From NCBI GenBank assembly GCA_965235115.1, contig OZ249450.1, positions 16,740,001 to 16,804,000 on the forward strand: a stretch of DNA of 64,000 nucleotides, in the 5' to 3' direction. A program made the translations under genes and the position numbers. The notes below the pieces were generated by a model, which was given only the letters and a program-made list of their open reading frames with translations, was not told the DNA's origin and did not search any database. This document shows, piece after piece, positions 1-64,000 of this stretch. The stretch is from Laetmonice hystrix. Taxonomy: Eukaryota. Numbering within the stretch: position 1 is the stretch's first letter; the number at the start of each line of letters is the position of its first letter.

Positions 1-167
1 AAATCGATGATGCAATACTCACTGCATTGAAATAAATAAACCCCCACTCAAGGTAGTTATCACAGGGGGCGATACCATATGCCTAAATGCCTGAGCCTTT
101 AACTGGTGAGCCCAAGGTTGGCTGACGTGACTGGAGACCTCCACCTCGGTATACGTCCTATACTCAC

Positions 168-362
168 CCGCCGGAGCACCTCGCCAATCATGCCATTCCA
201 GGAACCATCCGAGGTCGGCCGTCCGTAGACGCCGTCTGACACCAACTGGAGGTCGTACGTTAAGCCCGCCCTGGAGGCGATGGCCGCCAGGAGGTCCGGT
301 ATGAACCCCTCGAACTCGTCAGGGCCCCCGTCTGTGTCCCTGACCATGAGGTACGGTGGCTC
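168..362 (-). CDS. Ionotropic glutamate receptor-family gene, S1 ligand-binding-domain exon (gene continues off the left edge)
   Basis: Translates EPPYLMVRDTDGGPDEFEGFIPDLLAAIASRAGLTYDLQLVSDGVYGRPTSDGSWNGMIGEVLRR, matching the iGluR S1 motifs (EPY-M, FEGF--DLL, DG-YG, W-GMIGE). Acceptor tgtttcag|GAG, donor CGG|GTGAGT, 195 bp, phase 0-0. Confidence 0.92.
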
Positions 363-1073
363 CTGAAACAGGGCCGGACGAGGTCACCATCAGGTCAGAC
401 TGTCTACCCCCCCCCCCCCAGGGTCAGGGAGGTCAAGGGGTGACCTGCCCGGAGTAGGGTATGACCTCACTGACGTGAGTAAAGTTCCATACATTACAAG
501 GTTCAATGTTACCTACGACTCCAACCGCCTCTAGAAACGTCAAATCTGACGTCGCATAATGCCAGTAGGTGGAGCCACTTACTTCAATGGTCGTCACTTT
601 GATCTTGTCTCCATCCCGCCGACTGCGCGTCTGTCCCCCTGGAGAGGCAAGACACAACCTACGTTACCATGGTTACACAAAGCGACGTCCTTAGAACATC
701 TTAATGGGGGGGGGGGTCGGGTCACAATCCTGAATGGGGCCTTGACCTATTATTTGAAAGAGAGATATGTCTGGGCGAGTGACAGTCTGGGGGCAATTCT
801 CCAGTAAAATTGCAAAAAGCCATAAAATAAAGGTGTAAAATAATAAACTTATAATAAAGGAATAGGCCCTGCATTGACAGTCATGAAAAAAAGTGTGTGG
901 TGTACTGCGGGCTTAAAATATATAGGGCTTAACAAAATATAAATGGTCCTGAGCAGGGGAGGGGGAGATCCGGACCTCCTGGACCCCCCCCCCCCCACCC
1001 CACCCGGATCCGCGCCTGATACTCTGTTGGTGTGGTGAGAGGTTTTGGGAGGTCCCGCCCACACCGCGAGCTC

Positions 1074-2030
1074 ACGTGCCACCCATTCTTGGAACGGTCA
1101 ATATACACCAGCGCCTACTGGCGGCACTTTTATGAAACCTTGAAAGCTGAAATTATTTTACATCAACACGCGTTCAACACGATTCGTTTGACAATTCACT
1201 TAGAATATGCGGGAAATCCAATCATCAATCATCTTTGACTTCTTAACTCCCGCTTGACACGCGATAATCATTATTTCGTTCGGCGCTATGAACGTTTGAA
1301 GCACCGAACCGAAGCGAAGTTCCGCCGAGCTGCCGGTGAATCGTGATTAGTTCCATAATTCCCGCTAGATGGCACGGAATGGGGTGCTGCCATCTATCCT
1401 TTTGACTTGGAACTAAATATTAGTTCAGAGTTAAAACGATAGATGGCAGCACCCTCTCCAGTGCCATCAGTGGCCGCCAGTGGCGCTACTGTCGGCTGTC
1501 AAAGTTGCGTAATGGCGGACTGTCTTGCGCTTCGCTTCGGCACTTCAAACATTAATAACGATGAACAGAAACATAACTATCGTATATCAAGAAGGGATAT
1601 CAAGCAGGGTATCAATGGCTGAAATGATCATAACATTTTATTAACGTTACAGATTGTAAGCGAATCTCCATGCAGCTCATTCTGCTATAATTTACGTGTG
1701 TTTACTTTTGGCGAACTCGGTCGCGGTTACCAAAATTCCCGCCAGTAGGCGCTGCCGCATATCGACTGTGTGGCCCGTTGCCGTTGTTGGTAGACAGGTC
1801 TTTTTTGTCAAAATGACTCATCCGCGACTGGGTGACAAGGAAGTAGGGCCTAAGTTATGCAATTTCCCGGAGATTTATAATCTGCGTTGGGGCATTTCGA
1901 ATTTTGCATAAATATTAGCCCTAATTTGCATATGATATTATTAGATGTAGGCCTACTAGGCCTATGGCCTAGTTGTTAACATCTATGGCCAGCGCGAAAT
2001 CTTGTGTGCCGACTGAGGCACAATTAAAAG
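1074..2030 (+). mobile_element. Non-autonomous Helentron/MITE-like element, copy 1
   Basis: Colinear with an inverted copy at 48225-49207 and a deleted copy at 50955-51130. Has a 16-bp internal inverted repeat (1109-1124 / 1739-1754), an internal hairpin at about 1386-1453 and a terminal GTGTGCC...GGCACA hairpin. No ORF of note. Superfamily assignment is inference. Confidence 0.6.
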
Positions 2031-3100
2031 TTGTTTCTTTTATAAAACACACAAGTGCTCTGACTGTAGACACCACGAATAGTGCGGAACACGGCATTGC
2101 TATATCGGCCTAGACTTTCCTATAGGGCATAGGCCTAATAGGCCTATAAGCGGTAGGCGGCACCTAGAGTAGGCCTACCTAGAGTTGGCAACTAGGGGCT
2201 ATAGACCCTTTATGCGGTGGGTGACGGGCGGTCAGCTAGTGGTTGTGAGTGAGGGTGTAGGGCGGTAGTCTCCATGGTTCTAAGCAAGGATGTGTTGTTT
2301 AGAGTTGTAATGGCGGTGCGATCTGAGAGAGGATGCTCAATGTATAGGGCCCAGTAGCTACTATAGGCCCCACTGAAGACGGTTGAGGTAGTGGACCAGG
2401 TAGGATGTGATATGTTAGTAGTTACACACGATTCCCGCATCGCGGCGCTGTACGACACTTGGACAGAGATCACGTGTTACTGGTTCCGGCGGAGTCTCGC
2501 CTAACCGCGCCGCCTATCGGACGGTGCGTGAATTATTGATGGGACGCCCGAAGTGAGCCCATGGGGAGAGGGTTGCCTCTCGTCGTGTTCAGTCGGTGCC
2601 CGGGCACCTCATGTTTTAAACATCACGATCAGCATTCTGGGATTCTGGTGTGCCATTCAGGGTCGCCTTGTCCATCTCTAACTGTAGGGGTTGATAGGAC
2701 CCGCATTCGTGCAAATGCTGACTCCATGAGACACGGTAAAGCAGTCATGAACTAGGCCTAATGGTTATTTTTAGTGGTAACCCTAGGAACCGGCTACCAA
2801 TGGCTGATTTCACTTAGACCAAGCTTAGACCAACACCTACCGTGAAACCCATCGGGAAGGTCAAGAGAAGGTCATAGCAATTTTGAGACCGTAAGGCTAT
2901 TCTGGCCGATACTCGCATCGCAAAGTATTTATATATTTATTGCAAATGCCCTTTCTGATTTGATCATGAACTGACGGACGCTGTGACGCTGAGAGAAGCC
3001 AAACATCGACATGATTCACTTTGCACAAGCATCTGTTTTCATCATGCTAGCACAGTTCATTTCCGGAGTCAGTCCATTTCTCGGGGACACGACATCTCTG

Positions 3101-4290
3101 GACCCACCCCATCCTCGGGAACATTTCATCGCCATCGCTCTACCCACCCTATCCTAGGGAACACTTCATGGCACATCTCTCTATACCCACCTCATCCTGG
3201 GGGACACTTCATGGCACATCGCTCTACCCGCCCCATCCTAGGGAACACTTCATGGCACATCTCTCTATACCCACCTCATCCTGGGGAACACTTCATGGCA
3301 CATCTCTCTATACCCACCTCATCCTGGGGAACACTTCATGGCACATCTCTCTATACCCACCCTATCCTAGGGAACACTTCATGGCACATCTCTCTATACC
3401 CACCTCATCCTGGGGAACACTTCATGGCACATCTCTCTACCCACCCTATCCTAGGGAACACTTCATGGCACATCTCTCTACCCGACTCATCCTGGGGAAC
3501 ACTTCATGGCACATCTCTCTACCCACCTCATCCTGGGGAACACTTCATGGCACATCTCTCTATACCCACCTCATCCTGGGGAACACTTCATGACACTTCC
3601 CTCTACCCCCTCCCCCCCCCATCCTAGGGAACACTTCATGGCTCATCTTTCTGCCCACCTCATCCTGGGGAACACTTCATGGCACATCTCTCTACCCACC
3701 CCATCCTGGGGAACACTTCATGGCACATCGCTCTGCCCGCCCCATCCCAGGGAACACTTCCCGGCACATTTGTCTACCCACCCCATCCTAGGGAACACTT
3801 CATGGCACATCTCTCTACCTACCCCATCCTAGGGAGCACTTCATGGCACATCTCTCTACCCACCCCATCCTAGGGAACATTTCATCGCCATCGCTCTACC
3901 CACCCCATCCTAGGGAACACTTCATGGCACATCCCTCTACCCACTACATCCTGGGGAACACTTCATGACACATCCCTCTACCCCCCCCCCCATCCTAGGG
4001 AACACTTCATGGCACATCCCTCTACCCACCTCATTCTGGGGAACACTTCATGACACATCCCTCTACCCCCCCCCCCCCCCATCCTAGGGAACACTTCATG
4101 GCACATCTTTCTGCCGGCCTAATCCTAGGGAACACTTCATGACACATCTCTCTACCCACCTCATCCTGGGGAACACTTCATGGTACATCTCTCTACCCAC
4201 CTCATCCTGGGGAACACTTCATAGCACATCTGTCTACCCGCCCCATCCTAGCGAACACTTAGGGCACATCTCTATATACCCACCCCATCC
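3101..4290. repeat. Minisatellite, 41-43 bp unit, about 28 copies
   Basis: Unit ATCCT(G/A)GGGAACACTTCATGGCACATCTCTCT(AT)ACCCACC(T/C)C read directly. It explains the repetitive ORFs at 2983-4645. Confidence 0.95.
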
Positions 4291-4670
4291 CAGTGGCGTC
4301 GGAACGTGTTGGAAAGTGGGTAGGCCACCAGGATTGGAAATGGAACCTGGCTCTATTGGGTTTACGGTGATTTCAAATGTTACTAATTTTTTCAACCTCC
4401 CAGCAGGAAAAGTGTATGTGTGTCATATCTCTCCCACCTATACCGAGTCCCGTCTTGGTAATTGGAGGTACCCTCACCGTCCAGGCCCTGCATGGCAGAC
4501 CTTAGGCCCACATAATCACACAGTACGTTATCTCAACCCCACGGTAATATACAGGAGGGCTAGCACAGCGGAACATCGCCATAACGGCCCGTCATTTTGT
4601 GGCTCCGTCCGGCCCAGTGTGCATTCAGTCAGTTTCTTGAACTGAAGCCACCTGCTAGTGTATAATGACG

Positions 4671-4684
4671 CCGCTAGATGGCGC
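4671..4684 (+). promoter_or_regulatory. Candidate CTCF binding site
   Basis: CCGCTAGATGGCGC, close to the CCASYAGRKGGCRS core. Motif match only. Confidence 0.45.
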
Positions 4685-5422
4685 TGAGTGTCATCAATCT
4701 CCCGGATGAACGAGCCAGGGAGCAGGTGCTCACTCCATGGATGCTATTTTTCCTTTCTGTCTAGAAATCTGGTGTCGACATTAACGTCATCTCACAAGCG
4801 GTGCCCGGATGAAAAGGCCTTTTAATGTTTCACAAAGAATTAAAATCTAGGTAGCAATTATGCTGAGTAGCACTCTTTATGGTTCTAGTAAATCTTAAAC
4901 GAGTTTGTAGATGGCGGTATTTTTGGCAGGTTGATTAGAGCGACGTTTGGCTGGTTTTTAAAATGATATCTATTTCAGCAAAATAAGACGAAGCAAGTGT
5001 TTCTCGTCGGGAGCTCATATATAATGTATAATCCTAGTATAACATTAATAGAGAATGCGGCGACGACAATAAAGGTTGGGTAAAACTGCTGCGAGCTGAT
5101 GGGTTGATGGCACAGATCCGCATTATAAAGGAGATATCAGATTATCTTTGCATTAGCAATTGTTTTACATGGTTTCCGTTACCGAAGGGACGACGGATAC
5201 AACACCTGTACATCATGTTTATTTTGACAGTCCAATTAATTTTTACATGCATAATAAATGTGTCACAGTTCACTCTTTGCTCAAGTCTGTCTGTGTCCCA
5301 CGTGTGCAAGCTGACGCTGTAATAAGCGGGCTATATCCACATACGCGATTTTACCCCAAACCGACGTCGTAGTGGCATCGCTAAACTAAACCGACGATAT
5401 AGCGTCAGTGGATTTGCCAAAC

Positions 5423-5839
5423 GCCCGGTTCATACTTCTGACGCCTACCTACGCCGACTGACGCCTACCTACGCCGACTGACGCCTACCTACGCCGACTG
5501 ACGCCTCCCTACGCCGACTGACCAGCGCGCGCAGTCGCCTACCGTTGGCGACTTTAATCGAGGTCGTCGGACGACCTCCCGGCGTCGAAGTATGAACACT
5601 CCAACGACGTCGTCGTTGACCTTACCTCAGTCTCTTTGGAGTCTTGCTGGGGTCAAGGACAAGGGTGATAATGCTGGATTCCCATTGGCCAGTTTGGCCA
5701 GTCGTTCGGAATTCGTCGCTCAGCGATCATTGACGCCGACCAACGCCTACTGGTCGCCTACCAGTAGACGTACAGTCGGCGTCAAATTTTCAGTCGCTGG
5801 TGAGTCGGCGTAGGAAGGCGTAAAAGTATGAACCGGCCT
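5423..5839. mobile_element. PIF/Harbinger-like MITE with an internal 20-bp tandem repeat
   Basis: Left end GCCCGGTTCATACTT..ACGCCTACCTACGCCGACT is the reverse complement of the right end AGTCGGCGTAGGAAGGCGTAAAAGTATGAACCGGCC. Four copies of CTGACGCCTACCTACGCCGA lie inside. TAA follows the right end. Confidence 0.6.
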
Positions 5840-6578
5840 TAAAAGCGGGTGAGACCATCCATCTAACGGCCCTAACTCTGTTTTTAGAGAATATTTATTG
5901 CCTCACTTGTTCTTATCTCTCAGTTCTTATCTCAAGGCGCTTTTATTTGCTTTTATTGGACCTTTCTGGAAATCAAATGAAATTACAGTATCTAATGGGC
6001 CCTTATAGACCCATATAAATTTATTATATTAACTTGTAGGGGTCTAATACTTTTATTGGTGTGAAGGGGTCTATTGTACACCCGCCATCTGGAGCATTAT
6101 CATTGCATGTTTCAGGTAACAATTACATTTTAATACCATCTAATGTGGAATTTTATTCTTATGTAGGAAACAAAGAAAGAAAAAATCAGTAGGCATATTA
6201 CATTTGTTCAGGCATATTCATAAACTGCCCCCTCATTCATTCTTGTCGGTCAACGACAGTTGCACCTGCTGTAGCAATGAAGCTCTACAATGGTGTTAGA
6301 CTTGTATAGACCCATATATTTCGAAAGTAAACACTTAAACTGCGGATAATGCGCGGTATAACTATTATAATTTAGTTCCCGACTTGGTCACGACATCTGT
6401 GATGAAACATCGTAATAACATCGCCTTGGTGGATAGCAGCATCGTGTATGTGGATACGCAAAATTTAGCATCGTTGGGGCATGAACGCTGACCAACCGAC
6501 GTGGACCATCGCATGCGTTGACGTTCAACAAGCGTCGGTTTTGCATCGTTTATGTGAATAGGGCCCTTTAACCAATTA

Positions 6579-6792
6579 AGGGCCTTATCCACTAAGCCGA
6601 TTTTCTTTGCGACGTCCATGCGATTTTGACATCACCCTTTTATTTTACTACTATTTTGAGATTAAAGGATGGAACCCGCCATTTCCTTAAACAGGGAAGG
6701 CCAGCCAGGAAAAATTTCAGCATGAAATTCCACCATTAAATCAAAAATCGCATGGCCGTTGCAAGGGAAATCGGTTTAGTGGATAAGGCCCT
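6579..6792. mobile_element. PIF/Harbinger-type MITE, 214 bp
   Basis: TIRs AGGGCCTTATCCACTAAGCCGATTT / AAATCGGTTTAGTGGATAAGGCCCT, flanked on both sides by TTA (6576-6578 and 6793-6795). Confidence 0.8.
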
Positions 6793-6847
6793 TTACAGTC
6801 TCATAGTCGGCGATCGCGGACCATGGCTCAGCCGACATAATCAACGT

Positions 6848-7562
6848 CATGAGAACACGGCCCAGCCGAAATATCATCATGAGAACATGACCCAGTCTAA
6901 ATCATCAGCTTCATGAGAACATGACCCAGCCTAAATCATCAGCTTCATGAAAACACGACCCAGTCTATCACCAGCTTCATGAGAACATGACCCAGTCTAT
7001 CATCAGCTTCATGAGAACAAGACCCAGTCTATCATCATCTTCATGAGAACATGACCCAGTCTAAATCATCATCTTCATGAAAACACGACCCAGTCTATCA
7101 CCAGCTTCATGAGAACATGACCCAGTCTAAATCATCAGCTTCATGAGAACATGACCCAGTCTAAATCATCAGCTTCATGAAAACACGACCCAGTCTATCA
7201 CCAGCTTCATGAGAACATGACCCAGTCTATCATCAGCTTCATGAGAACAAGACCCAGTCTATCATCATCTTCATGAGAACATGACCCAGTCTAAATCATC
7301 ATCTTCATGAAAACACGACCCAGTCTATCACCAGCTTCATGAGAACATGACCCAGTCTAAATCATCAGCTTCATGAGAACATGACCCAGTCTAAATCATC
7401 ATCTTCATGAGAACATGACCCAGTCTAAATCACCAGCTTCATGAGAACATGACCCAGTCTAAATCATCAGCTTCATGAGAACAAGACCCAGTCTAAATCA
7501 TCATCTTCATGAAAACACGACCCAGTCTATCACCAGCTTCATGAGAACATGACCCAGTCTAA
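6848..7562. repeat. Minisatellite, 32-34 bp unit, about 21 copies
   Basis: Unit CATGAGAACATGACCCAGTCTA(AA)TCATCAGCTT. The variant CATGAAAACACG recurs at a 230-bp period. Confidence 0.95.
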
Positions 7563-9121
7563 CCTGACCTGAGGCTTCATTGGAGCGTGTTCTCTATCTC
7601 CGTTATAATCATGGACCTACCGGACTGATATTTCCTTGCCCTGTTGAGTATCTGAGATAGATTATACGTAGAATATTTTTAAGAATGATGCATAATGCAG
7701 TATAGGTAAATATTGCCAAACAGTAGGCTACTATACTTTAAGGCTGGTATTTTGCGGGAACTCGCCTCACCATATTAGACCCTTTACCTATATTCATTTC
7801 ACTCAGAATACCATCTAACCGACTCGGCTTTCTTTCATTTCCATGGGTCACAAACAACCCATCTCCATGGCAACACTAACGGACGCCGACAGACCACGTC
7901 GTTACCGTTTTTTGTTCTGCTGTTCGCGCCCTGAGGCACGTCTGTCCCATAAAGTCGTCAGGGATGACATTTTATGACCCCGCGATCAAAATATTAATGA
8001 TGCAGATATAAAGAAGGTTCAGAAAGAAGCGCCACCAAGTCAGCGTGCATGACTTAGACAGAGAAACACATATTTCTATTTCTCTTCTCATCATGCAGCG
8101 TTGCGAATTGCTGGCCAAAGTTTTTCTCCGCGTTAATAGAGGAAATCTATCTGTATTAGACCCTGTTAAGCCACGGAGCTAACGAGGCGAACACTTGACG
8201 ACGTCAGGTTTTGTAGGGGGATAGGGGTGGAAAATAGCGGGGGAGGGGGATCCTTGTACCAACTCGGCGATGACGTCAGTAAGACGTTACCGACGCCTGT
8301 AGCAGGAGATGATCGACGACAGAACCTTGAGATGACGCCTGCAGGACGTTCAGACTATAGCTGAGTTGATGCCGTGCCGTGTCGGCCCTTTTGTCGTCGT
8401 CATTACATCACAGTCCGTGATATAACGTCCCTAGACGTCGCCACGGATCCTCGAGCCGTTTCTCATATGTGTCTTCCTTGTTTGTCACAGATAACTCAGC
8501 TATAATAGTTTTCCTGGCAGCCGTCGTTAGGCCGGGCGGCAGGCGGCCCCGGTACCCGCCGAACACATCACAGGCCGTCCCGCAGTCCGTGGCTGACCTT
8601 GCAATGCCCTCTAAATCTTCCTGCCATATAAACCGCAATCACACACCTGCGGCCAGGCCCTCGGGAGGAGACTACTACATTGAGAACACCTTAACTAATG
8701 TGGTTTTCTCCGCACGTTTTCTGTGGTAGAGCAATTTCTGGATGATAATGACGTCATTTACAGCGAAACCTCTGCATATACGGTGTTCTTCCTGGCCAGA
8801 ATGTAAGTGTGACCTTGCTAGCCGCCGCATCTAGGGGCACTCGAGAAATCTATTATCTTTATAGGGGCCACTTAATAAGGTTAATCACACCCTCAACCAC
8901 CTGAAGTTAATCACCCCCACCCCACCCCCACCCCCCGCCCCGCCCGGCAGGCTTTGTGTCCTCCGTGTGTCCAGGATGGACGCCGGTAGGTCCGTAACCA
9001 GATGCGCCACCTGGGGGGGGGGGATTCCCTTTCCCAACAGTTCAGCATAGAGTAATGAAAAAAGTGCCCTGAATTTCTATAGGGCCCGGACACCTCTCGA
9101 TAAGGGAGCGGTCCCTCCTGG

Positions 9122-9333
9122 TTACGGGCCTGTAGGAAATTATTACGCCAGGCGTATCCTGACGGTCCTGTATAGCAGTTACGCCAGGCGTATCCTGACG
9201 GGCCTGTAGCAGTTACGCCAGGCGTATCCTGACGGGCCTGTAGCAGTTACGCCAGGCGTATCCTGACGGGCCTGTAGCAGTTACGCCAGGCGTATCCTGA
9301 CGGGCCTGTAGCAGTTACGCCAGGCGTATCCTG
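9122..9333. repeat. Minisatellite, 34 bp x about 6
   Basis: TTACGCCAGGCGTATCCTGACGGGCCTGTAGCAG at 9143, 9179, 9213, 9247, 9281 and 9315. Confidence 0.95.
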
Positions 9334-10067
9334 TTGTTGGTGTTTCTCGACGACTGCGCAACTTGACATCTGACGTTACGACCAGCGAGGTGACATAATT
9401 ATGTCCTTACACAACCGACTTAAGTCTTGAACTTAAGTCACCCTTCGAGAACCAGGCTGGACGCCAGCTTAGACTAAAAGGACGCGCGCGCACAACAATC
9501 CACAAATCAGTCTCTGCAATATTTTGTAAGTGATTGAATTATTTCCAAGTCGTAGAACGGACATTGTGACATGCCCTTTGGTCGCAGGCCGGGGCCTTAG
9601 ACAACAACTAATATGGCTCACAATCCTAGGAAAATGACCATCACCCACCCACCTTCAAAGTAGACACTGTCATAAGTACTATTTTGTATATCATAGTTTA
9701 CCAACTAGGTTTTAATAGCTATAGCGTAGACGTAGCATAAATTGTTGAAATCGCCGGATTACAAATACCAATCCCACGAGGGTGAAACATCTGGCTCTAA
9801 CTAGTTCTGCGCGATTTGCCTGATTTTTCTTCCAGCCGGTATAACATTTGGTTGTGTAGGGGTGTCTATACAAGTGTATGTTTACCGTCACTGACTTCAT
9901 CCCCCTACCCAGGGGAGTTCGCGCTATTGTTTCCTTTACCCTGAAATACCTCTTGAAGTTTCGATTAAGGTTTTAAAAGGACGAGAAGACTTGGGGGGAA
10001 ATGTATGTGGGATTAGTGCCTGGATCCTAGAAATACCTCCGTGACCCCCCGTACGGTCCTGCTATAC

Positions 10068-10166
10068 CTGAAGTATACCGCTATAGGTGACATAGAAGGT
10101 CTTACCCTGAGACAGATGAAGGTGTCCGGCGAGCAACAGAAGCAGAAACCCGTAGACGGCTTCCAT
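10068..10166 (-). CDS. First coding exon (signal peptide plus start of S1) of the iGluR-family gene
   Basis: MEAVYGFLLLLLAGHLHLSQG-KTFYVTYSGILQ. Context accATGG, hydrophobic signal-peptide core, phase-0 donor CAG|GTATAG. Joined to 362 it gives KTFYVTYSGILQEPPYLM, matching the S1 opening strand (KTxxVTTILExPYVM). Confidence 0.72.
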
Positions 10167-12019
10167 GGTTGGTCCCTGAATGTGTGTGACTTCTCGACTC
10201 ACGACCGCACCCCGCTGCCGTCTGTCCGACCGTCCGTCCGATCTGTTCCAGCGTCCCGAGTCCGTCCGACCGTCGGTCCCGAGTCCGAGCAGCCTGAGAC
10301 GAACGCTGCAGCCCGCGGCGGGCGAGATACGGCGAGATGGTAGGAGAAGGAAGCGCGATGATTGATTGGATGATCGAGGGTGGCTGGTGGCGGTGGGGAC
10401 GGAGGACCTGGAGACGGCCCGCCTCCGGGATGGTGTCACGTGGGTGGGGGTGGGGGTGGGTCGGCAGGTACGGGCCGACCTCAAGGGGGAAGTGACTTGA
10501 CTCTGACAACATGTCACAGAAGAGAGAGATGGCGGGTGGGTGGGGATAGGGAGAGAAAAGGAGAAATGACAACAGACAGGTAGAGGCACAAGATACAACA
10601 GAAATAGAGAGGTAAAGATAGATAGGAACGAAAAATAGCAGATAGATAAGTACGTAGTGATAAAGTGCCTGCTTAGAAGGCAACTCTTTCTATACTACTG
10701 AGAGGCGCCCTCCCTCCCGGCTCGTAAATCTCCTTGCTGAATGGAAGCCGAAACATCCATTCCACTCGTTGATCCCAGCCACGGGGGCAACATTAAGTGA
10801 CATTTGAAAACGTCATGTCGAGCGTTCCAAGATGATCTCAATGACGTGATAAATGGAGTGTTATAATGTCGTGGATTATCGTAGTCCTAGCGGATTAGCT
10901 GTGTCAAAGATCTGGGATCGCAGCGATTTAACCAGAATTGCCGTGGGCTCTTTGGGGACAGCGACCCCTAAGTGATTTTTAACCCTTCACCCGACCTACT
11001 TCCATTAACCGTCTTAGTCCTGGTCCTCTAATATCATCCTGATACGGGGCAGTTTGAGGGCAGTTTAGGGGGCACTCTGAGGCCAGGAAAGGGTACGGGA
11101 TAGAATGGGAGTGAGGGTGGGTTGTGGTGAGTTGGCGGTAGGGTGCGGTAGCAGCACAAACTGTGAAAGATCACCTGACGAGTCCAGGTGAGCCCTAGCA
11201 CGCACTGATAACGAGAGACGGTAGATCAGGCAGCGGTGACGATCGTACACGGGAGGGGTGGGAGGGTGGGTGGGTGGGAGGTAACACCCAGGGGTGGGGG
11301 TGGGGGTGGAGTGGGGGTAGGGGGGCTGACGACAGCCCGCGACCCTGGCCGCCGCTATAAAGTGTCTCCTGGTGTTAAGACTTCCGTCGACACCACGGCG
11401 CCTGCGCACTCCACGGCACGTGACCTGCATCAGGTATAACGTCGGATCTCGCGAGATCAGTCGAGGATCGATCTGCGAGCATTCGTGTGTTACAGCACGC
11501 TTAGAGTCTACGCACACCATCTCTTTCTCACATAGCTGAAGGAAAAAGTCCTCCAGTAAAATGTATTTTTCACCACGCCATCAAACTAATGGCTTGAGAG
11601 AAGTAAATAATGATTGCATTGGGAGACTGTGGTGTGACTTTATCCACCCGGGACATTACGGTATTTTCACCCGAGAGTCGATGGATTCTTAGAATTGGAC
11701 ATTTATGCATTTGGGGAAAATGAATTAGAAACGTTCTAGAGAAAATGCGTGGAGTAGTATTACCCCTGAGACACGTGCCTGGTGCCTGGAGCAGGCATGG
11801 GATGGCTTGCCGGGCAGCCAGTCCCGCCTTGACTGGCCGTTAGCGGACCGACAAATTACCTGCCCGCCCCCTATTGTCTTTTAAAGACACACGTGGTATG
11901 GTTGCAGTGCCCTTTACCTGCTCGTGTGTATCCTTCTCCGCGTACTCAAACACTTAAAGCCATGTACTCTCAGTGACGGGCTTTAAAAATATACGGGTAA
12001 TACATCATATTTCAACCAC

Positions 12020-12390
12020 TATGTGGCCATATTGGTCCACCGTCCCACCTTACCTGCTGTGCAGCCTGGTCGCGATATTGGGCCATGTACCCACCATCCC
12101 ACCTTGCCTGCTGTACAGCCTGGTAAAGTTATGGGGCTGTACCCACCATCCCACCTTGCCTGCTATGCAGCCTAGTCGCGATATTGGGCCATGTACCCAC
12201 CATCCCACCTTGCCTGCTGTACAGCCTGGTGAAGTTATGGGGCTATGTAGGCTACCCACCATCTTGCCTGCTGTACAGCCTGGTCACGATATTGGGCCAT
12301 GTAACCACCATCTCAACTTGCCTTGTACAGCCTGGTAACGTTATGGGGCCATGCCCACCAGTCCACCCTTCCTGCTGTGCAACCTGAACA
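12020..12390. repeat. Degenerate tandem repeat, about 52-54 bp monomers in alternating variants, about 7 copies
   Basis: Core GTACCCACCATCCCACCTTGCCTGCTGTACAGCCTGGT with alternating ATATTGGGCCAT / GTTATGGGGCT heads. Confidence 0.85.
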
Positions 12391-12640
12391 GCCAGGTGTG
12401 TACGGGAAGCGGCCGAGCCTGGGCCGGGCCATATCTCACCGTAAACGGTCATTGAGCTGTCTCCAGCCGTCTCGGGGACGGGCGGTGAATGACCAAAGCC
12501 CGCCCGTAATATCCGCCCGTTAAGCCCGTCCATTACGGGCAGGACGGGGCAGGGACGGAGCACAGACGGGGCACGGCCGGGGCACGGCCGGGGCACGGCC
12601 GGGGCACGGACGAGCCACAGCGGGCCCCGGCCACACTCAC

Positions 12641-12695
12641 CCGCAGCCGGTGGCCAGGCACGCCGACAAATCACCTCCTTAATAGGTATCGATTC
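12641..12695 (-). other. Possible short exon (5' UTR of the iGluR gene?)
   Basis: Acceptor tttgttccag| and donor |GTGAGT 55 nt apart. No homology support. Confidence 0.25.
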
Positions 12696-13853
12696 CTGGA
12701 ACAAACTTCATTGTTAGAGGAAGGCACTACTTCATAACTCACACATGAATACCAGCGGGCTTCTCTCGACGCACATTGTGGGGACAACTAATTCAATTGA
12801 CGACCGCAGTAAAGTTCTTCAATGAAGTCGTATTTAGGTGACCCTCACTTGTATATAATGATGTTGTTTACGGTTAGGGCGGGGTGAGGTACCCAACGGG
12901 AAAATCTTCACAGCAAGGGTCGGATAGTTGTAGACAGAATGGTTATAGTCTTAAATTTGACAATTCAAAGGCAATTAACAAGTCAGGATTAGACGGAAGC
13001 GTGCTAGGAATATCGAAGTAACGTTCGCTTGCACCTATTATAGTATAGTATAGTATAGTAGACATGTGGTATTAGCGTGTATGTGTGTACCTGTAAGGAT
13101 TGTGGCCTACATACATTTTGATAGTTCTCCATTATAGCTGTACATGTTCTCCAGCAAAAACCATCACATTCTGAGTGGGGAAAGCACCTATACATGTCTA
13201 TGAATTATGCAGCATTCCTGGAGTCCGACTCCCTCATGAATACGGTTGCCCATATGTACAAACCACTGCACCAACAGCGAGACCAGTGGCGGTGGTGGTG
13301 AGTTGGTTTTTGTACGTTCTGTCAGCAACTGTTTGCCATATTCAGGATGGGAACGAGATTAAGTCTGTTTTTATTATTCCGTACGCAATGATGGTGAGAT
13401 ATAGGCCGACGTGTAAATAATATTGTAATAAATGTAGGGAAATACACTCCGATGAAAATCGTATTGTTTACTTGAAACAATGATGACATAGATATGAATA
13501 TGAAGGTAACTATAAAACTGATCATAGAATGATAGCTATAGACCTATAGACAATAGATCTATAGATAATGTAGTGTCATCGCCATGGTGAATCATAACGT
13601 CATGGTTGTGTGTACAGGGAATACCTACTTCTGGTGATGCTGTGCATCTATACCGGCCAGTATTGTAAGGGGAGGGGGGTAATTTTCTGCAGGTGTAATA
13701 CTGTTTTTAGTTTATTTTTTTTCGACAGAGGCCGCTTTTACCAAGGTCAATCATGCCCCGAGTCAAAGCGAGGGCATGGGCCGATTATGTGGAAAACCAT
13801 AATTACTTCCGGTACGTCATATACCTCTAAATCTATCGCGACAGCAGCGCCAC

Positions 13854-14384
13854 CTACACAAAGCTCTGTAGCTCTAGTTGTGACACGAGGTTCATGTTTG
13901 GGTACACTTCGTTTGGAATCGTTATGTAATCCGGCTTCTGGAACATATCGGTGTCACGTAGTGCTTTACAGAACCGTTCAATCCTTGCATAGATTCGCTT
14001 CTGTTCAGCGGAAGTTTGCGCCGCTGCGCACTCGGTGAGGAGTAGCACCGTTTCGTAGATGACGGCCTTGTGCTGGTCCTCCTTAATGAAGTCGATCTCT
14101 GAGCTGAGGCGTTTCTCCAGCACCGCAGATACCACCGTGATGACGATGATACAGAAGTTGTTGCTCAGGATGGTCCAATCAAGATGCGTGAGGAAGAAAA
14201 ACAGCAGGAACGCCGTGACGTCAGCGGCGAGAACGAGGCAGCCGAAGGTTGCGAAGACGATGAGGACGTAGCGGAGTTTGGGAGCGCTGATGTCGGTACC
14301 AGAGCCAATGTACTCGACGGCCAGGTGCTCGGCTTTCAGAGCTCGGTATGTTATCCAGCCCTGAACTACGCGTGTCGCAATAAT
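13854..14384 (-). CDS. Four-TM membrane protein paralog A, last exon
   Basis: Acceptor cctgttctcag|ATT, phase 0. Encodes IIATRVVQGW...WTILSNNFCII...DQHKAVIYETV...RDTDMFQKPDYITIP...QSFV*. Strongly similar to 34198-34725. Confidence 0.85.
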   Translation of the reverse strand: MIATRVVQGWITYRALKAEHLAVEYIGSGTDISAPKLRYVLIVFATFGCLVLAADVTAFLLFFFLTHLDWTILSNNFCIIVITVVSAVLEKRLSSEIDFIKEDQHKAVIYETVLLLTECAAAQTSAEQKRIYARIERFCKALRDTDMFQKPDYITIPNEVYPNMNLVSQLELQSFV

Positions 14385-14850
14385 CTGAGAACAGGTAAAC
14401 ACAGCGGAACTTGGAGATAACGAATTCTGAGCCGGGATGGACGGGGCAAGGACGGATCTAGGATATCAGTTGGAGAAAACATTTTAAAACCTTTAATTGG
14501 TTCCCCTTCCCCCCGGATTACACGGGCCAGTGTTACGGCGAGGCAGGGCCCGATCCAGGATTTTTTTCAAGGGGGGGGGGCTCCAGTCGTCTAGTCCGAT
14601 ATTATTATTATTTTATGAAATATATAGGCTACTACCCGTTTTAGATTCCAGATTCACACTGTAGTTTCTTGTCTTTCTTTTTTTTTTCTTTTTTAGGGGG
14701 AGGGGGGGGGGTTCTAAGGGGGGTTACAACCCCCCCCCCATCCGTCCCTGCATAGAAGCTACTCTCAATGTAAGAGTTGCCATTATAATATGATGAGTTC
14801 CCTATTACGATATTCTCTTTGAGAGACCTGAATGAGAGACGGATGCTCAC

Positions 14851-15009
14851 CAAGCAGGCGACCGTCGTCTCGACGGTGGAGGCGGCCAGGTGGAGGTCAG
14901 CGTCCACCGTCCGGAGGCTGAGACCAGCCTTCACACCGCCTAACGTTATGGCCGCCAGGTGGAGCGTCAATAGCAGCGCCTCGCTCGAAATGAGCGCCCA
15001 TAGGAAACT
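14851..15009 (-). CDS. Four-TM membrane protein paralog A, middle exon
   Basis: ctatttcag|SFLWALISSEALLLTLHL...LHLAASTVETTVACL|GTGAGC. 159 bp, phase 0-0, same length as the paralog B exon. Confidence 0.85.
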
Positions 15010-15078
15010 CTGAAATAGGGACAAGTAATAGGTTAACACTGAGGAGATTTAAATAATCAAGTCTCGTGACGTTAAAGG

Positions 15079-15109
<31 letters not shown>

Positions 15110-15564
15110 GCAGAGCGCAGAGAGAAAGACAAAGACAGAGACGTTCCAGTCGTTATCAGCTTATAGGGCCGAACCATCGTCAGATTGTTTCCATGGCAAC
15201 GTATTGAATTGTTGGCATCATCAGACCAAATAATTTATTGACTATTGTCTCAATCAGATCACATTCGTTAATTTTTTAGTGATAATCACAAAATATAGCG
15301 CCAAATTATTGAGACGTAGGGGAGAGCACGAGAATTAGGGCAGCCATTCAGCGACTTGTGGAACTAATTCTGTAGAAAGAGAACTCGGCTCAAGCCAGGG
15401 AATGGCCATGACGTCACGCGTAAGGAAATATATACATTATCGCTCGGGTGTGATCAGGTCCAGTCTTTCGCGTTATGAAAGGGAAGTACCTACGCCCGGA
15501 CTAATTGGCCACAGGCTGACTTGTGCCGAGAAATCCAGCCACTAACGTTAGGCGTAACGATCGT

Positions 15565-15654
15565 CAATCGGAACGACCGAGCCATTTCCGGTTTACTTTC
15601 CTTTCGGGAACAAGAAAGAAAAGTAAACCGGAAATGGCTCGGTCGTTCCGATTG
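15565..15654. repeat. Perfect 35-bp inverted repeat (hairpin) in an intron of paralog A
   Basis: CAATCGGAACGACCGAGCCATTTCCGGTTTACTTT (15565-15599) and its exact reverse complement (15620-15654), with a 20-nt loop. Confidence 0.9.
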
Positions 15655-15767
15655 AATGATCGTGTGTAATATCTATACAATGGGAGTGCGCCCTCTGCAT
15701 GTTCAGGCCTACGTTCTGTGGTAGGATTTTAACGTTGTGGTCCAAAAGGGGGCGCCACTTATCTCAC

Positions 15768-15950
15768 CTTTGCTGATCTCCGATTGGCTGCCGAGAAGCA
15801 GCTGCAGCAGGTCTGCTGTAGTATGTTGTGTACCCGCTGGGAGCGCTGCTGACTGTGGTCTATACGGAACCTGGTAACGTACTTGTTACCCCGGTCGGCA
15901 TCCTGTCCGAGCACGATACAACCTTCAGCCGACTCGGACACGGTCGTCGC
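15768..15950 (-). CDS. Four-TM membrane protein paralog A, N-terminal-region exon (start exon not identified)
   Basis: gtcgcag|ATTVSESAEGCIVLGQDADRGNKYVTRFRID...CCSC...AK|GTGAGA. 183 bp, phase 0-0. An in-frame stop just upstream implies an earlier exon. Confidence 0.8.
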
Positions 15951-16190
15951 CTGCGACAGCTAACAAACATAGTACAGAGCGCATGGATACCGGACTTCTT
16001 TTTTTGGGGGGGGGGGGCATATTCAAATTTTCTCATTCAGATCGCATTCTTTGTTTGTGTATAGGCTAAAGCTTCTTTGAGCAACTGTTAACATAGGCCG
16101 ATTAACCAAAGCTCTTCATCTCATGACTGGGCCTATCTTTCAGGGCATGATCAGCCAAATCGGATCCAAAATCCTGCGGAAATGGCTAAA

Positions 16191-16307
16191 CAGGGTGTCC
16201 CATAAAATGTGTATACAGTAGTGCGCAAATAGCGACTTCTTTAGGATATATCTGCGTCGCGTTTTGAAAATCATGCACTTTTTTTCTGCATGTATAGGAA
16301 CACCCTG
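16191..16307. mobile_element. Short Tc1/mariner-like MITE
   Basis: Ends CAGGGTGTCC / GGAACACCCTG resemble mariner-type TIRs. The TA target duplication is degenerate. Confidence 0.4.
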
Positions 16308-18668
16308 TGTTCTCTTCGTGGGCCGGGTGTCTGGCCGCACTAGATTCAAATGTTGATTTTTTTCTTTTCATTGGGCCTCCATGGTTCTCTATAGGCAGGG
16401 CCTTCAAAAATCATGTTCTGTTAAAAAGTGCTCGAAATGAAATGTTTCTGAGGCCTACATAACATTAAAATGGCGATGCTGCAAAATTTACCAATCAGTT
16501 TCAGTGTTCCAATACTTACACCACTCTGACTTTTTCTGAGGCCGAAGAGCTGACTACCGAAGTCCGGCGTTCCTCTGTCTGTGACGTCAGAGTCGGATCC
16601 TGTGGGCGCCTTGTACGCGTCTCCCATGATGCTCTGGGGTCCCGGAGTTCATCAGTGAGAAACCTAGAGTAAAATTTCACGGTACCTCACGAGTAGGGTA
16701 ACGCTCCAGATGAAAGGATCTAGCATTCAGGGAGGTTGGAGGTTGGATTCAAACAGGTGAAACTGACAACCACAATTAATGAAGGCGAATTCTGATTGCC
16801 TTTTCAAGTTGGTACCTCTCCCTCTTGATTTCAGATCCCGACAATCTTGGGAACGCAAAACGAACGTGAGAAGGTTAAATATGAATCGAATACTCCACAG
16901 CACACCAAGAGGTCTGTGACTGATGGTGTGCTAGCTGGAGGGCTACCTCTGTGACGTAATTATGTGCTGATAATTACAAAACGAACGTACCAGTCAGGTC
17001 CTTAACGATCGCCGACCATAGAGCGGTCAGAACCGGTCCCAGACACCTGAGTATTTGATATGAATGCGTGCTTTCCTCACGTTCTCCGTACGTCAACACG
17101 GCTGACTGTGCCATTGATGCCGGTTTAGCTGTTCCACATAACTCGACGGTCAACAAATAAACGGGACCAGTCGGCGGCCTGCAGTTTCAGCCTAGATGTG
17201 GGCCACTCTGTAGCTGAGGACCAGCCACAAAGGCCTGACTGAAGCATCTGGTCAGTATTGGCAGAGACTTCATTAAAAATGTATTCCTCTCCAACCTGGC
17301 ACCACACGAACAATCTCATGAGAAAACATTGGGGGGGGGGGAAGTTTCGATTTTTGTCTTTGTTCCCCGATCGAGGAGCTATCTTTCCCTGGGTTGAATA
17401 ACCAGGATTTATCGTCATTGTCATTTCATGAGAACAATCTTCGGTTTGGGACAGGTACTCTTGTGATCAGTATTGTGATTTTAATATTGATGTCCATCAC
17501 CTGTGCCAACTGGGCGTGACGTGACATTGTAAATAAACTTTTTTATTATGTTATAAAGCAATAGCGACAGAATTAAGTTTTACGTGCACACGTGGGAATT
17601 TTTAAATGAGTAGAACTCGTTAAGTGAATTGGCCTATATAAACGCCTTAAATGATTTTTTTTCATGAACCAGTCCAACAGAATCTAGGAAAAGATCGAAA
17701 TTGCAGCCTTCATGACATGTGGCATGAAACGCGTTGTTTTACACATCCGGCTCCCGTTGTAAGTGCAGCTGGAGCACATCTTTTTACATGCCACCTGAGT
17801 TCGTCGACTGCAACATTCCGTAAACCCTCTGACCCAAATACAACAAAGATGACACTCGGGAGCTATCCCAGGAGGGGGTGGAGGGGGGGGGGGTATCCTG
17901 ACAAGCGAGTCACCTGGGGTATTTACCATTGTCGTTTGTCTACATCGGCCTACATACAATATCCAACATGTCACTCAGTATGGGAAAGTCTTTGGCATTA
18001 TCCGAAAACCTTCCTCTTCTATATTTTTAGATTCCATTTAGCACACTGTTAATTCGGAACAACGTCACAAGATTTGATCGCTTACAGTGCATTACGCTTT
18101 AATAATGTAACCTTTATCAGGGATAGTGTAACTTGTAGCAGCGTGTGCTAAAGTTTATTAAGGCGGGATGGGGAACCAGCAAACAACTTGAGATATTCTT
18201 GCTGTCGATCAGACGCCAATGGTGATGTATCCCCGCTTCAGAAATTTCTCGGCTCTAATAAAAAAAAAACAGTTCTGTTCCCTACATGAGACAGGTATAC
18301 ACAAATATTTAAAGCTGGTCTTTCTTTTAATGATAATGATGATGCCCCCCAAATTTTATGATTATCATCTCAAATCTTTATTTTTTTTCTTGTTTGTTAT
18401 TCTTATGCGGATCGAGCTTAATTATAGTGGATCTTCATCCGCAGTTTCTTCTGATCAAAATTAATACATAATAAATAAAAATGTTTGAAAATTTCTCGAT
18501 AATCATGGTAGTGTGGCACTAAGTTGCCTAATATCATTCCATGTAAGTGGCGACACCTGTAGTATGAATGTAGAATTACATCCACAACGCCGACCCAACT
18601 ATGAGACTCTGAATCAATTAGCCATGTGGCGATCAGCATAACTCGGGAACTTAAAGATCACCATGCCG

Positions 18669-19745
18669 TTATATCAATGACTGCGGTCCACTCATTCTGT
18701 AGAAATGTTTGTAGACAAGAAATCGTTGTTTCTCGCGCGACCAGATGAAAACCATGTCAAACTGTGACACCTTGTGAATAGTGTACCATTGTTCCGCTGG
18801 GTGCCGCTGTAGTCTGGTATATTGTACATTGAAGCCGTTCACGTGTAACGTGGAAGCGTTCATTTGGTCAAGAACCAATCCGAAGTATACGTCTTCCAGC
18901 TTGAAGTACGGTACATTTTTAGATTTGTCCACCAGTCTTCTGGCCAGGTCTAACTTCATCAAAAAGGTGGTGCCGATACAATACGGTGGGTAGAAAGTAT
19001 GAGGGTATGTTTCATACGAGATATACCATCTGTGTCCCATCCGTCTTAGCGGCAGAGTCCGGCCCAGGCAGTGCCCAAACATCTTGTCTGTGAACATATC
19101 GTCATGTTCCTCGACTAAGTGCACAACGCCAGGAACATTGACGTACGTATCGTCTGCCGCTCTCATGACGTATTTGGCGGTGGGGCAGTTGTCAAGGACC
19201 CATCGTAGGCCGGTGAGGACTTTCACTGTGAGATGTTCATACGTGTCGGAATAATCTTCTTGTAGAATGTCTCCGTGTTCTTCGCTCTCCTTCCCGATCT
19301 GTCTCTGCTCCTCGCCCACAGCCAGGCCCACCAGGAACACATATCTGACACGTCCCGTATTATTCTTGGCGAATTTCGCCCAGGAGTTCCGGATAGATTC
19401 TCTTGCCGCCGCGTTCTTGGTTGCTGTGGTAATCACAATTACCATGATGATGGGTCTACCTGAGCCTCCCGAACAGACTCGCTTGGGATCTATCTCTTTC
19501 TTATAGTTCAACCGGAAGCATCCGTTACAGGACGATTTAACTGACGTGACGTTATACGTCACGTCACGTCGTGTCACGACGGTGACGTTACGTCGTGTCG
19601 GTATTGTAACGTAAACATCCTCTTTCCCGCTAAGTTGGGTCCCAGTGTAGACGCAGAGAGCGGAGAGGGCGGCGAACGCCATGACGAGGGCGGGAACCTG
19701 GCGCTGACGGTCTTTAACTCCCGTGTCGTGAGGGCGACACTCCAT
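18669..19745 (-). CDS. Beta-1,3-galactosyltransferase-like (GT31 / galactosyl_T), intronless, 358 aa
   Basis: Type II TM segment near the N-terminus, then R--IR-SW, VFLVG, E---HGDIL--D--DTY-HLT-K, YVMRAADDTYVN, YP-YPPYC-G, EDVYFG motifs. Confidence 0.93.
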   Translation of the reverse strand: MECRPHDTGVKDRQRQVPALVMAFAALSALCVYTGTQLSGKEDVYVTIPTRRNVTVVTRRDVTYNVTSVKSSCNGCFRLNYKKEIDPKRVCSGGSGRPIIMVIVITTATKNAAARESIRNSWAKFAKNNTGRVRYVFLVGLAVGEEQRQIGKESEEHGDILQEDYSDTYEHLTVKVLTGLRWVLDNCPTAKYVMRAADDTYVNVPGVVHLVEEHDDMFTDKMFGHCLGRTLPLRRMGHRWYISYETYPHTFYPPYCIGTTFLMKLDLARRLVDKSKNVPYFKLEDVYFGLVLDQMNASTLHVNGFNVQYTRLQRHPAEQWYTIHKVSQFDMVFIWSREKQRFLVYKHFYRMSGPQSLI

Positions 19746-20033
19746 GGTGCTGCCCTCTATTGACGATGTAGATTAGGTGCAACGTAATCCCATGCACTAA
19801 AGTCTCAGGGGGAGCATGCCGAACGATTACGGCAAGGAGCATCCTCGCATTCTGCTGATCTCATGTGATGCTGCAATGAGTATAAAACAATGATTTTCAA
19901 TCATTAAACATGCAAGTGTAATGAGCTGAACACTCTCATTCAGCCAAAGTGACTTCACCCCCAGGTACTTTCCAATTTCTAAGTCGTATAGCCATAAACT
20001 TTCACCCCTTATAAGTTTCCTTTCTTAGAAAAA

Positions 20034-20184
20034 GACCGTGAACGCTGACTCTCAGTGTAGATGTTCACATGTGACTGGACACATAGTAACGTGTCTCGGA
20101 CCCTTTGACAGGTCGACCGTGAACGCTGACTCTCAGTGTAGACGTTTACATGTGACTGGACACATAGTAACGTGTCTCGGACCC
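20034..20184. repeat. 81-bp direct duplication (x2)
   Basis: GACCGTGAACGCTGACTCTCAGTGTAG...GTGTCTCGGACCC at 20034 and 20115. Confidence 0.9.
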
Positions 20185-23020
20185 CATGAGAGGTCGTCCG
20201 GTCAGGCAGTGAATGTACTTGATGTGGGGTTGACTTGGTTCACCTACACCACATGAAGTTAGTAGGCAGGGTGAATCGGGGTGGGGGAAGGCGGGTGGGG
20301 TGGTGATCAGATAGCCAGGTAATGTTGAACGTAGCTGTTGCACTAAGGCCCCCAAAAGTATTTCGTTTCTTGTCACATAACATCCCCCCACTCCCAGGTA
20401 AAAAAAAAAGTTTGTTGTTTGCTTGGGTTTTTTTCTGAAAAAAAAACATCATATTAATTTTGTGGTGAGCAGTATAGCACTCTAGCATGCCATTGCAACG
20501 GTGTTTAGAAGTATTTAGCTGCGATGTTTCCCATGTGCACTTATAACATATAAATCGGCCATTGTTTGCCTGGAGCGGTGGGGTTCGCGTTCTACCTTTC
20601 CGTACATGAGTGATCTTAGCTGAGTGTGGTTTTATCCCCGTCACGGGTCAGTGGACCTTCAATAACTGCGCACCTATACCGACTGATAGGATCACCATAA
20701 CGGAAGGCCCGCCTAGCACTAACTTTATAACAACCTATCTTTCCATCTGATGTGTTGGTATATGGAAAGAGGAAAAAAGAAGAAATTCTGTATAGAGCGA
20801 GGCAACGTCACATCTTCCTTCTTGCCATTTACTTCTTGAAAAATGATGGAATTTCTGGTGACTCACGTTTCACCTTTGTTTTTATTTATTTCCCCCTCCC
20901 CCATCGACTTCTACTGACTTACCCAGAAAAACAAGTGGTTTGGCGAGTTCCTTGAGTTGATGTTAAAAAGATAACTTGTATTGAACCGCAGAAGCCGTGG
21001 CTGTATGTGGCTATGGGTTAGAGCCAAACGCCGCAGTGACAACCAGACAGCAGGACTAACACATTTTTGTGAAAAGGATAGGCCTAGGCCCTGTCCTGAA
21101 TTCGGGACATCCCAGTTGGCGCGGCCAAATACTTCCGAATCTAGGTGTTTTAGATTACCCAGCGTAGTTCTATATAATTACTTTGTCAACTCTGCCAAAG
21201 AGTCCGTGATTTTTTTGGCGCTGATATCTTTCTCAAATATGGGAGGATCCATGCAGAACGTAATGGCCTCATCCTCAGCAAAGTTTCTTCTTTTATCATA
21301 TAATTTCCGAATTAGTCCATTTCTGACCCATAGTACGTCTAATCTAGAAGGAAAACACTGAATTACATACCTGGAATAAACTGCTGTATGTCGTGAAAAA
21401 GGTGCAACAGGTCCAAAAATTGCTGGTAACTTTTGTTGGAGACCTACACTGAACTCGACAAGACAATGTGTGGCATGGGTTCCCGTCCTTCTCCGCATGT
21501 CAGCGACAGTTGTGAAGTCGAGCGTGGTGGACAGTCACCGTCAGTTCAAGGTGTCGGTATACTGCGTCTATATCATTTGGAAGCTTCACATGATCAACTT
21601 GAATCGGTTCTTTATTTGCATTTTTTATACTTAAATGAAAGAAATTAGTATATTATGAATATCCTGGGAGGTAAGGCGGTAAAATGGGTCACGTGACGTA
21701 ATGCATCAATAATCCTGCAGAGGTCGCTGTGTTCACTCAACTGTGTCACTGAGACCTGGTTTCACCTGAGGTCGCTAGGGGGCAGGTGTAAGTCGGTCAA
21801 ACAGAACGCGAGGGGATTGCTGCTCGATAAGCTAAATTTCAGGTCGTCAAGGTCATTTCATAGAGGTCGTAAATCGCCTGACTCTCAACGAGACCTGAAA
21901 CTGAGTAAAGGAGGACATTACAACATGCTATCCTAAGGTGCCCCCCCCCCAAAAAAAAAAACAAATAAATAATTAAATAATTAAATAATTATATAAATGG
22001 AATGAATGAATGTGTGGAGCTCTTCATATAGGCCTAAATATGTTGTCGTTACAGACTTTGTAAACATGTCACAGGTGAAAAAAAGGTTTCACGCGATCAT
22101 GGTCTATAACCCGTCACACTGAAGCACCGTTTTGTTAATTGCTTACAGTCATCTAATGACTGAATGAGGTCATGACATAAACTGATCATCATACGAAGTT
22201 TATAATATACAGGAATGAACGCGTTTGATATATTTGAGGGCAAAGCCCTGGGAAACAATATATGAAAGATAATGACATGTATGCGGGCATTGGGTGATAT
22301 ATCGGGAGAACAGCAATAATAAATATATCAGAGTATATGGAGGAAGTTACATATTTGAGCGGCATAAATCTGATATTGCTTTCTAGGAAAACACAGACAC
22401 AGGAAGGAAAACACTTACTTCCGTATAAGACTCCTAGTTCTGTCAGCAGGAGGCTTGCATTAATTAGAATAGTAGTATGTCATGTTCTGTTACACTCTTT
22501 AGTTTGTTGTATAAATATATCTGGACACCATGTCTCGGTGAGGGGGATGGTAACGTGTTGTTCAGACAGGTGTTTAATTGAGGGAGTGAAGAGCAAATGG
22601 AGAATTGATGCCGAGTGGCCGTTTATTTTGTGAGTCTTTATCACACCATCCAATCTAACACTAGTGTGACTCCGTTTGCCGATTTAGGAGAAGTCATCTG
22701 TATCAATTTACAACTAATAAAACTTCAACATTGCGTTAAGATTAAGATTATAATTATTCAATACGAGGGGCAGGGGGACTTCCCTGCTTCCATGTCTGTT
22801 TGATTTGACCTGTCTTGACCTTGAGAGAAGCCATGTTAAGGAGAGAGTTGGGACGCTGGCGATGTCTGGGACTGGTCTACGTCCGCCCCCCTCCCACAGT
22901 TATACGACCAGGTTATACCATTAAATCAACCTTGGTCAGCGACTGCCGACACATAATTAACGGCGTCCGCACAAATTAGGTTATGAGGTATGATTCTGGG
23001 GACGGCTAGAGGCGTCAGAT

Positions 23021-23040
23021 CACGTGGTCACTATATAAAG
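23021..23040 (+). promoter_or_regulatory. Core promoter of the His-rich gene: E-box and TATA box
   Basis: CACGTG (23021) and TATATAAAG (23032-23040), about 60 bp upstream of the signal-peptide ATG at 23095. Confidence 0.6.
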
Positions 23041-23094
23041 TGCGAGTATCCGGTGGAGGAGGAGGGAGTCGGACCACACACTACATGGGATAAC

Positions 23095-25386
23095 ATGGAC
23101 TGGCTTGTCATTGTTACCGCTTGGTTGACAGCAATCTCAGTCGGAATCCATGCACTTCACAAAGATACCGGACAAAGTGGCACCGGACAAATTAGTACCG
23201 GACAAAGTAGCGCCGGGGAGATTGGTAAGCGTCAGCCGTATACTGATGGAGCTGACGCTTTAAGCTCCAGGCTTAGGAAGGACGAGTTCCTGGGTGATAC
23301 GGAGGATGAGGTTGAGCCGGCCGAGCAAGACGGTCTGGGAGCTCCTGTCAGTTATATTGACCTGGGGATACGTCACGGTCAACCAAAGTATGGAGTCGAA
23401 AGTCACCAGGAGGACATAGGACACGGGACATGGGACATGGGGCATGGAGAGAAAGGTCAAGGTCAGCGGGACATGGGACATGGAGATAAAGGTCAAGGTC
23501 AGCGAGGATATAATCCCCGACACGGACAACAAGGTCACGGCCAAGGGGGACATAGCCACACGCAAAAGGGACGCAGTCACGTGCACAGTGACGTGCATAA
23601 GGGGCACAGTGACGTACATTCGTTCAAACATATCGGACATGACGTTGACGTTGACGCACCCAATGGTGACGGAGTGTTACGTCACGGTGGTCACGGGAAG
23701 ACGAACTCCTGGGAGTACGGATACGGAGAACTGGAGCATGAACTGGCGCGCAGTCAGGCTGGAGACCGCTATGACGGTCATGACAAGCAGGGTCACGACG
23801 GTCATGACGGGAGTAGTCATGACGGGCAGGGATACGTCTACGGCCACTTGGTGGAAGACAATGAATTTTGGGACCAGGATCGAGGTCACGGAGACGCGGA
23901 CAGTGGACCTGCGCAGGACGGTCCGGATCTCAGAGATGGGGAGCTGGTGGCTAGTCACGTGATGTACCCAAACCGAGGTCAATCAGGAGAGGTCACCGGA
24001 AGCACTGGGCGTCATTACAAGGGGAATTCCCCTGGTGGTGGCCGGGGGAATCACAATCAGGACGTGCATGGCCGGAAATGGGAGAGCCGAGGAAAATACA
24101 AGGGGCAAAGAGAGGAAACGGAAGAGGAGGAAGCGAACGAAACGGAAGAAGGGGAGTTTACTGAGGACTTTATGGAGCTCAGTGAAGAACACCACAGACT
24201 CTGGGAGACATTACGTCAGAAGCATGCGAAGGCGATGCAAGAAAGACTCAGTAAAAATGAGATGAAACTAAAGACCCAAGCACTCCAAGGGATGAATTAC
24301 AGCGACCAGTATTCTGAAAGATCACGTCCGAGGCAGGATACGCGTGGAGGGCAAAGGCGGGTAGGACCTCCGCCCGAGGCAAAGAAATACATGCCCAGAG
24401 AACGAAGTCATGGCCGCCGTGGTTACCTTGGTGACGTGCCGCGTCGACCTCTGGGAAGAACTGCTCGAAAAGACAACCATGACAGGTTTGACCGGACCGA
24501 CTCAAAACACAACCATCACAGCACGAGGAGGCACAGTCACGGTAGGCATCGGCAAGCCGACAGACAGATCTACGATAAACATATCCGCCGAGGTCATGGC
24601 CGCCCTGCGCAGGCGCACACTCGTGGGAGGAAATATATTAAACAAGGTGAAAAAAGGAGAAATCGTGGCCCCATGGAACCCCGGCACGTCAGGGAGGATA
24701 GAGAACTGATAGAGTCTGATAGAGAACAACGGTATCACGACAGAACCCATCAGAAGAATGTCAGACATGTCAAGAACAGACACGTTGGGCGCCATCCTAA
24801 ACGGAAGCATTTTTACAGGGAAAATGGCCACCGGAACCATCGACTTGAAGGGACGCCTGCGCATTCACCCGACCATGACCGGAGTTATACGAACCATAGG
24901 CAGGGCGGCAAGACCGTTGAGTCACGTGACCGGCGGCGGAAGGCTGAGCATATCCCGGAAGGAAGGAAATACGAGAACAAAGGATTCTGGGAAGACGAGC
25001 GGGTGAATGTTATAGGTCCTGCAGATGACGAAGCTTGGAACAAAAATAGCCAGGTGGAGAGAAAGAGTTACACGGACATAGCAATCGAGGACAGTGACGG
25101 CCACAGTCACGGCCGTGACGGTCACGTGTCTGCTAAGAGCACCTTTGGTGACGGAGGCTACGGTCACGGAACCAACAGTTACGGTATGCGCAACTTCGCC
25201 AAATCTGTCTACGGAAAGGGCAATTCTGGGAAGTCCCTTGGCGGCCACTATATCATGGGGAACTCGGCGTTCCAGAAGGCGCTGCGTACGGGGTTCTCCG
25301 TGCCCGTGCACGAGTACGACGAGAACAAGGACGGGGTGCCGGACGCCCTCGACATGAACCGTGACGGCAAACTGGACGACCTCTGA
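23095..25386 (+). CDS. Secreted His/Gly/Asp- and Arg/His-rich low-complexity protein, intronless, 763 aa
   Basis: Uninterrupted 2.3-kb ORF. Signal peptide MDWLVIVTAWLTAISVGIHA, GHG/GHD-rich acidic part, poly-Glu block, Arg/His-rich part, and C-terminal DENKDG..DMNRDG motifs. ATG 23095 is preferred over 22990 because the TATA box lies between them. Confidence 0.85.
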   Translation: MDWLVIVTAWLTAISVGIHALHKDTGQSGTGQISTGQSSAGEIGKRQPYTDGADALSSRLRKDEFLGDTEDEVEPAEQDGLGAPVSYIDLGIRHGQPKYGVESHQEDIGHGTWDMGHGEKGQGQRDMGHGDKGQGQRGYNPRHGQQGHGQGGHSHTQKGRSHVHSDVHKGHSDVHSFKHIGHDVDVDAPNGDGVLRHGGHGKTNSWEYGYGELEHELARSQAGDRYDGHDKQGHDGHDGSSHDGQGYVYGHLVEDNEFWDQDRGHGDADSGPAQDGPDLRDGELVASHVMYPNRGQSGEVTGSTGRHYKGNSPGGGRGNHNQDVHGRKWESRGKYKGQREETEEEEANETEEGEFTEDFMELSEEHHRLWETLRQKHAKAMQERLSKNEMKLKTQALQGMNYSDQYSERSRPRQDTRGGQRRVGPPPEAKKYMPRERSHGRRGYLGDVPRRPLGRTARKDNHDRFDRTDSKHNHHSTRRHSHGRHRQADRQIYDKHIRRGHGRPAQAHTRGRKYIKQGEKRRNRGPMEPRHVREDRELIESDREQRYHDRTHQKNVRHVKNRHVGRHPKRKHFYRENGHRNHRLEGTPAHSPDHDRSYTNHRQGGKTVESRDRRRKAEHIPEGRKYENKGFWEDERVNVIGPADDEAWNKNSQVERKSYTDIAIEDSDGHSHGRDGHVSAKSTFGDGGYGHGTNSYGMRNFAKSVYGKGNSGKSLGGHYIMGNSAFQKALRTGFSVPVHEYDENKDGVPDALDMNRDGKLDDL

Positions 25387-27094
25387 CGGACAACGCGCAC
25401 ACTAACCGCCCAACAACACTGCCACAGGTAGGCAAGGGCTTAAAGGCTGTGACATAAATATATTTGAACCGAAATCGCATGTGGAAGTCTCTGAAACCAT
25501 AAATTGGGGCCGCGAGTGCGTGCGTTTCACTCCCTCTGTTCGCATGATTCGGCTGTGTATGATGCCGTGACGGTAATGATTACACGTGCATTATATCCAT
25601 GAAATGGCTGAAAACATACCGAGGACTTGAAGCTTCCCACGGAAAGATTTGAAAATAACTGCGTTTTGGTTGGTTTTTAGTGATTCGTCGGTTGTTTTCC
25701 CGCCACTGAGTGTATAGGTCGCTGGGGGACATCTCTGCTGACATTCATTGGTTCCCCGCTGGCATGGTGACGTACTGCTTCCGCCCACCACGCCATGTTA
25801 ATGATAGTTAAACTAGACAGCTGGTCCGTTAAACCGTTACCCTTTAAACCGAGCCGTTAAACTCGGCACTGACTGCAAGGCAGGAGGAACTTACGGCCAT
25901 ATACAGTTGGATTATACTGTATGGATAAAACAAGAAGAAGGGCATAGAAATAATCAACATTATACAAGTATCAGCGGCAACCGTGCCCCGTGCAAATCAT
26001 TGCCCAGAATAGTATCGGCACAGGTGTGTGGATACTGTACCTGTTCTAGGAATGGTATGCGATATTATATCGCCTATACAAGAGTGCGCATATAAGTAAA
26101 GAAAGATAGATATAATTTCACAATGATTATGTAGGATTTCATATGTTCATGATCAACCTAAACATTGGTAGGCCTATTTTTGTATCTCCTGAGTATTGTG
26201 TAGTGTACTTTATATACTCTAATAAATACAATGCGTGTCTGTAAAATGTAAAGTAAATCCCGACATTTTTTATAACGTCAATCTCGCCATTAATCATAAT
26301 GTTATTTGCCTATTGATGGTTGTTTCCGAGCAGGCAGCTAATTGTATTGACGAAAGTAAAATCCGACTATAGATAAAGCACCAGATTATATAGTCCCCTT
26401 GGGGGCCGACTGTGACACTGCGAACTCCCCTAGGGCGGACAGGGAGTGGGGGGGGGGGGGGGGGGCTGAGCTATAGTTAGCCCGGAAGTCGCGGTTAGAG
26501 ATTCCGACAATCCACCTTACATCAATCGCTTCACAACACGCCGACCGACACTAAAAACAAACATGGCGCACCTCACTGATGCCCCCGGCAAAATAACACA
26601 ATGGGTTATTTCACAATGGTTATACATTGACACAGAATGGGAGGGGGGGGGGTGTCCGCTAGGTTTAGGATTGAGGCAGAGAATAGTGATAGAATTTTAG
26701 TTTTTACCCCTCATATTTCTTTAAGATGTTACCATGGAGAATTTGCTGTTCAATTACTCAATTATAAACTCGACTGCATGAGACAGGCACTGGCGCCGGA
26801 GGATATTGAGAAAGATATTCCCTGTTGCCCGACCAATACTAAATCTGATACCCAGCAAGGGGGGCAAAGTCTCCCAATTCTCAATCTGGGGAGGGCTTAC
26901 CCCCTCACCCTTTACCCCCGGTTCCGACGCCTATGGATGGACCTTTGTTTGAATCAAATTAACACGGCCGATGCAAGGGTGGGAAAGGCTATATGGAAAT
27001 ACAAAGTTAAATCTACGTAATGTTTTCCTTGCAGGATCCATGGCTGTTAAAATCATTACTTACCAGGAACAGCCTACGTTACCAGTAGGAAGAT

Positions 27095-27485
27095 ATTACG
27101 TCACTGAAGGGGGTTACCAGGGGAATGTTACGTCACTGGACAGGTTACCAAGGAAATGGTACGTACGTCACTAGAGGCGTTACCAAGGAGATGTTACGTC
27201 ACTGGAGAGGTTACCCTGAAGATGTTACGTCACTGAGAAGTTGCCATAAAGAAGTTAAGTGACCCTGAAGATGTTACGTCACCGAGAAGTTGCCATGAAG
27301 AAGTTACGTCACTGAAGACGTTACCAAGGAGATGTTACGTCACTGGAGAGGTTACCATGAAGATGTTACATCACTACAAACGTTACCAAGGAGATGTGAC
27401 GTCACTGGAGACTTTACCAGGGAGATGTTACGTCACTGGAGACGTTATATCAGGCTGATGTTACGTTACTGAAGTGAAGTAGTTA
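27095..27485. repeat. Degenerate minisatellite, about 31 bp x about 12
   Basis: Unit GTTACGTCACTGGAGA(G/C)GTTACCA(A/T)G(G/A)AGAT. Confidence 0.9.
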
Positions 27486-27929
27486 CCAGATAGCTTGATC
27501 ATGCTACTGGGTTAGACACGCGACATCTACAAACAACTTTCCCATTTCTCGGGCAACGAATGAGAAAAAAGTCTGAAATGCATGTAGACGTTAACCAAAT
27601 GCTCACAAAATGTTTCAGTGGTTCAAAAATATTTATCGCAGTATGTGCTTTAGAATAACATGAACTGTACCAGGATTGGGAATGTGCGACCTCGCTCGTC
27701 AATGGCGAGAAGCCCATTCATTAAATTATAAATAAACCATACAACCATAAAAGGTAAATATTTTTACGATTATGAATGCCACATAGATCTACGAGCTAGC
27801 GGCGTATATGCTGTGTCAGCGGAAGGACGGACGCGCAGGCGCAGTGTCCGGCTGGGGGGGGGGGGCAGGGCGTGTTTCCGGTTTCCGGCAGCGTAGTTCT
27901 CTGTGGTACGGAGATCTGGGGCGGCTGAG

Positions 27930-28028
27930 TACGTGATAGGCGTGGCCCACGTGATAGTTCCGATCACGTGATAGCCGCTGATGACATGATAGAGGATGAC
28001 CACGTGATGGTCGTTGAGCACGTGATAG
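27930..28028. promoter_or_regulatory. Periodic CACGTGATAG (E-box/GATA-like) cluster
   Basis: Motif or variant at 27930, 27948, 27965, 27984, 28001 and 28019, spaced 17-19 bp apart. Confidence 0.4.
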
Positions 28029-28315
28029 CCGCTGAGGCGCGATATCCTTCATTCCGAGAGCATGTATTCGGACAGAACAGGACTATGTACAAGGAACCCT
28101 TCAAGCACGGAAACCCGTCCTGGGAGGAAACTGGGGAAACTGGACACTTGTATGGCTATCTTGGGAGACTAGATGCAGCTTTTTTCTTATTTGTGAAACA
28201 GATTTGATAAATCCCTAACTGTAGTAGCGTTTTGTTGATGCAATACTTTATGAAAACTGAACGCCAATGACCAGCATACTTCAACATGGAAACCGGAAGT
28301 GGTTTATAACGGTGA

Positions 28316-28517
28316 GTCTGTCCCTCCCTGACAGACTCTGCCGTGGTGCGGGATACCCAACCAATCCCACATCACGGCACCTGCTGAATCATGACAGGTC
28401 TGTCGCTCCCTGACAAGTCTGTCCCTCCCTGACAGATCTGTCCCTTCCTGACAGACTCTGCCGTGGTGCGAGATGCCCAACCAATCCCACATCACGGCAC
28501 CTGCTGAATCATGACAG
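28316..28517. repeat. 120-bp-period duplication with about 20-bp sub-repeats
   Basis: ACAGACTCTGCCGTGGTGCG...CTGCTGAATCATGACAG at 28331 and 28451. Confidence 0.85.
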
Positions 28518-29548
28518 TCAAATCAGTATTTGATGATTGTTTAGAAATTAATTTACAATACTCATTGCTTTCTTATTGGCGTTATCTGCTAGCTTTTACC
28601 GGGGATATAAAACAAATACATGAATCGTGAATGACTTCAGGTCTTTATGGCAGTTTGATGTTTCAGTGATACTATAACTCATGAACTAATAACGTGACGT
28701 TAAGTAGCTAGCAGGGTCTGGAAATCTTTAATATATCAACAACTAATGACGGTAAGCGAGACGCAAGGGTTCCGACCGTCAAACGTTACGTCAGACGCTT
28801 ACGTCTAAAAAGGTGTTGACTAATAAAAAATTAAGTATGAAAAATAACGTATGGATTGATGCAAAGAATTGAAAAGCTCACCTATCCGCGTTCCTGTGGA
28901 AACTATAAACGGAAATTCCTCCTTCGGTATGAATATTCGAAGGAAAATACCACAAATATAGAAACTGATGCCTACGATACAACATATGCGTGAACCCAGG
29001 TGAAAGCAAATATGCGGATGCACCTGGGGGTCTGGTTTTTTTCTTATTCATTTAGGGGCGGACGAGTTTATACCGGGGGGGGCTATGTTTTTTTTTCTTC
29101 CTGAGCAAACGTTTTCTTCGCCCCCAGGTCGAAGCTATCTATTTTTTCCGCTACGACCATTAATCTAAGTATTTTTCCCATTTATATGGAACTATTTTTT
29201 TTTATGTAGTTTGATGAACAAACTATTTTTTCCTGTATTTGCATGGTGAACAGATTTTTTTTAAACAAACCATATCCCCCCACCCCCACGTATCAAATGG
29301 TCCGCCCCTTAAATACCTATGAATAGGCCTAACATTTAAGACGTCGGGTGTTCACCTTGCCACATGAATGAGTAGGCGGTACGGATCAATGACGGAAACA
29401 GCCGAGAAGTCCCGAACAATAATCGAGACCGGTAAGCCTGTATCAGCTGACGTCACTGCGGCAGGTCTGGGCAGGTCAGGGCAGTACACGGCTCGTGTCT
29501 GGCACCGGCCCAGCGAGGCGGCCATGGCGGCGGGGAGACCGGAGTTGG

Positions 29549-29668
29549 TATATAAAGGCCTGGGTCCCGGCGACCGGTTTCAATTGATCAGCGGATCTCA
29601 GACGGAGGCGATCGAGCCGAGCACACACTGACTGACTGAGCAAGCACAGAATTATCGGGGCTCTGTCT
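29549..29668 (+). promoter_or_regulatory. TATA box and non-coding first exon of the RNF216-like gene
   Basis: TATATAAAGG at 29549, Inr-like TCAATT at about 29580, donor CT|GTAAGT after 29668, and acceptor tttctag| at 30470 just upstream of ATG 30491. Confidence 0.55.
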
Positions 29669-30490
29669 GTAAGTATGGTCTGTGTATACCACGTGCTCAC
29701 CATAAAATTGCACCCGATGTAGGCCTAATAAAAAATGAAGTCCAACCAAGAATAGGAGAAAATCAATGTCACACTGGGTAGTTCCACATCAATGTTACAC
29801 TGGGTATTTCCACTGCGCCACGGGACATCTGTGACAAGGCGTTCACAATGGCAGATCATAGATCTAGGTATGGTGTCCTGCGACCATATGAGGCTGTAAA
29901 TTATTAGTATTTCAATTTATTTTTTTTCCACATTTTATTTTTTGCCGTGGGTAGAAAAGGGCCGAAATCAATAGGCCTGTACGTGTTCCTGTGGCAGGAG
30001 GTGCTTCCTCTATATAAAATGATTACTGTCAGTCCTATAAACAGAATAACAATCTATCTAGCATTCACCCAATCTTCTGGTAGGCCTATTGTGCAATGAT
30101 TTAAACACAAGCTGAGACAAGTGCTGCGTTAGGCCTATTATAGATATAAACGTCGGTCGCCCCTGCATAGTCGGATCAAAGATCCTTATCTGTGCCAATG
30201 ATTTTAACAAACATGCACAATGTAAGAGCCTCTTCCTCAGGTATATTATGACAGTGGTTCGACCAGTTCTGTCTATATGAGTCATACGTATTCCTGTCTG
30301 ATATTGCACAACATGCTGAAATGAACGGTGACGTCAGATGCCGCTAGGTGGAGGTGCAATCGCAACTTGTGTTTTGAGTGAGTCGGTCCCTGTGAATGAT
30401 CTGGGTTAGACCTGGAGCCACTTATAATTTGTATAAGTGTGTCTGACATGTCTGAACTAATCATTTCTAGCACGGCAAGAATTATACACC

Positions 30491-31538
30491 ATGGAACTCC
30501 AGCGGAATCTGAGAAAAAGGCCATCATACACTCCACCTAGTGGTGGTTGTCCAAACAAGCGGGCCAGAATGAGCGTCTGTGAAGACGGGGCATCCTCCTC
30601 AAAGGGCGGCGACCCCGACGGCGTCCAAACTCTCCACAGACCGCGTCGCCATAGCAACAGACGGACGCCGCCGACTCGCGCGCCGTCTGTGGGAATCGGC
30701 TACTGGTCCCTGCGCAGTTACGGGACACCAGGGGTCGCGCCAGTCGTCCGCTCACTCAGCGCAGAGAGCGATGAGTGCGCAGAGAGAGATGAGTGCTCAG
30801 AGAGAGATGAGTGCGGGTCGAAGCTAGCGACTGGGGATCCGAAAACACGGACTGTAAAACGAATCTCGAGCACTAACATCATCGACGTGACAGTTTCTAA
30901 ACGAGTTCCTCTCTCCAGAGACTCTCAACTTCAGTTAGACCTGCCTCGACCGACACAAACAATCTGTGAGGGTGATGACGTCGCGCAGAATCCAGCGGAA
31001 CCAATGGACACTGAGGCTACTCCTTGCCTCTCCCAACCGCTAGGTGGCGGGCCGATGGACACTGAGACACTGCCCAGTGGCCAGACATGCCCTGGAGGAC
31101 CAACCCTGGAGGAGGAGATTGAACGGGTCGCCGAGGTTCACCCTGAATGTGACCCCGATTACATCCGGAAACTACTGCTCCGTCATGACGAGACTGACCG
31201 AGTGTCGACCGTGACGTTTGACCTGTTTGACACCGAGGACTTCCCGACTAGAGCCGAACGCGAGCTCCGGCAGCAGAGGGACGCTGAGCGTCTGACGTTG
31301 GCCAACCTGTCCTGTCCGGTAGGAGAGTTTCTACAGAAGTACCCCGACCCCAAGGTTACATTTTATGACCAAACCGTTGAGGTAGACGAACTCTACGTGG
31401 AGCACGTGGTCACTGCACTCCGAAATGAATTCCGTATGATACCAGTCACTTACATCCGGGAATGTGTGCGTCGTCATGGTTACCGACTTGCACCAACTTA
31501 TCAGGAATTAAAAGGCAACGCAAAAACCTACACTGGCA
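30491..31538 (+). CDS. RNF216/TRIAD3-like RBR E3 ubiquitin ligase, coding exon 1 (low-complexity N-terminus plus CUE-like helical region)
   Basis: ATG in accATGG. Contains LRNEFRMIPVTYIR...LAPTYQEL. Phase-1 donor A|GTAAGT. Confidence 0.85.
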
Positions 31539-31708
31539 GTAAGTAATGTAATTTATGTTGCCTATAAAGAAATAGTATCTCTAATTGTCAAATATAGGAC
31601 AATATAACTTTAATCAAAATATAAGGAAACACTTACACACACACCATTTATCTAACCAAATAGAAATCTGTACTTTATTTCCACTGAAGATCCTTTTGTT
31701 TTTTCTAG

Positions 31709-31840
31709 AACCTCCCTGTTTGAGAAGGAGCCGGAAGTACATGCGAACACCCCGTCAGTACGCGAAGGAGATGCCCGAGGAGCCTGATCGTGACTTCTAC
31801 TGGGAACTTCTCTACGTGAAACACGAGCAAGACATTCTAG
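31709..31840 (+). CDS. RNF216-like E3 ligase, coding exon 2
   Basis: tttttctag|..PPCLRRSRK...DFYWELLYVKHEQDIL G|GTAAAC, phase 1-1. Confidence 0.85.
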
Positions 31841-32058
31841 GTAAACCATCTATCTGTCTGATTACATACACAATGAACACATGAGATATAACTGTATACC
31901 TCGGATTACCAACGGTCAACAGTACACTAGGGGTAAATACGTTTAATGGCAATCTACTGGAAAAGGAAAAGTATAGAAGAGGGAAAAGATTGAATAATGA
32001 CTGTAAAACCACCGCTCCGCTGCCCCATTTTTGTAGCTGGGTTTCTCTTTACCTACAG

Positions 32059-32494
32059 ACCTGGTGGAAGCAGAACGCCTGGAGAAACAGGTGAGGTACG
32101 AAGCCGCCCGGGAGGCCGGGACGCTGCACACGTGCGCCATCTGTCTACAGGAGGAGGTACTAGAGGACGACATGGTCGCCTGCTCTGCGAACCACCTCTT
32201 CTGTAACACATGCGTGCGCAACTTCGTCACGGAATTACTGGGTCAATGTAGAGGGCGCTTCCCCTGCCTGGATGGAGAGTGCCAAGAGGCGTTTCCTCTG
32301 GCCCGCTTGCAGAGGGTCCTGTCGGAGGAGACCTACAGGATGGTCGTCAGACGGGCTCAGATGGAGGAGGTCCTGCTGGCTAACATTCCAGACATTGTCA
32401 CCTGTCCATTCTGTCCTTATGCCGTCGTCATACCGGACGAGAGTTCGCGTGTGTTCCACTGTGAGAACCCGGACTGCCTCAAGGATTCTTGCAG
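32059..32494 (+). CDS. RNF216-like E3 ligase, coding exon 3 (RING1 and start of IBR)
   Basis: CAIC...CSANHLFCNTC...CLDGEC (RING1) and CPFC...CENPDC...SC (IBR). Phase 1-2. Confidence 0.92.
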
Positions 32495-32637
32495 GTAGGA
32501 ACCAACAATTACAACACCGTATTCTCCTTCCTTGGAGGCCTAAAAAGTAGGCCTCATAGGTTACCGAGAAACTCTGGCATTAGGACCCAGTTCCGCCCTC
32601 TCAATATGAATCTGACCGGGTGTTTCAATATCGCCAG

Positions 32638-32883
32638 GTCATGTAAAAGCCAGAGCCACCTCCCGTTGACTTGCCAAGAGTTTCGCGATAAGCGTGACGT
32701 CACAATGCGTAACTACATCGAGGCTCGTATGGCGGAAGCGATGATCCGGGTGTGTAAGTGTGGCCTGCGGTTTGTGAAGGAGATGGGTTGTAATTACATG
32801 ACGTGTACAACCTGCCAGGCCCACATGTGTTACGTCTGCAGACAGTTCATAGACGGCTACCAACACTTCCGCAAAAACAAAAG
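32638..32883 (+). CDS. RNF216-like E3 ligase, coding exon 4 (end of IBR and RING2)
   Basis: SCKSQSHLPLTC...IEARMAEAMIRVCKC...KEMGCNYMTCTTCQAHMCYVCRQ...GYQHF. The catalytic Cys is in GCNYMTC. Phase 2-2. Confidence 0.92.
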
Positions 32884-33101
32884 GTACGTCGTCAGTCAGT
32901 TTCGGCTAGAAAATGGTGCTAGGTCTAATTTCAAAGTACTTTAAGAGCAAAAGGTTAATTTTTGTGTGTAGGGAGAATCTCTCCTTTGGACCACGTCTAA
33001 GCATAAGGTCTTTATTTCTCCGGAGTACAGGTTTCTTTGTTTTTTATTCAAATCTTCGCATGATTTATGACCGTTAAATGCCCTCTCTCCCCGTCCTGCA
33101 G

Positions 33102-33255
33102 ATGTCAAGGTATGTCCGACATGAGAATGCTTCACGAAGGAGAGATCAAGACAGCCGCTGAGGAGGCGGACCGTGATTTCCGTGAAGAGCACCCAGAACT
33201 GGCCGACGTTGATCGACTTGAACTGTTTGGGTTGTTTCCATCTACCTCAACCTAA
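33102..33255 (+). CDS. RNF216-like E3 ligase, last exon
   Basis: cgtcctgcag|A CQGMSD...HEGEIKTAAEEA...*. The five exons sum to 2016 nt = 671 aa plus stop. Confidence 0.8.
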
Positions 33256-33689
33256 TACAACTGTCTCTCACAGAAAACATCGAAATAACTTGTAAATAAT
33301 GTTACATTAGTGTCCCTGTTGACATGTAGTACATGTCTCATTGTCAGGTGTGTTTGAGGGGTCATTAATCACCCTGGAAAAAAGATCTGTTACTGACGAT
33401 TACTCTTCATTGGTATGAATAATTTATTCCAGACTTTAACGGATTGTGTTACTGGATATAGAGAATAAAATTAATATTCCAGAACTTTAGTCTCTTGTTG
33501 TTCACCAATATTTTGATCAGGGGTTGTTCGAATGTTTGCGCCTAGTGGGGACTGAACTTGACATCTATTGCAACGATGGGTCGAAACTGATTCACAAACA
33601 TCACCATTTCCAAGCCCAGCATGAACGCTAAATGTCGCTTTATTATTCACACAAAACATAACATGTCCTTGACAAAAGAAAATAACTGG

Positions 33690-33773
33690 CAGAGCCTGCA
33701 AGGCTGCCTTCCGGACATTGACCTGTTCACCCGAAACACGACGGCGCAATGTCGAAACCAGCCCCTTACCATC
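33690..33773 (-). pseudogene. Isolated fragment resembling condensin-II subunit D3 (NCAPD3) HEAT repeat
   Basis: DGKGLVSTLRRRVSGEQVNVRKAALQAL recalls LRRR--DEKxNVRK-ALQ-L. No intact splice sites and no flanking exons. Confidence 0.4.
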
Positions 33774-34059
33774 AACCAGGAAGGCCAATAATCGTAATAC
33801 AAAAAGAGGTTATAAAAAATGTCACTAATTTAAAGGCCGACTTTGAGATCGGTCGAGTTTACCTTGGCAAGATGTGGCCATGGCTCGGCCTGGTAGCACC
33901 AGGAAATGCTTTAAACAGTCTCATAGATAGCTATAAATATCAATGGGATATATTATGTCCAATGATCTGCGGGTCTCTCTATAAATCTTTATAAACCTCG
34001 CAGCAAGAGTTGGAGCCTATAATCTAGAACGTTACGCTACCACGCTACCAGGGTTAGGC

Positions 34060-34201
34060 TAATACGAATTAGACGTCCGAACGCCTAGTACAATTAACCC
34101 ACCCAAAGGGTTAATACGAATTGGACGTCCGGACGCCTAGTACAATTAACCCACCCAAAGGGTTAATACGAATTGGACGTCCGAACGCCTAGTACAATTA
34201 A
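34060..34201. repeat. 52-bp tandem repeat x about 2.7, abutting the stop codon of paralog B
   Basis: TAATACGAATTGGACGTCCGAACGCCTAGTACAATTAACCCACCCAAAGGGT at 34060, 34112 and 34164. Confidence 0.9.
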
Positions 34202-34725
34202 ACCAGACTCTGAAATTGGAGTTGTGCTATCGTGTTCATGTGACGTTGAGGAAGGGTGATGTAGTCGGGCCGCTGGAACATGTCTGTGTCTCTGAGCGCC
34301 TTACAGAAATGTTCCACCTTGTCGTGGAAGTGCTGTTCGCTGTCGGTCTCTGTGTGAGAGTGACTCAGACTCTCAGTGAGAAGGGTGACCGTCTCGTAAA
34401 TCACCGCTTTGTGTTGGTCCGACCTGATTCCCTCTAACTCCAGATCAATCCGCGCCGATAGCACACCAGATGTCGCTGTGATCATTATGATACAAAAATT
34501 GTTACTGAGGATTGTCCAGCCAAGATGGGCGAAATAGAAAAACAATATGAAGGCCGCCAGAGCTCCTCCTATCAAAAAACCGCCAAATACGGTAACCATG
34601 ACAACGACTTGACGTAGTCTGGGCGTGCGCAGTCCGACCCCTTCCTGCACGAACTCAATGCGCGTGCGCTCTCGTCGGAGAGCTTTGAAGCCTTGCCAGG
34701 CCGCAGCTATCCGTGTCACTATTAA
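34198..34725 (-). CDS. Four-TM membrane protein paralog B, last exon
   Basis: ttctcttccag|LIVTRIAAAW...WTILSNNFCII...DQHKAVIYETV...RDTDMFQRPDYITLP...QSLV*. Acceptor at the same residue as in paralog A. Confidence 0.85.
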   Translation of the reverse strand, partial: LIVTRIAAAWQGFKALRRERTRIEFVQEGVGLRTPRLRQVVVMVTVFGGFLIGGALAAFILFFYFAHLGWTILSNNFCIIMITATSGVLSARIDLELEGIRSDQHKAVIYETVTLLTESLSHSHTETDSEQHFHDKVEHFCKALRDTDMFQRPDYITLPQRHMNTIAQLQFQSLV

Positions 34726-34983
34726 CTGGAAGAGAACCGATTCTTTAGGACAGTGTACGTGTCGCACGTCGGGTTTGGATAAACCGTAAACAAGGTCTGT
34801 GGACAGAGAGAGGGAGGGACGGACAGACAGACAGACAGACAGAGTCAGAGAGAGTTACAGCGTTTCCATTATGATAGAGACGGACTTTTGTGTCCCAAGA
34901 AGTTGTAACTTTTACAAGGACACTTAGGACCTACAGATGACCTATACCTACGTGACCTATACCTACAGATGACCTATACCTAC

Positions 34984-35142
34984 GTGCACGGCGACGTATG
35001 TTTCTATAATAGATGCGGTAAGGTGGAGGTCTTCATCAACACGGCGCAGATCGAGACTCTCCTTGACTGTCATTACAATCACTGCCGATAGGTGGAGTGT
35101 CAGCATGAGAGGTTCACTCGTCAACACGGCCGGAATGAAGCG
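34984..35142 (-). CDS. Four-TM membrane protein paralog B, middle exon
   Basis: atttgcag|RFIPAVLTSEPLMLTLHL...LHLTASIIETYVAVH|GTAGGT. 159 bp, phase 0-0. Confidence 0.85.
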
Positions 35143-35427
35143 CTGCAAATATACACAACGCATTCTGGTATTTTTTTTTGGGGGGGGGGGGGCGGCTTAA
35201 CCGGCTTGAGCGCCCCCCCCCCCCCCCCAAGCAAGATTTGCTGGATACGTCCCTGACTCTATAGTGAAGAGTTTGTTTTTCAAAGTCCAGACGCACAATT
35301 CGGTAGAGATAAATTTGAATAATGAAAGATTAAATTATACATTTCCCTCCAGAAACAACAGAATGAACATCTTTTGAGCATTGATGACGTCACAACCATT
35401 TGGTGACGTAAGCCGTGCCGCACGCAC

Positions 35428-35610
35428 CTTGAGTGACTCGCGGTTTTCGGGTAGCTTGCAGGGACAGCATTCTTCTTCAAGGACGTGACCTGCCAAATGG
35501 TGGCGCTGCTTGGTACGATCTATGCGACACCTTGTGACGTATTTGTTTCCTCGACCAGCGTCTTGGCCGAGAACAATACAGCCGTCCTCTGGGTTTAACA
35601 TAGACGAGCT
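35428..35610 (-). CDS. Four-TM membrane protein paralog B, N-terminal-region exon
   Basis: ttgtttgcag|SSSMLNPEDGCIVLGQDAGRGNKYVTRCRID...CCPC...LK|GTGCGT. 183 bp, phase 0-0. The true start could instead be ATG 35667. Confidence 0.8.
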
Positions 35611-36552
35611 CTGCAAACAAGTAATAACATCAGAACATTCACTGTTACGCTCGTGCTGGGCTTGCATGTACTAAGGTTCTGCAGGCGAATTGCCCGATCA
35701 TGATGGCGTATCCCTATTTCAACATAAATAATTTGGCCGTTTGTACACTTGAATGCCGGCTTGTAGGATCTACTTTGTCAAGAGATACACAATCGTTTTT
35801 CTGTGTGCCTAAATATTTATGAAAGCGATCGCATGGACTTAGGCCTATGCATACAAACTTGCACGTTTTGCCTTTAGGCCTAGGTGGGCCTAGGCATTGA
35901 CCTATGACTGATAACGAATATGATCGCAAACACGGGCACTCAACTGTAACAAGGCAATACAACGCTATTTATGTAGTCCTGTAGGCCTATGTCAATATTA
36001 TGCTATGTCTACTTGGCTAGAAGAGTGATTTATCGTGGTGTATTATAATATTGTGTCCACCAAAAGGTTCGCATACCGCGGCCCCTCCCTCCGATAGTTC
36101 CGTACGTTGCCGCTCGAGGGCCAGGCCGCCATGGTTGGTCAGCTCCATCCTGGATCACGTGACTCGCTGGAGACGTTTTATCCTGTGTGGACTGCTGAAA
36201 ACAACATGGATAACGTAGGTACGTGTGACCACGTCAGAGAACGAACCTTCATGGAATGGTGGTTTATTATCGAAATGATGGTCAGAGGAGGTGGTTAACC
36301 CCGCCCCCTATAGGCATAAGGCCTATCAAATAAGAGCGCAGGATTCTGGCACTCGTGCTTTGGCTCCGTACATATTTCAGCATTACTTGGCAAACTTAGG
36401 ATCTTAGGAATAGGTCCTATCATGTAACCGGATCATCCTTTAATTAACAGATTAAGCAGATTAAGCAAAATCCAGACGCTAGAGCGTCATCTAAGTATGT
36501 GTGGTCACAAATCGTCCTGTAATACGTGACGTAACCATATTATATGGTAAGT

Positions 36553-36705
36553 NNNNNNNNNNNNNNNNNNNNNNNNNNNNNNNNNNNNNNNNNNNNNNNN
36601 NNNNNNNNNNNNNNNNNNNNNNNNNNNNNNNNNNNNNNNNNNNNNNNNNNNNNNNNNNNNNNNNNNNNNNNNNNNNNNNNNNNNNNNNNNNNNNNNNNNN
36701 NNNNN
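36553..36705. other. Assembly gap (153 N)
   Basis: Run of n characters. Confidence 1.
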
Positions 36706-37814
36706 CAACCAGGTTTTATGCGGCCTACATGTATCCGTTCCTACATTAACTGACGGGCTGTCCCCGTCCACTCCGAGTGTAGGGTAGAGGCCCAGAGTGA
36801 ATGTGGAGGAGTTGGAGCGTGCTAATTGACCTGGATCCATGCCGGGTCCTGACTCTGCTCGGGTTCCGTGAGACCAGGGAGACTGACAGAGGTGCAGAGA
36901 CTAGGATTGTCTCGCCAAACTCTCGTGTGTCTCCGTTATCGAAGGCGATGACGTAACTCCTTACCTGGCTGGGATCCTTGAGGGGTTCCCTCCTCGTTAC
37001 GCCAAGCACGGTGTCCCTATACGGCCCAGGCTCTCTCTTGGTCGTAGCCCTGCGTCCGTTTCCTCTGCCTATAGCTGGCCTTGTTGTTACTCCTAGCGTA
37101 TCACCATGCGGTCAGAGTTCAGCTGTGGGACACCGCTTAGGGTCCACTCGACCGTAAAGTTATAGCGTGGCATATATCCATACTGCGCGTGCGTGTGCGC
37201 GTGCGTATTCCTTAAGTAGGCCCTTGAAAATACGGTTGGACTTATTGCCCTACAGTCCATCGCAGTCCGGACTTATAACTTTACCTCTACCGTCAGTGTC
37301 AGTCCGGACCTATTGCCCTATGTTTCTGTATACCTTCTGTCTGGACATATTTTCTGTATGAACACTGTCTATATTGTCTATATGACTGGACTATAATACC
37401 GTATTGTCCATATCAAATACGAAAGTTTTATATAATTATGGTGAAAAATCTATGCCTGCAAACCCGAGTACTACATTCAGATCAATCCCCGGCCGTCCAC
37501 TGAATATTGACACATGCATGCACATGGTTAAAACAAATATATAAAAAGTTTTCTGTGGGAGGGACGAAACCAACCCACCGGTGTGACGCCCTCGTGAATA
37601 CCAGTCACTGCGCCTACCACCCTCCTCCCCTCGTCTATATGCAGGCCGCATCGGTATAAACGTCCTATCATAATCATCTTAAATAATAAATAAACGTTTG
37701 AAAGGACTCGTTATGAAAGCCTGATTAGATCTCAATTCAAGATACTTCATCATTCTATCGAGTGATTTCATTCTAGGTTCAGGTCAACACCGCTTCTAGT
37801 TTCCTTGGTACAGA

Positions 37815-38283
37815 GTAGAGTGATTTTATCCTAGGTTCAGCGCACTCTAGAGTGATTTTATCCAAGTTTCAACGCACTCTAGAGTGATTTTATCCTAGGT
37901 TCAGAGCACTCTAGAGTGATTTTGTCTCAGGTCAACACCCTTTCTAGTTTCCTTGGTACAGAGTAGAGTGGTTTTATCCTAGGTTGGAGTGATTTTATCC
38001 TAGGTTCAGAGAACTCTAGAGTGATTTTATCCTAGGTTCAGAACACTCTAGAGTGATTTTATCCTAGGTTCAGAACACTCTCGAGTGATTTTATCCTAGG
38101 TTCAGAGCACTCTAGAGTGATTTTATCCTAGGTTCAGAGCACTCTAGAGTGATTTTATCCTAGGTTCAGGGCACTCTAGAGTGATTTTATCCTAGGTTCA
38201 GAGCACTCTAGAGTGATTTTATCCTAGGTTCAGAGCACTCTAGAGTGATTTTATCTTAGGTTCAGAGCACTCTAGAATGATTT
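37815..38283. repeat. Minisatellite, 32 bp x about 13
   Basis: Unit ACTCTAGAGTGATTTTATCCTAGGTTCAGAGC. Confidence 0.95.
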
Positions 38284-38619
38284 TGTCCCAGGGCATCAAG
38301 CCTTCTAGTTTCCTAGGTTCAATTCATTCATTCAGTCAATTTAATTAAGCCCACATTTTGTAGAGGTTATTACCAACCTGCATGGGTGACATTTGCAGTT
38401 CCCAGGTGCGATCCTAATAATGTCTCATCAGTGAAACTTGAGAACACTCCGCTTGACCCCAGGGGTGTGTGTGAGGCCTTATGTATAGTTGTCACCATGC
38501 AGTTCAAGCCCGTGCAATCTTATCTGACCGGGATAAGATCTAAAGCTATCTTATTGATGTTTCTTATCAAAGATAAGGAAATATTTGGCGAGGCACACTT
38601 GCATCTATTTACTCACGGG

Positions 38620-38716
38620 GAGGGGAGAGAGAGAGAGAGATGGGGGAGAGAGAGAAGAGAGAGAGGGGGAGGGAGGGAGGGAGAGAGAGGGGGAGGGAGA
38701 GAGAGAGAAGAGAGAA
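38620..38716. repeat. GA-rich polypurine microsatellite
   Basis: Near-pure G/A tract. A similar (GA)n run lies at about 15078-15126. Confidence 0.9.
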
Positions 38717-39903
38717 TAGTGTTATAGACGCGGTACACTGTATAGAGCCATCATCCTGCCTCCCCGCGGATGTATACTAGTCCCAGTCTCCTCCGTATAG
38801 GGCAGATGTAGATAAACAAAGACGGCGGAGATGCGTTAGGTACGACCAGTGGCAGTCACTTATAGAGGACAAAGGAAATGGTGTTAAGTGTAAGTGAAAT
38901 TGAAGATGAAGATCAACTCATGCAAACAACGCTGCTGATCCTAATTGGGGGGAATATCAGGGCAACAGGACAAGACTAAGGGGAGACGAAACAGTATGTG
39001 AAAATAAAACTTAAAAGTCCAGTATAAAATATTATTGTGACCGTAGTCGCAAATCGCATTTGCGAATTTTATTTTCGACTGATATAAAATCCCTGTCCGT
39101 TTTTCTTGGTGCCTGATATTTTGCACAATATACTGTCGGCCAAGCCTTTCCGTCCCTGCCCTCACCTTGGCAGTAGTCCCCGACTTGTGTATGATCGATA
39201 GTGCAATAAAAGCATGGAAGTGTCAAAATGTGCTCAGAGCCTACAGAAACATCACGGGTACGCTATATATGCATAGTTGAAAGCTATTTCCAGCTTGGCA
39301 TGCCTCGGACTAACATCTCAAAATAAATATGCTCACAATCAGCACAACTTATCTCTTAATATCAATTTGTGAATTACCATATCACAGTGATATCTACACA
39401 TTATGTCTATCGACACACAGGCAATTCTGTTCCTGGCAAATCGGAAGTGACATGCAAAATATTTGGAATAAAAGAAATGTCTGGAAAGTCATTATCAAAA
39501 TAAGCATGCTATCTTATTGTCACCCAGTGAAAGAACACTGTATAATAATATCCTGGCTATAGTTGAGTACAGTGTTGCCGTCCGTGGACGTGGGCAGTGG
39601 CACTGATTTGTGAATAATAACTGTAGTGTAGTCAATTTATAGTGGGCCCATAGCTGTTCAGAAGCTGGGTGGGCACGTTTCACAATTCTGGGTCCTTGGA
39701 AATCGCATGAAAATCAGAAATAAAACATAAATGTATCATAAATATTGGCCGACATTATGCCGAAGATGATTATGCGGATCAATAATTTACAAATATCTAG
39801 TTGGTCCTTTTTCATATTTTGGGGGAAGCACGGGCCCCAAGACCCCTGTCCACCCCCTGGCTACGGTTCTGTGTTGACAATGGCCGGAGGTGTGAAGTAT
39901 GCT

Positions 39904-40143
39904 TCATTTGGTCCCTGGAGATTGGTCGAGAACCACTCGCTGGTCCTCTCGGATATTTTCCATTTTCTTGCCATGCTGTTTCTCAAGCTCGGCGAGCGGA
40001 CTGTCGTACTTGGTCATGTCGGACGCGATCCACTCATCCGTGTCCGCCGCCTCCGTCACAGCGTCTGACGTCATCTTTCCCATTCCGGTTCCGGGGTCAC
40101 TGACCACCTTTTTCAAAGTGGACGGTGAGGTGGATGCTTTGGG
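39904..40143 (-). CDS. Small uncharacterised protein (125 aa), last exon
   Basis: ttggtttttag|PKASTSP...WIASDMTKYDSPLAELEKQH...PGTK*, phase 0. Confidence 0.65.
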   Translation of the reverse strand, partial: PKASTSPSTLKKVVSDPGTGMGKMTSDAVTEAADTDEWIASDMTKYDSPLAELEKQHGKKMENIREDQRVVLDQSPGTK

Positions 40144-40473
40144 CTAAAAACCAACAACGAGCATAATATACATGGGGGTATTCACTCAGTACATGAGAAT
40201 AGGTAGAGTCTTTAAATCAGCTCGCCACAGTTCCCCTCACACCTTCCTCTTTAAGTCGGGTCGAACAAAAAAACCCTGAGATGGCCTCAAGGGTGATCTC
40301 CATCGTCCAATCTCCATGAACTCTGGTGGCAAGAACTAAAATCGACCACTCTTCCTACACCCAACCCTAACCCTATAACTCTGACCTCTGACCCGCCCCC
40401 CCCCCCCATCAAATAACCCCTATCCTTAGCCGTACCTCTAACCCTACGATTTACCCCAATTTCACGGCCTCAC

Positions 40474-40562
40474 CTTGGGACTGTAGGAGTTTAATGCTGA
40501 GTTGAGAGGGTTCTGGTAAAGGGTCAGATCCGCGGCGATGAGGAAATCCATCTCTTCGGAGT
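40474..40562 (-). CDS. Small uncharacterised protein, exon 2
   Basis: ccttatctttcag|(D)SEEMDFLIAADLTLYQNPLNSALNSYSPK|GTGAGG. 89 bp, phase 1-0. Confidence 0.7.
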
Positions 40563-40737
40563 CTGAAAGATAAGGATAAAAAACAACGGATTCTGAGATT
40601 AAACTTGGACCACATTTTCTTTTTTTCTTGATCCCCCCTCCCCCCGAACGTGCAGTTTCCTTTTGACCATAAATGTGAATAGCATGGCTATTGTCAAAGA
40701 TGTCACCCGTGTTTGCAATCTGGCGCACTCGGCTCAC

Positions 40738-40786
40738 CGTCGACTAACTTCGTCATGTCTCGGCTGTATACGACGGAGGTCGCCAT
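40738..40786 (-). CDS. Small uncharacterised protein, exon 1
   Basis: aacATGG context. MATSVVYSRDMTKLVD G|GTGAGC, phase 1. The three exons sum to 378 nt. Confidence 0.65.
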
Positions 40787-43075
40787 GTTGGGGGGTAGGG
40801 TGGGTGGCTAGATCGGGATCAGTGGCCCGGATGTAGAGACATTAGAGAAGGATAGGTATGTTGAGAAATTATTAGAGTTGACCTATGTGCCTGGGCGTAA
40901 GGGGAAATTCGACTACAAATGTATACCGCTGCTATATTCATGCGCGATACCGCTTCACAAGGTTTCCCGCAAATCCTGGGAAAATGGCCGCTTCATAGGC
41001 TACATCCGAGGCCTGGTTCGCCTCGGGATATATCTTAGAAACAGCCAATCAGAAGCAGCATCGGTGTTCCGAGTGATGGCTGGTCCTGACAAAGTAGGTC
41101 AAAAGTAGTCCTAGCAACTCCCACAATGCCTGCATGTTGGCGATATGTGCCCCAGTCACATGAGCGGGCTTAGCATGCTCGCAATCCGCCCTATACTATA
41201 TCATCTATATATTATTGATAGACGATGACAGAGCACCTAAAACCTTGTAACCCACCCATGAATTGATCTATATTTCCTTTATGAATCTGCAGCTGGGTTC
41301 ATCAGGTTTCATCTGGGTTATTGATATGTCACAAAAGGCCTGCTATAGCCGAGGGCGTTTCTAATACACGCTGAGTGATGGGCGGTGGCCCCTCACCTCT
41401 CGCTGGGTGGATGCGACCACACCCACCTGTGCGGACACAGCCGAGGTGTCAAGGTTCCACCAAAGGCCAAAGGATCTTGTTAGACGCCGACGCTGACCTT
41501 GGCCGGTATTCGGGCCGCTGTCGTGCAGGAATAGGTCACTATTTCCAGGTAACAGCCGTAGGGATTGAAACACCTGGCTGGGGTTGAAGATTTACAGATA
41601 GGTTGTTTTATCTACAGTATCTGTAGACTTAAATAAGTCATTCAGCTGTGGGTTTGTGGGTGACGGCACTGAAGTATTTTGTGGAGTACCCACCTATGGA
41701 TCTATTTGCCTCACCAGAATCATGTCATAAATCATGAGTAATGTTTTGACTCTTGACAACACACATGGCAGATTCACATATTACCGAAAAAATGGGTATG
41801 CAGTTTTTACTGCCGTGGTTCATGTGGAGCGATAACGTTTAATTACTTGAAGATTTTGGAGGCTTTGAACCCACCCATCACATCCCAATCGAGCTCAGGC
41901 TACAACTATAATGTATCTGATGCTGCACCTATTGACATGATGACGATCGTTGGCCTACTTTTTAATCCATGATATCTTCCACTTCCGAGGTGGCGCCCTT
42001 GGCATTGGCTGTGGATCAATGCCATGGTAACCAAATCAAGGAACGCAGCGGAGACGCAGGTGAAAGATCAGACAGGCTGAGCTCGCGTGTCGAGTGTAGG
42101 TCTGGTCGAGTTGGAACCATTGCGTGGAATCGAAACCAAATTTGTACCAAAAATGATTCCAGGGCCCAAATGCAGTTAAACGTTGACTATAAGCCTAGTA
42201 TGCTGCTAACCCTCTTGTAACTGAAGAGATTGGCGATTGCTTACCATAGTAGTCCCGAAAAATCCCCTTTAAAAGTGAACCAATTTTTGAATCAAGTACA
42301 AAGTATCAGAAAGTGTCCATAAAATTAAAAAGTAAGCAAGTTTTTTAATGAATGATCAGAATCACTTGTATTTCGAAAAAGAGACCAGAAATATCTAAGT
42401 AGCACTCCTTGCCCTTTTGATCCGTGTTTTATACCTTTGTTGTAATCAGTGCTTTGTTCCAAGTTTCCTATTGTTGTAAACACCATTATACATAGATATA
42501 TGTCGAGGGTTTATAGAGGCGGGTCGGGGGTGTCAATCAAAGCCTTGCTGTGCTATCTGCACCATTTGATCTATTCCAGCCGTTTTTCATTGGTCTAACG
42601 TCACCAAGGGTGCGGTAACTGAAGTCGACACTATAGTATACAATGTATATTTTGTTTGTAGATTCAAAGCGTTTAGAGATACGAATCACACGTCTGTCGT
42701 GTGCTCTTTGATGACGTCTCTATCATTGTGTGTTTAATATATATATCCAATTCATGGTGTTGATGTTCACCGCCGGTAGGCTTCACTGTTCCTATCCTCA
42801 TAACACACAGCGCACCATTCTGTGTGTGCTCTGGTACACCAGGAACTTTAGTGGTTGAGACACCTACCACTTTATACCTGTAAATCAGGTGTATACGTGC
42901 CTGATGCACCAGCGAGACAAAGCCAGTCGCTCACCCAACTGCTATAAACACTATCGTACCGAATTGCGAAAGAAAGTTCGATAAGTTCAGCGTATTAGGA
43001 CCTTATCAAAAGTCAACCAAGGTTAATCATCAAAATAATGTATAACATAAGATTCGCTAAACCTTTGATGTCATG

Positions 43076-43160
43076 GGGGAGGGGGTACCTGCTACCCTCC
43101 ACCCTGGAGGGGGTACCTGCTACCCTCCCCCCTGGAGGGGGTACCTGCTACCCTCCCCCT
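43076..43160. repeat. 28-bp tandem repeat x3
   Basis: GGAGGGGGTACCTGCTACCCTCCCCCCT, with GTACCTGC at 43085, 43113 and 43141. Confidence 0.9.
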
Positions 43161-43719
43161 GCTCATATTGACAATAGCTGATTTGAGAACAACATTTTGC
43201 TTTGATATGGATTTTTTCTGGATGTTTAATGATCTATCTCTGGTTACACATAGGTGAACTACGAAAGTTTCCCGCCCTAATGTCAGTACAAAACAATATC
43301 AGGAGTTTCCATTTCTTGTAGATCTTTGTCATATCATTCTACCTACTTGCTCGTCTTTTCCACAGGGTTCTCGAGGTCAGTTCAGACCAGGAAAGGGGGA
43401 TGTCCTTTAGATGTCCAAGTTCCCGACCAAACTGACCTTACATGTAAGCTACAGATCAGATAAAATAGAATCAAAGTATGCACCTTGTAAGACCCGGCTG
43501 GCTTGCATGGGACTAAGTCAAAGAGTGTAATATAACACTCTTTGACTAAGTTGTGTTAGCATGAACATGTGCGTGTGGGAAGCTGCTTCAAAATAAATGA
43601 TGGCACCATCATTCTATAGACTCTGTGGTCGCACAAAGGATTATAGAGAGTCCTTGGTCGCACAGACGACCGCCGCCGGATCTTCCTGGCCGGCCTTCCC
43701 CGCTGTGTGCCCTGAGTGT

Positions 43720-43733
43720 CCACCAGAGGGGGC
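43720..43733 (+). promoter_or_regulatory. Candidate CTCF binding site
   Basis: CCACCAGAGGGGGC, near consensus. Motif match only. Confidence 0.45.
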
Positions 43734-44524
43734 TGGCTGGTGCACACAATGGCTCCTGTCGGGGAATGGTCGTGACGTCATAAAAATGAGCGATAACAGA
43801 TGCCCTAACCCTTACCTAACACCCATTATCGCTCATTTAGTGACGTCACGGCCATTCCCCGTCTTGTATTCACACAATGATATGATGCACTATTGTATAA
43901 GTAGACCCTAATATGACGTCATATACTGACCCCCACACACGCGCATTGTCTACCTGATGTATTCTAAGGGATTTGCTCGATTCGTCACAAATACAACCCT
44001 GAACCGTTGATTAAAGTGTGCTTCAGATTCAGCACTCGTGTACATGGCCTTGTAGAGCGAGCTGTCATCTTCATGATTACCCTTGCCAATTATTGATCTC
44101 AAAGATGGGGTTGACCTGGAGGCCTACCCTTTCATCTCCAATCTCCTTGTCGGTCAGCAGGTCTAGGTCCTGTGAAAATGTAGACCTACGCGTGCACGTC
44201 ATAAATGCAAAACGATGTGTATAGATCTAGCCAAAGATGTCTAACCTACTGGCGTTTCTATAAACCGTTTGTAGGGCCAGAGACGGATGCATGGTCAGGC
44301 TAGATGGTGGTGGTGGGGCGGGGGAGGGGGTCGGCTCTTTGCTGCGCTGTTGATGCAATGCATTAGGGGGTGTTAGGGCCATTCCAGAAGATTTAAATTT
44401 TTGCAAGGCCTGCTGTGGAGGAGGCGGGGTTAATTAATCCCTCAAAGCGCTAAGCCCACCAACTTGGACCGCCGTGAAGTTTATGCCTCAAGAACAGCCA
44501 GTGTTATTTTATAGCGCGAAGGCC

Positions 44525-44610
44525 CATTTGACTGGTGGAAGAACCGGAGTACCCGAGAACACCACCGACATGCAGGAAGTAACTGACTGTCTTTCTCACC
44601 CCGCTTTGTG
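44525..44610 (+). mobile_element. Remnant of a SINE-like interspersed repeat
   Basis: GGTGGAAGAACCGGAGTACCCGAGAACACCACCGACATGCAGGAAGTAACTGAC resembles the GGAAACCGGAGTACCCGGAGAAAACCACCGAC repeat common in marine invertebrate genomes (recalled, not searched). Confidence 0.4.
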
Positions 44611-45029
44611 GCTATTTGAAGTCTGCATAGAGTTAGGAGGTGCCCCCGGGCGAGGGCCAACCTTCCTGTCGTCCTTCCAGCAGTTCCGTACTAATGGCCC
44701 TGATAAATACCCGAGTTACCCAACTCCTCGTGGCACCATTGTCAACGTTTGACCGTTACGTACGGACATTCAGAATCCGACACGTTACTTGTGGCACGAC
44801 GCCGTCACGTGTAAGTATCGGGTGTTAAATTCTTGGCAAAGAGCAGATAGCCAGAACATGTGAAAAGAAGAAGTCAAGTTCAACAGCCCCCAAGTCAGGT
44901 TAGACATATGGAAAACAGAGATTTGGGCAACAGAGCTAGACTTGGAGCTGCGTTTTCAATTTATTGCGTTGAAACAAAGCAAAATGGGTGACAATATGCA
45001 TATATATCGGGTGGGGGGGGGGGGAGGGA

Positions 45030-45201
45030 ACTGGAACACTCTTTTCTTGACTATAACTTTAATAGTCCTAATTGACTATAATTTTATCCCATTGTCATAA
45101 TGTTTTGCACATTGCACAATGTTTAGACGTTTTGAACTATTTATCTTAAATTTGTACCAGGCCCCGAGTAACCAGATGATATAAGAAAAGAGTGTTCCAG
45201 T
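45030..45201. mobile_element. MITE-like element with 19-bp terminal inverted repeats
   Basis: ACTGGAACACTCTTTTCTT / AAGAAAAGAGTGTTCCAGT. Confidence 0.6.
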
Positions 45202-45698
45202 GGTTTTGTTTGGGCCCACGCGATATATCCGTGCTCGCTAGATCTGCTATATTTTATCGTTTTCTGATGCATGTAGCTCATTTTATACCACAAAAAGAAA
45301 AAGGAAAATGAATCACAAATCGATGTTATTCTATTGCGCTGTTTTCCAGTATACAGTAATTATTATTACAGTATTGCATGTAGGCCTATATATGCCATTT
45401 AAAAGCGGGGAGGGATAGTTAGGTCTCTATAAGCTATAGTAATAGGTTATAGGGGGGTTAAACCCCAGGGAGAATTTCCTTTGGTACTGAAGTATCCCCT
45501 GGAGAAATCATCTCTCTAATTACGGTTAGCCACAAGTTCCGTCCAACCAGCATAGGTCTGGCGCCGCAGACTGAAAGTCTTGTATAATCATTATTATAAT
45601 TAACTCAGTCAGATACTGAGAATGTTACAGATAGTACTTGGCTTCCATCGAGATTTACCAGTTGCTTTCTCATGTTCGTTAAACATTCCTCCACTCAC

Positions 45699-45711
45699 CT
45701 GTGGTCGCCAT
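45699..45711 (-). CDS. Candidate ATG micro-exon (MATT, phase 1), possibly an alternative first exon of the 125-aa gene
   Basis: caccATGGCGACCACAG|GTGAGT: strong Kozak and donor consensus, in a GC-rich promoter-like region. Confidence 0.4.
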
Positions 45712-46593
45712 GGTGTCCGTATCGATTCACCCACACCTGTCTCCTGTCACACGGGGTAGATGTCGCTCGCGCCACCTCACTTCCTTTCAGCTCTTCGCCT
45801 CAACTTTGCTTTCCAGAATAATAAATATGTCCTCCTTGTTGTCAGGATATAGATCTGTTCGTCTGACAAACACGTGGTGAAATACTCGATTTCTGTCGGA
45901 AGACTTAGTTTTAGACACTGTCGATGTGGAGTGTGACGTGAAGGGAATGATACGTTTCTCTGCCACCAATCGGGACGGCGTGGATCCCACAATAAAACTC
46001 GGGGATCCCGCCCACCGCTTCCCGCTCCTTATAAAGGATTCAGTCTCCGCCCACTGATGTCCGCAGCGCTATCCTGGCCCCCAGCGGTCGATTCTCGCAC
46101 TACACGGGAACTGACCAAAATTAGGGAACCGTTTTATAATGAATTCGCTTCTTTTCCGTTAAATATCCTCACTTTCCAAATTGATATGTGACAAGCTAGT
46201 TATTCCGAGATGTTTCACTAATTTCACAGGGGAAGCCTCAGTTCCTCACACCTGGAATCGAATCCCCTTTAGTTGGGGAGCTAGGAGGGTTTTAATCATA
46301 ATGTTGAGTACAAAAGGTTTGAGTGCTTAATTTTATTGGAATTAACCTACCAATGAGGGAACCGGGCATCTTACGTTGCACAGTCCCTGGGTTTGGTCCC
46401 TTAATGATTACAGAAATCATCTAATCAAACCAAATCCCAATGTCCTAATTGGACATCGATCATCTCTGCGAAGGGCTCACTTAGAGCCAACACCAGTGTG
46501 GTGTCTGATTTATTTCTGGACAAGTATTGCTACATAACACTTAAAACATAACACTTAATGATTAAATTAATCCCTAATTCGACTGTGAGCATC

Positions 46594-47410
46594 TCAATTG
46601 TATTCATCATTGCTGTCTTCATCAGATGACTCCATGTATCTTGGCGGAGGATCATGATCTTCATCGACACCGCCGTCATCCATAACACCATCTCCCTGAA
46701 CATTGTCATCCGACTCTGTCTCAACCTCAATCTCTAGAATGAGTGCAGGGAGCAGCTGTTCTCCATCCAACCAAATAACGCCAAATTCGCCATCGACATA
46801 TTCCCATCCGTAGGTAGGTGTTTTGTCTAGGTCTTGTTGATGAGCACTACCCCACAGTCTGGTAACAAATGCACTTCTATCGATGTGAGGAGCTAGTTCT
46901 GCTTCACACGGTGGGATGCTGCTGGCTGCAATGCCTTGGAGCTTGTCAAATGGATGTCCAGCATTTGACTTTCGATTGTAGGTTTGGTCGGCCACATTGA
47001 ACCGGTGCTTGTTGAGTGGGACACTTTTCTGTTCTCCGTACAACACACAGACAAAATCTTGCAAGACTTTGATGACTTCCTCTGTTGGGACAGTGCGGCT
47101 CAATGAAGCAAAAGGTCTCTGGAACTTGTCACTTTTTGTCCCAATCGCATGTAATGGCCTGCCCTTTCCTTTTCTTGCAAAAGCAGAAGTATAGTCACAG
47201 CCAGTAAATGTGTGCAGTCCAGGCAGTGCAGTGCTCATCTCATGGCCTATCGTAGCAGCAATCTTAGTTACATTTACAATGCAGGTTGTCTTGTCCTCTG
47301 TTTCCAACCTCCATCCAGACAGTGGATTAAACACGATGTAGATGGTGCAGGAACAACACGAGAATGTCGCTATCTGAAGCTCTAATGACAATGTCTCCAG
47401 GTGTACACAT
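46594..47410 (-). mobile_element. Frameshifted DNA-transposon remnant encoding an XPG/PIN-like nuclease domain (Academ-like)
   Basis: IVIRASDSDILVLFLHH (47341-47398, other frame, ends in a stop), then ALPGLHTFTGCDYTSAFARKGK...PPC...L..H..RSAFV..LW...YGW and an acidic tail. Academ transposons are known to encode an XPG-like domain. Superfamily not verified. Confidence 0.6.
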
Positions 47411-48224
47411 CTACATAATTCTTAATGATAAATCTTCTGTTTCAGAGAAAGCTTAGAATTTTAATATTAATTTTTTTTGTCTTAAAACTTGTCAGATCTC
47501 GAGCAGAACATAGTCATATAAATGAACCAATGTAAGCATTTCAAATACAATACTCAGTTAGATTTGAAATTGAGGGAATAAAATAGAACTTGAAGCTTTA
47601 GTAAAGATGTTGTCGCCAAAAAAAAATTGGTAAAACTTAGGAAATATATTCTCGGGGCATTAGGCCTCATAAGCATTATGTTTAAAAAAAAGCCTGATAA
47701 AACTACTCGTACTGTACAATACATTCGTGTAGTCATCGAGAATCTAGTATTTCCTGTATTCCTGACATAAAATAACTATAAGGTCCCATTTAAAAATTAA
47801 GTAAATTGACATCAAATATGCTCATATTCCCCCTCCTGATGGGTAATATGAGCACATGCTCATATCTACCTCTTCTGTGCTCATATTACCACGAAGTGGC
47901 AAAAATAGATATCGAAATGGTATGTTAACAAATTGCCCCGCCCTACGTTATGGGAGGGGCGATAAAAATAGGGACTTGTGGAGAATATCTTTGTTTAAAA
48001 TTGTGTGTCATTTTGTTTTATATGTTCATTGTTTCTAGGCAGAGTAGGCCTACTAGGCTACTTCTGTATCATAGGCCTACAAGTTAAAAAATTAAGCTTT
48101 TAAAGTTGGAAGTCTTGAAGCTGTTAAATAAATGTTAAAAATTTGACCTTTTTATTGAGTTTTGAAAACTTGATTTTCACCCTACGTTGCAGAAGAATGC
48201 ACAATTTGCATGAATTTAGTTTTT

Positions 48225-49207
48225 AATAGTGTGCCTTCGGCCTTCGGCCTTCGGCCTTCGGCACACAATGCAGTCGCGCTGGCTATAGATAGTCAGGTGC
48301 CGACAACTACTAGGCTATATGCCTGTGTCAACCCCGTCTTTTCTCTATTGTACATTTAAATATAATGCAAAAAGGGTCTAGGCCTAATAATATGTAAAAT
48401 TCGAAATGGCCCCACATAATCTCTGCATTGGCCTATAAGCCTAGGCCTAGTCAACCAGTCGCCGATAAGTCATTTGGACAAAATAACCTGTCTACCAACA
48501 ACGGCAACGGGCCACACAGTCGATATGCGGCAGCGCCTACTGGCGGGAATTTTGGTAACCATGACCGAGTTCGCCAAAAGTAAACACACGTATTGTTAGC
48601 GGATTAGCTGGAGATTCTCTTACAATCTGTAAAGCTAATAAAATTTTATGATCATTTTAACCATTGATACCTTATCCCTGATTGATATACGATAGTTATG
48701 TTTCTGTTCGTCGTTATTGATGTTCGAAGTGCCGAAGCGAAGCGTAAGACAGTCCGCCATTACGCAAACTTGACCGCCGACAGTAGCGCCAATGGCGGCA
48801 ACTGAGTACACTGAATAGGGTGCTGCCATCTGTCGTTTTAGCTCTGAACTAATATTTAGTTCCAAGTCAAAACGACAGATGGCAGCACCCTTTCCGTGCC
48901 ATCTAGCGGGAATTGTGGAACTAATCACGATTCACCGGAAGCGGTGGAACTTCGCTTCGGTTGGAGAATTAATCGGTCTTTGGTTTGGCGCTTCAAACGT
49001 TGCGACGAGCGAAATAATGATTATCACTAGTCAAGAGGGAGGTAAGAAGTCAAAGGTTGAAATGATGATTGAATTTCCTGCAGATTCTAAGTGAATTGTC
49101 AAACAAATCGTGTTGAACGTGTGTTGATGTAAAATAATGTCAGCTTTCAAGGGTTCATAAAAGTGCCGCCAGTAGGCGCTGGTGTATATTGACCATTCCG
49201 AGAATGG
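48225..49207 (-). mobile_element. Helentron/MITE-like element, copy 2 (inverted relative to copy 1)
   Basis: Reverse complement aligns with 1082-2030 along its length. The terminal hairpin is expanded to GTGTGCC(TTCGGCC)3TTCGGCACAC. Confidence 0.65.
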
Positions 49208-50068
49208 GCCCCGGGGACCCCAGCTGGTGGTGTGGGCGGCGCCTCCCAGAACCTCTCACCACTCCAGGCAGAGTATTATAGCATTAAGCCTAGTTGTAGG
49301 CTTTGGGCGGTAGATTTTGAAGTTCTGATGCCAAATACCACATCAAGGGTTCTGGTTACTAAAACTCTACCGCTTAAAATTTTAAATGTTATTTTGTTCC
49401 CACATACTGACATAGCCATAGGCCCAGTGGCGGTCCTAGGGGACAAGGGGGGGGGGGGGGCAAATGACCCCAGAAATTTAGTTTGCCCCCCCCAGTGCCA
49501 TTTAAAGATCTATGACATATCTCTCCCCCCCCCAATTTTCTGTTTGCCCCCACTGCAATGTACTTACTTATGTTCTTTATGAAAAGTCTAAAAGCGTTTT
49601 TGTAGTGAGAAGAAAATCGTTCCTATGTTCCTGGACTGGCTAGAGCTTTGATGTGTTACTGTTGGCTGAAGGTATAGTTATATTAGTCTGATACAGGGCG
49701 CCAATGCCAATTCTGCGTGTACTTGCCAAGCTAAAGCTCGTGAATACCGCCTAAGAGTACGTTGCGGGTTCAATGTAGTGAATATAAGTTATGATTTAGA
49801 TATGACGGAAATACTGCCTACCCGCACCCACACCCCCGCGACCTACCCAAAAAAAGCTCTAGTGTTTCGACTGAGTGAAAGGCCTCTATTTCTTACATTC
49901 TAGGACATTTGACCACTATATACTGGCTGGTTCCAGAACAATTAGTGAAAAAACACCCTATAACGTATTTGACGATTTCTGCAAAGCGTAAGTATAGAAC
50001 GTCCCTATATTCTGTTGGAACAGGTGCCCGCCAGCCAGTGCAGGTGCGTACGTTGATTCGGTCGGCGG

Positions 50069-50082
50069 CCAGTAGGTGGCAG
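50069..50082 (+). promoter_or_regulatory. Candidate CTCF binding site within a diverged relative of the macrosatellite unit
   Basis: CCAGTAGGTGGCAG matches the consensus. Flanks 50021-50090 resemble 56460-56530. Confidence 0.45.
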
Positions 50083-50954
50083 TGCTCTGTCCCCATGTAT
50101 TTCTGCATGTATTTCTTGGGCTACATTATGAAATTTCTTTCTAGGCTATCTCATCCGTCTTCTTCTTTCCGGTTCAGTCAACAGTATTTTGTGAAGAAAG
50201 AACAATTGGCCACATCTGAACAACCTGAACTGAGTAAGGGGACGATACCGCCACCGAGCGACAGACCATGGAACCAAAGGTATTCAGCTTGTATTCGTAG
50301 AGGACGTGGAGAAGGGAAAATATCAGGTCAATTTTGACATGCCAATTTTGTTAAAACGAAATACGTTTATTAATTTGAAAGAGGAGACAAAAGAACATAT
50401 TTGTCTAACTTGATGCCTAAGATGTAATTTCAATTTGGCGTATCAATAATGATTTTCGTTTAGTCTTGAAATCCCTATTCCCGTGTGGCAGGTCCTACCC
50501 AGCGTGGTGATTCCCTCGGTTCCCGGAAGGTGGCAGTACAGTCGGATGACTCTTTGGCCCTGTCCTCGTCTGTCCCAAGGGCTGCTGTCTTCTGATCCTT
50601 TCCAGACTGCGATGTCAAGCCTACAGGCAATCTGTATCTATAGGGGCATATACATGACGTTCTACTACAATAGCTTATCGCAGTTTATTGGAACAAGATC
50701 AGTAATCAGTAAATATCCTCTGGAAACTGCACGATTAATTGCACTACAATGAAATATAGCGCCCCCCTACACGGGAATGGCCTGTACCATTGGTGGCAGT
50801 GCTGTCGGTTGATCCAAGTGACCTCATATAACTCCTCCGCCAGTATGTTTGACCAGATCATTCTGTGCGCATTGGGTACAGGTATGCTGTTTATACATGT
50901 ACTATGATCTATCCAGCTTATGGCATATAAGTTATCTGTGCGATAGACTTAGGA

Positions 50955-51130
50955 AGCAGGAGAATGCGGGAATTATGGAACTAATCGCAATTCATCGGCA
51001 GCGGTGGAACTTCGCTTCGGTTCGGCACTTCAAACGTTCATAGCGACGAACGAAATAGGTAACTGCTTATCGTGTGGTAAAAGTGCCGCCAGTAGGCGCT
51101 GGAATATTGACCGTTCCAGAAATGGGTAGC
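50955..51130 (-). mobile_element. Helentron/MITE-like element, internally deleted copy 3
   Basis: Contains GCGGGAATTATGGAACTAATC...CTTCGCTTCGGTT and the terminus AAAGTGCCGCCAGTAGGCGCTGG..ATATTGACCGTTCC..AATGGG. Confidence 0.6.
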
Positions 51131-52325
51131 ACGTTTGCTGTATTGTGTGTCCCAAAACGACAAAGCTGTAGAGTTGCCAACTATGCTATAGGCCCTAGGC
51201 TATTCTGCCTGGAGTGGTCGTTTTGGGACGCCCCCAAACAGAACGACCCACGTTTCCTGCAGGCTCTGATCTCAGTGCTGGTCCCAATCTCAATGACATG
51301 TACTATGAATAGTATGATGTACCTAGGGCTGTTTACTTTGTTGGAGGTTATGTTTTAAAATCTGTGACGTTTTAGGGTCAACCCAAATGGTCAAATGTTT
51401 TCAAATTCGACGTAGTGGACCTTTTAACCTATGGCGAAGTACTATAAAGTTCAGTAGTATCCAAATATACTTGTAGGATATAATACCAAAGAGAAGTGGG
51501 CAGTTGTGTCTACTCATAAGGACCGAATTTGGCCAACACAACACGATACGCAGATATTTACAGGTTTGCGTATATTCTTACGTGCGTGCGTGATAAAATT
51601 CTGGATTCTCTCGGGCAGAAATGATTGAGGGATTCCTGATTGTGATAATATGTGTAATAACCTGAACAAGTGTATCTATAGACCCAAGTTGATGTTATTG
51701 CTAACATTATTGCAACCTGGATATGCAAATGACGTTAAATAGCCTCAAACCTCACGGTAGCGCCTAAAGTGCGCCAAGCGATTGTGACGTCAAAAAATTT
51801 CCCATAGGATTAGCATTGACAGGGTCGACAGGTTCACAAAAACCAGCCTTTATATTCACAATCTAACTTTCTAAACTATAAATCAAACTTTATCCTAGAG
51901 TAAACATCCCGGTAATCATGTATTGTAATGCTCAACATTAACACGACTTGACTGCAGAATGAAAATATTTCAAAGTTGAAGTGTTCCCTATGGCCATCGC
52001 AATGTTAACCAGCGAGGCTATCTGCTCCTTGTCCCGCTAACGCGAAATCTTTTGAATTCTCGTGACATACTTAAACGCCCTATTGTTTTAGACCTTTATG
52101 GGGGAAGGGCTGTGTTCATATTATACTTGTTTATAGTATAAGCTGTCTGTATGTAAAGTTATTTTCCAAAATATTATTTTGGTTATTGGTTTTTCTATAA
52201 TCAGGTTTCTGGTCAAAGATTAGCAAATTTGCAGGGGGTTCATTCAATCTGCACATTGCAGTGGTGGATCCAGGAAGCCCAGACCCCTCTTAGATTTTCG
52301 TATGCAATTCTTCTTTTGTTTCCAG

Positions 52326-52388
52326 ACCACACATCTACCTTAACAGTTACGAGACGGTTACGGAAGTATTCGTAAAACGTGGCGACAG
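52326..52388 (+). pseudogene. Isolated exon with a cytochrome P450-like (clan 2) peptide
   Basis: ttcttttgtttccag|A PHIYLNSYETVTEVFVKRGD R|GTATGT recalls P-VVLN-YE-VKEAFVK-G. No convincing remainder of a P450 was found. Confidence 0.3.
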
Positions 52389-55227
52389 GTATGTTGGACA
52401 CTTGTATATTCAAGTTCGTATCGTATGTATGCCTACATATTCACACACATTTAAAATATAAAGTTTAGAGAAGAAAATAGAAAGTGAAATTACATATTAG
52501 AGAGAGAGGGAGGGAGGGAGGGAGGTCTAGATGTGATCTTCAAGCCTGTAGGCCTATAGTGTGAACTTTCTCGTGTGTAACCATGGTAATTGTCTGCCAC
52601 TGATCCCGTTTCCACAGGTCCACCGGCATGTATTGGATCCTCAATGGTGAAGGTCGAGTTGTTCCTCTTCACAACCCGTGTCTTCCATCGTTTCTGGTTC
52701 GCGATTCCAGAAGGGGAACCCCCGCCGTCCTTGGCAAGAAAATCATTCTCTGCTCCCGCTGCGTACCGCATGAGGGCGCTGCAGCGCTGAACATCAAACC
52801 GATGTCGAGTCAGGATATATAATCATTTTCTTCGAATCAGCTAAGCTTTGGATCAAGAAATTATACAACAGTTTCGGAAACAAATATTATCAAACGGTAA
52901 TATTATTATGTGTATTTTATAGGCCTACTTTACATAATGCTGTAGCTGGAGCATCTTTCATTATTTTTCGTGATACGTTAAATCTAGTGAGAACTTTTGA
53001 ATGAATTTTAAGACTTTTCACTGACAAGAGGTTAGCATTCATTGGATCAAAAGGAAATAACACCAACGGCTATAACAAGAAACGTTTTTATTCTAACTTT
53101 AGTTGTATTTTGCTGAACCGTTTTGATCGGATGAAGAAACAAATCCACCTATATAATTGACATCTAGGCGTCCGTGTGAATTTGATTGCACTCCTTAATT
53201 TCATTGTAATTTCGAGTTAAAGTATAAAACCAATTACAAGAATTAGAGTCGCACAGCCAGAAGAAAATGCAGAGTGACTTTCCACCTTTAAATTAATATA
53301 CTTTCTTGGGCGCTATCCTGACCAGTAGGACCACCAGGGCCGGGTTTAGAGGGATGAAGATTATTCACATACTGAATAAACAATACTATTGAATGTTCTG
53401 TGTCTCGTTATTCTTTCGTTGACAAGTAACTTTTTATATTTTATATGTTTTGAGATAAAATCTGAAGTTTGTGGCTCGTTCTTGGAGATAACAGAAGTAG
53501 GCACATGTTCTTTCAATACAAACTGCACTGTAAAATCCGGTGCGTTCACCTTCGAAACTTTTCCTCTGATGATGATGTCATACCAATGATTTCCTTAATT
53601 CGCTCTAACTTAAGAATTTTGAAAAGTTTACATGCAACTCTTTGACATGAAACTCTCTATCAAATCAGTTAACTATAGCTAATGAACAAAGTGGTCACAA
53701 CACTATACTATGAAAGACAGCGTCGTGATGACATGATCGAATCTGCCTTGTGTTGGGGGCTGTCGGACCACAAGTGGCGCTGCTGTATCATACCGTCGTT
53801 TTTAAAGACAAAAATCTAAAACTTTAAAAAATACAGCAGATTGAAGAAAGTAGGGTTATGACATACGTTATACCGAGGAAAAAGTTTGGAGGTGAAGACA
53901 AGGGATTTTAGCTTCATCTTTGTTCGCTAGACTGTCCGATAACCAAACAAGCTAAAAACTGCATATTCTCGTCCTGAAAATTGCTGATCTCCCCCCCCCC
54001 CTCAAAAAAAAAAATCCACTCGCCCTCAAGCAATCGTGTATGCCCTATGCCTATGCTATAACTTATAAGTTGCACGGCTCACGCCGCCCTAGCGGGAGAA
54101 CAGTGAAACAGTCTACCGTAACTGTTGCGCCCCCTGGTGCCCTAGACAGGAACGACGGAGTCCAAGCGCTCAATATATCCATTATCGCTCACGCACGGAA
54201 GATCGAATAAATTAGCCCTAAAACTCACTCCTGAGGTGTTTTAGTCAAATGTATGTGTTCAGACATTATATTGTAACTTCCCATGACTATCTGAGCAATT
54301 ATCAGACGTACATTGCAAGTATTTCTCGTATATCCCATCCGCGCTTGTCGATCCCATCGTATTTACAACGCGGCTCAGTTCGCTTCACATATTATCGCCC
54401 ACATGCGCCGTTTATAAAGGGCCTTATTTGGGCATTTTCGCTCTACGATGCACTACCGCCACCTTGTGCCCGACACGGGAACTTCAGATTCCAAGCGCCC
54501 AAGTTGACATCGGCGAAGAAACATGGACCGGCGGCACCGAAACAACTTTCGTCTCGACAGTCTGCAAAACGATCAGCCAGGACACCGTGGAATTAAACGT
54601 TGTGTGGAAATTGGATCAATGTTTAGGCCTAATCTATTTTTTTTTAAATCAAAATCAGGATCAATAGGCCTAAATTAATAAAAAGGGACACGATTCTTTT
54701 TAGGCCTAATAATATAATAATATAATAGAGGGGGGGCTAGATCTAGGCTCAACTTATTCAGAGCCTTGAGCATTACCTCCTCTCAGACAGTGTAAATATT
54801 AAAAATAGGATAGGCCTAGTCGCGGGCGCTTCCCGGCTTTGTCTTTCCGTCAGCGTCTGTAGCCTAGAATGGGGGAGCGGGTTGCCGGCCTACGCTACAG
54901 GCGGCAGGTATCCTGAGTCGAACGAGCCGACCGCAGCGCCGCCTTCCGGGAATAGCTTGAACGAGTGGCGTTCAGGTTGCCATGTTTTGGAGGCGAAGGG
55001 TGAAAAATCGGCTCAATTTTCAAATGTCAATTTTTTAAACTGTTACAGGCTTAACCATTTTTGGTGGTATCTAATACACATCTAACAGTGAGTATTACAT
55101 TCGATTTTCAAACACAAAGGTCCAAAACTTTTAACGATAGAGCGGGTTGAAGAAATCAGGGGTATGACGTCATCTTCCGTGGAAAAAGTTTGGCGGTGAG
55201 AACAAAGGACTTTAGATCCAACTTTGT

Positions 55228-55241
55228 CCGCTAGATGGCGA
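55228..55241 (+). promoter_or_regulatory. Candidate CTCF binding site just upstream of the macrosatellite
   Basis: CCGCTAGATGGCGA. Motif match only. Confidence 0.4.
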
Positions 55242-55640
55242 CAAGGTCTTCTGCACGAAGGCCTTCCTGTTATGGAGCACTGCCGATCGTTTAACACACT
55301 TTCGGGTCTCGAGGTAGCCTACAATATGCTTCGATGGTATAGTCTAGGCCCTATTTCAAAATTTTGAGTGAGCCCTAGACCTGAATAGACATGAAAACCC
55401 TTCGGTTTATTCGACTTTGAAGCTCAATAGTCTACGCCCGCGCGGTCGCAATACCGGCGAATATAGGCCTATTCTGCAGGAAAAACAGATAAGCCAATGT
55501 CTTCTGGACAATAATTGCATGAAAACTTTAAATGTAGTGACATGAATAATCTCTTTTTGCTAGGTCCAAGATCCCTGACTGTTAGCAAACGTCTTGTTTA
55601 GTGCGTCTTTCAGGGCGGCGCAGGCCTTCAAGCTGCCTCC

Positions 55641-58600
55641 TTCACTGTGGCTGTGACCGTACGATGCACTAGCGCCCCCTATACGCGAAAGCCCGAGTTA
55701 CAACGCCAAGAGCCACGGCCGAGGGCAGCACCATGTACAGTCAAGAAGGCTAAAACACCAATAAAAGACGTGGGATCGTTACGAAAAAACGCACAACACA
55801 AGCCAGATACGTCTTCCTTCATGAGATATTTTTATTTCTTGATCTCAAAGAATAAAACCCCCTCAAAATGTGATTTTTCAGAGAAGAAGTAGATTTGTGG
55901 AGATCATCTTTTGCCTCCTGTGCTGGTCCTATGGTAGTAACGTGGTGACTTTTGATTTGTGAAAGAGGCCAACGATACGCACGACGCTCCTAAAGCTTCA
56001 GATCGCAACTTTTCTTTGCATGTACTTTTTAAACCCTAAATCCCCTATTATCGCTCAACAGGGGAAATAAAAGTTTTTTTCTGAGCTAATCATAAGGGAA
56101 AGAGCCCCCAAAACGGTCAAAGTATATATTTCGAGACACCCTCGAATTTTTGGGCTATTTGAAATTCACAGAAAGTATTTTATTTAGCTGGGAGAGCGAT
56201 TTCTAGAAAACGTGAAAAGGGTGCAAAACACGCAAAAAGAGACGTTTTGCCAAAACGTATGACGGATTTTTTAAAGCTCAATAATTCAAAAACGTGGCAA
56301 TCTTTCAACAAAAAATTGATTGATCCACATTCTGGAGACGATTCTCTACACGTCTGGCTAAAAATGATAATTTTGGGGGCGTTATTTAAATTTGACGTTT
56401 CAAAAATGAAGCAATTTTCAGCTTAGCATTGGAGATTCCTATCTATCCGCGAAGCACGGCAGGTGCCCGCCAGTGAGTGCAAGTGTACTCAGTGATTCGA
56501 TGGCCCGCCGCAAGGTGGCACTGCAGTCGGACAAAGCTGGTCGGCCTGGCCGGGGGAGTGTCTGAGTGCGTCCTCGGAGGTCTGGGGTATATTGGCCTAT
56601 AACTGAAGGTATGTGTCAGTCTTTCCTAAACATAGAATCTGCAACAAAAATAGGTTCCGTTGTGAAGGTTCTGGGATCTCCCCAAGCCAACTGCATGGCA
56701 ACTATATGAAGAAATATGTACACATGGGCGTGGGAGGATATTTTACACTTAGAGAGGAGAAGCATCAACCAATCCCATTGTTCTGCATTAGCCAAATCCC
56801 AAGGGGTTAAGTTGGGGGTCCTACCGCCTGCCCCCTTGCCAGGGGTCTACAGTTTTCATGGTGACATTGGCGCTACGATGCACTAGCGCCTCCTACATGC
56901 GGCGGCCAGCAGTTGCCCAAGTTGATACGACCGGCAGCCGTGAGGTGGCACTGCAGTCGGATGAGCCCGTGTCCATCGACGGCTTTCTCCTCAGGCTCCT
57001 CGAATCGAAAGCCTGTACAGTTGAGAATATCTCCTTTATATGGGATTCATAACTTATTCATTCGCTATTGTAAATTAAACTGTAACGGCAATATCTTTTA
57101 TATGGGACAAGATGATTCATTCACACCGAGGCCTCTAGTGCAAATGGATTAGAGAGATTACCCACCAAATAGGCATATCTCCTGATCTAGAAACGTGTAG
57201 CAACGTCAAAATGTGGCGACAATGGCTTTTTTGGACAGATAATTGGGGTTAACCTGGTCGAGACCCTCTTTGAGGGACGCGTCTTCAATCTACTTGCTTT
57301 ACTGTGGCTGTGACGGTACGATGCACTAGCGAAAGCCCGAGTTACAACGCCAAGGAGCCAGGGCCGACGCAGCACCATGTACAGTCAAGGAGGCTAAAAC
57401 ACCAATAAAAGACGTGGGATCGTTACGAAAAAAGGCACAACACAAGCCAGATATGTCTTCCTTCATGAAATATTTTTATTTCTTGATCTCAAAGAATAAA
57501 ACCCCCTCAAAATGTGATTTTCCAGAGAAGAAGTAGATTTGTGGAGATCATCTTTTGCCTCCTGTGCTGGTCCTATGGTAGTAACGTGGTGACTTTTGAT
57601 TTGTGAAAGAGGCCAACGATACGCACGACGCTCCTAAAGCTTCAGATCGCAACTTTTCTTTGCATGTACTTTTTAAACCCTATATCCCCTATTATCGCTC
57701 AACAGGGGAAATAAAAGTTTTTTTCTGAGCTAATCATAAGGGAAAGAGCCCCCAAAACGGTCAAAGTATATATTTCGAGACACCCTCGAATTTTTGGGCT
57801 ATTTGAAATTCACAAAAAGTATTTTATTTAGCTGGGAGAGCGATTTCTAGAAAACGTGAAAAGGGTGCAAAACACGCAAAAAGAGACGTTTTGCCAAAAC
57901 GTATGACGGATTTTTTAAAGCTCAATAATTCAAAAACGTGGCAATCTTTCAACAAAAAATTGATTGATCCACATTCTGGAGACGATTCTCTACACGTCTG
58001 GCTAAAAATGATAATTTTGGGGGCGTTATTTAAATTTGACGTTTCAAAAATGAAGCAATTTTCAGCTTAGCATTGGAGATTCCTATCTATCCGCGAAGCA
58101 CGGCAGGTGCCCGCCAGTGAGTGCAAGTGTACTCAGTGATTCGATGACCCGCCGCAAGGTGGCACTGCAGTCGGACAAAGCTGGTCGGCCTGGCCGGGGG
58201 AGTGTCTGAGTGCGTCCTCGGAGGTCTGGGGTATATTGGCCTATAACTGAAGGTATGTGTCAGTCTTTCCTAAACATAGAATCTGCAACAAAAATAGGTT
58301 CCGTTGTGAAGGTTCTGGGATCTCCCCAAGCCAACTGCATGGCAAATATTATGAAGAAATATGTACACATGGGCGTGGGAGGATATTTTACACTTAGAGA
58401 GGAGAAGCATCAACCAATCCCATTGTTCTGCATTAGCCAAATCCCAAGGGGTTAAGTTGGGGGTCCTACCGCCTGCCCCCTTGCCAGGGGTCTACAGTTT
58501 TCATGGTGACATTGGCGCTACGATGCACTAGCGCCTCCTACATGCGGCGGCCAGCAGGTGCCCAAGTTGATACGACCGGCAGCCGTGAGGTGGCACTGCA

Positions 58601-61600
58601 GTCGGATGAGCCCGTGTCCATCGACGGCTTTCTCCTCAGGCTCCTCGAATCGAAAGCCTGTACAGTTGAGAATATCTCCTTTATATGGGATTCATAACTT
58701 ATTCATTCGCTATTGTAAATTAAACTGTAACGGCAATATCTTTTATATGGGACAAGATGATTCATTCACACCGAGGCCTCTAGTGCAAATCGATTAGAGA
58801 GATTACCCACCAAATAGGCATAGCTCCTGGTCTAGAAACGTGTAGCAACGTCAAAATGTGGCGACAATGGCTTTTTTTGGACAGATAATTTGGGTTAACC
58901 TGGTCTAGACCCTCTTTGAGGGACGCGTCTTCAATCTACTTGCTTTACTGTGGCTGTGACGGTACGATGCACTAGCGAAAGCCCGAGTTACAACGCCAAG
59001 GAGCCAGGGCCGACGCAGCACCATGTACAGTCAAGGAGGCTAAAACACCAATAAAAGACGTGGGATCGTTACGAAAAAAGGCACAACACAAGCCAGATAT
59101 GTCTTCCTTCATGAGATATTTTTATTTCTTGATCTCAAAGAATAAAACCCCCTCAAAATGTGATTTTCCAGAGAAGAAGTAGATTTGTGGAGATCATCTT
59201 TTGCCTCCTGTGCTGGTCCTATGGTAGTAACGTGGTGACTTTTGATTTGTGAAAGAGGCCAACGATACGCACGACGCTCCTAAAGCTTCAGATCGCAACT
59301 TTTCTTTGCATGTACTTTTTAAACCCTATATCCCCTATTATCGCTCAACAGGGGAAATAAAAGTTTTTTTCTGAGCTAATCATAAGGGAAAGAGCCCCCA
59401 AAACGGTCAAAGTATATATTTCGAGACACCCTCGAATTTTTGGGCTATTTGAAATTCACAGAAAGTATTTTATTTAGCTGGGAGAGCGATTTCTAGAAAA
59501 CGTGAAAAGGGTGCAAAACACGCAAAAAGAGACGTTTTGCCAAAACGTATGACGGATTTTTTAAAGCTCAATAATTCAAAAACGTGGCAATCTTTCAACA
59601 AAAAATTGATTGATCCACATTCTGGAGACGATTCTCTACACGTCTGGCTAAAAATGATAATTTTGGGGGCGTTATTTAAATTTGACGTTTCAAAAATGAA
59701 GCAATTTTCAGCTTAGCATTGGAGATTCCTATCTATCCGCGAAGCACGGCAGGTGCCCGCCAGTGAGTGCAAGTGAACTCAGTGATTCGATGGCCCGCCG
59801 CAAGGTGGCACTGCAGTCGGACAAAGCTGGTCGGCCTGGCCGGGGGAGTGTCTGAGTGCGTCCTCGGAGGTCTGGGGTATATTGGCCTATAACTGAAGGT
59901 ATGTGTCAGTCTTTCCTAAACATAGAATCTGCAACAAAAATAGGTTCCGTTGTGAAGGTTCTGGGATCTCCCCAAGCCAACTGCATGGCAACTATATGAA
60001 GAAATATGTACACATGGGCGTGGGAGGATATTTTACACTTAGAGAGGAGAAGCATCAACCAATCCCATTGTTCTGCATTAGCCAAATCCCAAGGGGTTAA
60101 GTTGGGGGTCCTACCGCCTGCCCCCTTGCCAGGGGTCTACAGTTTTCATGGTGACATTGGCGCTACGATGCACTAGCGCCTCCTACATGCGGCGGCCAGC
60201 AGTTGCCCAAGTTGATACGACCGGCAGCCGTGAGGTGGCACTGCAGTCGGATGAGCCCGTGTCCATCGACGGCTTTCTCCTCAGGCTCCTCGAATCGAAA
60301 GCCTGTACAGTTGAGAATATCTCCTTTATATGGGATTCATAACTTATTCATTCGCTATTGTAAATTAAACTGTAACGGCAATATCTTTTATATGGGACAA
60401 GATGATTCATTCACACCGAGGCCTCTAGTGCAAATGGATTAGAGAGATTACCCACCAAATAGGCATATCTCCTGATCTAGAAACGTGTAGCAACGTCAAA
60501 ATGTGGCGACAATGGCTTTTTTGGACAGATAATTGGGGTTAACCTGGTCGAGACCCTCTTTGAGGGACGCGTCTTCAATCTACTTGCTTTACTGTGGCTG
60601 TGACGGTACGATGCACTAGCGAAAGCCCGAGTTACAACGCCAAGGAGCCAGGGCCGACGCAGCACCATGTACAGTCAAGGAGGCTAAAACACCAATAAAA
60701 GACGTGGGATCGTTACGAAAAAAGGCACAACACAAGCCAGATATGTCTTCCTTCATGAAATATTTTTATTTCTTGATCTCAAAGAATAAAACCCCCTCAA
60801 AATGTGATTTTCCAGAGAAGAAGTAGATTTGTGGAGATCATCTTTTGCCTCCTGTGCTGGTCCTATGGTAGTAACGTGGTGACTTTTGATTTGTGAAAGA
60901 GGCCAACGATACGCACGACGCTCCTAAAGCTTCAGATCGCAACTTTTCTTTGCATGTACTTTTTAAACCCTATATCCCCTATTATCGCTCAACAGGGGAA
61001 ATAAAAGTTTTTTTCTGAGCTAATCATAAGGGAAAGAGCCCCCAAAACGGTCAAAGTATATATTTCGAGACACCCTCGAATTTTTGGGCTATTTGAAATT
61101 CACAGAAAGTATTTTATTTAGCTGGGAGAGCGATTTCTAGAAAACGTGAAAAGGGTGCAAAACACGCAAAAAGAGACGTTTTGCCAAAACGTATGACGGA
61201 TTTTTTAAAGCTCAATAATTCAAAAACGTGGCAATCTTTCAACAAAAAATTGATTGATCCACATTCTGGAGACGATTCTCTACACGTCTGGCTAAAAATG
61301 ATAATTTTGGGGGCGTTATTTAAATTTGACGTTTCAAAAATGAAGCAATTTTCAGCTTAGCATTGGAGATTCCTATCTATCCGCGAAGCACGGCAGGTGC
61401 CCGCCAGTGAGTGCAAGTGTACTCAGTGATTCGATGGCCCGCCGCAAGGTGGCACTGCAGTCGGACAAAGCTGGTCGGCCTGGCCGGGGGAGTGTCTGAG
61501 TGCGTCCTCGGAGGTCTGGGGTATATTGGCCTATAACTGAAGGTATGTGTCAGTCTTTCCTAAACATAGAATCTGCAACAAAAATAGGTTCCGTTGTGAA

Positions 61601-64000
61601 GGTTCTGGGATCTCCCCAAGCCAACTGCATGGCAAATATTATGAAGAAATATGTACACATGGGCGTGGGAGGATATTTTACACTTAGAGAGGAGAAGCAT
61701 CAGCCAATCCCATGGTTCTGCATTAGCCAAATCCCAAGGGGTTAAGTTGGGGGTCCTACCGCCTGCCCCCTTGCCAGGGGTCTACAGTTTTCATGGTGAC
61801 ATTGGCGCTACGATGCACTAGCGCCTCCTACATGCGGCGGCCAGCAGTTGCCCAAGTTGATACGACCGGCAGCCGTGAGGTGGCACTGCAGTCGGATGAG
61901 CCCGTGTCCATCGACGGCTTTCTCCTCAGGCTCCTCGAATCGAAAGCCTGTACAGTTGAGAATATCTCCTTTATATGGGATTCATAACTTATTCATTCGC
62001 TATTGTAAATTAAACTGTAACGGCAATATCTTTTATATGGGACAAGATGATTCATTCACACCGAGGCCTCTAGTGCAAATCGATTAGAGAGATTACCCAC
62101 CAAATAGGCATAGCTCCTGGTCTAGAAACGTGTAGCAACGTCAAAATGTGGCGACAATGGCTTTTTTGGACAGATAATTTGGGTTAACCTGGTCTAGACC
62201 CTCTTTCAGGGACGCGTCTTCAATCTACTTGCTTTACTGTGGCTGTGACGGTACGATGCACTAGCGAAAGCCCGAGTTACAACGCCAAGGAGCCAGGGCC
62301 GACGCAGCACCATGTACAGTCAAGGAGGCTAAAACACCAATAAAAGACGTGGGATCGTTACGAAAAAACGCACAACACAAGCCAGATACGTCTTCCTTCA
62401 TGAGATATTTTTATTTCTTGATCTCAAAGAATAAAACCCCCTCAAAATGTGATTTTTCAGAGAAGAAGTAGATTTGTGGAGATCATCTTTTGCCTCCTGT
62501 GCTGGTCCTATGGTAGTAACGTGGTGACTTTTGATTTGTGAAAGAGGCCAACGATACGCACGACGCTCCTAAAGCTTCAGATCGCAACTTTTCTTTGCAT
62601 GTACTTTTTAAACCCTATATCCCCTATTATCGCTCAACAGGGGAAATAAAAGTTTTTTTCTGAGCTAATCATAAGGGAAAGAGCCCCCAAAACGGTCAAA
62701 GTATATATTTCGAGACACCCTCGAATTTTTGGGCTATTTGAAATTCACAGAAAGTATTTTATTTAGCTGGGAGAGCGATTTCTAGAAAACGTGAAAAGGG
62801 TGCAAAACACGCAAAAAGAGACGTTTTGCCAAAACGTATGACGGATTTTTTAAAGCTCAATAATTCAAAAACGTGGCAATCTTTCAACAAAAAATTGATT
62901 GATCCACATTCTGGAGACGATTCTCTACACGTCTGGCTAAAAATGATAATTTTGGGGGCGTTATTTAAATTTGACGTTTCAAAAATGAAGCAATTTTCAG
63001 CTTAGCATTGGAGATTCCTATCTATCCGCGAAGCACGGCAGGTGCCCGCCAGTGAGTGCAAGTGTACTCAGTGATTCGATGGCCCGCCGCAAGGTGGCAC
63101 TGCAGTCGGACAAAGCTGGTCGGCCTGGCCGGGGGAGTGTCTGAGTGCGTCCTCGGAGGTCTGGGGTATATTGGCCTATAACTGAAGGTATGTGTCAGTC
63201 TTTCCTAAACATAGAATCTGCAACAAAAATAGGTTCCGTTGTGAAGGTTCTGGGATCTCCCCAAGCCAACTGCATGGCAAATATTATGAAGAAATATGTA
63301 CACATGGGCGTGGGAGGATATTTTACACTTAGAGAGGAGAAGCATCAGCCAATCCCATGGTTCTGCATTAGCCAAATCCCAAGGGGTTAAGTTGGGGGTC
63401 CTACCGCCTGCCCCCTTGCCAGGGGTCTACAGTTTTCATGGTGACATTGGCGCTACGATGCACTAGCGCCTCCTACATGCGGCGGCCAGCAGTTGCCCAA
63501 GTTGATACGACCGGCAGCCGTGAGGTGGCACTGCAGTCGGATGAGCCCGTGTCCATCGACGGCTTTCTCCTCAGGCTCCTCGAATCGACAGCCTGTACAG
63601 TTGAGAATATCTCCTTTATATTGGATTCATAACTTATTCATTCGCTATTGTAAATTAAACTGTAACGGCAATATCTTTTATATGGGACAAGATGATTCAT
63701 TCACACCGAGGCCTCTAGTGCAAATGGATTAGAGAGATTACCCACCAAATAGGCATAGCTCCTGGTCTAGAAACGTGTAGCAACGTCAAAATGTGGCGAC
63801 AATGGCTTTTTTGGACAGATAATTTGGGTTAACCTGGTCTAGACCCTCTTTCAGGGACGCGTCTTCAATCTACTTGCTTTACTGTGGCTGTGACGGTACG
63901 ATGCACTAGCGAAAGCCCGAGTTACAACGCCAAGGAGCCAGGGCCGACGCAGCACCATGTACAGTCAAGGAGGCTAAAACACCAATAAAAGACGTGGGAT
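55641..64000. repeat. Macrosatellite, about 1645-bp unit, at least 5 near-identical units, continuing past the window
   Basis: Anchor ACTGTGGCTGTGAC at 55644, 57301, 58947, 60591, 62236 and 63881 (periods 1657, 1646, 1644, 1645, 1645). No credible CDS or RNA gene in the unit. Confidence 0.97.

What the first reader, a model, noticed from the sequence alone, without database searches (positions are those of the whole stretch)
168..10166. iGluR-family gene apparently lacking the whole amino-terminal domain (signal peptide spliced straight into S1)
Seen: the exon at 10068-10166 encodes a signal peptide then KTFYVTYSGILQ and ends phase 0. The exon at 168-362 starts phase 0 with EPPYLM. The join KTFYVTYSGILQEPPYLM reproduces the first S1 strand (KTVVVTTILESPYVM in AMPA-type receptors), so the ligand-binding domain begins right at the cleavage site. 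The 9.7-kb intron holds repeats and MITEs, and I found no ATD-like exons in it. Known: canonical animal iGluRs have a roughly 400-aa ATD, while ATD-less forms include vertebrate kainate-binding proteins and bacterial GluR0. Inference: this is either a minimal invertebrate channel or, if the downstream TM exons are missing, a secreted glutamate-binding decoy analogous to AChBP.
Basis: partly seen in the sequence, partly recalled or inferred. Interest (0 to 1): 0.78.

Follow-up and report, generated by a model that had tools for sequence, protein, structure and literature searches.

The report
Pore-less glutamate-receptor binding-domain protein
This worm gene makes only the glutamate-binding "clamshell" of a synaptic glutamate receptor, with a signal peptide in front and a short greasy membrane tether behind but no ion channel, and it belongs to an undescribed family found in several annelids.

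Summary
It also missed the bigger point, which lay just left of the window.

Spliced contigs from one run (X4) show exon 1 ending at window 10106, not 10068. It joins a 56-nt micro-exon (583-638) that encodes the true first strand (KIKVTTIE). That micro-exon then joins the exon at 168-362. "KTFYVTYSGILQ" is intron.

The next exon runs from the end of S1 straight into S2 with no M1-M3. It aligns without gaps to engineered S1S2 crystallisation constructs. The last exon ends with a stop after a short hydrophobic tail.

The product is 316 aa: signal peptide, complete ligand-binding domain, and a GPI-signal-like or minimal transmembrane tail. There is no ATD and no pore. The ligand contacts, the "glutamate-type" residues (G653, T655, Y732 equivalents) and the domain disulfide are all kept.

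Nine paralogs on the same chromosome share the build. So do about 300-aa proteins named in two annelids, and two further database entries that look annelid from their accession style. One of the named annelids also has the same exon structure.

I read it as a cell-surface glutamate-binding protein that cannot conduct. Its role (buffer, decoy or receptor partner) is untested. I found no paper describing such proteins.

The parts
10106..10166 (-). Coding part of exon 1 (61 nt). ATG at 10166, signal peptide MEAVYGFLLLLLAGHLHLSQ plus the first base of codon 21. Donor G|gtaaga at 10105-10104.
   Evidence: Sequence. The loose end of the X4 spliced contig equals the reverse complement of this exon's 3' end. 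The count of G's across the join fixes the boundary. The model translates cleanly. No in-frame ATG lies in the 300 nt upstream.
10068..10105 (-). It is the start of intron 1 in the observed transcript.
   Evidence: The X4 contig leaves exon 1 at 10106 and continues in the micro-exon. Homologs carry V/ATTI-E/A-E-x-PY here, as the micro-exon does.
639..10105 (-). Intron 1 (about 9.5 kb, gt..ag). It is repeat-rich and holds no ATD-like or pore-like coding sequence.
   Evidence: tblastn with 15 ATDs gives no hit better than E=0.4. Channel queries hit only S1 and S2. No PF01094 or PF00060 hit lies here. Repeat copies and very high word depth at window 1020-1860.
583..638 (-). 56-nt micro-exon, codons 21-39 (GGQTRSRRDGDKIKVTTIE). 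It carries a dibasic RSRR motif and the true first beta-strand of S1.
   Evidence: X4 joint 1861->2082 on L001, and the alignment of that contig up to window 639. Acceptor ctctccag, donor gtaagt. An equivalent micro-exon exists in the Lamellibrachia ortholog gene.
363..582 (-). Intron 2 (220 nt, gt..ag).
   Evidence: Skipped in the X4 contig and present in DNA run X1.
168..362 (-). Third coding exon (195 nt, codons 40-104), the first half of S1 (EPPYLM...WNGMIGEVLRR). F56 sits at the GluA2 Y450 position.
   Evidence: Translation. PF10613 positions 10-76, E=1.3e-15. PDB matches to GluK4, GluK1 and GluD2 ligand-binding domains, E down to 3.9e-12.
1..167 (-). First 167 nt of intron 3 (356 nt in all). 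The rest of the gene lies left of the window. Exon 4 is G000:C20:16739623-16739811 (L004 9623-9811): end of S1, the direct S1-S2 junction, and the start of S2. Exon 5 is G000:C20:16738744-16739193 (L004 8744-9193): the rest of S2, the hydrophobic tail and the stop.
   Evidence: Sequence of L004. The join between these last two exons is confirmed by X4 joint 693->1123 on L001, and the contig runs on past the left end of the laid stretch. Pfam and PDB matches. Full model of 316 aa with all introns GT..AG. The join from the 168-362 exon to exon 4 is inferred from canonical sites, phase and the unbroken Pfam profile (positions 76|77). No contig shows it directly.

Best explanation
The gene encodes a 316-aa protein made of a signal peptide, a short linker with a dibasic RSRR motif, a complete iGluR ligand-binding clamshell (S1 joined directly to S2) and a 17-residue hydrophobic C-terminal tail ending in RR. 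It has no amino-terminal domain and no M1-M3 pore, so it cannot be an ion channel.

The likely mechanism is as follows. The protein is translocated into the secretory pathway. It is held on the outer face of the plasma membrane by its tail, either exchanged for a GPI anchor or kept as a minimal M4-derived helix. There it binds a free alpha-amino acid, most likely L-glutamate, by clamshell closure.

With nothing to gate, it would act as a surface binding protein. It could be a local glutamate buffer or decoy, or a ligand-sensing partner of other membrane proteins.

Shown: the exon structure, the absence of ATD and pore, the intact binding-site residues, the fold, and conservation of the family. 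Inferred: secretion, mode of tethering, ligand identity and physiological role.
For: Transcript structure. Spliced X4 contigs link exon 1, the micro-exon and the S1 exon. They also link the last two exons and continue past the stop into the 3' UTR. The same-sample DNA run X1 lacks these joints.

No pore. Exon 4 reads ...FMSFGTTVLTKKP-ASFHSMAELAASTNLQYG... in one open frame. It aligns without gaps (residues 2-61) to GluK3, GluK1 and GluA2 S1S2 constructs, across the point where their artificial linker replaces M1-M3. No PF00060 hit lies anywhere on this chromosome. The channel queries P0010 and P0097 hit only S1 and S2 in 52 kb.

No ATD.

Ligand-binding domain intact. PF10613 is matched across two exons. 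S2 matches GluA2 at E=1.9e-23. P112, T114, R119, G164, T166, E215 and Y242 occupy GluA2 positions 478, 480, 485, 653, 655, 705 and 732, and C228/C283 form the domain disulfide. G/S/T653 with T655 and Y732 is the published glutamate-type signature (PMC12226733). These residues are invariant in nine family members that are only 33-44% identical to the reference member P0003.

Fold. The AlphaFold2 model of P0003, the 53%-identical homolog, has pLDDT 87.6. It superposes on GluA2 S1S2 domains at target-normalised TM 0.87-0.91 and about 2 A rmsd.

Tail. In this gene, its paralogs and most full-length homologs with this build, a hydrophobic stretch ends within 7 residues of the stop in nearly all (one paralog has 16 after it, a few homologs lack a tail). 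Channel relatives have 41-98 residues after M4.

Family. Nine paralogs on C20 share the same S1-S2 fusion within one exon. Homologs of 300-331 aa occur in Lamellibrachia and Paralvinella and in marine transcript contigs. The Lamellibrachia gene has the same exon layout, including the micro-exon.
Against: No binding, localisation or anchoring experiment exists.

The kind of run X4 is not on record. That it is RNA is inferred from its spliced contigs.

The join between the 168-362 exon and exon 4 is not covered by a listed contig.

This gene's tail is less hydrophobic (Kyte-Doolittle 13-residue window 1.41) than those of relatives (2.0-3.3). It ends in RR, which is unusual for a GPI signal, so it could be a weak anchor or be lost.

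No SignalP or GPI predictor was available.

The GluA2 dimer-interface positions 483, 486 and 493 are E, L and E here (read by eye from the PLTIT/PITIS register). That argues against a classical back-to-back dimer and leaves the quaternary state unknown.

Confidence: 0.75

Rival explanations
1. It is a freely secreted, soluble glutamate-binding decoy, a true AChBP analogue. The C-terminal hydrophobic stretch would be removed or would not work as an anchor.
For: This gene's tail is the weakest of the family (KD13 1.41). Some LBD-only-looking homologs (P0153, P0070) end a few residues after the last Cys with no tail.
Against: A terminal hydrophobic segment is kept in 9 of 9 paralogs and in most homologs with this build. 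Two paralogs place a long stalk between the domain and the tail (about 70 and about 300 aa), which only makes sense for a tethered protein.
Confidence: 0.15
2. It is an accessory subunit. The M4-like tail or the clamshell docks onto pore-forming iGluR or IR tetramers and modulates their gating or assembly, rather than acting alone.
For: The tail sits where pre-M4/M4 lies in channel relatives, and several family members keep an Arg just after it, as after M4. An ATD-less full channel (P0010, Tubulanus) groups with this clade in the tree. M4 is known from the AMPA-receptor literature to pack against neighbouring subunits (my own knowledge, not tested here).
Against: The dimer-interface positions of GluA2 are not conserved (read by eye). 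The hydrophobic stretch starts 10-15 residues closer to the last Cys than M4 does in channels. No interaction was tested.
Confidence: 0.15
3. It is a decaying remnant of a channel gene that lost its pore exons, that is, a transcribed pseudogene without function.
For: Loss of M1-M3 is what a deletion would produce. The tail hydrophobicity is reduced in this copy.
Against: The 316-codon frame is open and all four introns are GT..AG. The gene is expressed. The same architecture is held by paralogs only 29-37% identical and by homologs in other annelids, with invariant ligand-contact residues and the disulfide. That pattern needs long-term purifying selection.
Confidence: 0.06
4. It is a minimal ATD-less ion channel of the kainate-binding-protein, IR or GluR0 type.
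For: ATD-less channels exist, for example P0010 of Tubulanus. An earlier scan note reports one in this genome (not checked).
Against: S1 and S2 are contiguous in one exon. There is no SYTANLAAF-type M3, M1 or P-loop in 52 kb, and the only hydrophobic windows are the signal peptide and the weak tail.
Confidence: 0.02
5. It is a bacterial periplasmic amino-acid-binding protein gene, from contamination or horizontal transfer.
For: There are weak PF00497 (SBP_bac_3) matches. JGI's automatic name for one homolog is 'ABC-type amino acid transport substrate-binding protein'.
Against: The gene has four spliceosomal introns and lies on a 24-Mb chromosome. PF10613 scores far better than PF00497. The nearest solved and predicted structures are animal AMPA and kainate domains at 36-40% identity, while bacterial GlnH-type models score a lower TM of 0.64.
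Confidence: 0.01

Closest known systems
Engineered S1S2 ligand-binding cores of AMPA and kainate receptors (e.g. GluA2 S1S2J, GluK1-3 S1S2 crystallisation constructs)
   Same: Same domain content. S1 is fused to S2 by a very short linker in place of M1-M3. Exon 4 aligns gap-free across the artificial GT linker. The homolog model superposes at target-normalised TM 0.87-0.91 and 36-37% identity.
   Different: Those are laboratory constructs. This is a natural, spliced, expressed gene with its own signal peptide and a C-terminal hydrophobic tail.
Vertebrate kainate-binding proteins and other ATD-less channel subunits (protostome IRs, prokaryotic GluR0, Tubulanus P0010)
   Same: No amino-terminal domain. 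The signal peptide leads almost directly into S1.
   Different: Those keep the transmembrane pore region (M1-M3, and M4 except in GluR0). This protein has none.
Bacterial family-3 solute-binding proteins (GlnH, HisJ or LAOBP type; lipid-anchored in Gram-positives)
   Same: A stand-alone bilobed amino-acid-binding clamshell outside the cell, in some cases lipid-tethered. Weak PF00497 matches. Structural TM about 0.64.
   Different: Not the closest kin. The sequence, the disulfide and the WNGM and KWW motifs are of the animal AMPA/kainate type, the gene has introns, and no ABC-transporter partner is implied.
Acetylcholine-binding protein (AChBP) of molluscs
   Same: The same idea in another receptor superfamily: a natural protein consisting only of the ligand-binding domain of a ligand-gated channel. 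In AChBP it acts as a transmitter decoy (my own knowledge).
   Different: Unrelated fold (Cys-loop pentamer). AChBP is soluble and glia-secreted, whereas this protein carries a membrane-tether-like tail. A decoy role is untested here.
AMPA/kainate-type iGluRs of invertebrates ('glutamate receptor 1/2-like')
   Same: The nearest full-length relatives by sequence, at 35-46% identity over S1 and S2. Ligand-contact residues are shared.
   Different: In the tree, a supported split (97/92) separates the core AMPA+kainate channels from the group holding this gene, its paralogs, most LBD-only homologs and the ATD-less channel P0010. The channels have ATD, pore and a cytoplasmic tail.

Membership tests
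Ionotropic glutamate receptor superfamily (by descent of the ligand-binding domain) | Bilobed S1-S2 ligand-binding domain matching Lig_chan-Glu_bd (PF10613) and solved iGluR ligand-binding domains | tested here: met
   PF10613 positions 10-76 (E=1.3e-15) and 77-114 (E=3e-10). PDB GluA2 at E=1.9e-23, and GluK3 and GluK4 at about 4-5e-12. The homolog model matches GluA2 S1S2 at target-normalised TM 0.87-0.91.
Ionotropic glutamate receptor superfamily (by descent of the ligand-binding domain) | Alpha-amino-acid contacts (GluA2 P478, T480, R485, E705) and the domain disulfide C718-C773 | tested here: met
   P112, T114, R119, E215 and C228/C283. All except the acidic 705 position (Asp in one of the nine) are invariant across nine family members.
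Ionotropic glutamate receptor (functional ligand-gated channel) | Pore module M1-P-loop-M3 with a SYTANLAAF-like motif (PF00060) | tested here: not met
   S1 runs into S2 inside one exon. No PF00060 hit on C20. No tblastn hit to M1-M3 of P0010 or P0097 in C20:16700001-16752000.
Ionotropic glutamate receptor (functional ligand-gated channel) | M4 helix followed by a cytoplasmic C-terminal domain | tested here: not met
   Only a 17-residue, weakly hydrophobic stretch followed by RR and the stop. Channel relatives have 41-98 residues after M4.
Canonical animal iGluR (AMPA, kainate, delta, NMDA) | Amino-terminal domain of about 400 aa (PF01094 ANF_receptor) | tested here: not met
   A spliced contig joins the signal-peptide exon to the micro-exon and on to S1. 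No PF01094 hit lies near the gene. 15 ATD queries give nothing better than E=0.4.
Kainate-binding proteins / ATD-less channel subunits | No ATD but complete transmembrane domains | tested here: not met
   The ATD is absent (met), but the transmembrane pore is absent too.
Glutamate-selective ligand-binding domains (published residue rule) | G/S/T at 653, T at 655 and Y at 732 (GluA2 numbering) | tested here: met
   G164, T166 and Y242 by alignment to GluA2 and GluK3. The rule is quoted from PMC12226733. It is a prediction rule, not a binding assay.
GPI-anchored surface proteins | N-terminal signal peptide plus a C-terminal signal (small omega-site residues, short polar spacer, terminal hydrophobic stretch, no cytoplasmic tail) | tested here: inconclusive
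   By inspection only. CGSAG, then an 11-residue spacer, then LVWTLATMSSVLYFTI, then RR. Relatives have stronger tails ending within 7 residues of the stop in nearly all. No GPI or signal-peptide predictor was available, and the terminal Arg residues also fit a minimal transmembrane anchor.
Bacterial SBP family 3 | Closest sequence kinship to bacterial periplasmic binding proteins (PF00497 above its threshold as the best family) | tested here: not met
   PF00497 scores 15.6-28.4 bits, only one of the three exon pieces exceeds its 26.4-bit cutoff, and it is always weaker than PF10613 where both match. The nearest relatives are animal iGluRs. The gene has introns.

The most novel reading that the evidence does not exclude
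Annelids, and perhaps other spiralians, keep an old, expanded family of natural 'S1S2' proteins. These are pore-less, ATD-less, membrane-tethered glutamate-binding domains derived from AMPA/kainate-like receptors by loss of M1-M3. On this reading they shape extracellular glutamate signalling or amino-acid chemosensation without conducting ions, making them a glutamatergic counterpart of AChBP. The family would have escaped notice because iGluR surveys drop sequences that lack the M3 motif.
Probability: 0.5. Interest if true: 0.85.

Novelty: new variant of a known kind. Interest (0 to 1): 0.7.

Why it matters
Ionotropic glutamate receptors are thought to have arisen by fusing a bacterial-type binding protein to a potassium-channel-like pore. 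This family looks like the reverse event in animals: the binding domain set free again and kept for a long time. If it does bind glutamate at the cell surface, it is a new kind of player in glutamate signalling or amino-acid sensing in worms. It would also be a natural, presumably well-folding, stand-alone receptor domain useful for structural work and biosensor design. The case also exposes a blind spot. The main metazoan iGluR survey excluded sequences without the SYTANLAAF motif (PMC6307864), so pore-less relatives were filtered out by design.

Tried and rejected
- A motif scan of six-frame ORFs left of the window found nothing because the exons are short. Pfam genome scans and direct reading replaced it.
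I corrected it after the read-laying.
- The run search listed no holder on record as RNA. Run X4 nevertheless gave spliced contigs.
- The window's own protein was not among the listed matches of the representative search (best match 57% identity, a fragment), so I could not look it up by identity.
- I did not paste the spliced 316-aa protein into any tool. The 53%-identical homolog P0003 was folded instead.
- The word-indexed homolog searches with P0003 and alignment A1 returned few, mostly unnamed, proteins.
- I considered the C8:16.68 Mb locus as an eleventh pore-less copy and rejected it. Its S1 exon continues into M1.
- Five literature searches and two paper read-throughs found no description of natural pore-less iGluR binding-domain proteins. 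Absence from this library is not proof.
- The Atlas searches showed no large eukaryotic cluster with this build.
- dN/dS was not attempted. The available relatives are at most 57% identical, so synonymous sites are saturated.
- No complex prediction was run, because no specific binding partner is claimed.

Full report
**Observation**

The minus strand at window 168-362 is a clean coding exon. It has a tttcag acceptor and a gtgagt donor, and it reads in phase 0 from EPPYLM to GEVLRR. It matches Pfam Lig_chan-Glu_bd positions 10-76 at E=1.3e-15 and solved kainate and delta receptor ligand-binding domains at E about 1e-11.

At 10166 an ATG in a good context (A at -3, G at +4) opens a typical signal peptide. 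No in-frame ATG lies in the 300 nt upstream. These parts of the observation are real and far beyond chance.

The run search returned four runs from one sample. Three look like whole-genome DNA. The fourth, X4 (58 Mb of contigs), gave contigs with GT..AG-bounded gaps that the DNA run X1 lacks, so I treat it as RNA.

One X4 contig joins window 362 to a short exon whose donor is at 583|582. It runs to window 639 and then continues with 63 loose letters. The listed part of these is the reverse complement of the 3' end of exon 1, up to ...CATCTGTCTCAG.

Counting the G's at the join puts the end of exon 1 at 10106 (donor G|gtaaga) and the start of the micro-exon at 638 (acceptor ctctccag). So exon 1 is 61 nt and the micro-exon is 56 nt. 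Together they encode 39 residues: MEAVYGFLLLLLAGHLHLSQ followed by GGQTRSRRDGDKIKVTTIE.

The true first S1 strand, KIKVTTIE-EPPYLM, comes from the micro-exon and matches the V/ATTI-x-E-x-PY of all relatives.

**The ATD is indeed absent**

The same contig links the signal-peptide exon to S1 with only 19 codons between them. No ANF_receptor hit lies near the gene, although only 115 of 229 candidates were scored. tblastn with the ATDs of 15 full-length relatives against the 14-kb locus gives only scattered hits at E>=0.4 on both strands.

In the 53%-identical homolog P0003, a 2,071-nt transcript contig has an in-frame stop upstream of its ATG. The ATD-less N-terminus is therefore complete there.

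**The main finding lies just left of the window**

The window is G000:C20:16740001-16804000, and I fetched the flank. The next exon (C20:16739623-16739811) reads EADVAAAPITISEERLKVLDFTEPFMSFGTTVLTKKP and then, in the same open frame, ASFHSMAELAASTNLQYGLVKDGITE. That is the end of S1 followed at once by the start of S2.

This exon aligns without a single gap to the engineered S1S2 crystallisation constructs of GluK3, GluK1, GluK2 and GluA2. The alignment runs across the spot where their artificial linker replaces M1-M3.

The last exon (C20:16738744-16739193) carries the rest of S2, which matches GluA2 at E=1.9e-23. It then reads ...KWWQADNKCGSAGNSINLALSSRHLVWTLATMSSVLYFTIRR and stops.

An X4 contig confirms the join between these two exons and runs on past the stop and beyond the left end of the laid stretch. 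The join from the 168-362 exon into the S1-S2 exon is not covered by a listed contig. I infer it from canonical sites, phase 0 on both sides and the unbroken Pfam profile (positions 76|77).

The full model is 316 codons and all four introns are GT..AG. No PF00060 (pore) hit lies anywhere on chromosome C20. Two channel queries hit only S1 and S2 in 52 kb around the gene.

**What is kept**

By the tool alignments to GluA2 and GluK3, with numbering:

| GluA2 position | 450 | 478 | 480 | 485 | 653 | 655 | 705 | 732 | 718-773 disulfide |
|---|---|---|---|---|---|---|---|---|---|
| This protein | F56 | P112 | T114 | R119 | G164 | T166 | E215 | Y242 | C228-C283 |

R485 and D/E705 hold the alpha-carboxylate and alpha-amino groups of any amino-acid ligand. 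G/S/T653 with T655 and Y732 is the published glutamate-type signature, as opposed to the glycine/D-serine type (PMC12226733).

In an alignment of nine full-length family members only 33-44% identical to the reference member P0003, the residues at 478, 480, 485, 653, 655 and 732 and the two cysteines are invariant. The 705 position is acidic in all nine (Asp in one). I read that as purifying selection on a working binding pocket.

I did not paste the spliced protein into the tools, so I folded P0003 with that alignment. The model has pLDDT 87.6 and pTM 0.79, with low confidence only in the signal peptide and the spacer before a terminal helix. Foldseek places it on GluA2 S1S2 domains at target-normalised TM 0.87-0.91 and about 2 A rmsd.

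**The tail**

In this gene, its paralogs and most full-length homologs with this build, a hydrophobic stretch ends within 7 residues of the stop in nearly all. One paralog has 16 residues after it. Channel relatives carry 41-98 residues after M4.

The residues just after the last cysteine are small (CGSAG, CSAG, CSSA...). A polar spacer of about 10 residues and 15-18 hydrophobic residues follow. This is the layout of a GPI-attachment signal.

Several members, however, keep an Arg at the very end (…TIRR, …ALLR, …LLRRL, …LLRL). That also fits a minimal M4-derived transmembrane anchor. Two paralogs insert a long stalk between domain and tail, one of about 300 aa rich in S/T/P and one of about 70 aa rich in K/S. 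This argues for a tethered ectodomain.

I could not run a GPI or signal-peptide predictor. This gene's tail is the least hydrophobic of the set. I put GPI against transmembrane anchor at roughly 55:45, and free secretion at about 15%.

**A family, not an accident**

Chromosome C20 has ten loci with S1 hits and no pore hit. About 35 loci on other chromosomes have a PF00060 hit next to S1. The one other candidate, on C8, turned out to keep M1.

In all nine C20 paralogs the end of S1 and S2 lie in one exon with a short linker and a terminal hydrophobic tail. They are 29-37% identical to this gene over the S2-containing match and dispersed between 3.3 and 18.5 Mb.

Outside this genome, the representative search found many proteins of about 300 aa with S2 starting near residue 160-190. 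Those I retrieved have the same build. Two carry names:

- KAI0217460.1 of Lamellibrachia satsuma (324 aa).
- KAK2159004.1 of Paralvinella palmiformis (331 aa).

The AlphaFold DB search adds a 316-aa 'DgyrCDS1714' entry and a 272-aa R7U7X4 entry. From their accession style I take these to be Dimorphilus and Capitella proteins. That is my own knowledge, since the organism column is masked.

The Lamellibrachia gene has the same layout: a signal-peptide exon, a micro-exon of about 60 nt ending in VTTIA flanked by introns of about 8-10 kb, an S1 exon starting EPPY, and an exon that spans the S1-S2 junction. An earlier scan note calls this genome an annelid, which fits.

**Phylogeny**

In a maximum-likelihood tree of the ligand-binding domains (39 rows, 258 columns), a supported split (97/92) sets the core AMPA+kainate channels apart. 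The other side holds this gene, its paralogs, most pore-less homologs and an ATD-less but complete channel of the nemertean Tubulanus (P0010).

The inner branches are weak, and the bootstrap had not fully settled. A single origin of pore loss is therefore possible but not shown. Four pore-less-looking proteins group with kainate or AMPA channels and may be separate losses or assembly artefacts.

**Mechanism**

Shown: a secretory-type N-terminus, a complete and conserved glutamate-type clamshell, no pore, no ATD, a terminal hydrophobic tail, transcription, and conservation across annelids.

Inferred: the protein sits on the cell surface and binds glutamate or a close amino acid by domain closure. 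Having nothing to gate, it acts as a binding protein. It could buffer or decoy transmitter or dissolved amino acids, or present its ligand state to another membrane protein.

The GluA2 dimer-interface positions 483, 486 and 493 are E, L and E here (read by eye). I would therefore not assume the classical back-to-back dimer.

**Comparison with the known, and novelty**

The closest things are the engineered S1S2 cores (same content, man-made) and kainate-binding proteins, IRs and GluR0 (no ATD, but with a pore). Bacterial family-3 binding proteins have the same stand-alone logic but are not the nearest kin. AChBP embodies the same idea in another superfamily.

Searches of the paper library found no description of natural pore-less iGluR domains. 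The main metazoan survey states that sequences with fewer than four conserved SYTANLAAF residues were excluded (PMC6307864), which would have removed this family.

The proteins do exist in databases, as 'hypothetical protein', 'Ionotropic glutamate receptor' or, wrongly, 'ABC-type amino acid transport substrate-binding protein'. I therefore rate it a new variant of a known kind. The architecture is well supported. The function is open.

Noticed in passing
window 583-638 (micro-exon), and homologs P0160, P0012, P0019, P0035, P0198: A dibasic R-x-K/R-R motif sits between the signal peptide and the first S1 strand: RSRR here, and RTRR, RQKR, RSKR, RTKR and RQKR in the relatives. It looks like a furin-type processing site, which would remove a very short propeptide. 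Other members (P0003, P0036, P0073) lack it.
   Followed up: partly
window 1019-1200 and about 1020-1860 (L001 2520-3360): A dispersed repeat lies inside intron 1. At least 39 other copies at 82-94% identity are spread over many chromosomes. DNA-contig word depth there is up to about 50,000, against about 45 for unique sequence.
   Followed up: partly
L012 (G000:C20:5743001-5753000), paralog at 5.746 Mb; L016, paralog at 11.95 Mb: Two pore-less paralogs carry long low-complexity stalks between the binding domain and the terminal hydrophobic tail. One is about 300 aa and rich in S/T/P (mucin-like). The other is about 70 aa and rich in K/S.
   Followed up: partly
P0010 (Tubulanus polymorphus XP_074643234.1, 496 aa): This is an ATD-less but otherwise complete channel subunit (signal peptide, S1, M1-M3, S2, M4, short tail). 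It groups with the pore-less clade rather than with the AMPA/kainate channels, so it may be an intermediate form.
   Followed up: partly
P0039, P0151, P0153, P0070: These are pore-less-looking proteins of about 260-306 aa from marine catalogues. They group with kainate-type (first three) or AMPA-type (last) channels. Two have only a weakly hydrophobic C-terminal stretch and two have none. They could be independent pore losses, soluble forms or mis-assemblies.
   Followed up: no
L019 (G000:C8:16679001-16689000): An iGluR-like gene has S1 hits but no PF00060 hit nearby. Its S1 exon continues into an M1-like segment, and S2 lies about 3.4 kb further on. It is probably a channel with a divergent pore.
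   Followed up: partly
L001 1297 (G000:C20:16739797): A heterozygous T>C appears in the DNA run, and the C allele is in the spliced contig. It is a synonymous GCA>GCG (Ala109) change in the S1-S2 exon and probably explains why the transcript contig breaks 11 nt before the exon's 5' end.
   Followed up: yes
window 23095-25386: Another first-reader note on this window describes a secreted His/Gly block-polyampholyte protein. I did not examine it.
   Followed up: no

What the first reader, a model, noticed from the sequence alone, without database searches (positions are those of the whole stretch)
13854..35610. Pair of paralogous four-TM proteins of no recognised family, with polar TM residues and PDZ-type tails
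Seen: two genes about 20 kb apart share exon lengths (183/159/about 530 bp) and three phase-0 splice positions. They conserve GCIVLGQDAxRGNKYVTRxRID, a CCxC cluster before TM1, Glu plus His in TM1 (SE...LHL) and TM2 (LHL..S..ET), HLxW-TILSNNFC around TM4, and a helical tail (DQHKAVIYETVxLLTE...FCKALRDTDMFQxPDYITxP). They end QSFV* and QSLV*, both class-I PDZ ligands. Inference: a lineage-expanded channel- or transporter-like tetraspan family, possibly palmitoylated, scaffold-anchored and tyrosine-regulated (YxxI/L). It lacks the claudin/TARP W-GLW-C-C loop and the tetraspanin CCG loop.
Basis: partly seen in the sequence, partly recalled or inferred. Interest (0 to 1): 0.72.

Follow-up and report, generated by a model that had tools for sequence, protein, structure and literature searches.

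The report
Unnamed annelid four-helix membrane protein family
Two intact, related genes in this window belong to a small, unnamed family of four-pass membrane proteins, so far named only in annelid worms, that matches no known protein family or fold; what it does is unknown.

Summary
Both minus-strand genes have 183/159/531 bp (A) and 183/159/528 bp (B) exons with AG/GT sites in phase 0. They are 49% identical over 290 residues.

I found gene A's missing start exon at 16627-16520, giving a 326-aa protein. Gene B's start is unresolved. The genome holds four copies, not two: A, B, a younger copy of A, and an old intronless copy.

The genes are under constraint. dN/dS for A against its younger copy is 0.14, and A and B each have an ortholog in another species.

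An exhaustive HMMER search found 130 cluster representatives. Of the 30 clusters and 23 listed hits checked, the only named members are three hypothetical proteins from the annelids Capitella and Dimorphilus.

No Pfam, PDB-sequence, Foldseek, VIA-align or ESM Atlas search gave a specific relative. Confident models (pLDDT 82 and 93) show a plain up-down four-helix membrane bundle with almost no outside loops. An S/T-x-hydrophobic C-terminus occurs in 41 of 56 members.

A channel or transporter role is inference only. I found no RNA data for this organism.

The parts
16520..16627 (-). Gene A coding exon 1 (ATG at 16627; 36 aa MGDAYK...KSQSG; gtaagt donor; phase 0)
   Evidence: A block of about 77% DNA identity to the region upstream of the paralog on the same chromosome. 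The reading frame, ATG and donor are conserved.
15768..15950 (-). Gene A exon 2 (183 bp): cytoplasmic beta-hairpin GCIVLG...YVTRFRID, a helix, and the CCSC cluster
   Evidence: AG/GT sites and phase 0. Aligns along its full length with intronless homologs.
14851..15009 (-). Gene A exon 3 (159 bp): TM1 (conserved Glu and His), short outside loop, TM2 (His, Ser, Glu)
   Evidence: hydropathy; model.
13854..14384 (-). Gene A exon 4 (531 bp including the stop): inside loop, TM3, HLDW-TILSNN TM4, helical stalk (EDQHKAVIYE), tail ending QSFV
   Evidence: The only coding variant seen in the DNA runs (13920) is synonymous.
13711..13716 (-). Candidate polyadenylation signal AATAAA, 138 nt after gene A's stop
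   Evidence: Pattern scan only. No transcript evidence.
35428..35610 (-). Gene B 183-bp exon (same intron position as gene A exon 2). In-frame ATGs at 35601 and, upstream of the acceptor, at 35667
   Evidence: The start codon is unresolved.
34984..35142 (-). Gene B 159-bp exon: TM1, loop, TM2
34198..34725 (-). Gene B last exon (528 bp including the stop): TM3, TM4, helical stalk, tail ending QSLV

Best explanation
SHOWN. Genes A and B are intact paralogs under selective constraint. They are two of four paralogs in this genome. They belong to an unnamed family of roughly 290-360-aa membrane proteins whose only organism-named members are annelid hypothetical proteins.

The protein has these parts, in order:
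- a cytoplasmic beta-hairpin plus helix;
- a cysteine cluster next to the membrane;
- a plain up-down four-helix membrane bundle with outside loops of only about 8 and 3 residues;
- cytoplasmic extensions of TM2 and TM4 that form a helical stalk;
- a flexible tail ending in S/T-x-hydrophobic.

INFERRED (about 0.3-0.35 on its own). The conserved polar residues line one face of TM1, TM2 and TM4. In gene A full-length numbering they are:
- outer end: Asp/Glu 133-135, His137, His217, Trp220, Thr221;
- middle: His114, Ser141, Glu144, Asn225 and Asn226;
- inner end: Glu107, Arg155.

Together these would form a continuous polar track through the bundle. I therefore read the protein as a small proton- or metal-cation-conducting (or -sensing) unit. 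In principle it would work like Hv1 or M2, but it is unrelated to them. The C-terminal tail would hold it at PDZ scaffolds at cell contacts or synapses.
For: Gene structure and paralogy.

First exon of gene A.

Constraint:
- dN/dS for A against its younger copy is 0.14, with dS 0.68.
- A against B has pS 0.76 and pN 0.32.
- The one coding variant seen is synonymous, against 13 other single-base differences in UTR, intron and upstream DNA.

Orthologs of A and B in another species, with 100/98 and 100/96 support. A Galactosyl_T gene neighbours the A ortholog there, as it does here.

Family size and names.

Models: full length pLDDT 82, pTM 0.77. Membrane part pLDDT 92.6, pTM 0.86.

Four hydrophobic segments. 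By my count, 13 Lys/Arg lie on the predicted inside against 2 outside.

Conservation out of 56 sequences: His114 48, Glu144 54, Arg155 51, Trp220 56, Thr221 51, Asn225 46, Asp253 54, Glu261 54.

PDZ-type end in 41 of 56 members.
Against: - There is no functional, expression or localisation data.
- No RNA run exists for this organism.
- The polar track is read from helix periodicity and the models' secondary structure. I could not inspect coordinates.
- Buried His/Glu/Asn residues could equally be a structural or partner-docking network.
- The oligomer test gave no answer.
- TM4 carries no basic residues, so the bundle is not a voltage sensor.
- The restriction to annelids rests on only three named proteins.
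Confidence: 0.4

Rival explanations
1. The protein does not conduct. It is an adaptor or auxiliary subunit. Its membrane polar residues dock onto a partner receptor or channel, and its C-terminal tail links that partner to PDZ scaffolds. This is the job TARPs, claudin-like GSG1L or cornichons do for glutamate receptors, done here by an unrelated fold.
For: The S/T-x-hydrophobic end is conserved family-wide. The outside loops are tiny, so there is no ligand-binding surface. The protein is small. A large conserved cytoplasmic stalk and N-terminal domain would suit protein-protein contacts.
Against: Conservation is strongest at mid-membrane charged residues (Glu144 in 54 of 56, His114 in 48 of 56). 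TM3 is poorly conserved. No partner is indicated. The neighbouring iGluR-like gene is not evidence in an animal genome.
Confidence: 0.3
2. It is a very distant or truncated member of a known family that these tools missed. One candidate is the seven-TM insect gustatory/odorant receptor superfamily. Another is some other four-TM family.
For: Three of 41 members give sub-threshold 7tm_7 hits. The best is 26.1 bits against a cut-off of 26.6. Gustatory and odorant receptor structures appear among the top, non-significant Foldseek rows.
Against: Only four hydrophobic segments are present. TM-scores to the receptors are about 0.2, with E above 0.1. The membrane-only model matches only generic four-helix bundles (Z at most 11.8, below the roughly 13 expected by chance for helical bundles). 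The family profile finds nothing in PDB sequences.
Confidence: 0.1
3. It is a metal- or haem-binding four-helix membrane protein with a redox or metal-sensing role. Under this reading nothing crosses the membrane.
For: Conserved His residues sit at the outer ends of TM2 and TM4 and in mid-TM1. The top, non-significant AFDB row is a bacterial DUF4405 four-TM protein.
Against: There is no paired-His spacing on two helices as in b-type cytochromes. His140 is lost in both A and B. The AFDB rows have E above 0.1.
Confidence: 0.1
4. The reading frames are chance ORFs or dead pseudogenes.
For: No transcript evidence is available for this species.
Against: The frames are intact and the splice sites canonical. 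dN/dS is 0.14. There are cross-species orthologs and conserved synteny. The exhaustive search returned 130 family cluster representatives. Transcript-like contigs of a distant member recur with the same ends in at least four runs.
Confidence: 0.02

Closest known systems
Capitella teleta hypothetical proteins CAPTEDRAFT_215030 and CAPTEDRAFT_196459, and Dimorphilus gyrociliatus CAD5117219.1 (all uncharacterised)
   Same: Same family. They align along their full length and share the GC..LG/Y.TR hairpin, the PCC cluster, TM1 His, TM2 Glu, HLGWT.LSNN and EDQHK..E..LLL.E. Two of the three end in S-x-V; CAPTEDRAFT_196459 ends TSC.
   Different: Roughly 25-36% identical to A and B (Capitella P0094 25-27%, Dimorphilus P0031 31-32%, the clade mate of CAPTEDRAFT_215030 36%). 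None has a name, a Pfam domain or a described function, so they give no functional information.
Claudin/PMP22/TARP tetraspan proteins
   Same: Four TM helices, both ends inside the cell, and a C-terminal PDZ ligand.
   Different: No W-GLW-C-C first loop; the loop here is about 8 residues with no cysteine. No Pfam hit above threshold. The fold search places claudin-3 only at rank 44, with E 4.9 and TM about 0.15.
Hv1 voltage-gated proton channel and influenza M2 (comparison of principle only)
   Same: A conduction path could run inside a single small helical bundle lined by His and acidic residues. TM4 continues into a long cytoplasmic helix, as S4 does in Hv1.
   Different: There are no S4 arginines. 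There is no sequence or fold match. The H-x-x-W at the TM4 start is not the M2 H-x-x-x-W spacing. The resemblance comes from my own knowledge and was not tested.
Insect gustatory/odorant receptor superfamily (Pfam 7tm_7)
   Same: Weak sub-threshold profile hits in 3 of 41 members. Long membrane helices extend into the cytoplasm.
   Different: Four helices rather than seven. TM-score about 0.2. Below the Pfam gathering score.

Membership tests
Unnamed annelid four-TM family (CAPTEDRAFT_215030-like) | Full-length alignment with the shared motifs (GC..LG...Y.TR hairpin, PCC, TM1 His, TM2 Glu, HLGWT.LSNN, EDQHK..E..LLL.E) | tested here: met
   A and B align end to end with 45 or more full-length members at E from 1e-101 to 1e-7.
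Claudin/PMP22/TARP | Long first outside loop with W-GLW-C-C, and a Pfam PMP22_Claudin or Claudin_2 match | tested here: not met
   The loop is about 8 residues with no Cys. There are no Pfam hits. One of 41 members hits Claudin_3 at E 0.015, below threshold.
Tetraspanin | Large second outside loop containing CCG | tested here: not met
   The TM3-TM4 loop is about 3 residues (AHL/THL). No Pfam hit.
7TM gustatory/odorant receptor superfamily | Seven membrane helices and a Pfam 7tm_7/7tm_6 match at the gathering score | tested here: not met
   Four hydrophobic segments. Best score 26.1 against 26.6 bits, in 3 of 41 members. Foldseek TM about 0.2.
Voltage-sensor domain / Hv1 | A fourth helix with periodic Arg/Lys | tested here: not met
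   TM4 (WTILSNNFCIIVITVVSAVL) has no basic residue. No Pfam or fold hit.
Orai, CALHM, MARVEL, connexin/innexin | A Pfam or structural match to the family | tested here: not met
   None appears in the Pfam scans or in the Foldseek, VIA-align or Atlas searches.
Class I PDZ ligand | A free C-terminus of S/T-x-hydrophobic that binds a PDZ domain | tested here: inconclusive
   The motif is present in A (SFV), B (SLV) and 41 of 56 members. Binding cannot be tested with these tools.
S-palmitoylated juxtamembrane cysteine cluster | Acylated cysteines near the membrane | not testable with these tools
   The C-x-P-C-C cluster lies about 12 residues before TM1. Pro is present in 48 and Cys in 47 of 56 members. 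The modification itself cannot be seen.

The most novel reading that the evidence does not exclude
The family is a previously unrecognised class of small ion channel. A single four-helix bundle would conduct protons or zinc-like cations along a His-Glu-Asn track, and a PDZ ligand would cluster it at synapses or junctions. It may have arisen within annelids or a wider spiralian group.
Probability: 0.2. Interest if true: 0.8.

Novelty: categorically new. Interest (0 to 1): 0.5.

Why it matters
If the conserved polar track is a conduction path, this would be a new ion-channel or transporter architecture. It could be tested directly by expressing a 326-aa protein.

Even if it is only an adaptor, it is a conserved and selectively constrained membrane protein family with a PDZ anchor. 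Current databases leave it entirely unannotated. Naming it would improve annelid genome annotation and give single-cell atlases of Platynereis or Capitella a gene set to look at.

The caveat is that orphan membrane families restricted to one lineage are common. 'New' here means no detectable relative. It does not mean a demonstrated new mechanism.

Tried and rejected
- RNA evidence. The look-up of sequencing runs returned only three runs of one sample, none on record as RNA and all covering introns and flanks like genomic DNA. Laying their contigs showed genomic coverage, repeats in the introns and no spliced joints. Transcription of A and B is therefore untested.
- Oligomer test. Complex prediction with four copies of residues 36-285 of P0007 returned no verdict. 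The tool folded without the alignment, at pLDDT 46-48. This counts neither for nor against oligomerisation.
- Gene B's first exon. Homology scans with N-termini of relatives gave only noise. Scans for an ATG, open frame and phase-0 donor gave one weak candidate, 36148-36077. A masked N run at 36553-36705 lies in the likely region. I left it untouched.
- ESM Atlas feature searches gave no usable hit.
- Literature searches for the Capitella identifiers, the assembly accessions and descriptive terms found nothing relevant.
- The 7tm_7 lead was rejected for the reasons given in the membership test.
- A segmental duplication of A together with its galactosyltransferase neighbour was rejected. No such gene lies near the younger copy.
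- Rfam found nothing in 13000-37000.
- My last protein search, with the galactosyltransferase, was set too strictly to name the organism.
Full report
**Observation**

On the minus strand, gene A has exons 15950-15768 (183 bp), 15009-14851 (159 bp) and 14384-13854 (531 bp including the stop). Gene B has exons 35610-35428 (183 bp), 35142-34984 (159 bp) and 34725-34198 (528 bp). Every boundary has an AG acceptor with a pyrimidine tract and a GT donor, and all introns are phase 0.

The translated last exons are 47% identical (E = 2e-64). The three-exon products are 49% identical over 290 residues.

**Completing the gene models**

I compared the DNA upstream of gene A with the DNA upstream of its closest paralog. 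One conserved block stood out, at window 16515-16630. It holds an ATG at 16627, a 36-codon open frame (MGDAYK...KSQSG) and a gtaagt donor in phase 0. The paralog conserves all of these, with a 7-residue insertion. Gene A therefore encodes 326 residues from four coding exons.

Gene B uses the same acceptor position, 9 codons before the Gly-Cys motif. I could not find an upstream exon. In-frame ATGs lie at 35601 and 35667, and a masked N run at 36553-36705 sits where an exon might be. B's start is therefore open.

**Copies in the genome**

A six-frame profile search of the whole 627-Mb assembly found four loci, all on the same 24-Mb contig:
- A and B in this window;
- a third gene 2.9 Mb away with the same 183/159/531 exon structure;
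- an intronless 303-codon ORF about 15 kb from that third gene.

**Evidence that the genes are real**
- A against the third gene gives dN/dS 0.14 at dS 0.68. A against B is saturated at silent sites (pS 0.76), with pN 0.32.
- In a maximum-likelihood tree, B pairs with a protein from another assembly (support 100/96). A and its younger copy pair with a different protein from another assembly (100/98). The A/B duplication therefore predates that speciation.
- The contig carrying the A ortholog also carries a Galactosyl_T gene a few kb upstream in the same orientation, as this window does at 18669-19745.
- In the three DNA runs that hold this stretch, the only variant inside coding sequence (13920) is synonymous. 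Thirteen other single-base differences lie in UTR, intron and upstream DNA.
- No RNA run is available for this organism, so splicing of A and B is supported by conservation only.
- Uninterrupted homologs align across the predicted exon junctions.
- A distant family member occurs on about 1.95-kb contigs with identical ends in at least four independent runs, which looks like a transcript.

**The family**

An exhaustive HMMER search of 1.84 billion cluster representatives, using the last-exon profile, found 130 proteins at E up to 1e-3 and 99 at E up to 1e-10. Full-length members are mostly 290-360 residues.

Of the 30 clusters I looked up and the 23 proteins listed with sources, only three proteins carry a name. 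Two are Capitella teleta hypothetical proteins and one is an unnamed Dimorphilus gyrociliatus product. All three are annelid. I did not verify that beyond this agreement.

**Comparison with known families**

Pfam gives nothing at threshold for the exon pieces, the intronless paralog or 41 full-length members. The commonest weak hit is 7tm_7, in 3 of 41 members, with a best score of 26.1 bits against a 26.6 cut-off. Single-sequence and profile searches of all PDB chain sequences give nothing below E 0.6.

An AlphaFold2 model of the closest full-length relative has pLDDT 82 and pTM 0.77. That relative, P0007, is 48-49% identical to both A and B. A model of the membrane part alone has pLDDT 92.6 and pTM 0.86. 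Search results for the two models were:
- Foldseek against PDB and AFDB clusters: no match below E 0.1.
- VIA-align against 48,161 chains: only designed or generic helical bundles, with Z at most 11.8. The tool says about 13 is to be expected for helical bundles by chance.
- ESM Atlas shape search: only unrelated rows.

I therefore treat the family as having no detectable characterised relative. I could not run a profile-profile search against Pfam or PDB70.

**Architecture**

Four hydrophobic segments are present in both A and B. The models give, in order:
- a beta-hairpin (GC.VLG ... Y.TRFRI), a helix and the C-x-P-C-C cluster;
- TM1;
- an outside loop of about 8 residues rich in Asp and Glu;
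- TM2, a 40-residue helix running on into the cytoplasm;
- an inside loop;
- TM3;
- a 3-residue outside loop;
- TM4, a 54-residue helix running on into the cytoplasm;
- one more helix and an extended tail.

By my count on gene A, 13 Lys/Arg flank the membrane on the predicted inside against 2 outside. This fits both ends lying in the cytoplasm, where a PDZ ligand must be.

Conservation over 56 sequences, in gene A full-length numbering:

| Residue | Present in (of 56) |
|---|---|
| His114 (TM1) | 48 |
| Glu144 (TM2) | 54 |
| Arg155 | 51 |
| His217 | 41 |
| Trp220 | 56 |
| Thr221 | 51 |
| Asn225 | 46 |
| Asn226 | 43 |
| Asp253 | 54 |
| Glu261 | 54 |
| Glu268 | 48 |
| Pro301 | 50 |

TM3 is poorly conserved. 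Forty-one of 56 members end in S/T-x-hydrophobic. By my rough estimate, chance would give about 5%.

**Mechanism (inference)**

The conserved polar residues recur at i, i+3/4 and i+7 spacing on TM1, TM2 and TM4. They span from the acidic, His-rich outer mouth to Glu107 and Arg155 at the inner end. I read this as a polar track through a single bundle, and so as a small proton- or metal-cation-conducting or -sensing unit held at PDZ scaffolds. On its own I give this about one chance in three.

A non-conducting adaptor that docks a partner through the same residues is nearly as likely. I could not inspect model coordinates, and the one oligomer test returned no verdict.

**Verdict**

The channel, palmitoylation and tyrosine-regulation readings are unproven. 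The last is weakened because YETV sits inside a confident helix.

The family is real and unnamed, and it has no detectable relative. It is interesting mainly as a candidate new membrane-transport or scaffolding module that an ordinary expression experiment could test.

Noticed in passing
G000 contig C20, 19625571-19626482 (L004:1105-2016, + strand): An old, divergent, intronless paralog encoding 303 aa and ending ESGV. It lies about 15 kb from the younger copy of gene A. Several homologs in other assemblies are also single-exon (L005-L009). It is unclear whether the introns were gained in the A/B lineage or whether these are retained retrogenes.
   Followed up: partly
window 14453-14686 and 15389-15739: Both introns of gene A hold very high-copy repeats, with summed contig depth in the thousands against about 50 for the flanks. 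The second contains an inverted repeat and looks MITE-like.
   Followed up: no
window 18669-19745 (-): An intronless beta-1,3-galactosyltransferase-like gene (Pfam Galactosyl_T, E = 1.9e-43) lies just upstream of gene A. The same neighbourhood is seen next to the A ortholog in another species.
   Followed up: partly
window 30491-33255 (+): A multi-exon gene with Cys-rich RING/IBR-like exons. Only a weak IBR_1 hit was found (E = 9e-4, below threshold). It is probably an RBR-type E3 ligase and lies between genes A and B.
   Followed up: no
window 14540-14760 and 35160-35260: Long G-runs abutting C-runs (poly-G/poly-C palindromes) lie in the introns of both paralogs, at different intron positions.
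   Followed up: no
window 22990-25386 (+): A 798-codon His/Gly/Arg-rich open frame with no Pfam hit. The scan has already noted it separately (s1-330561).
   Followed up: no
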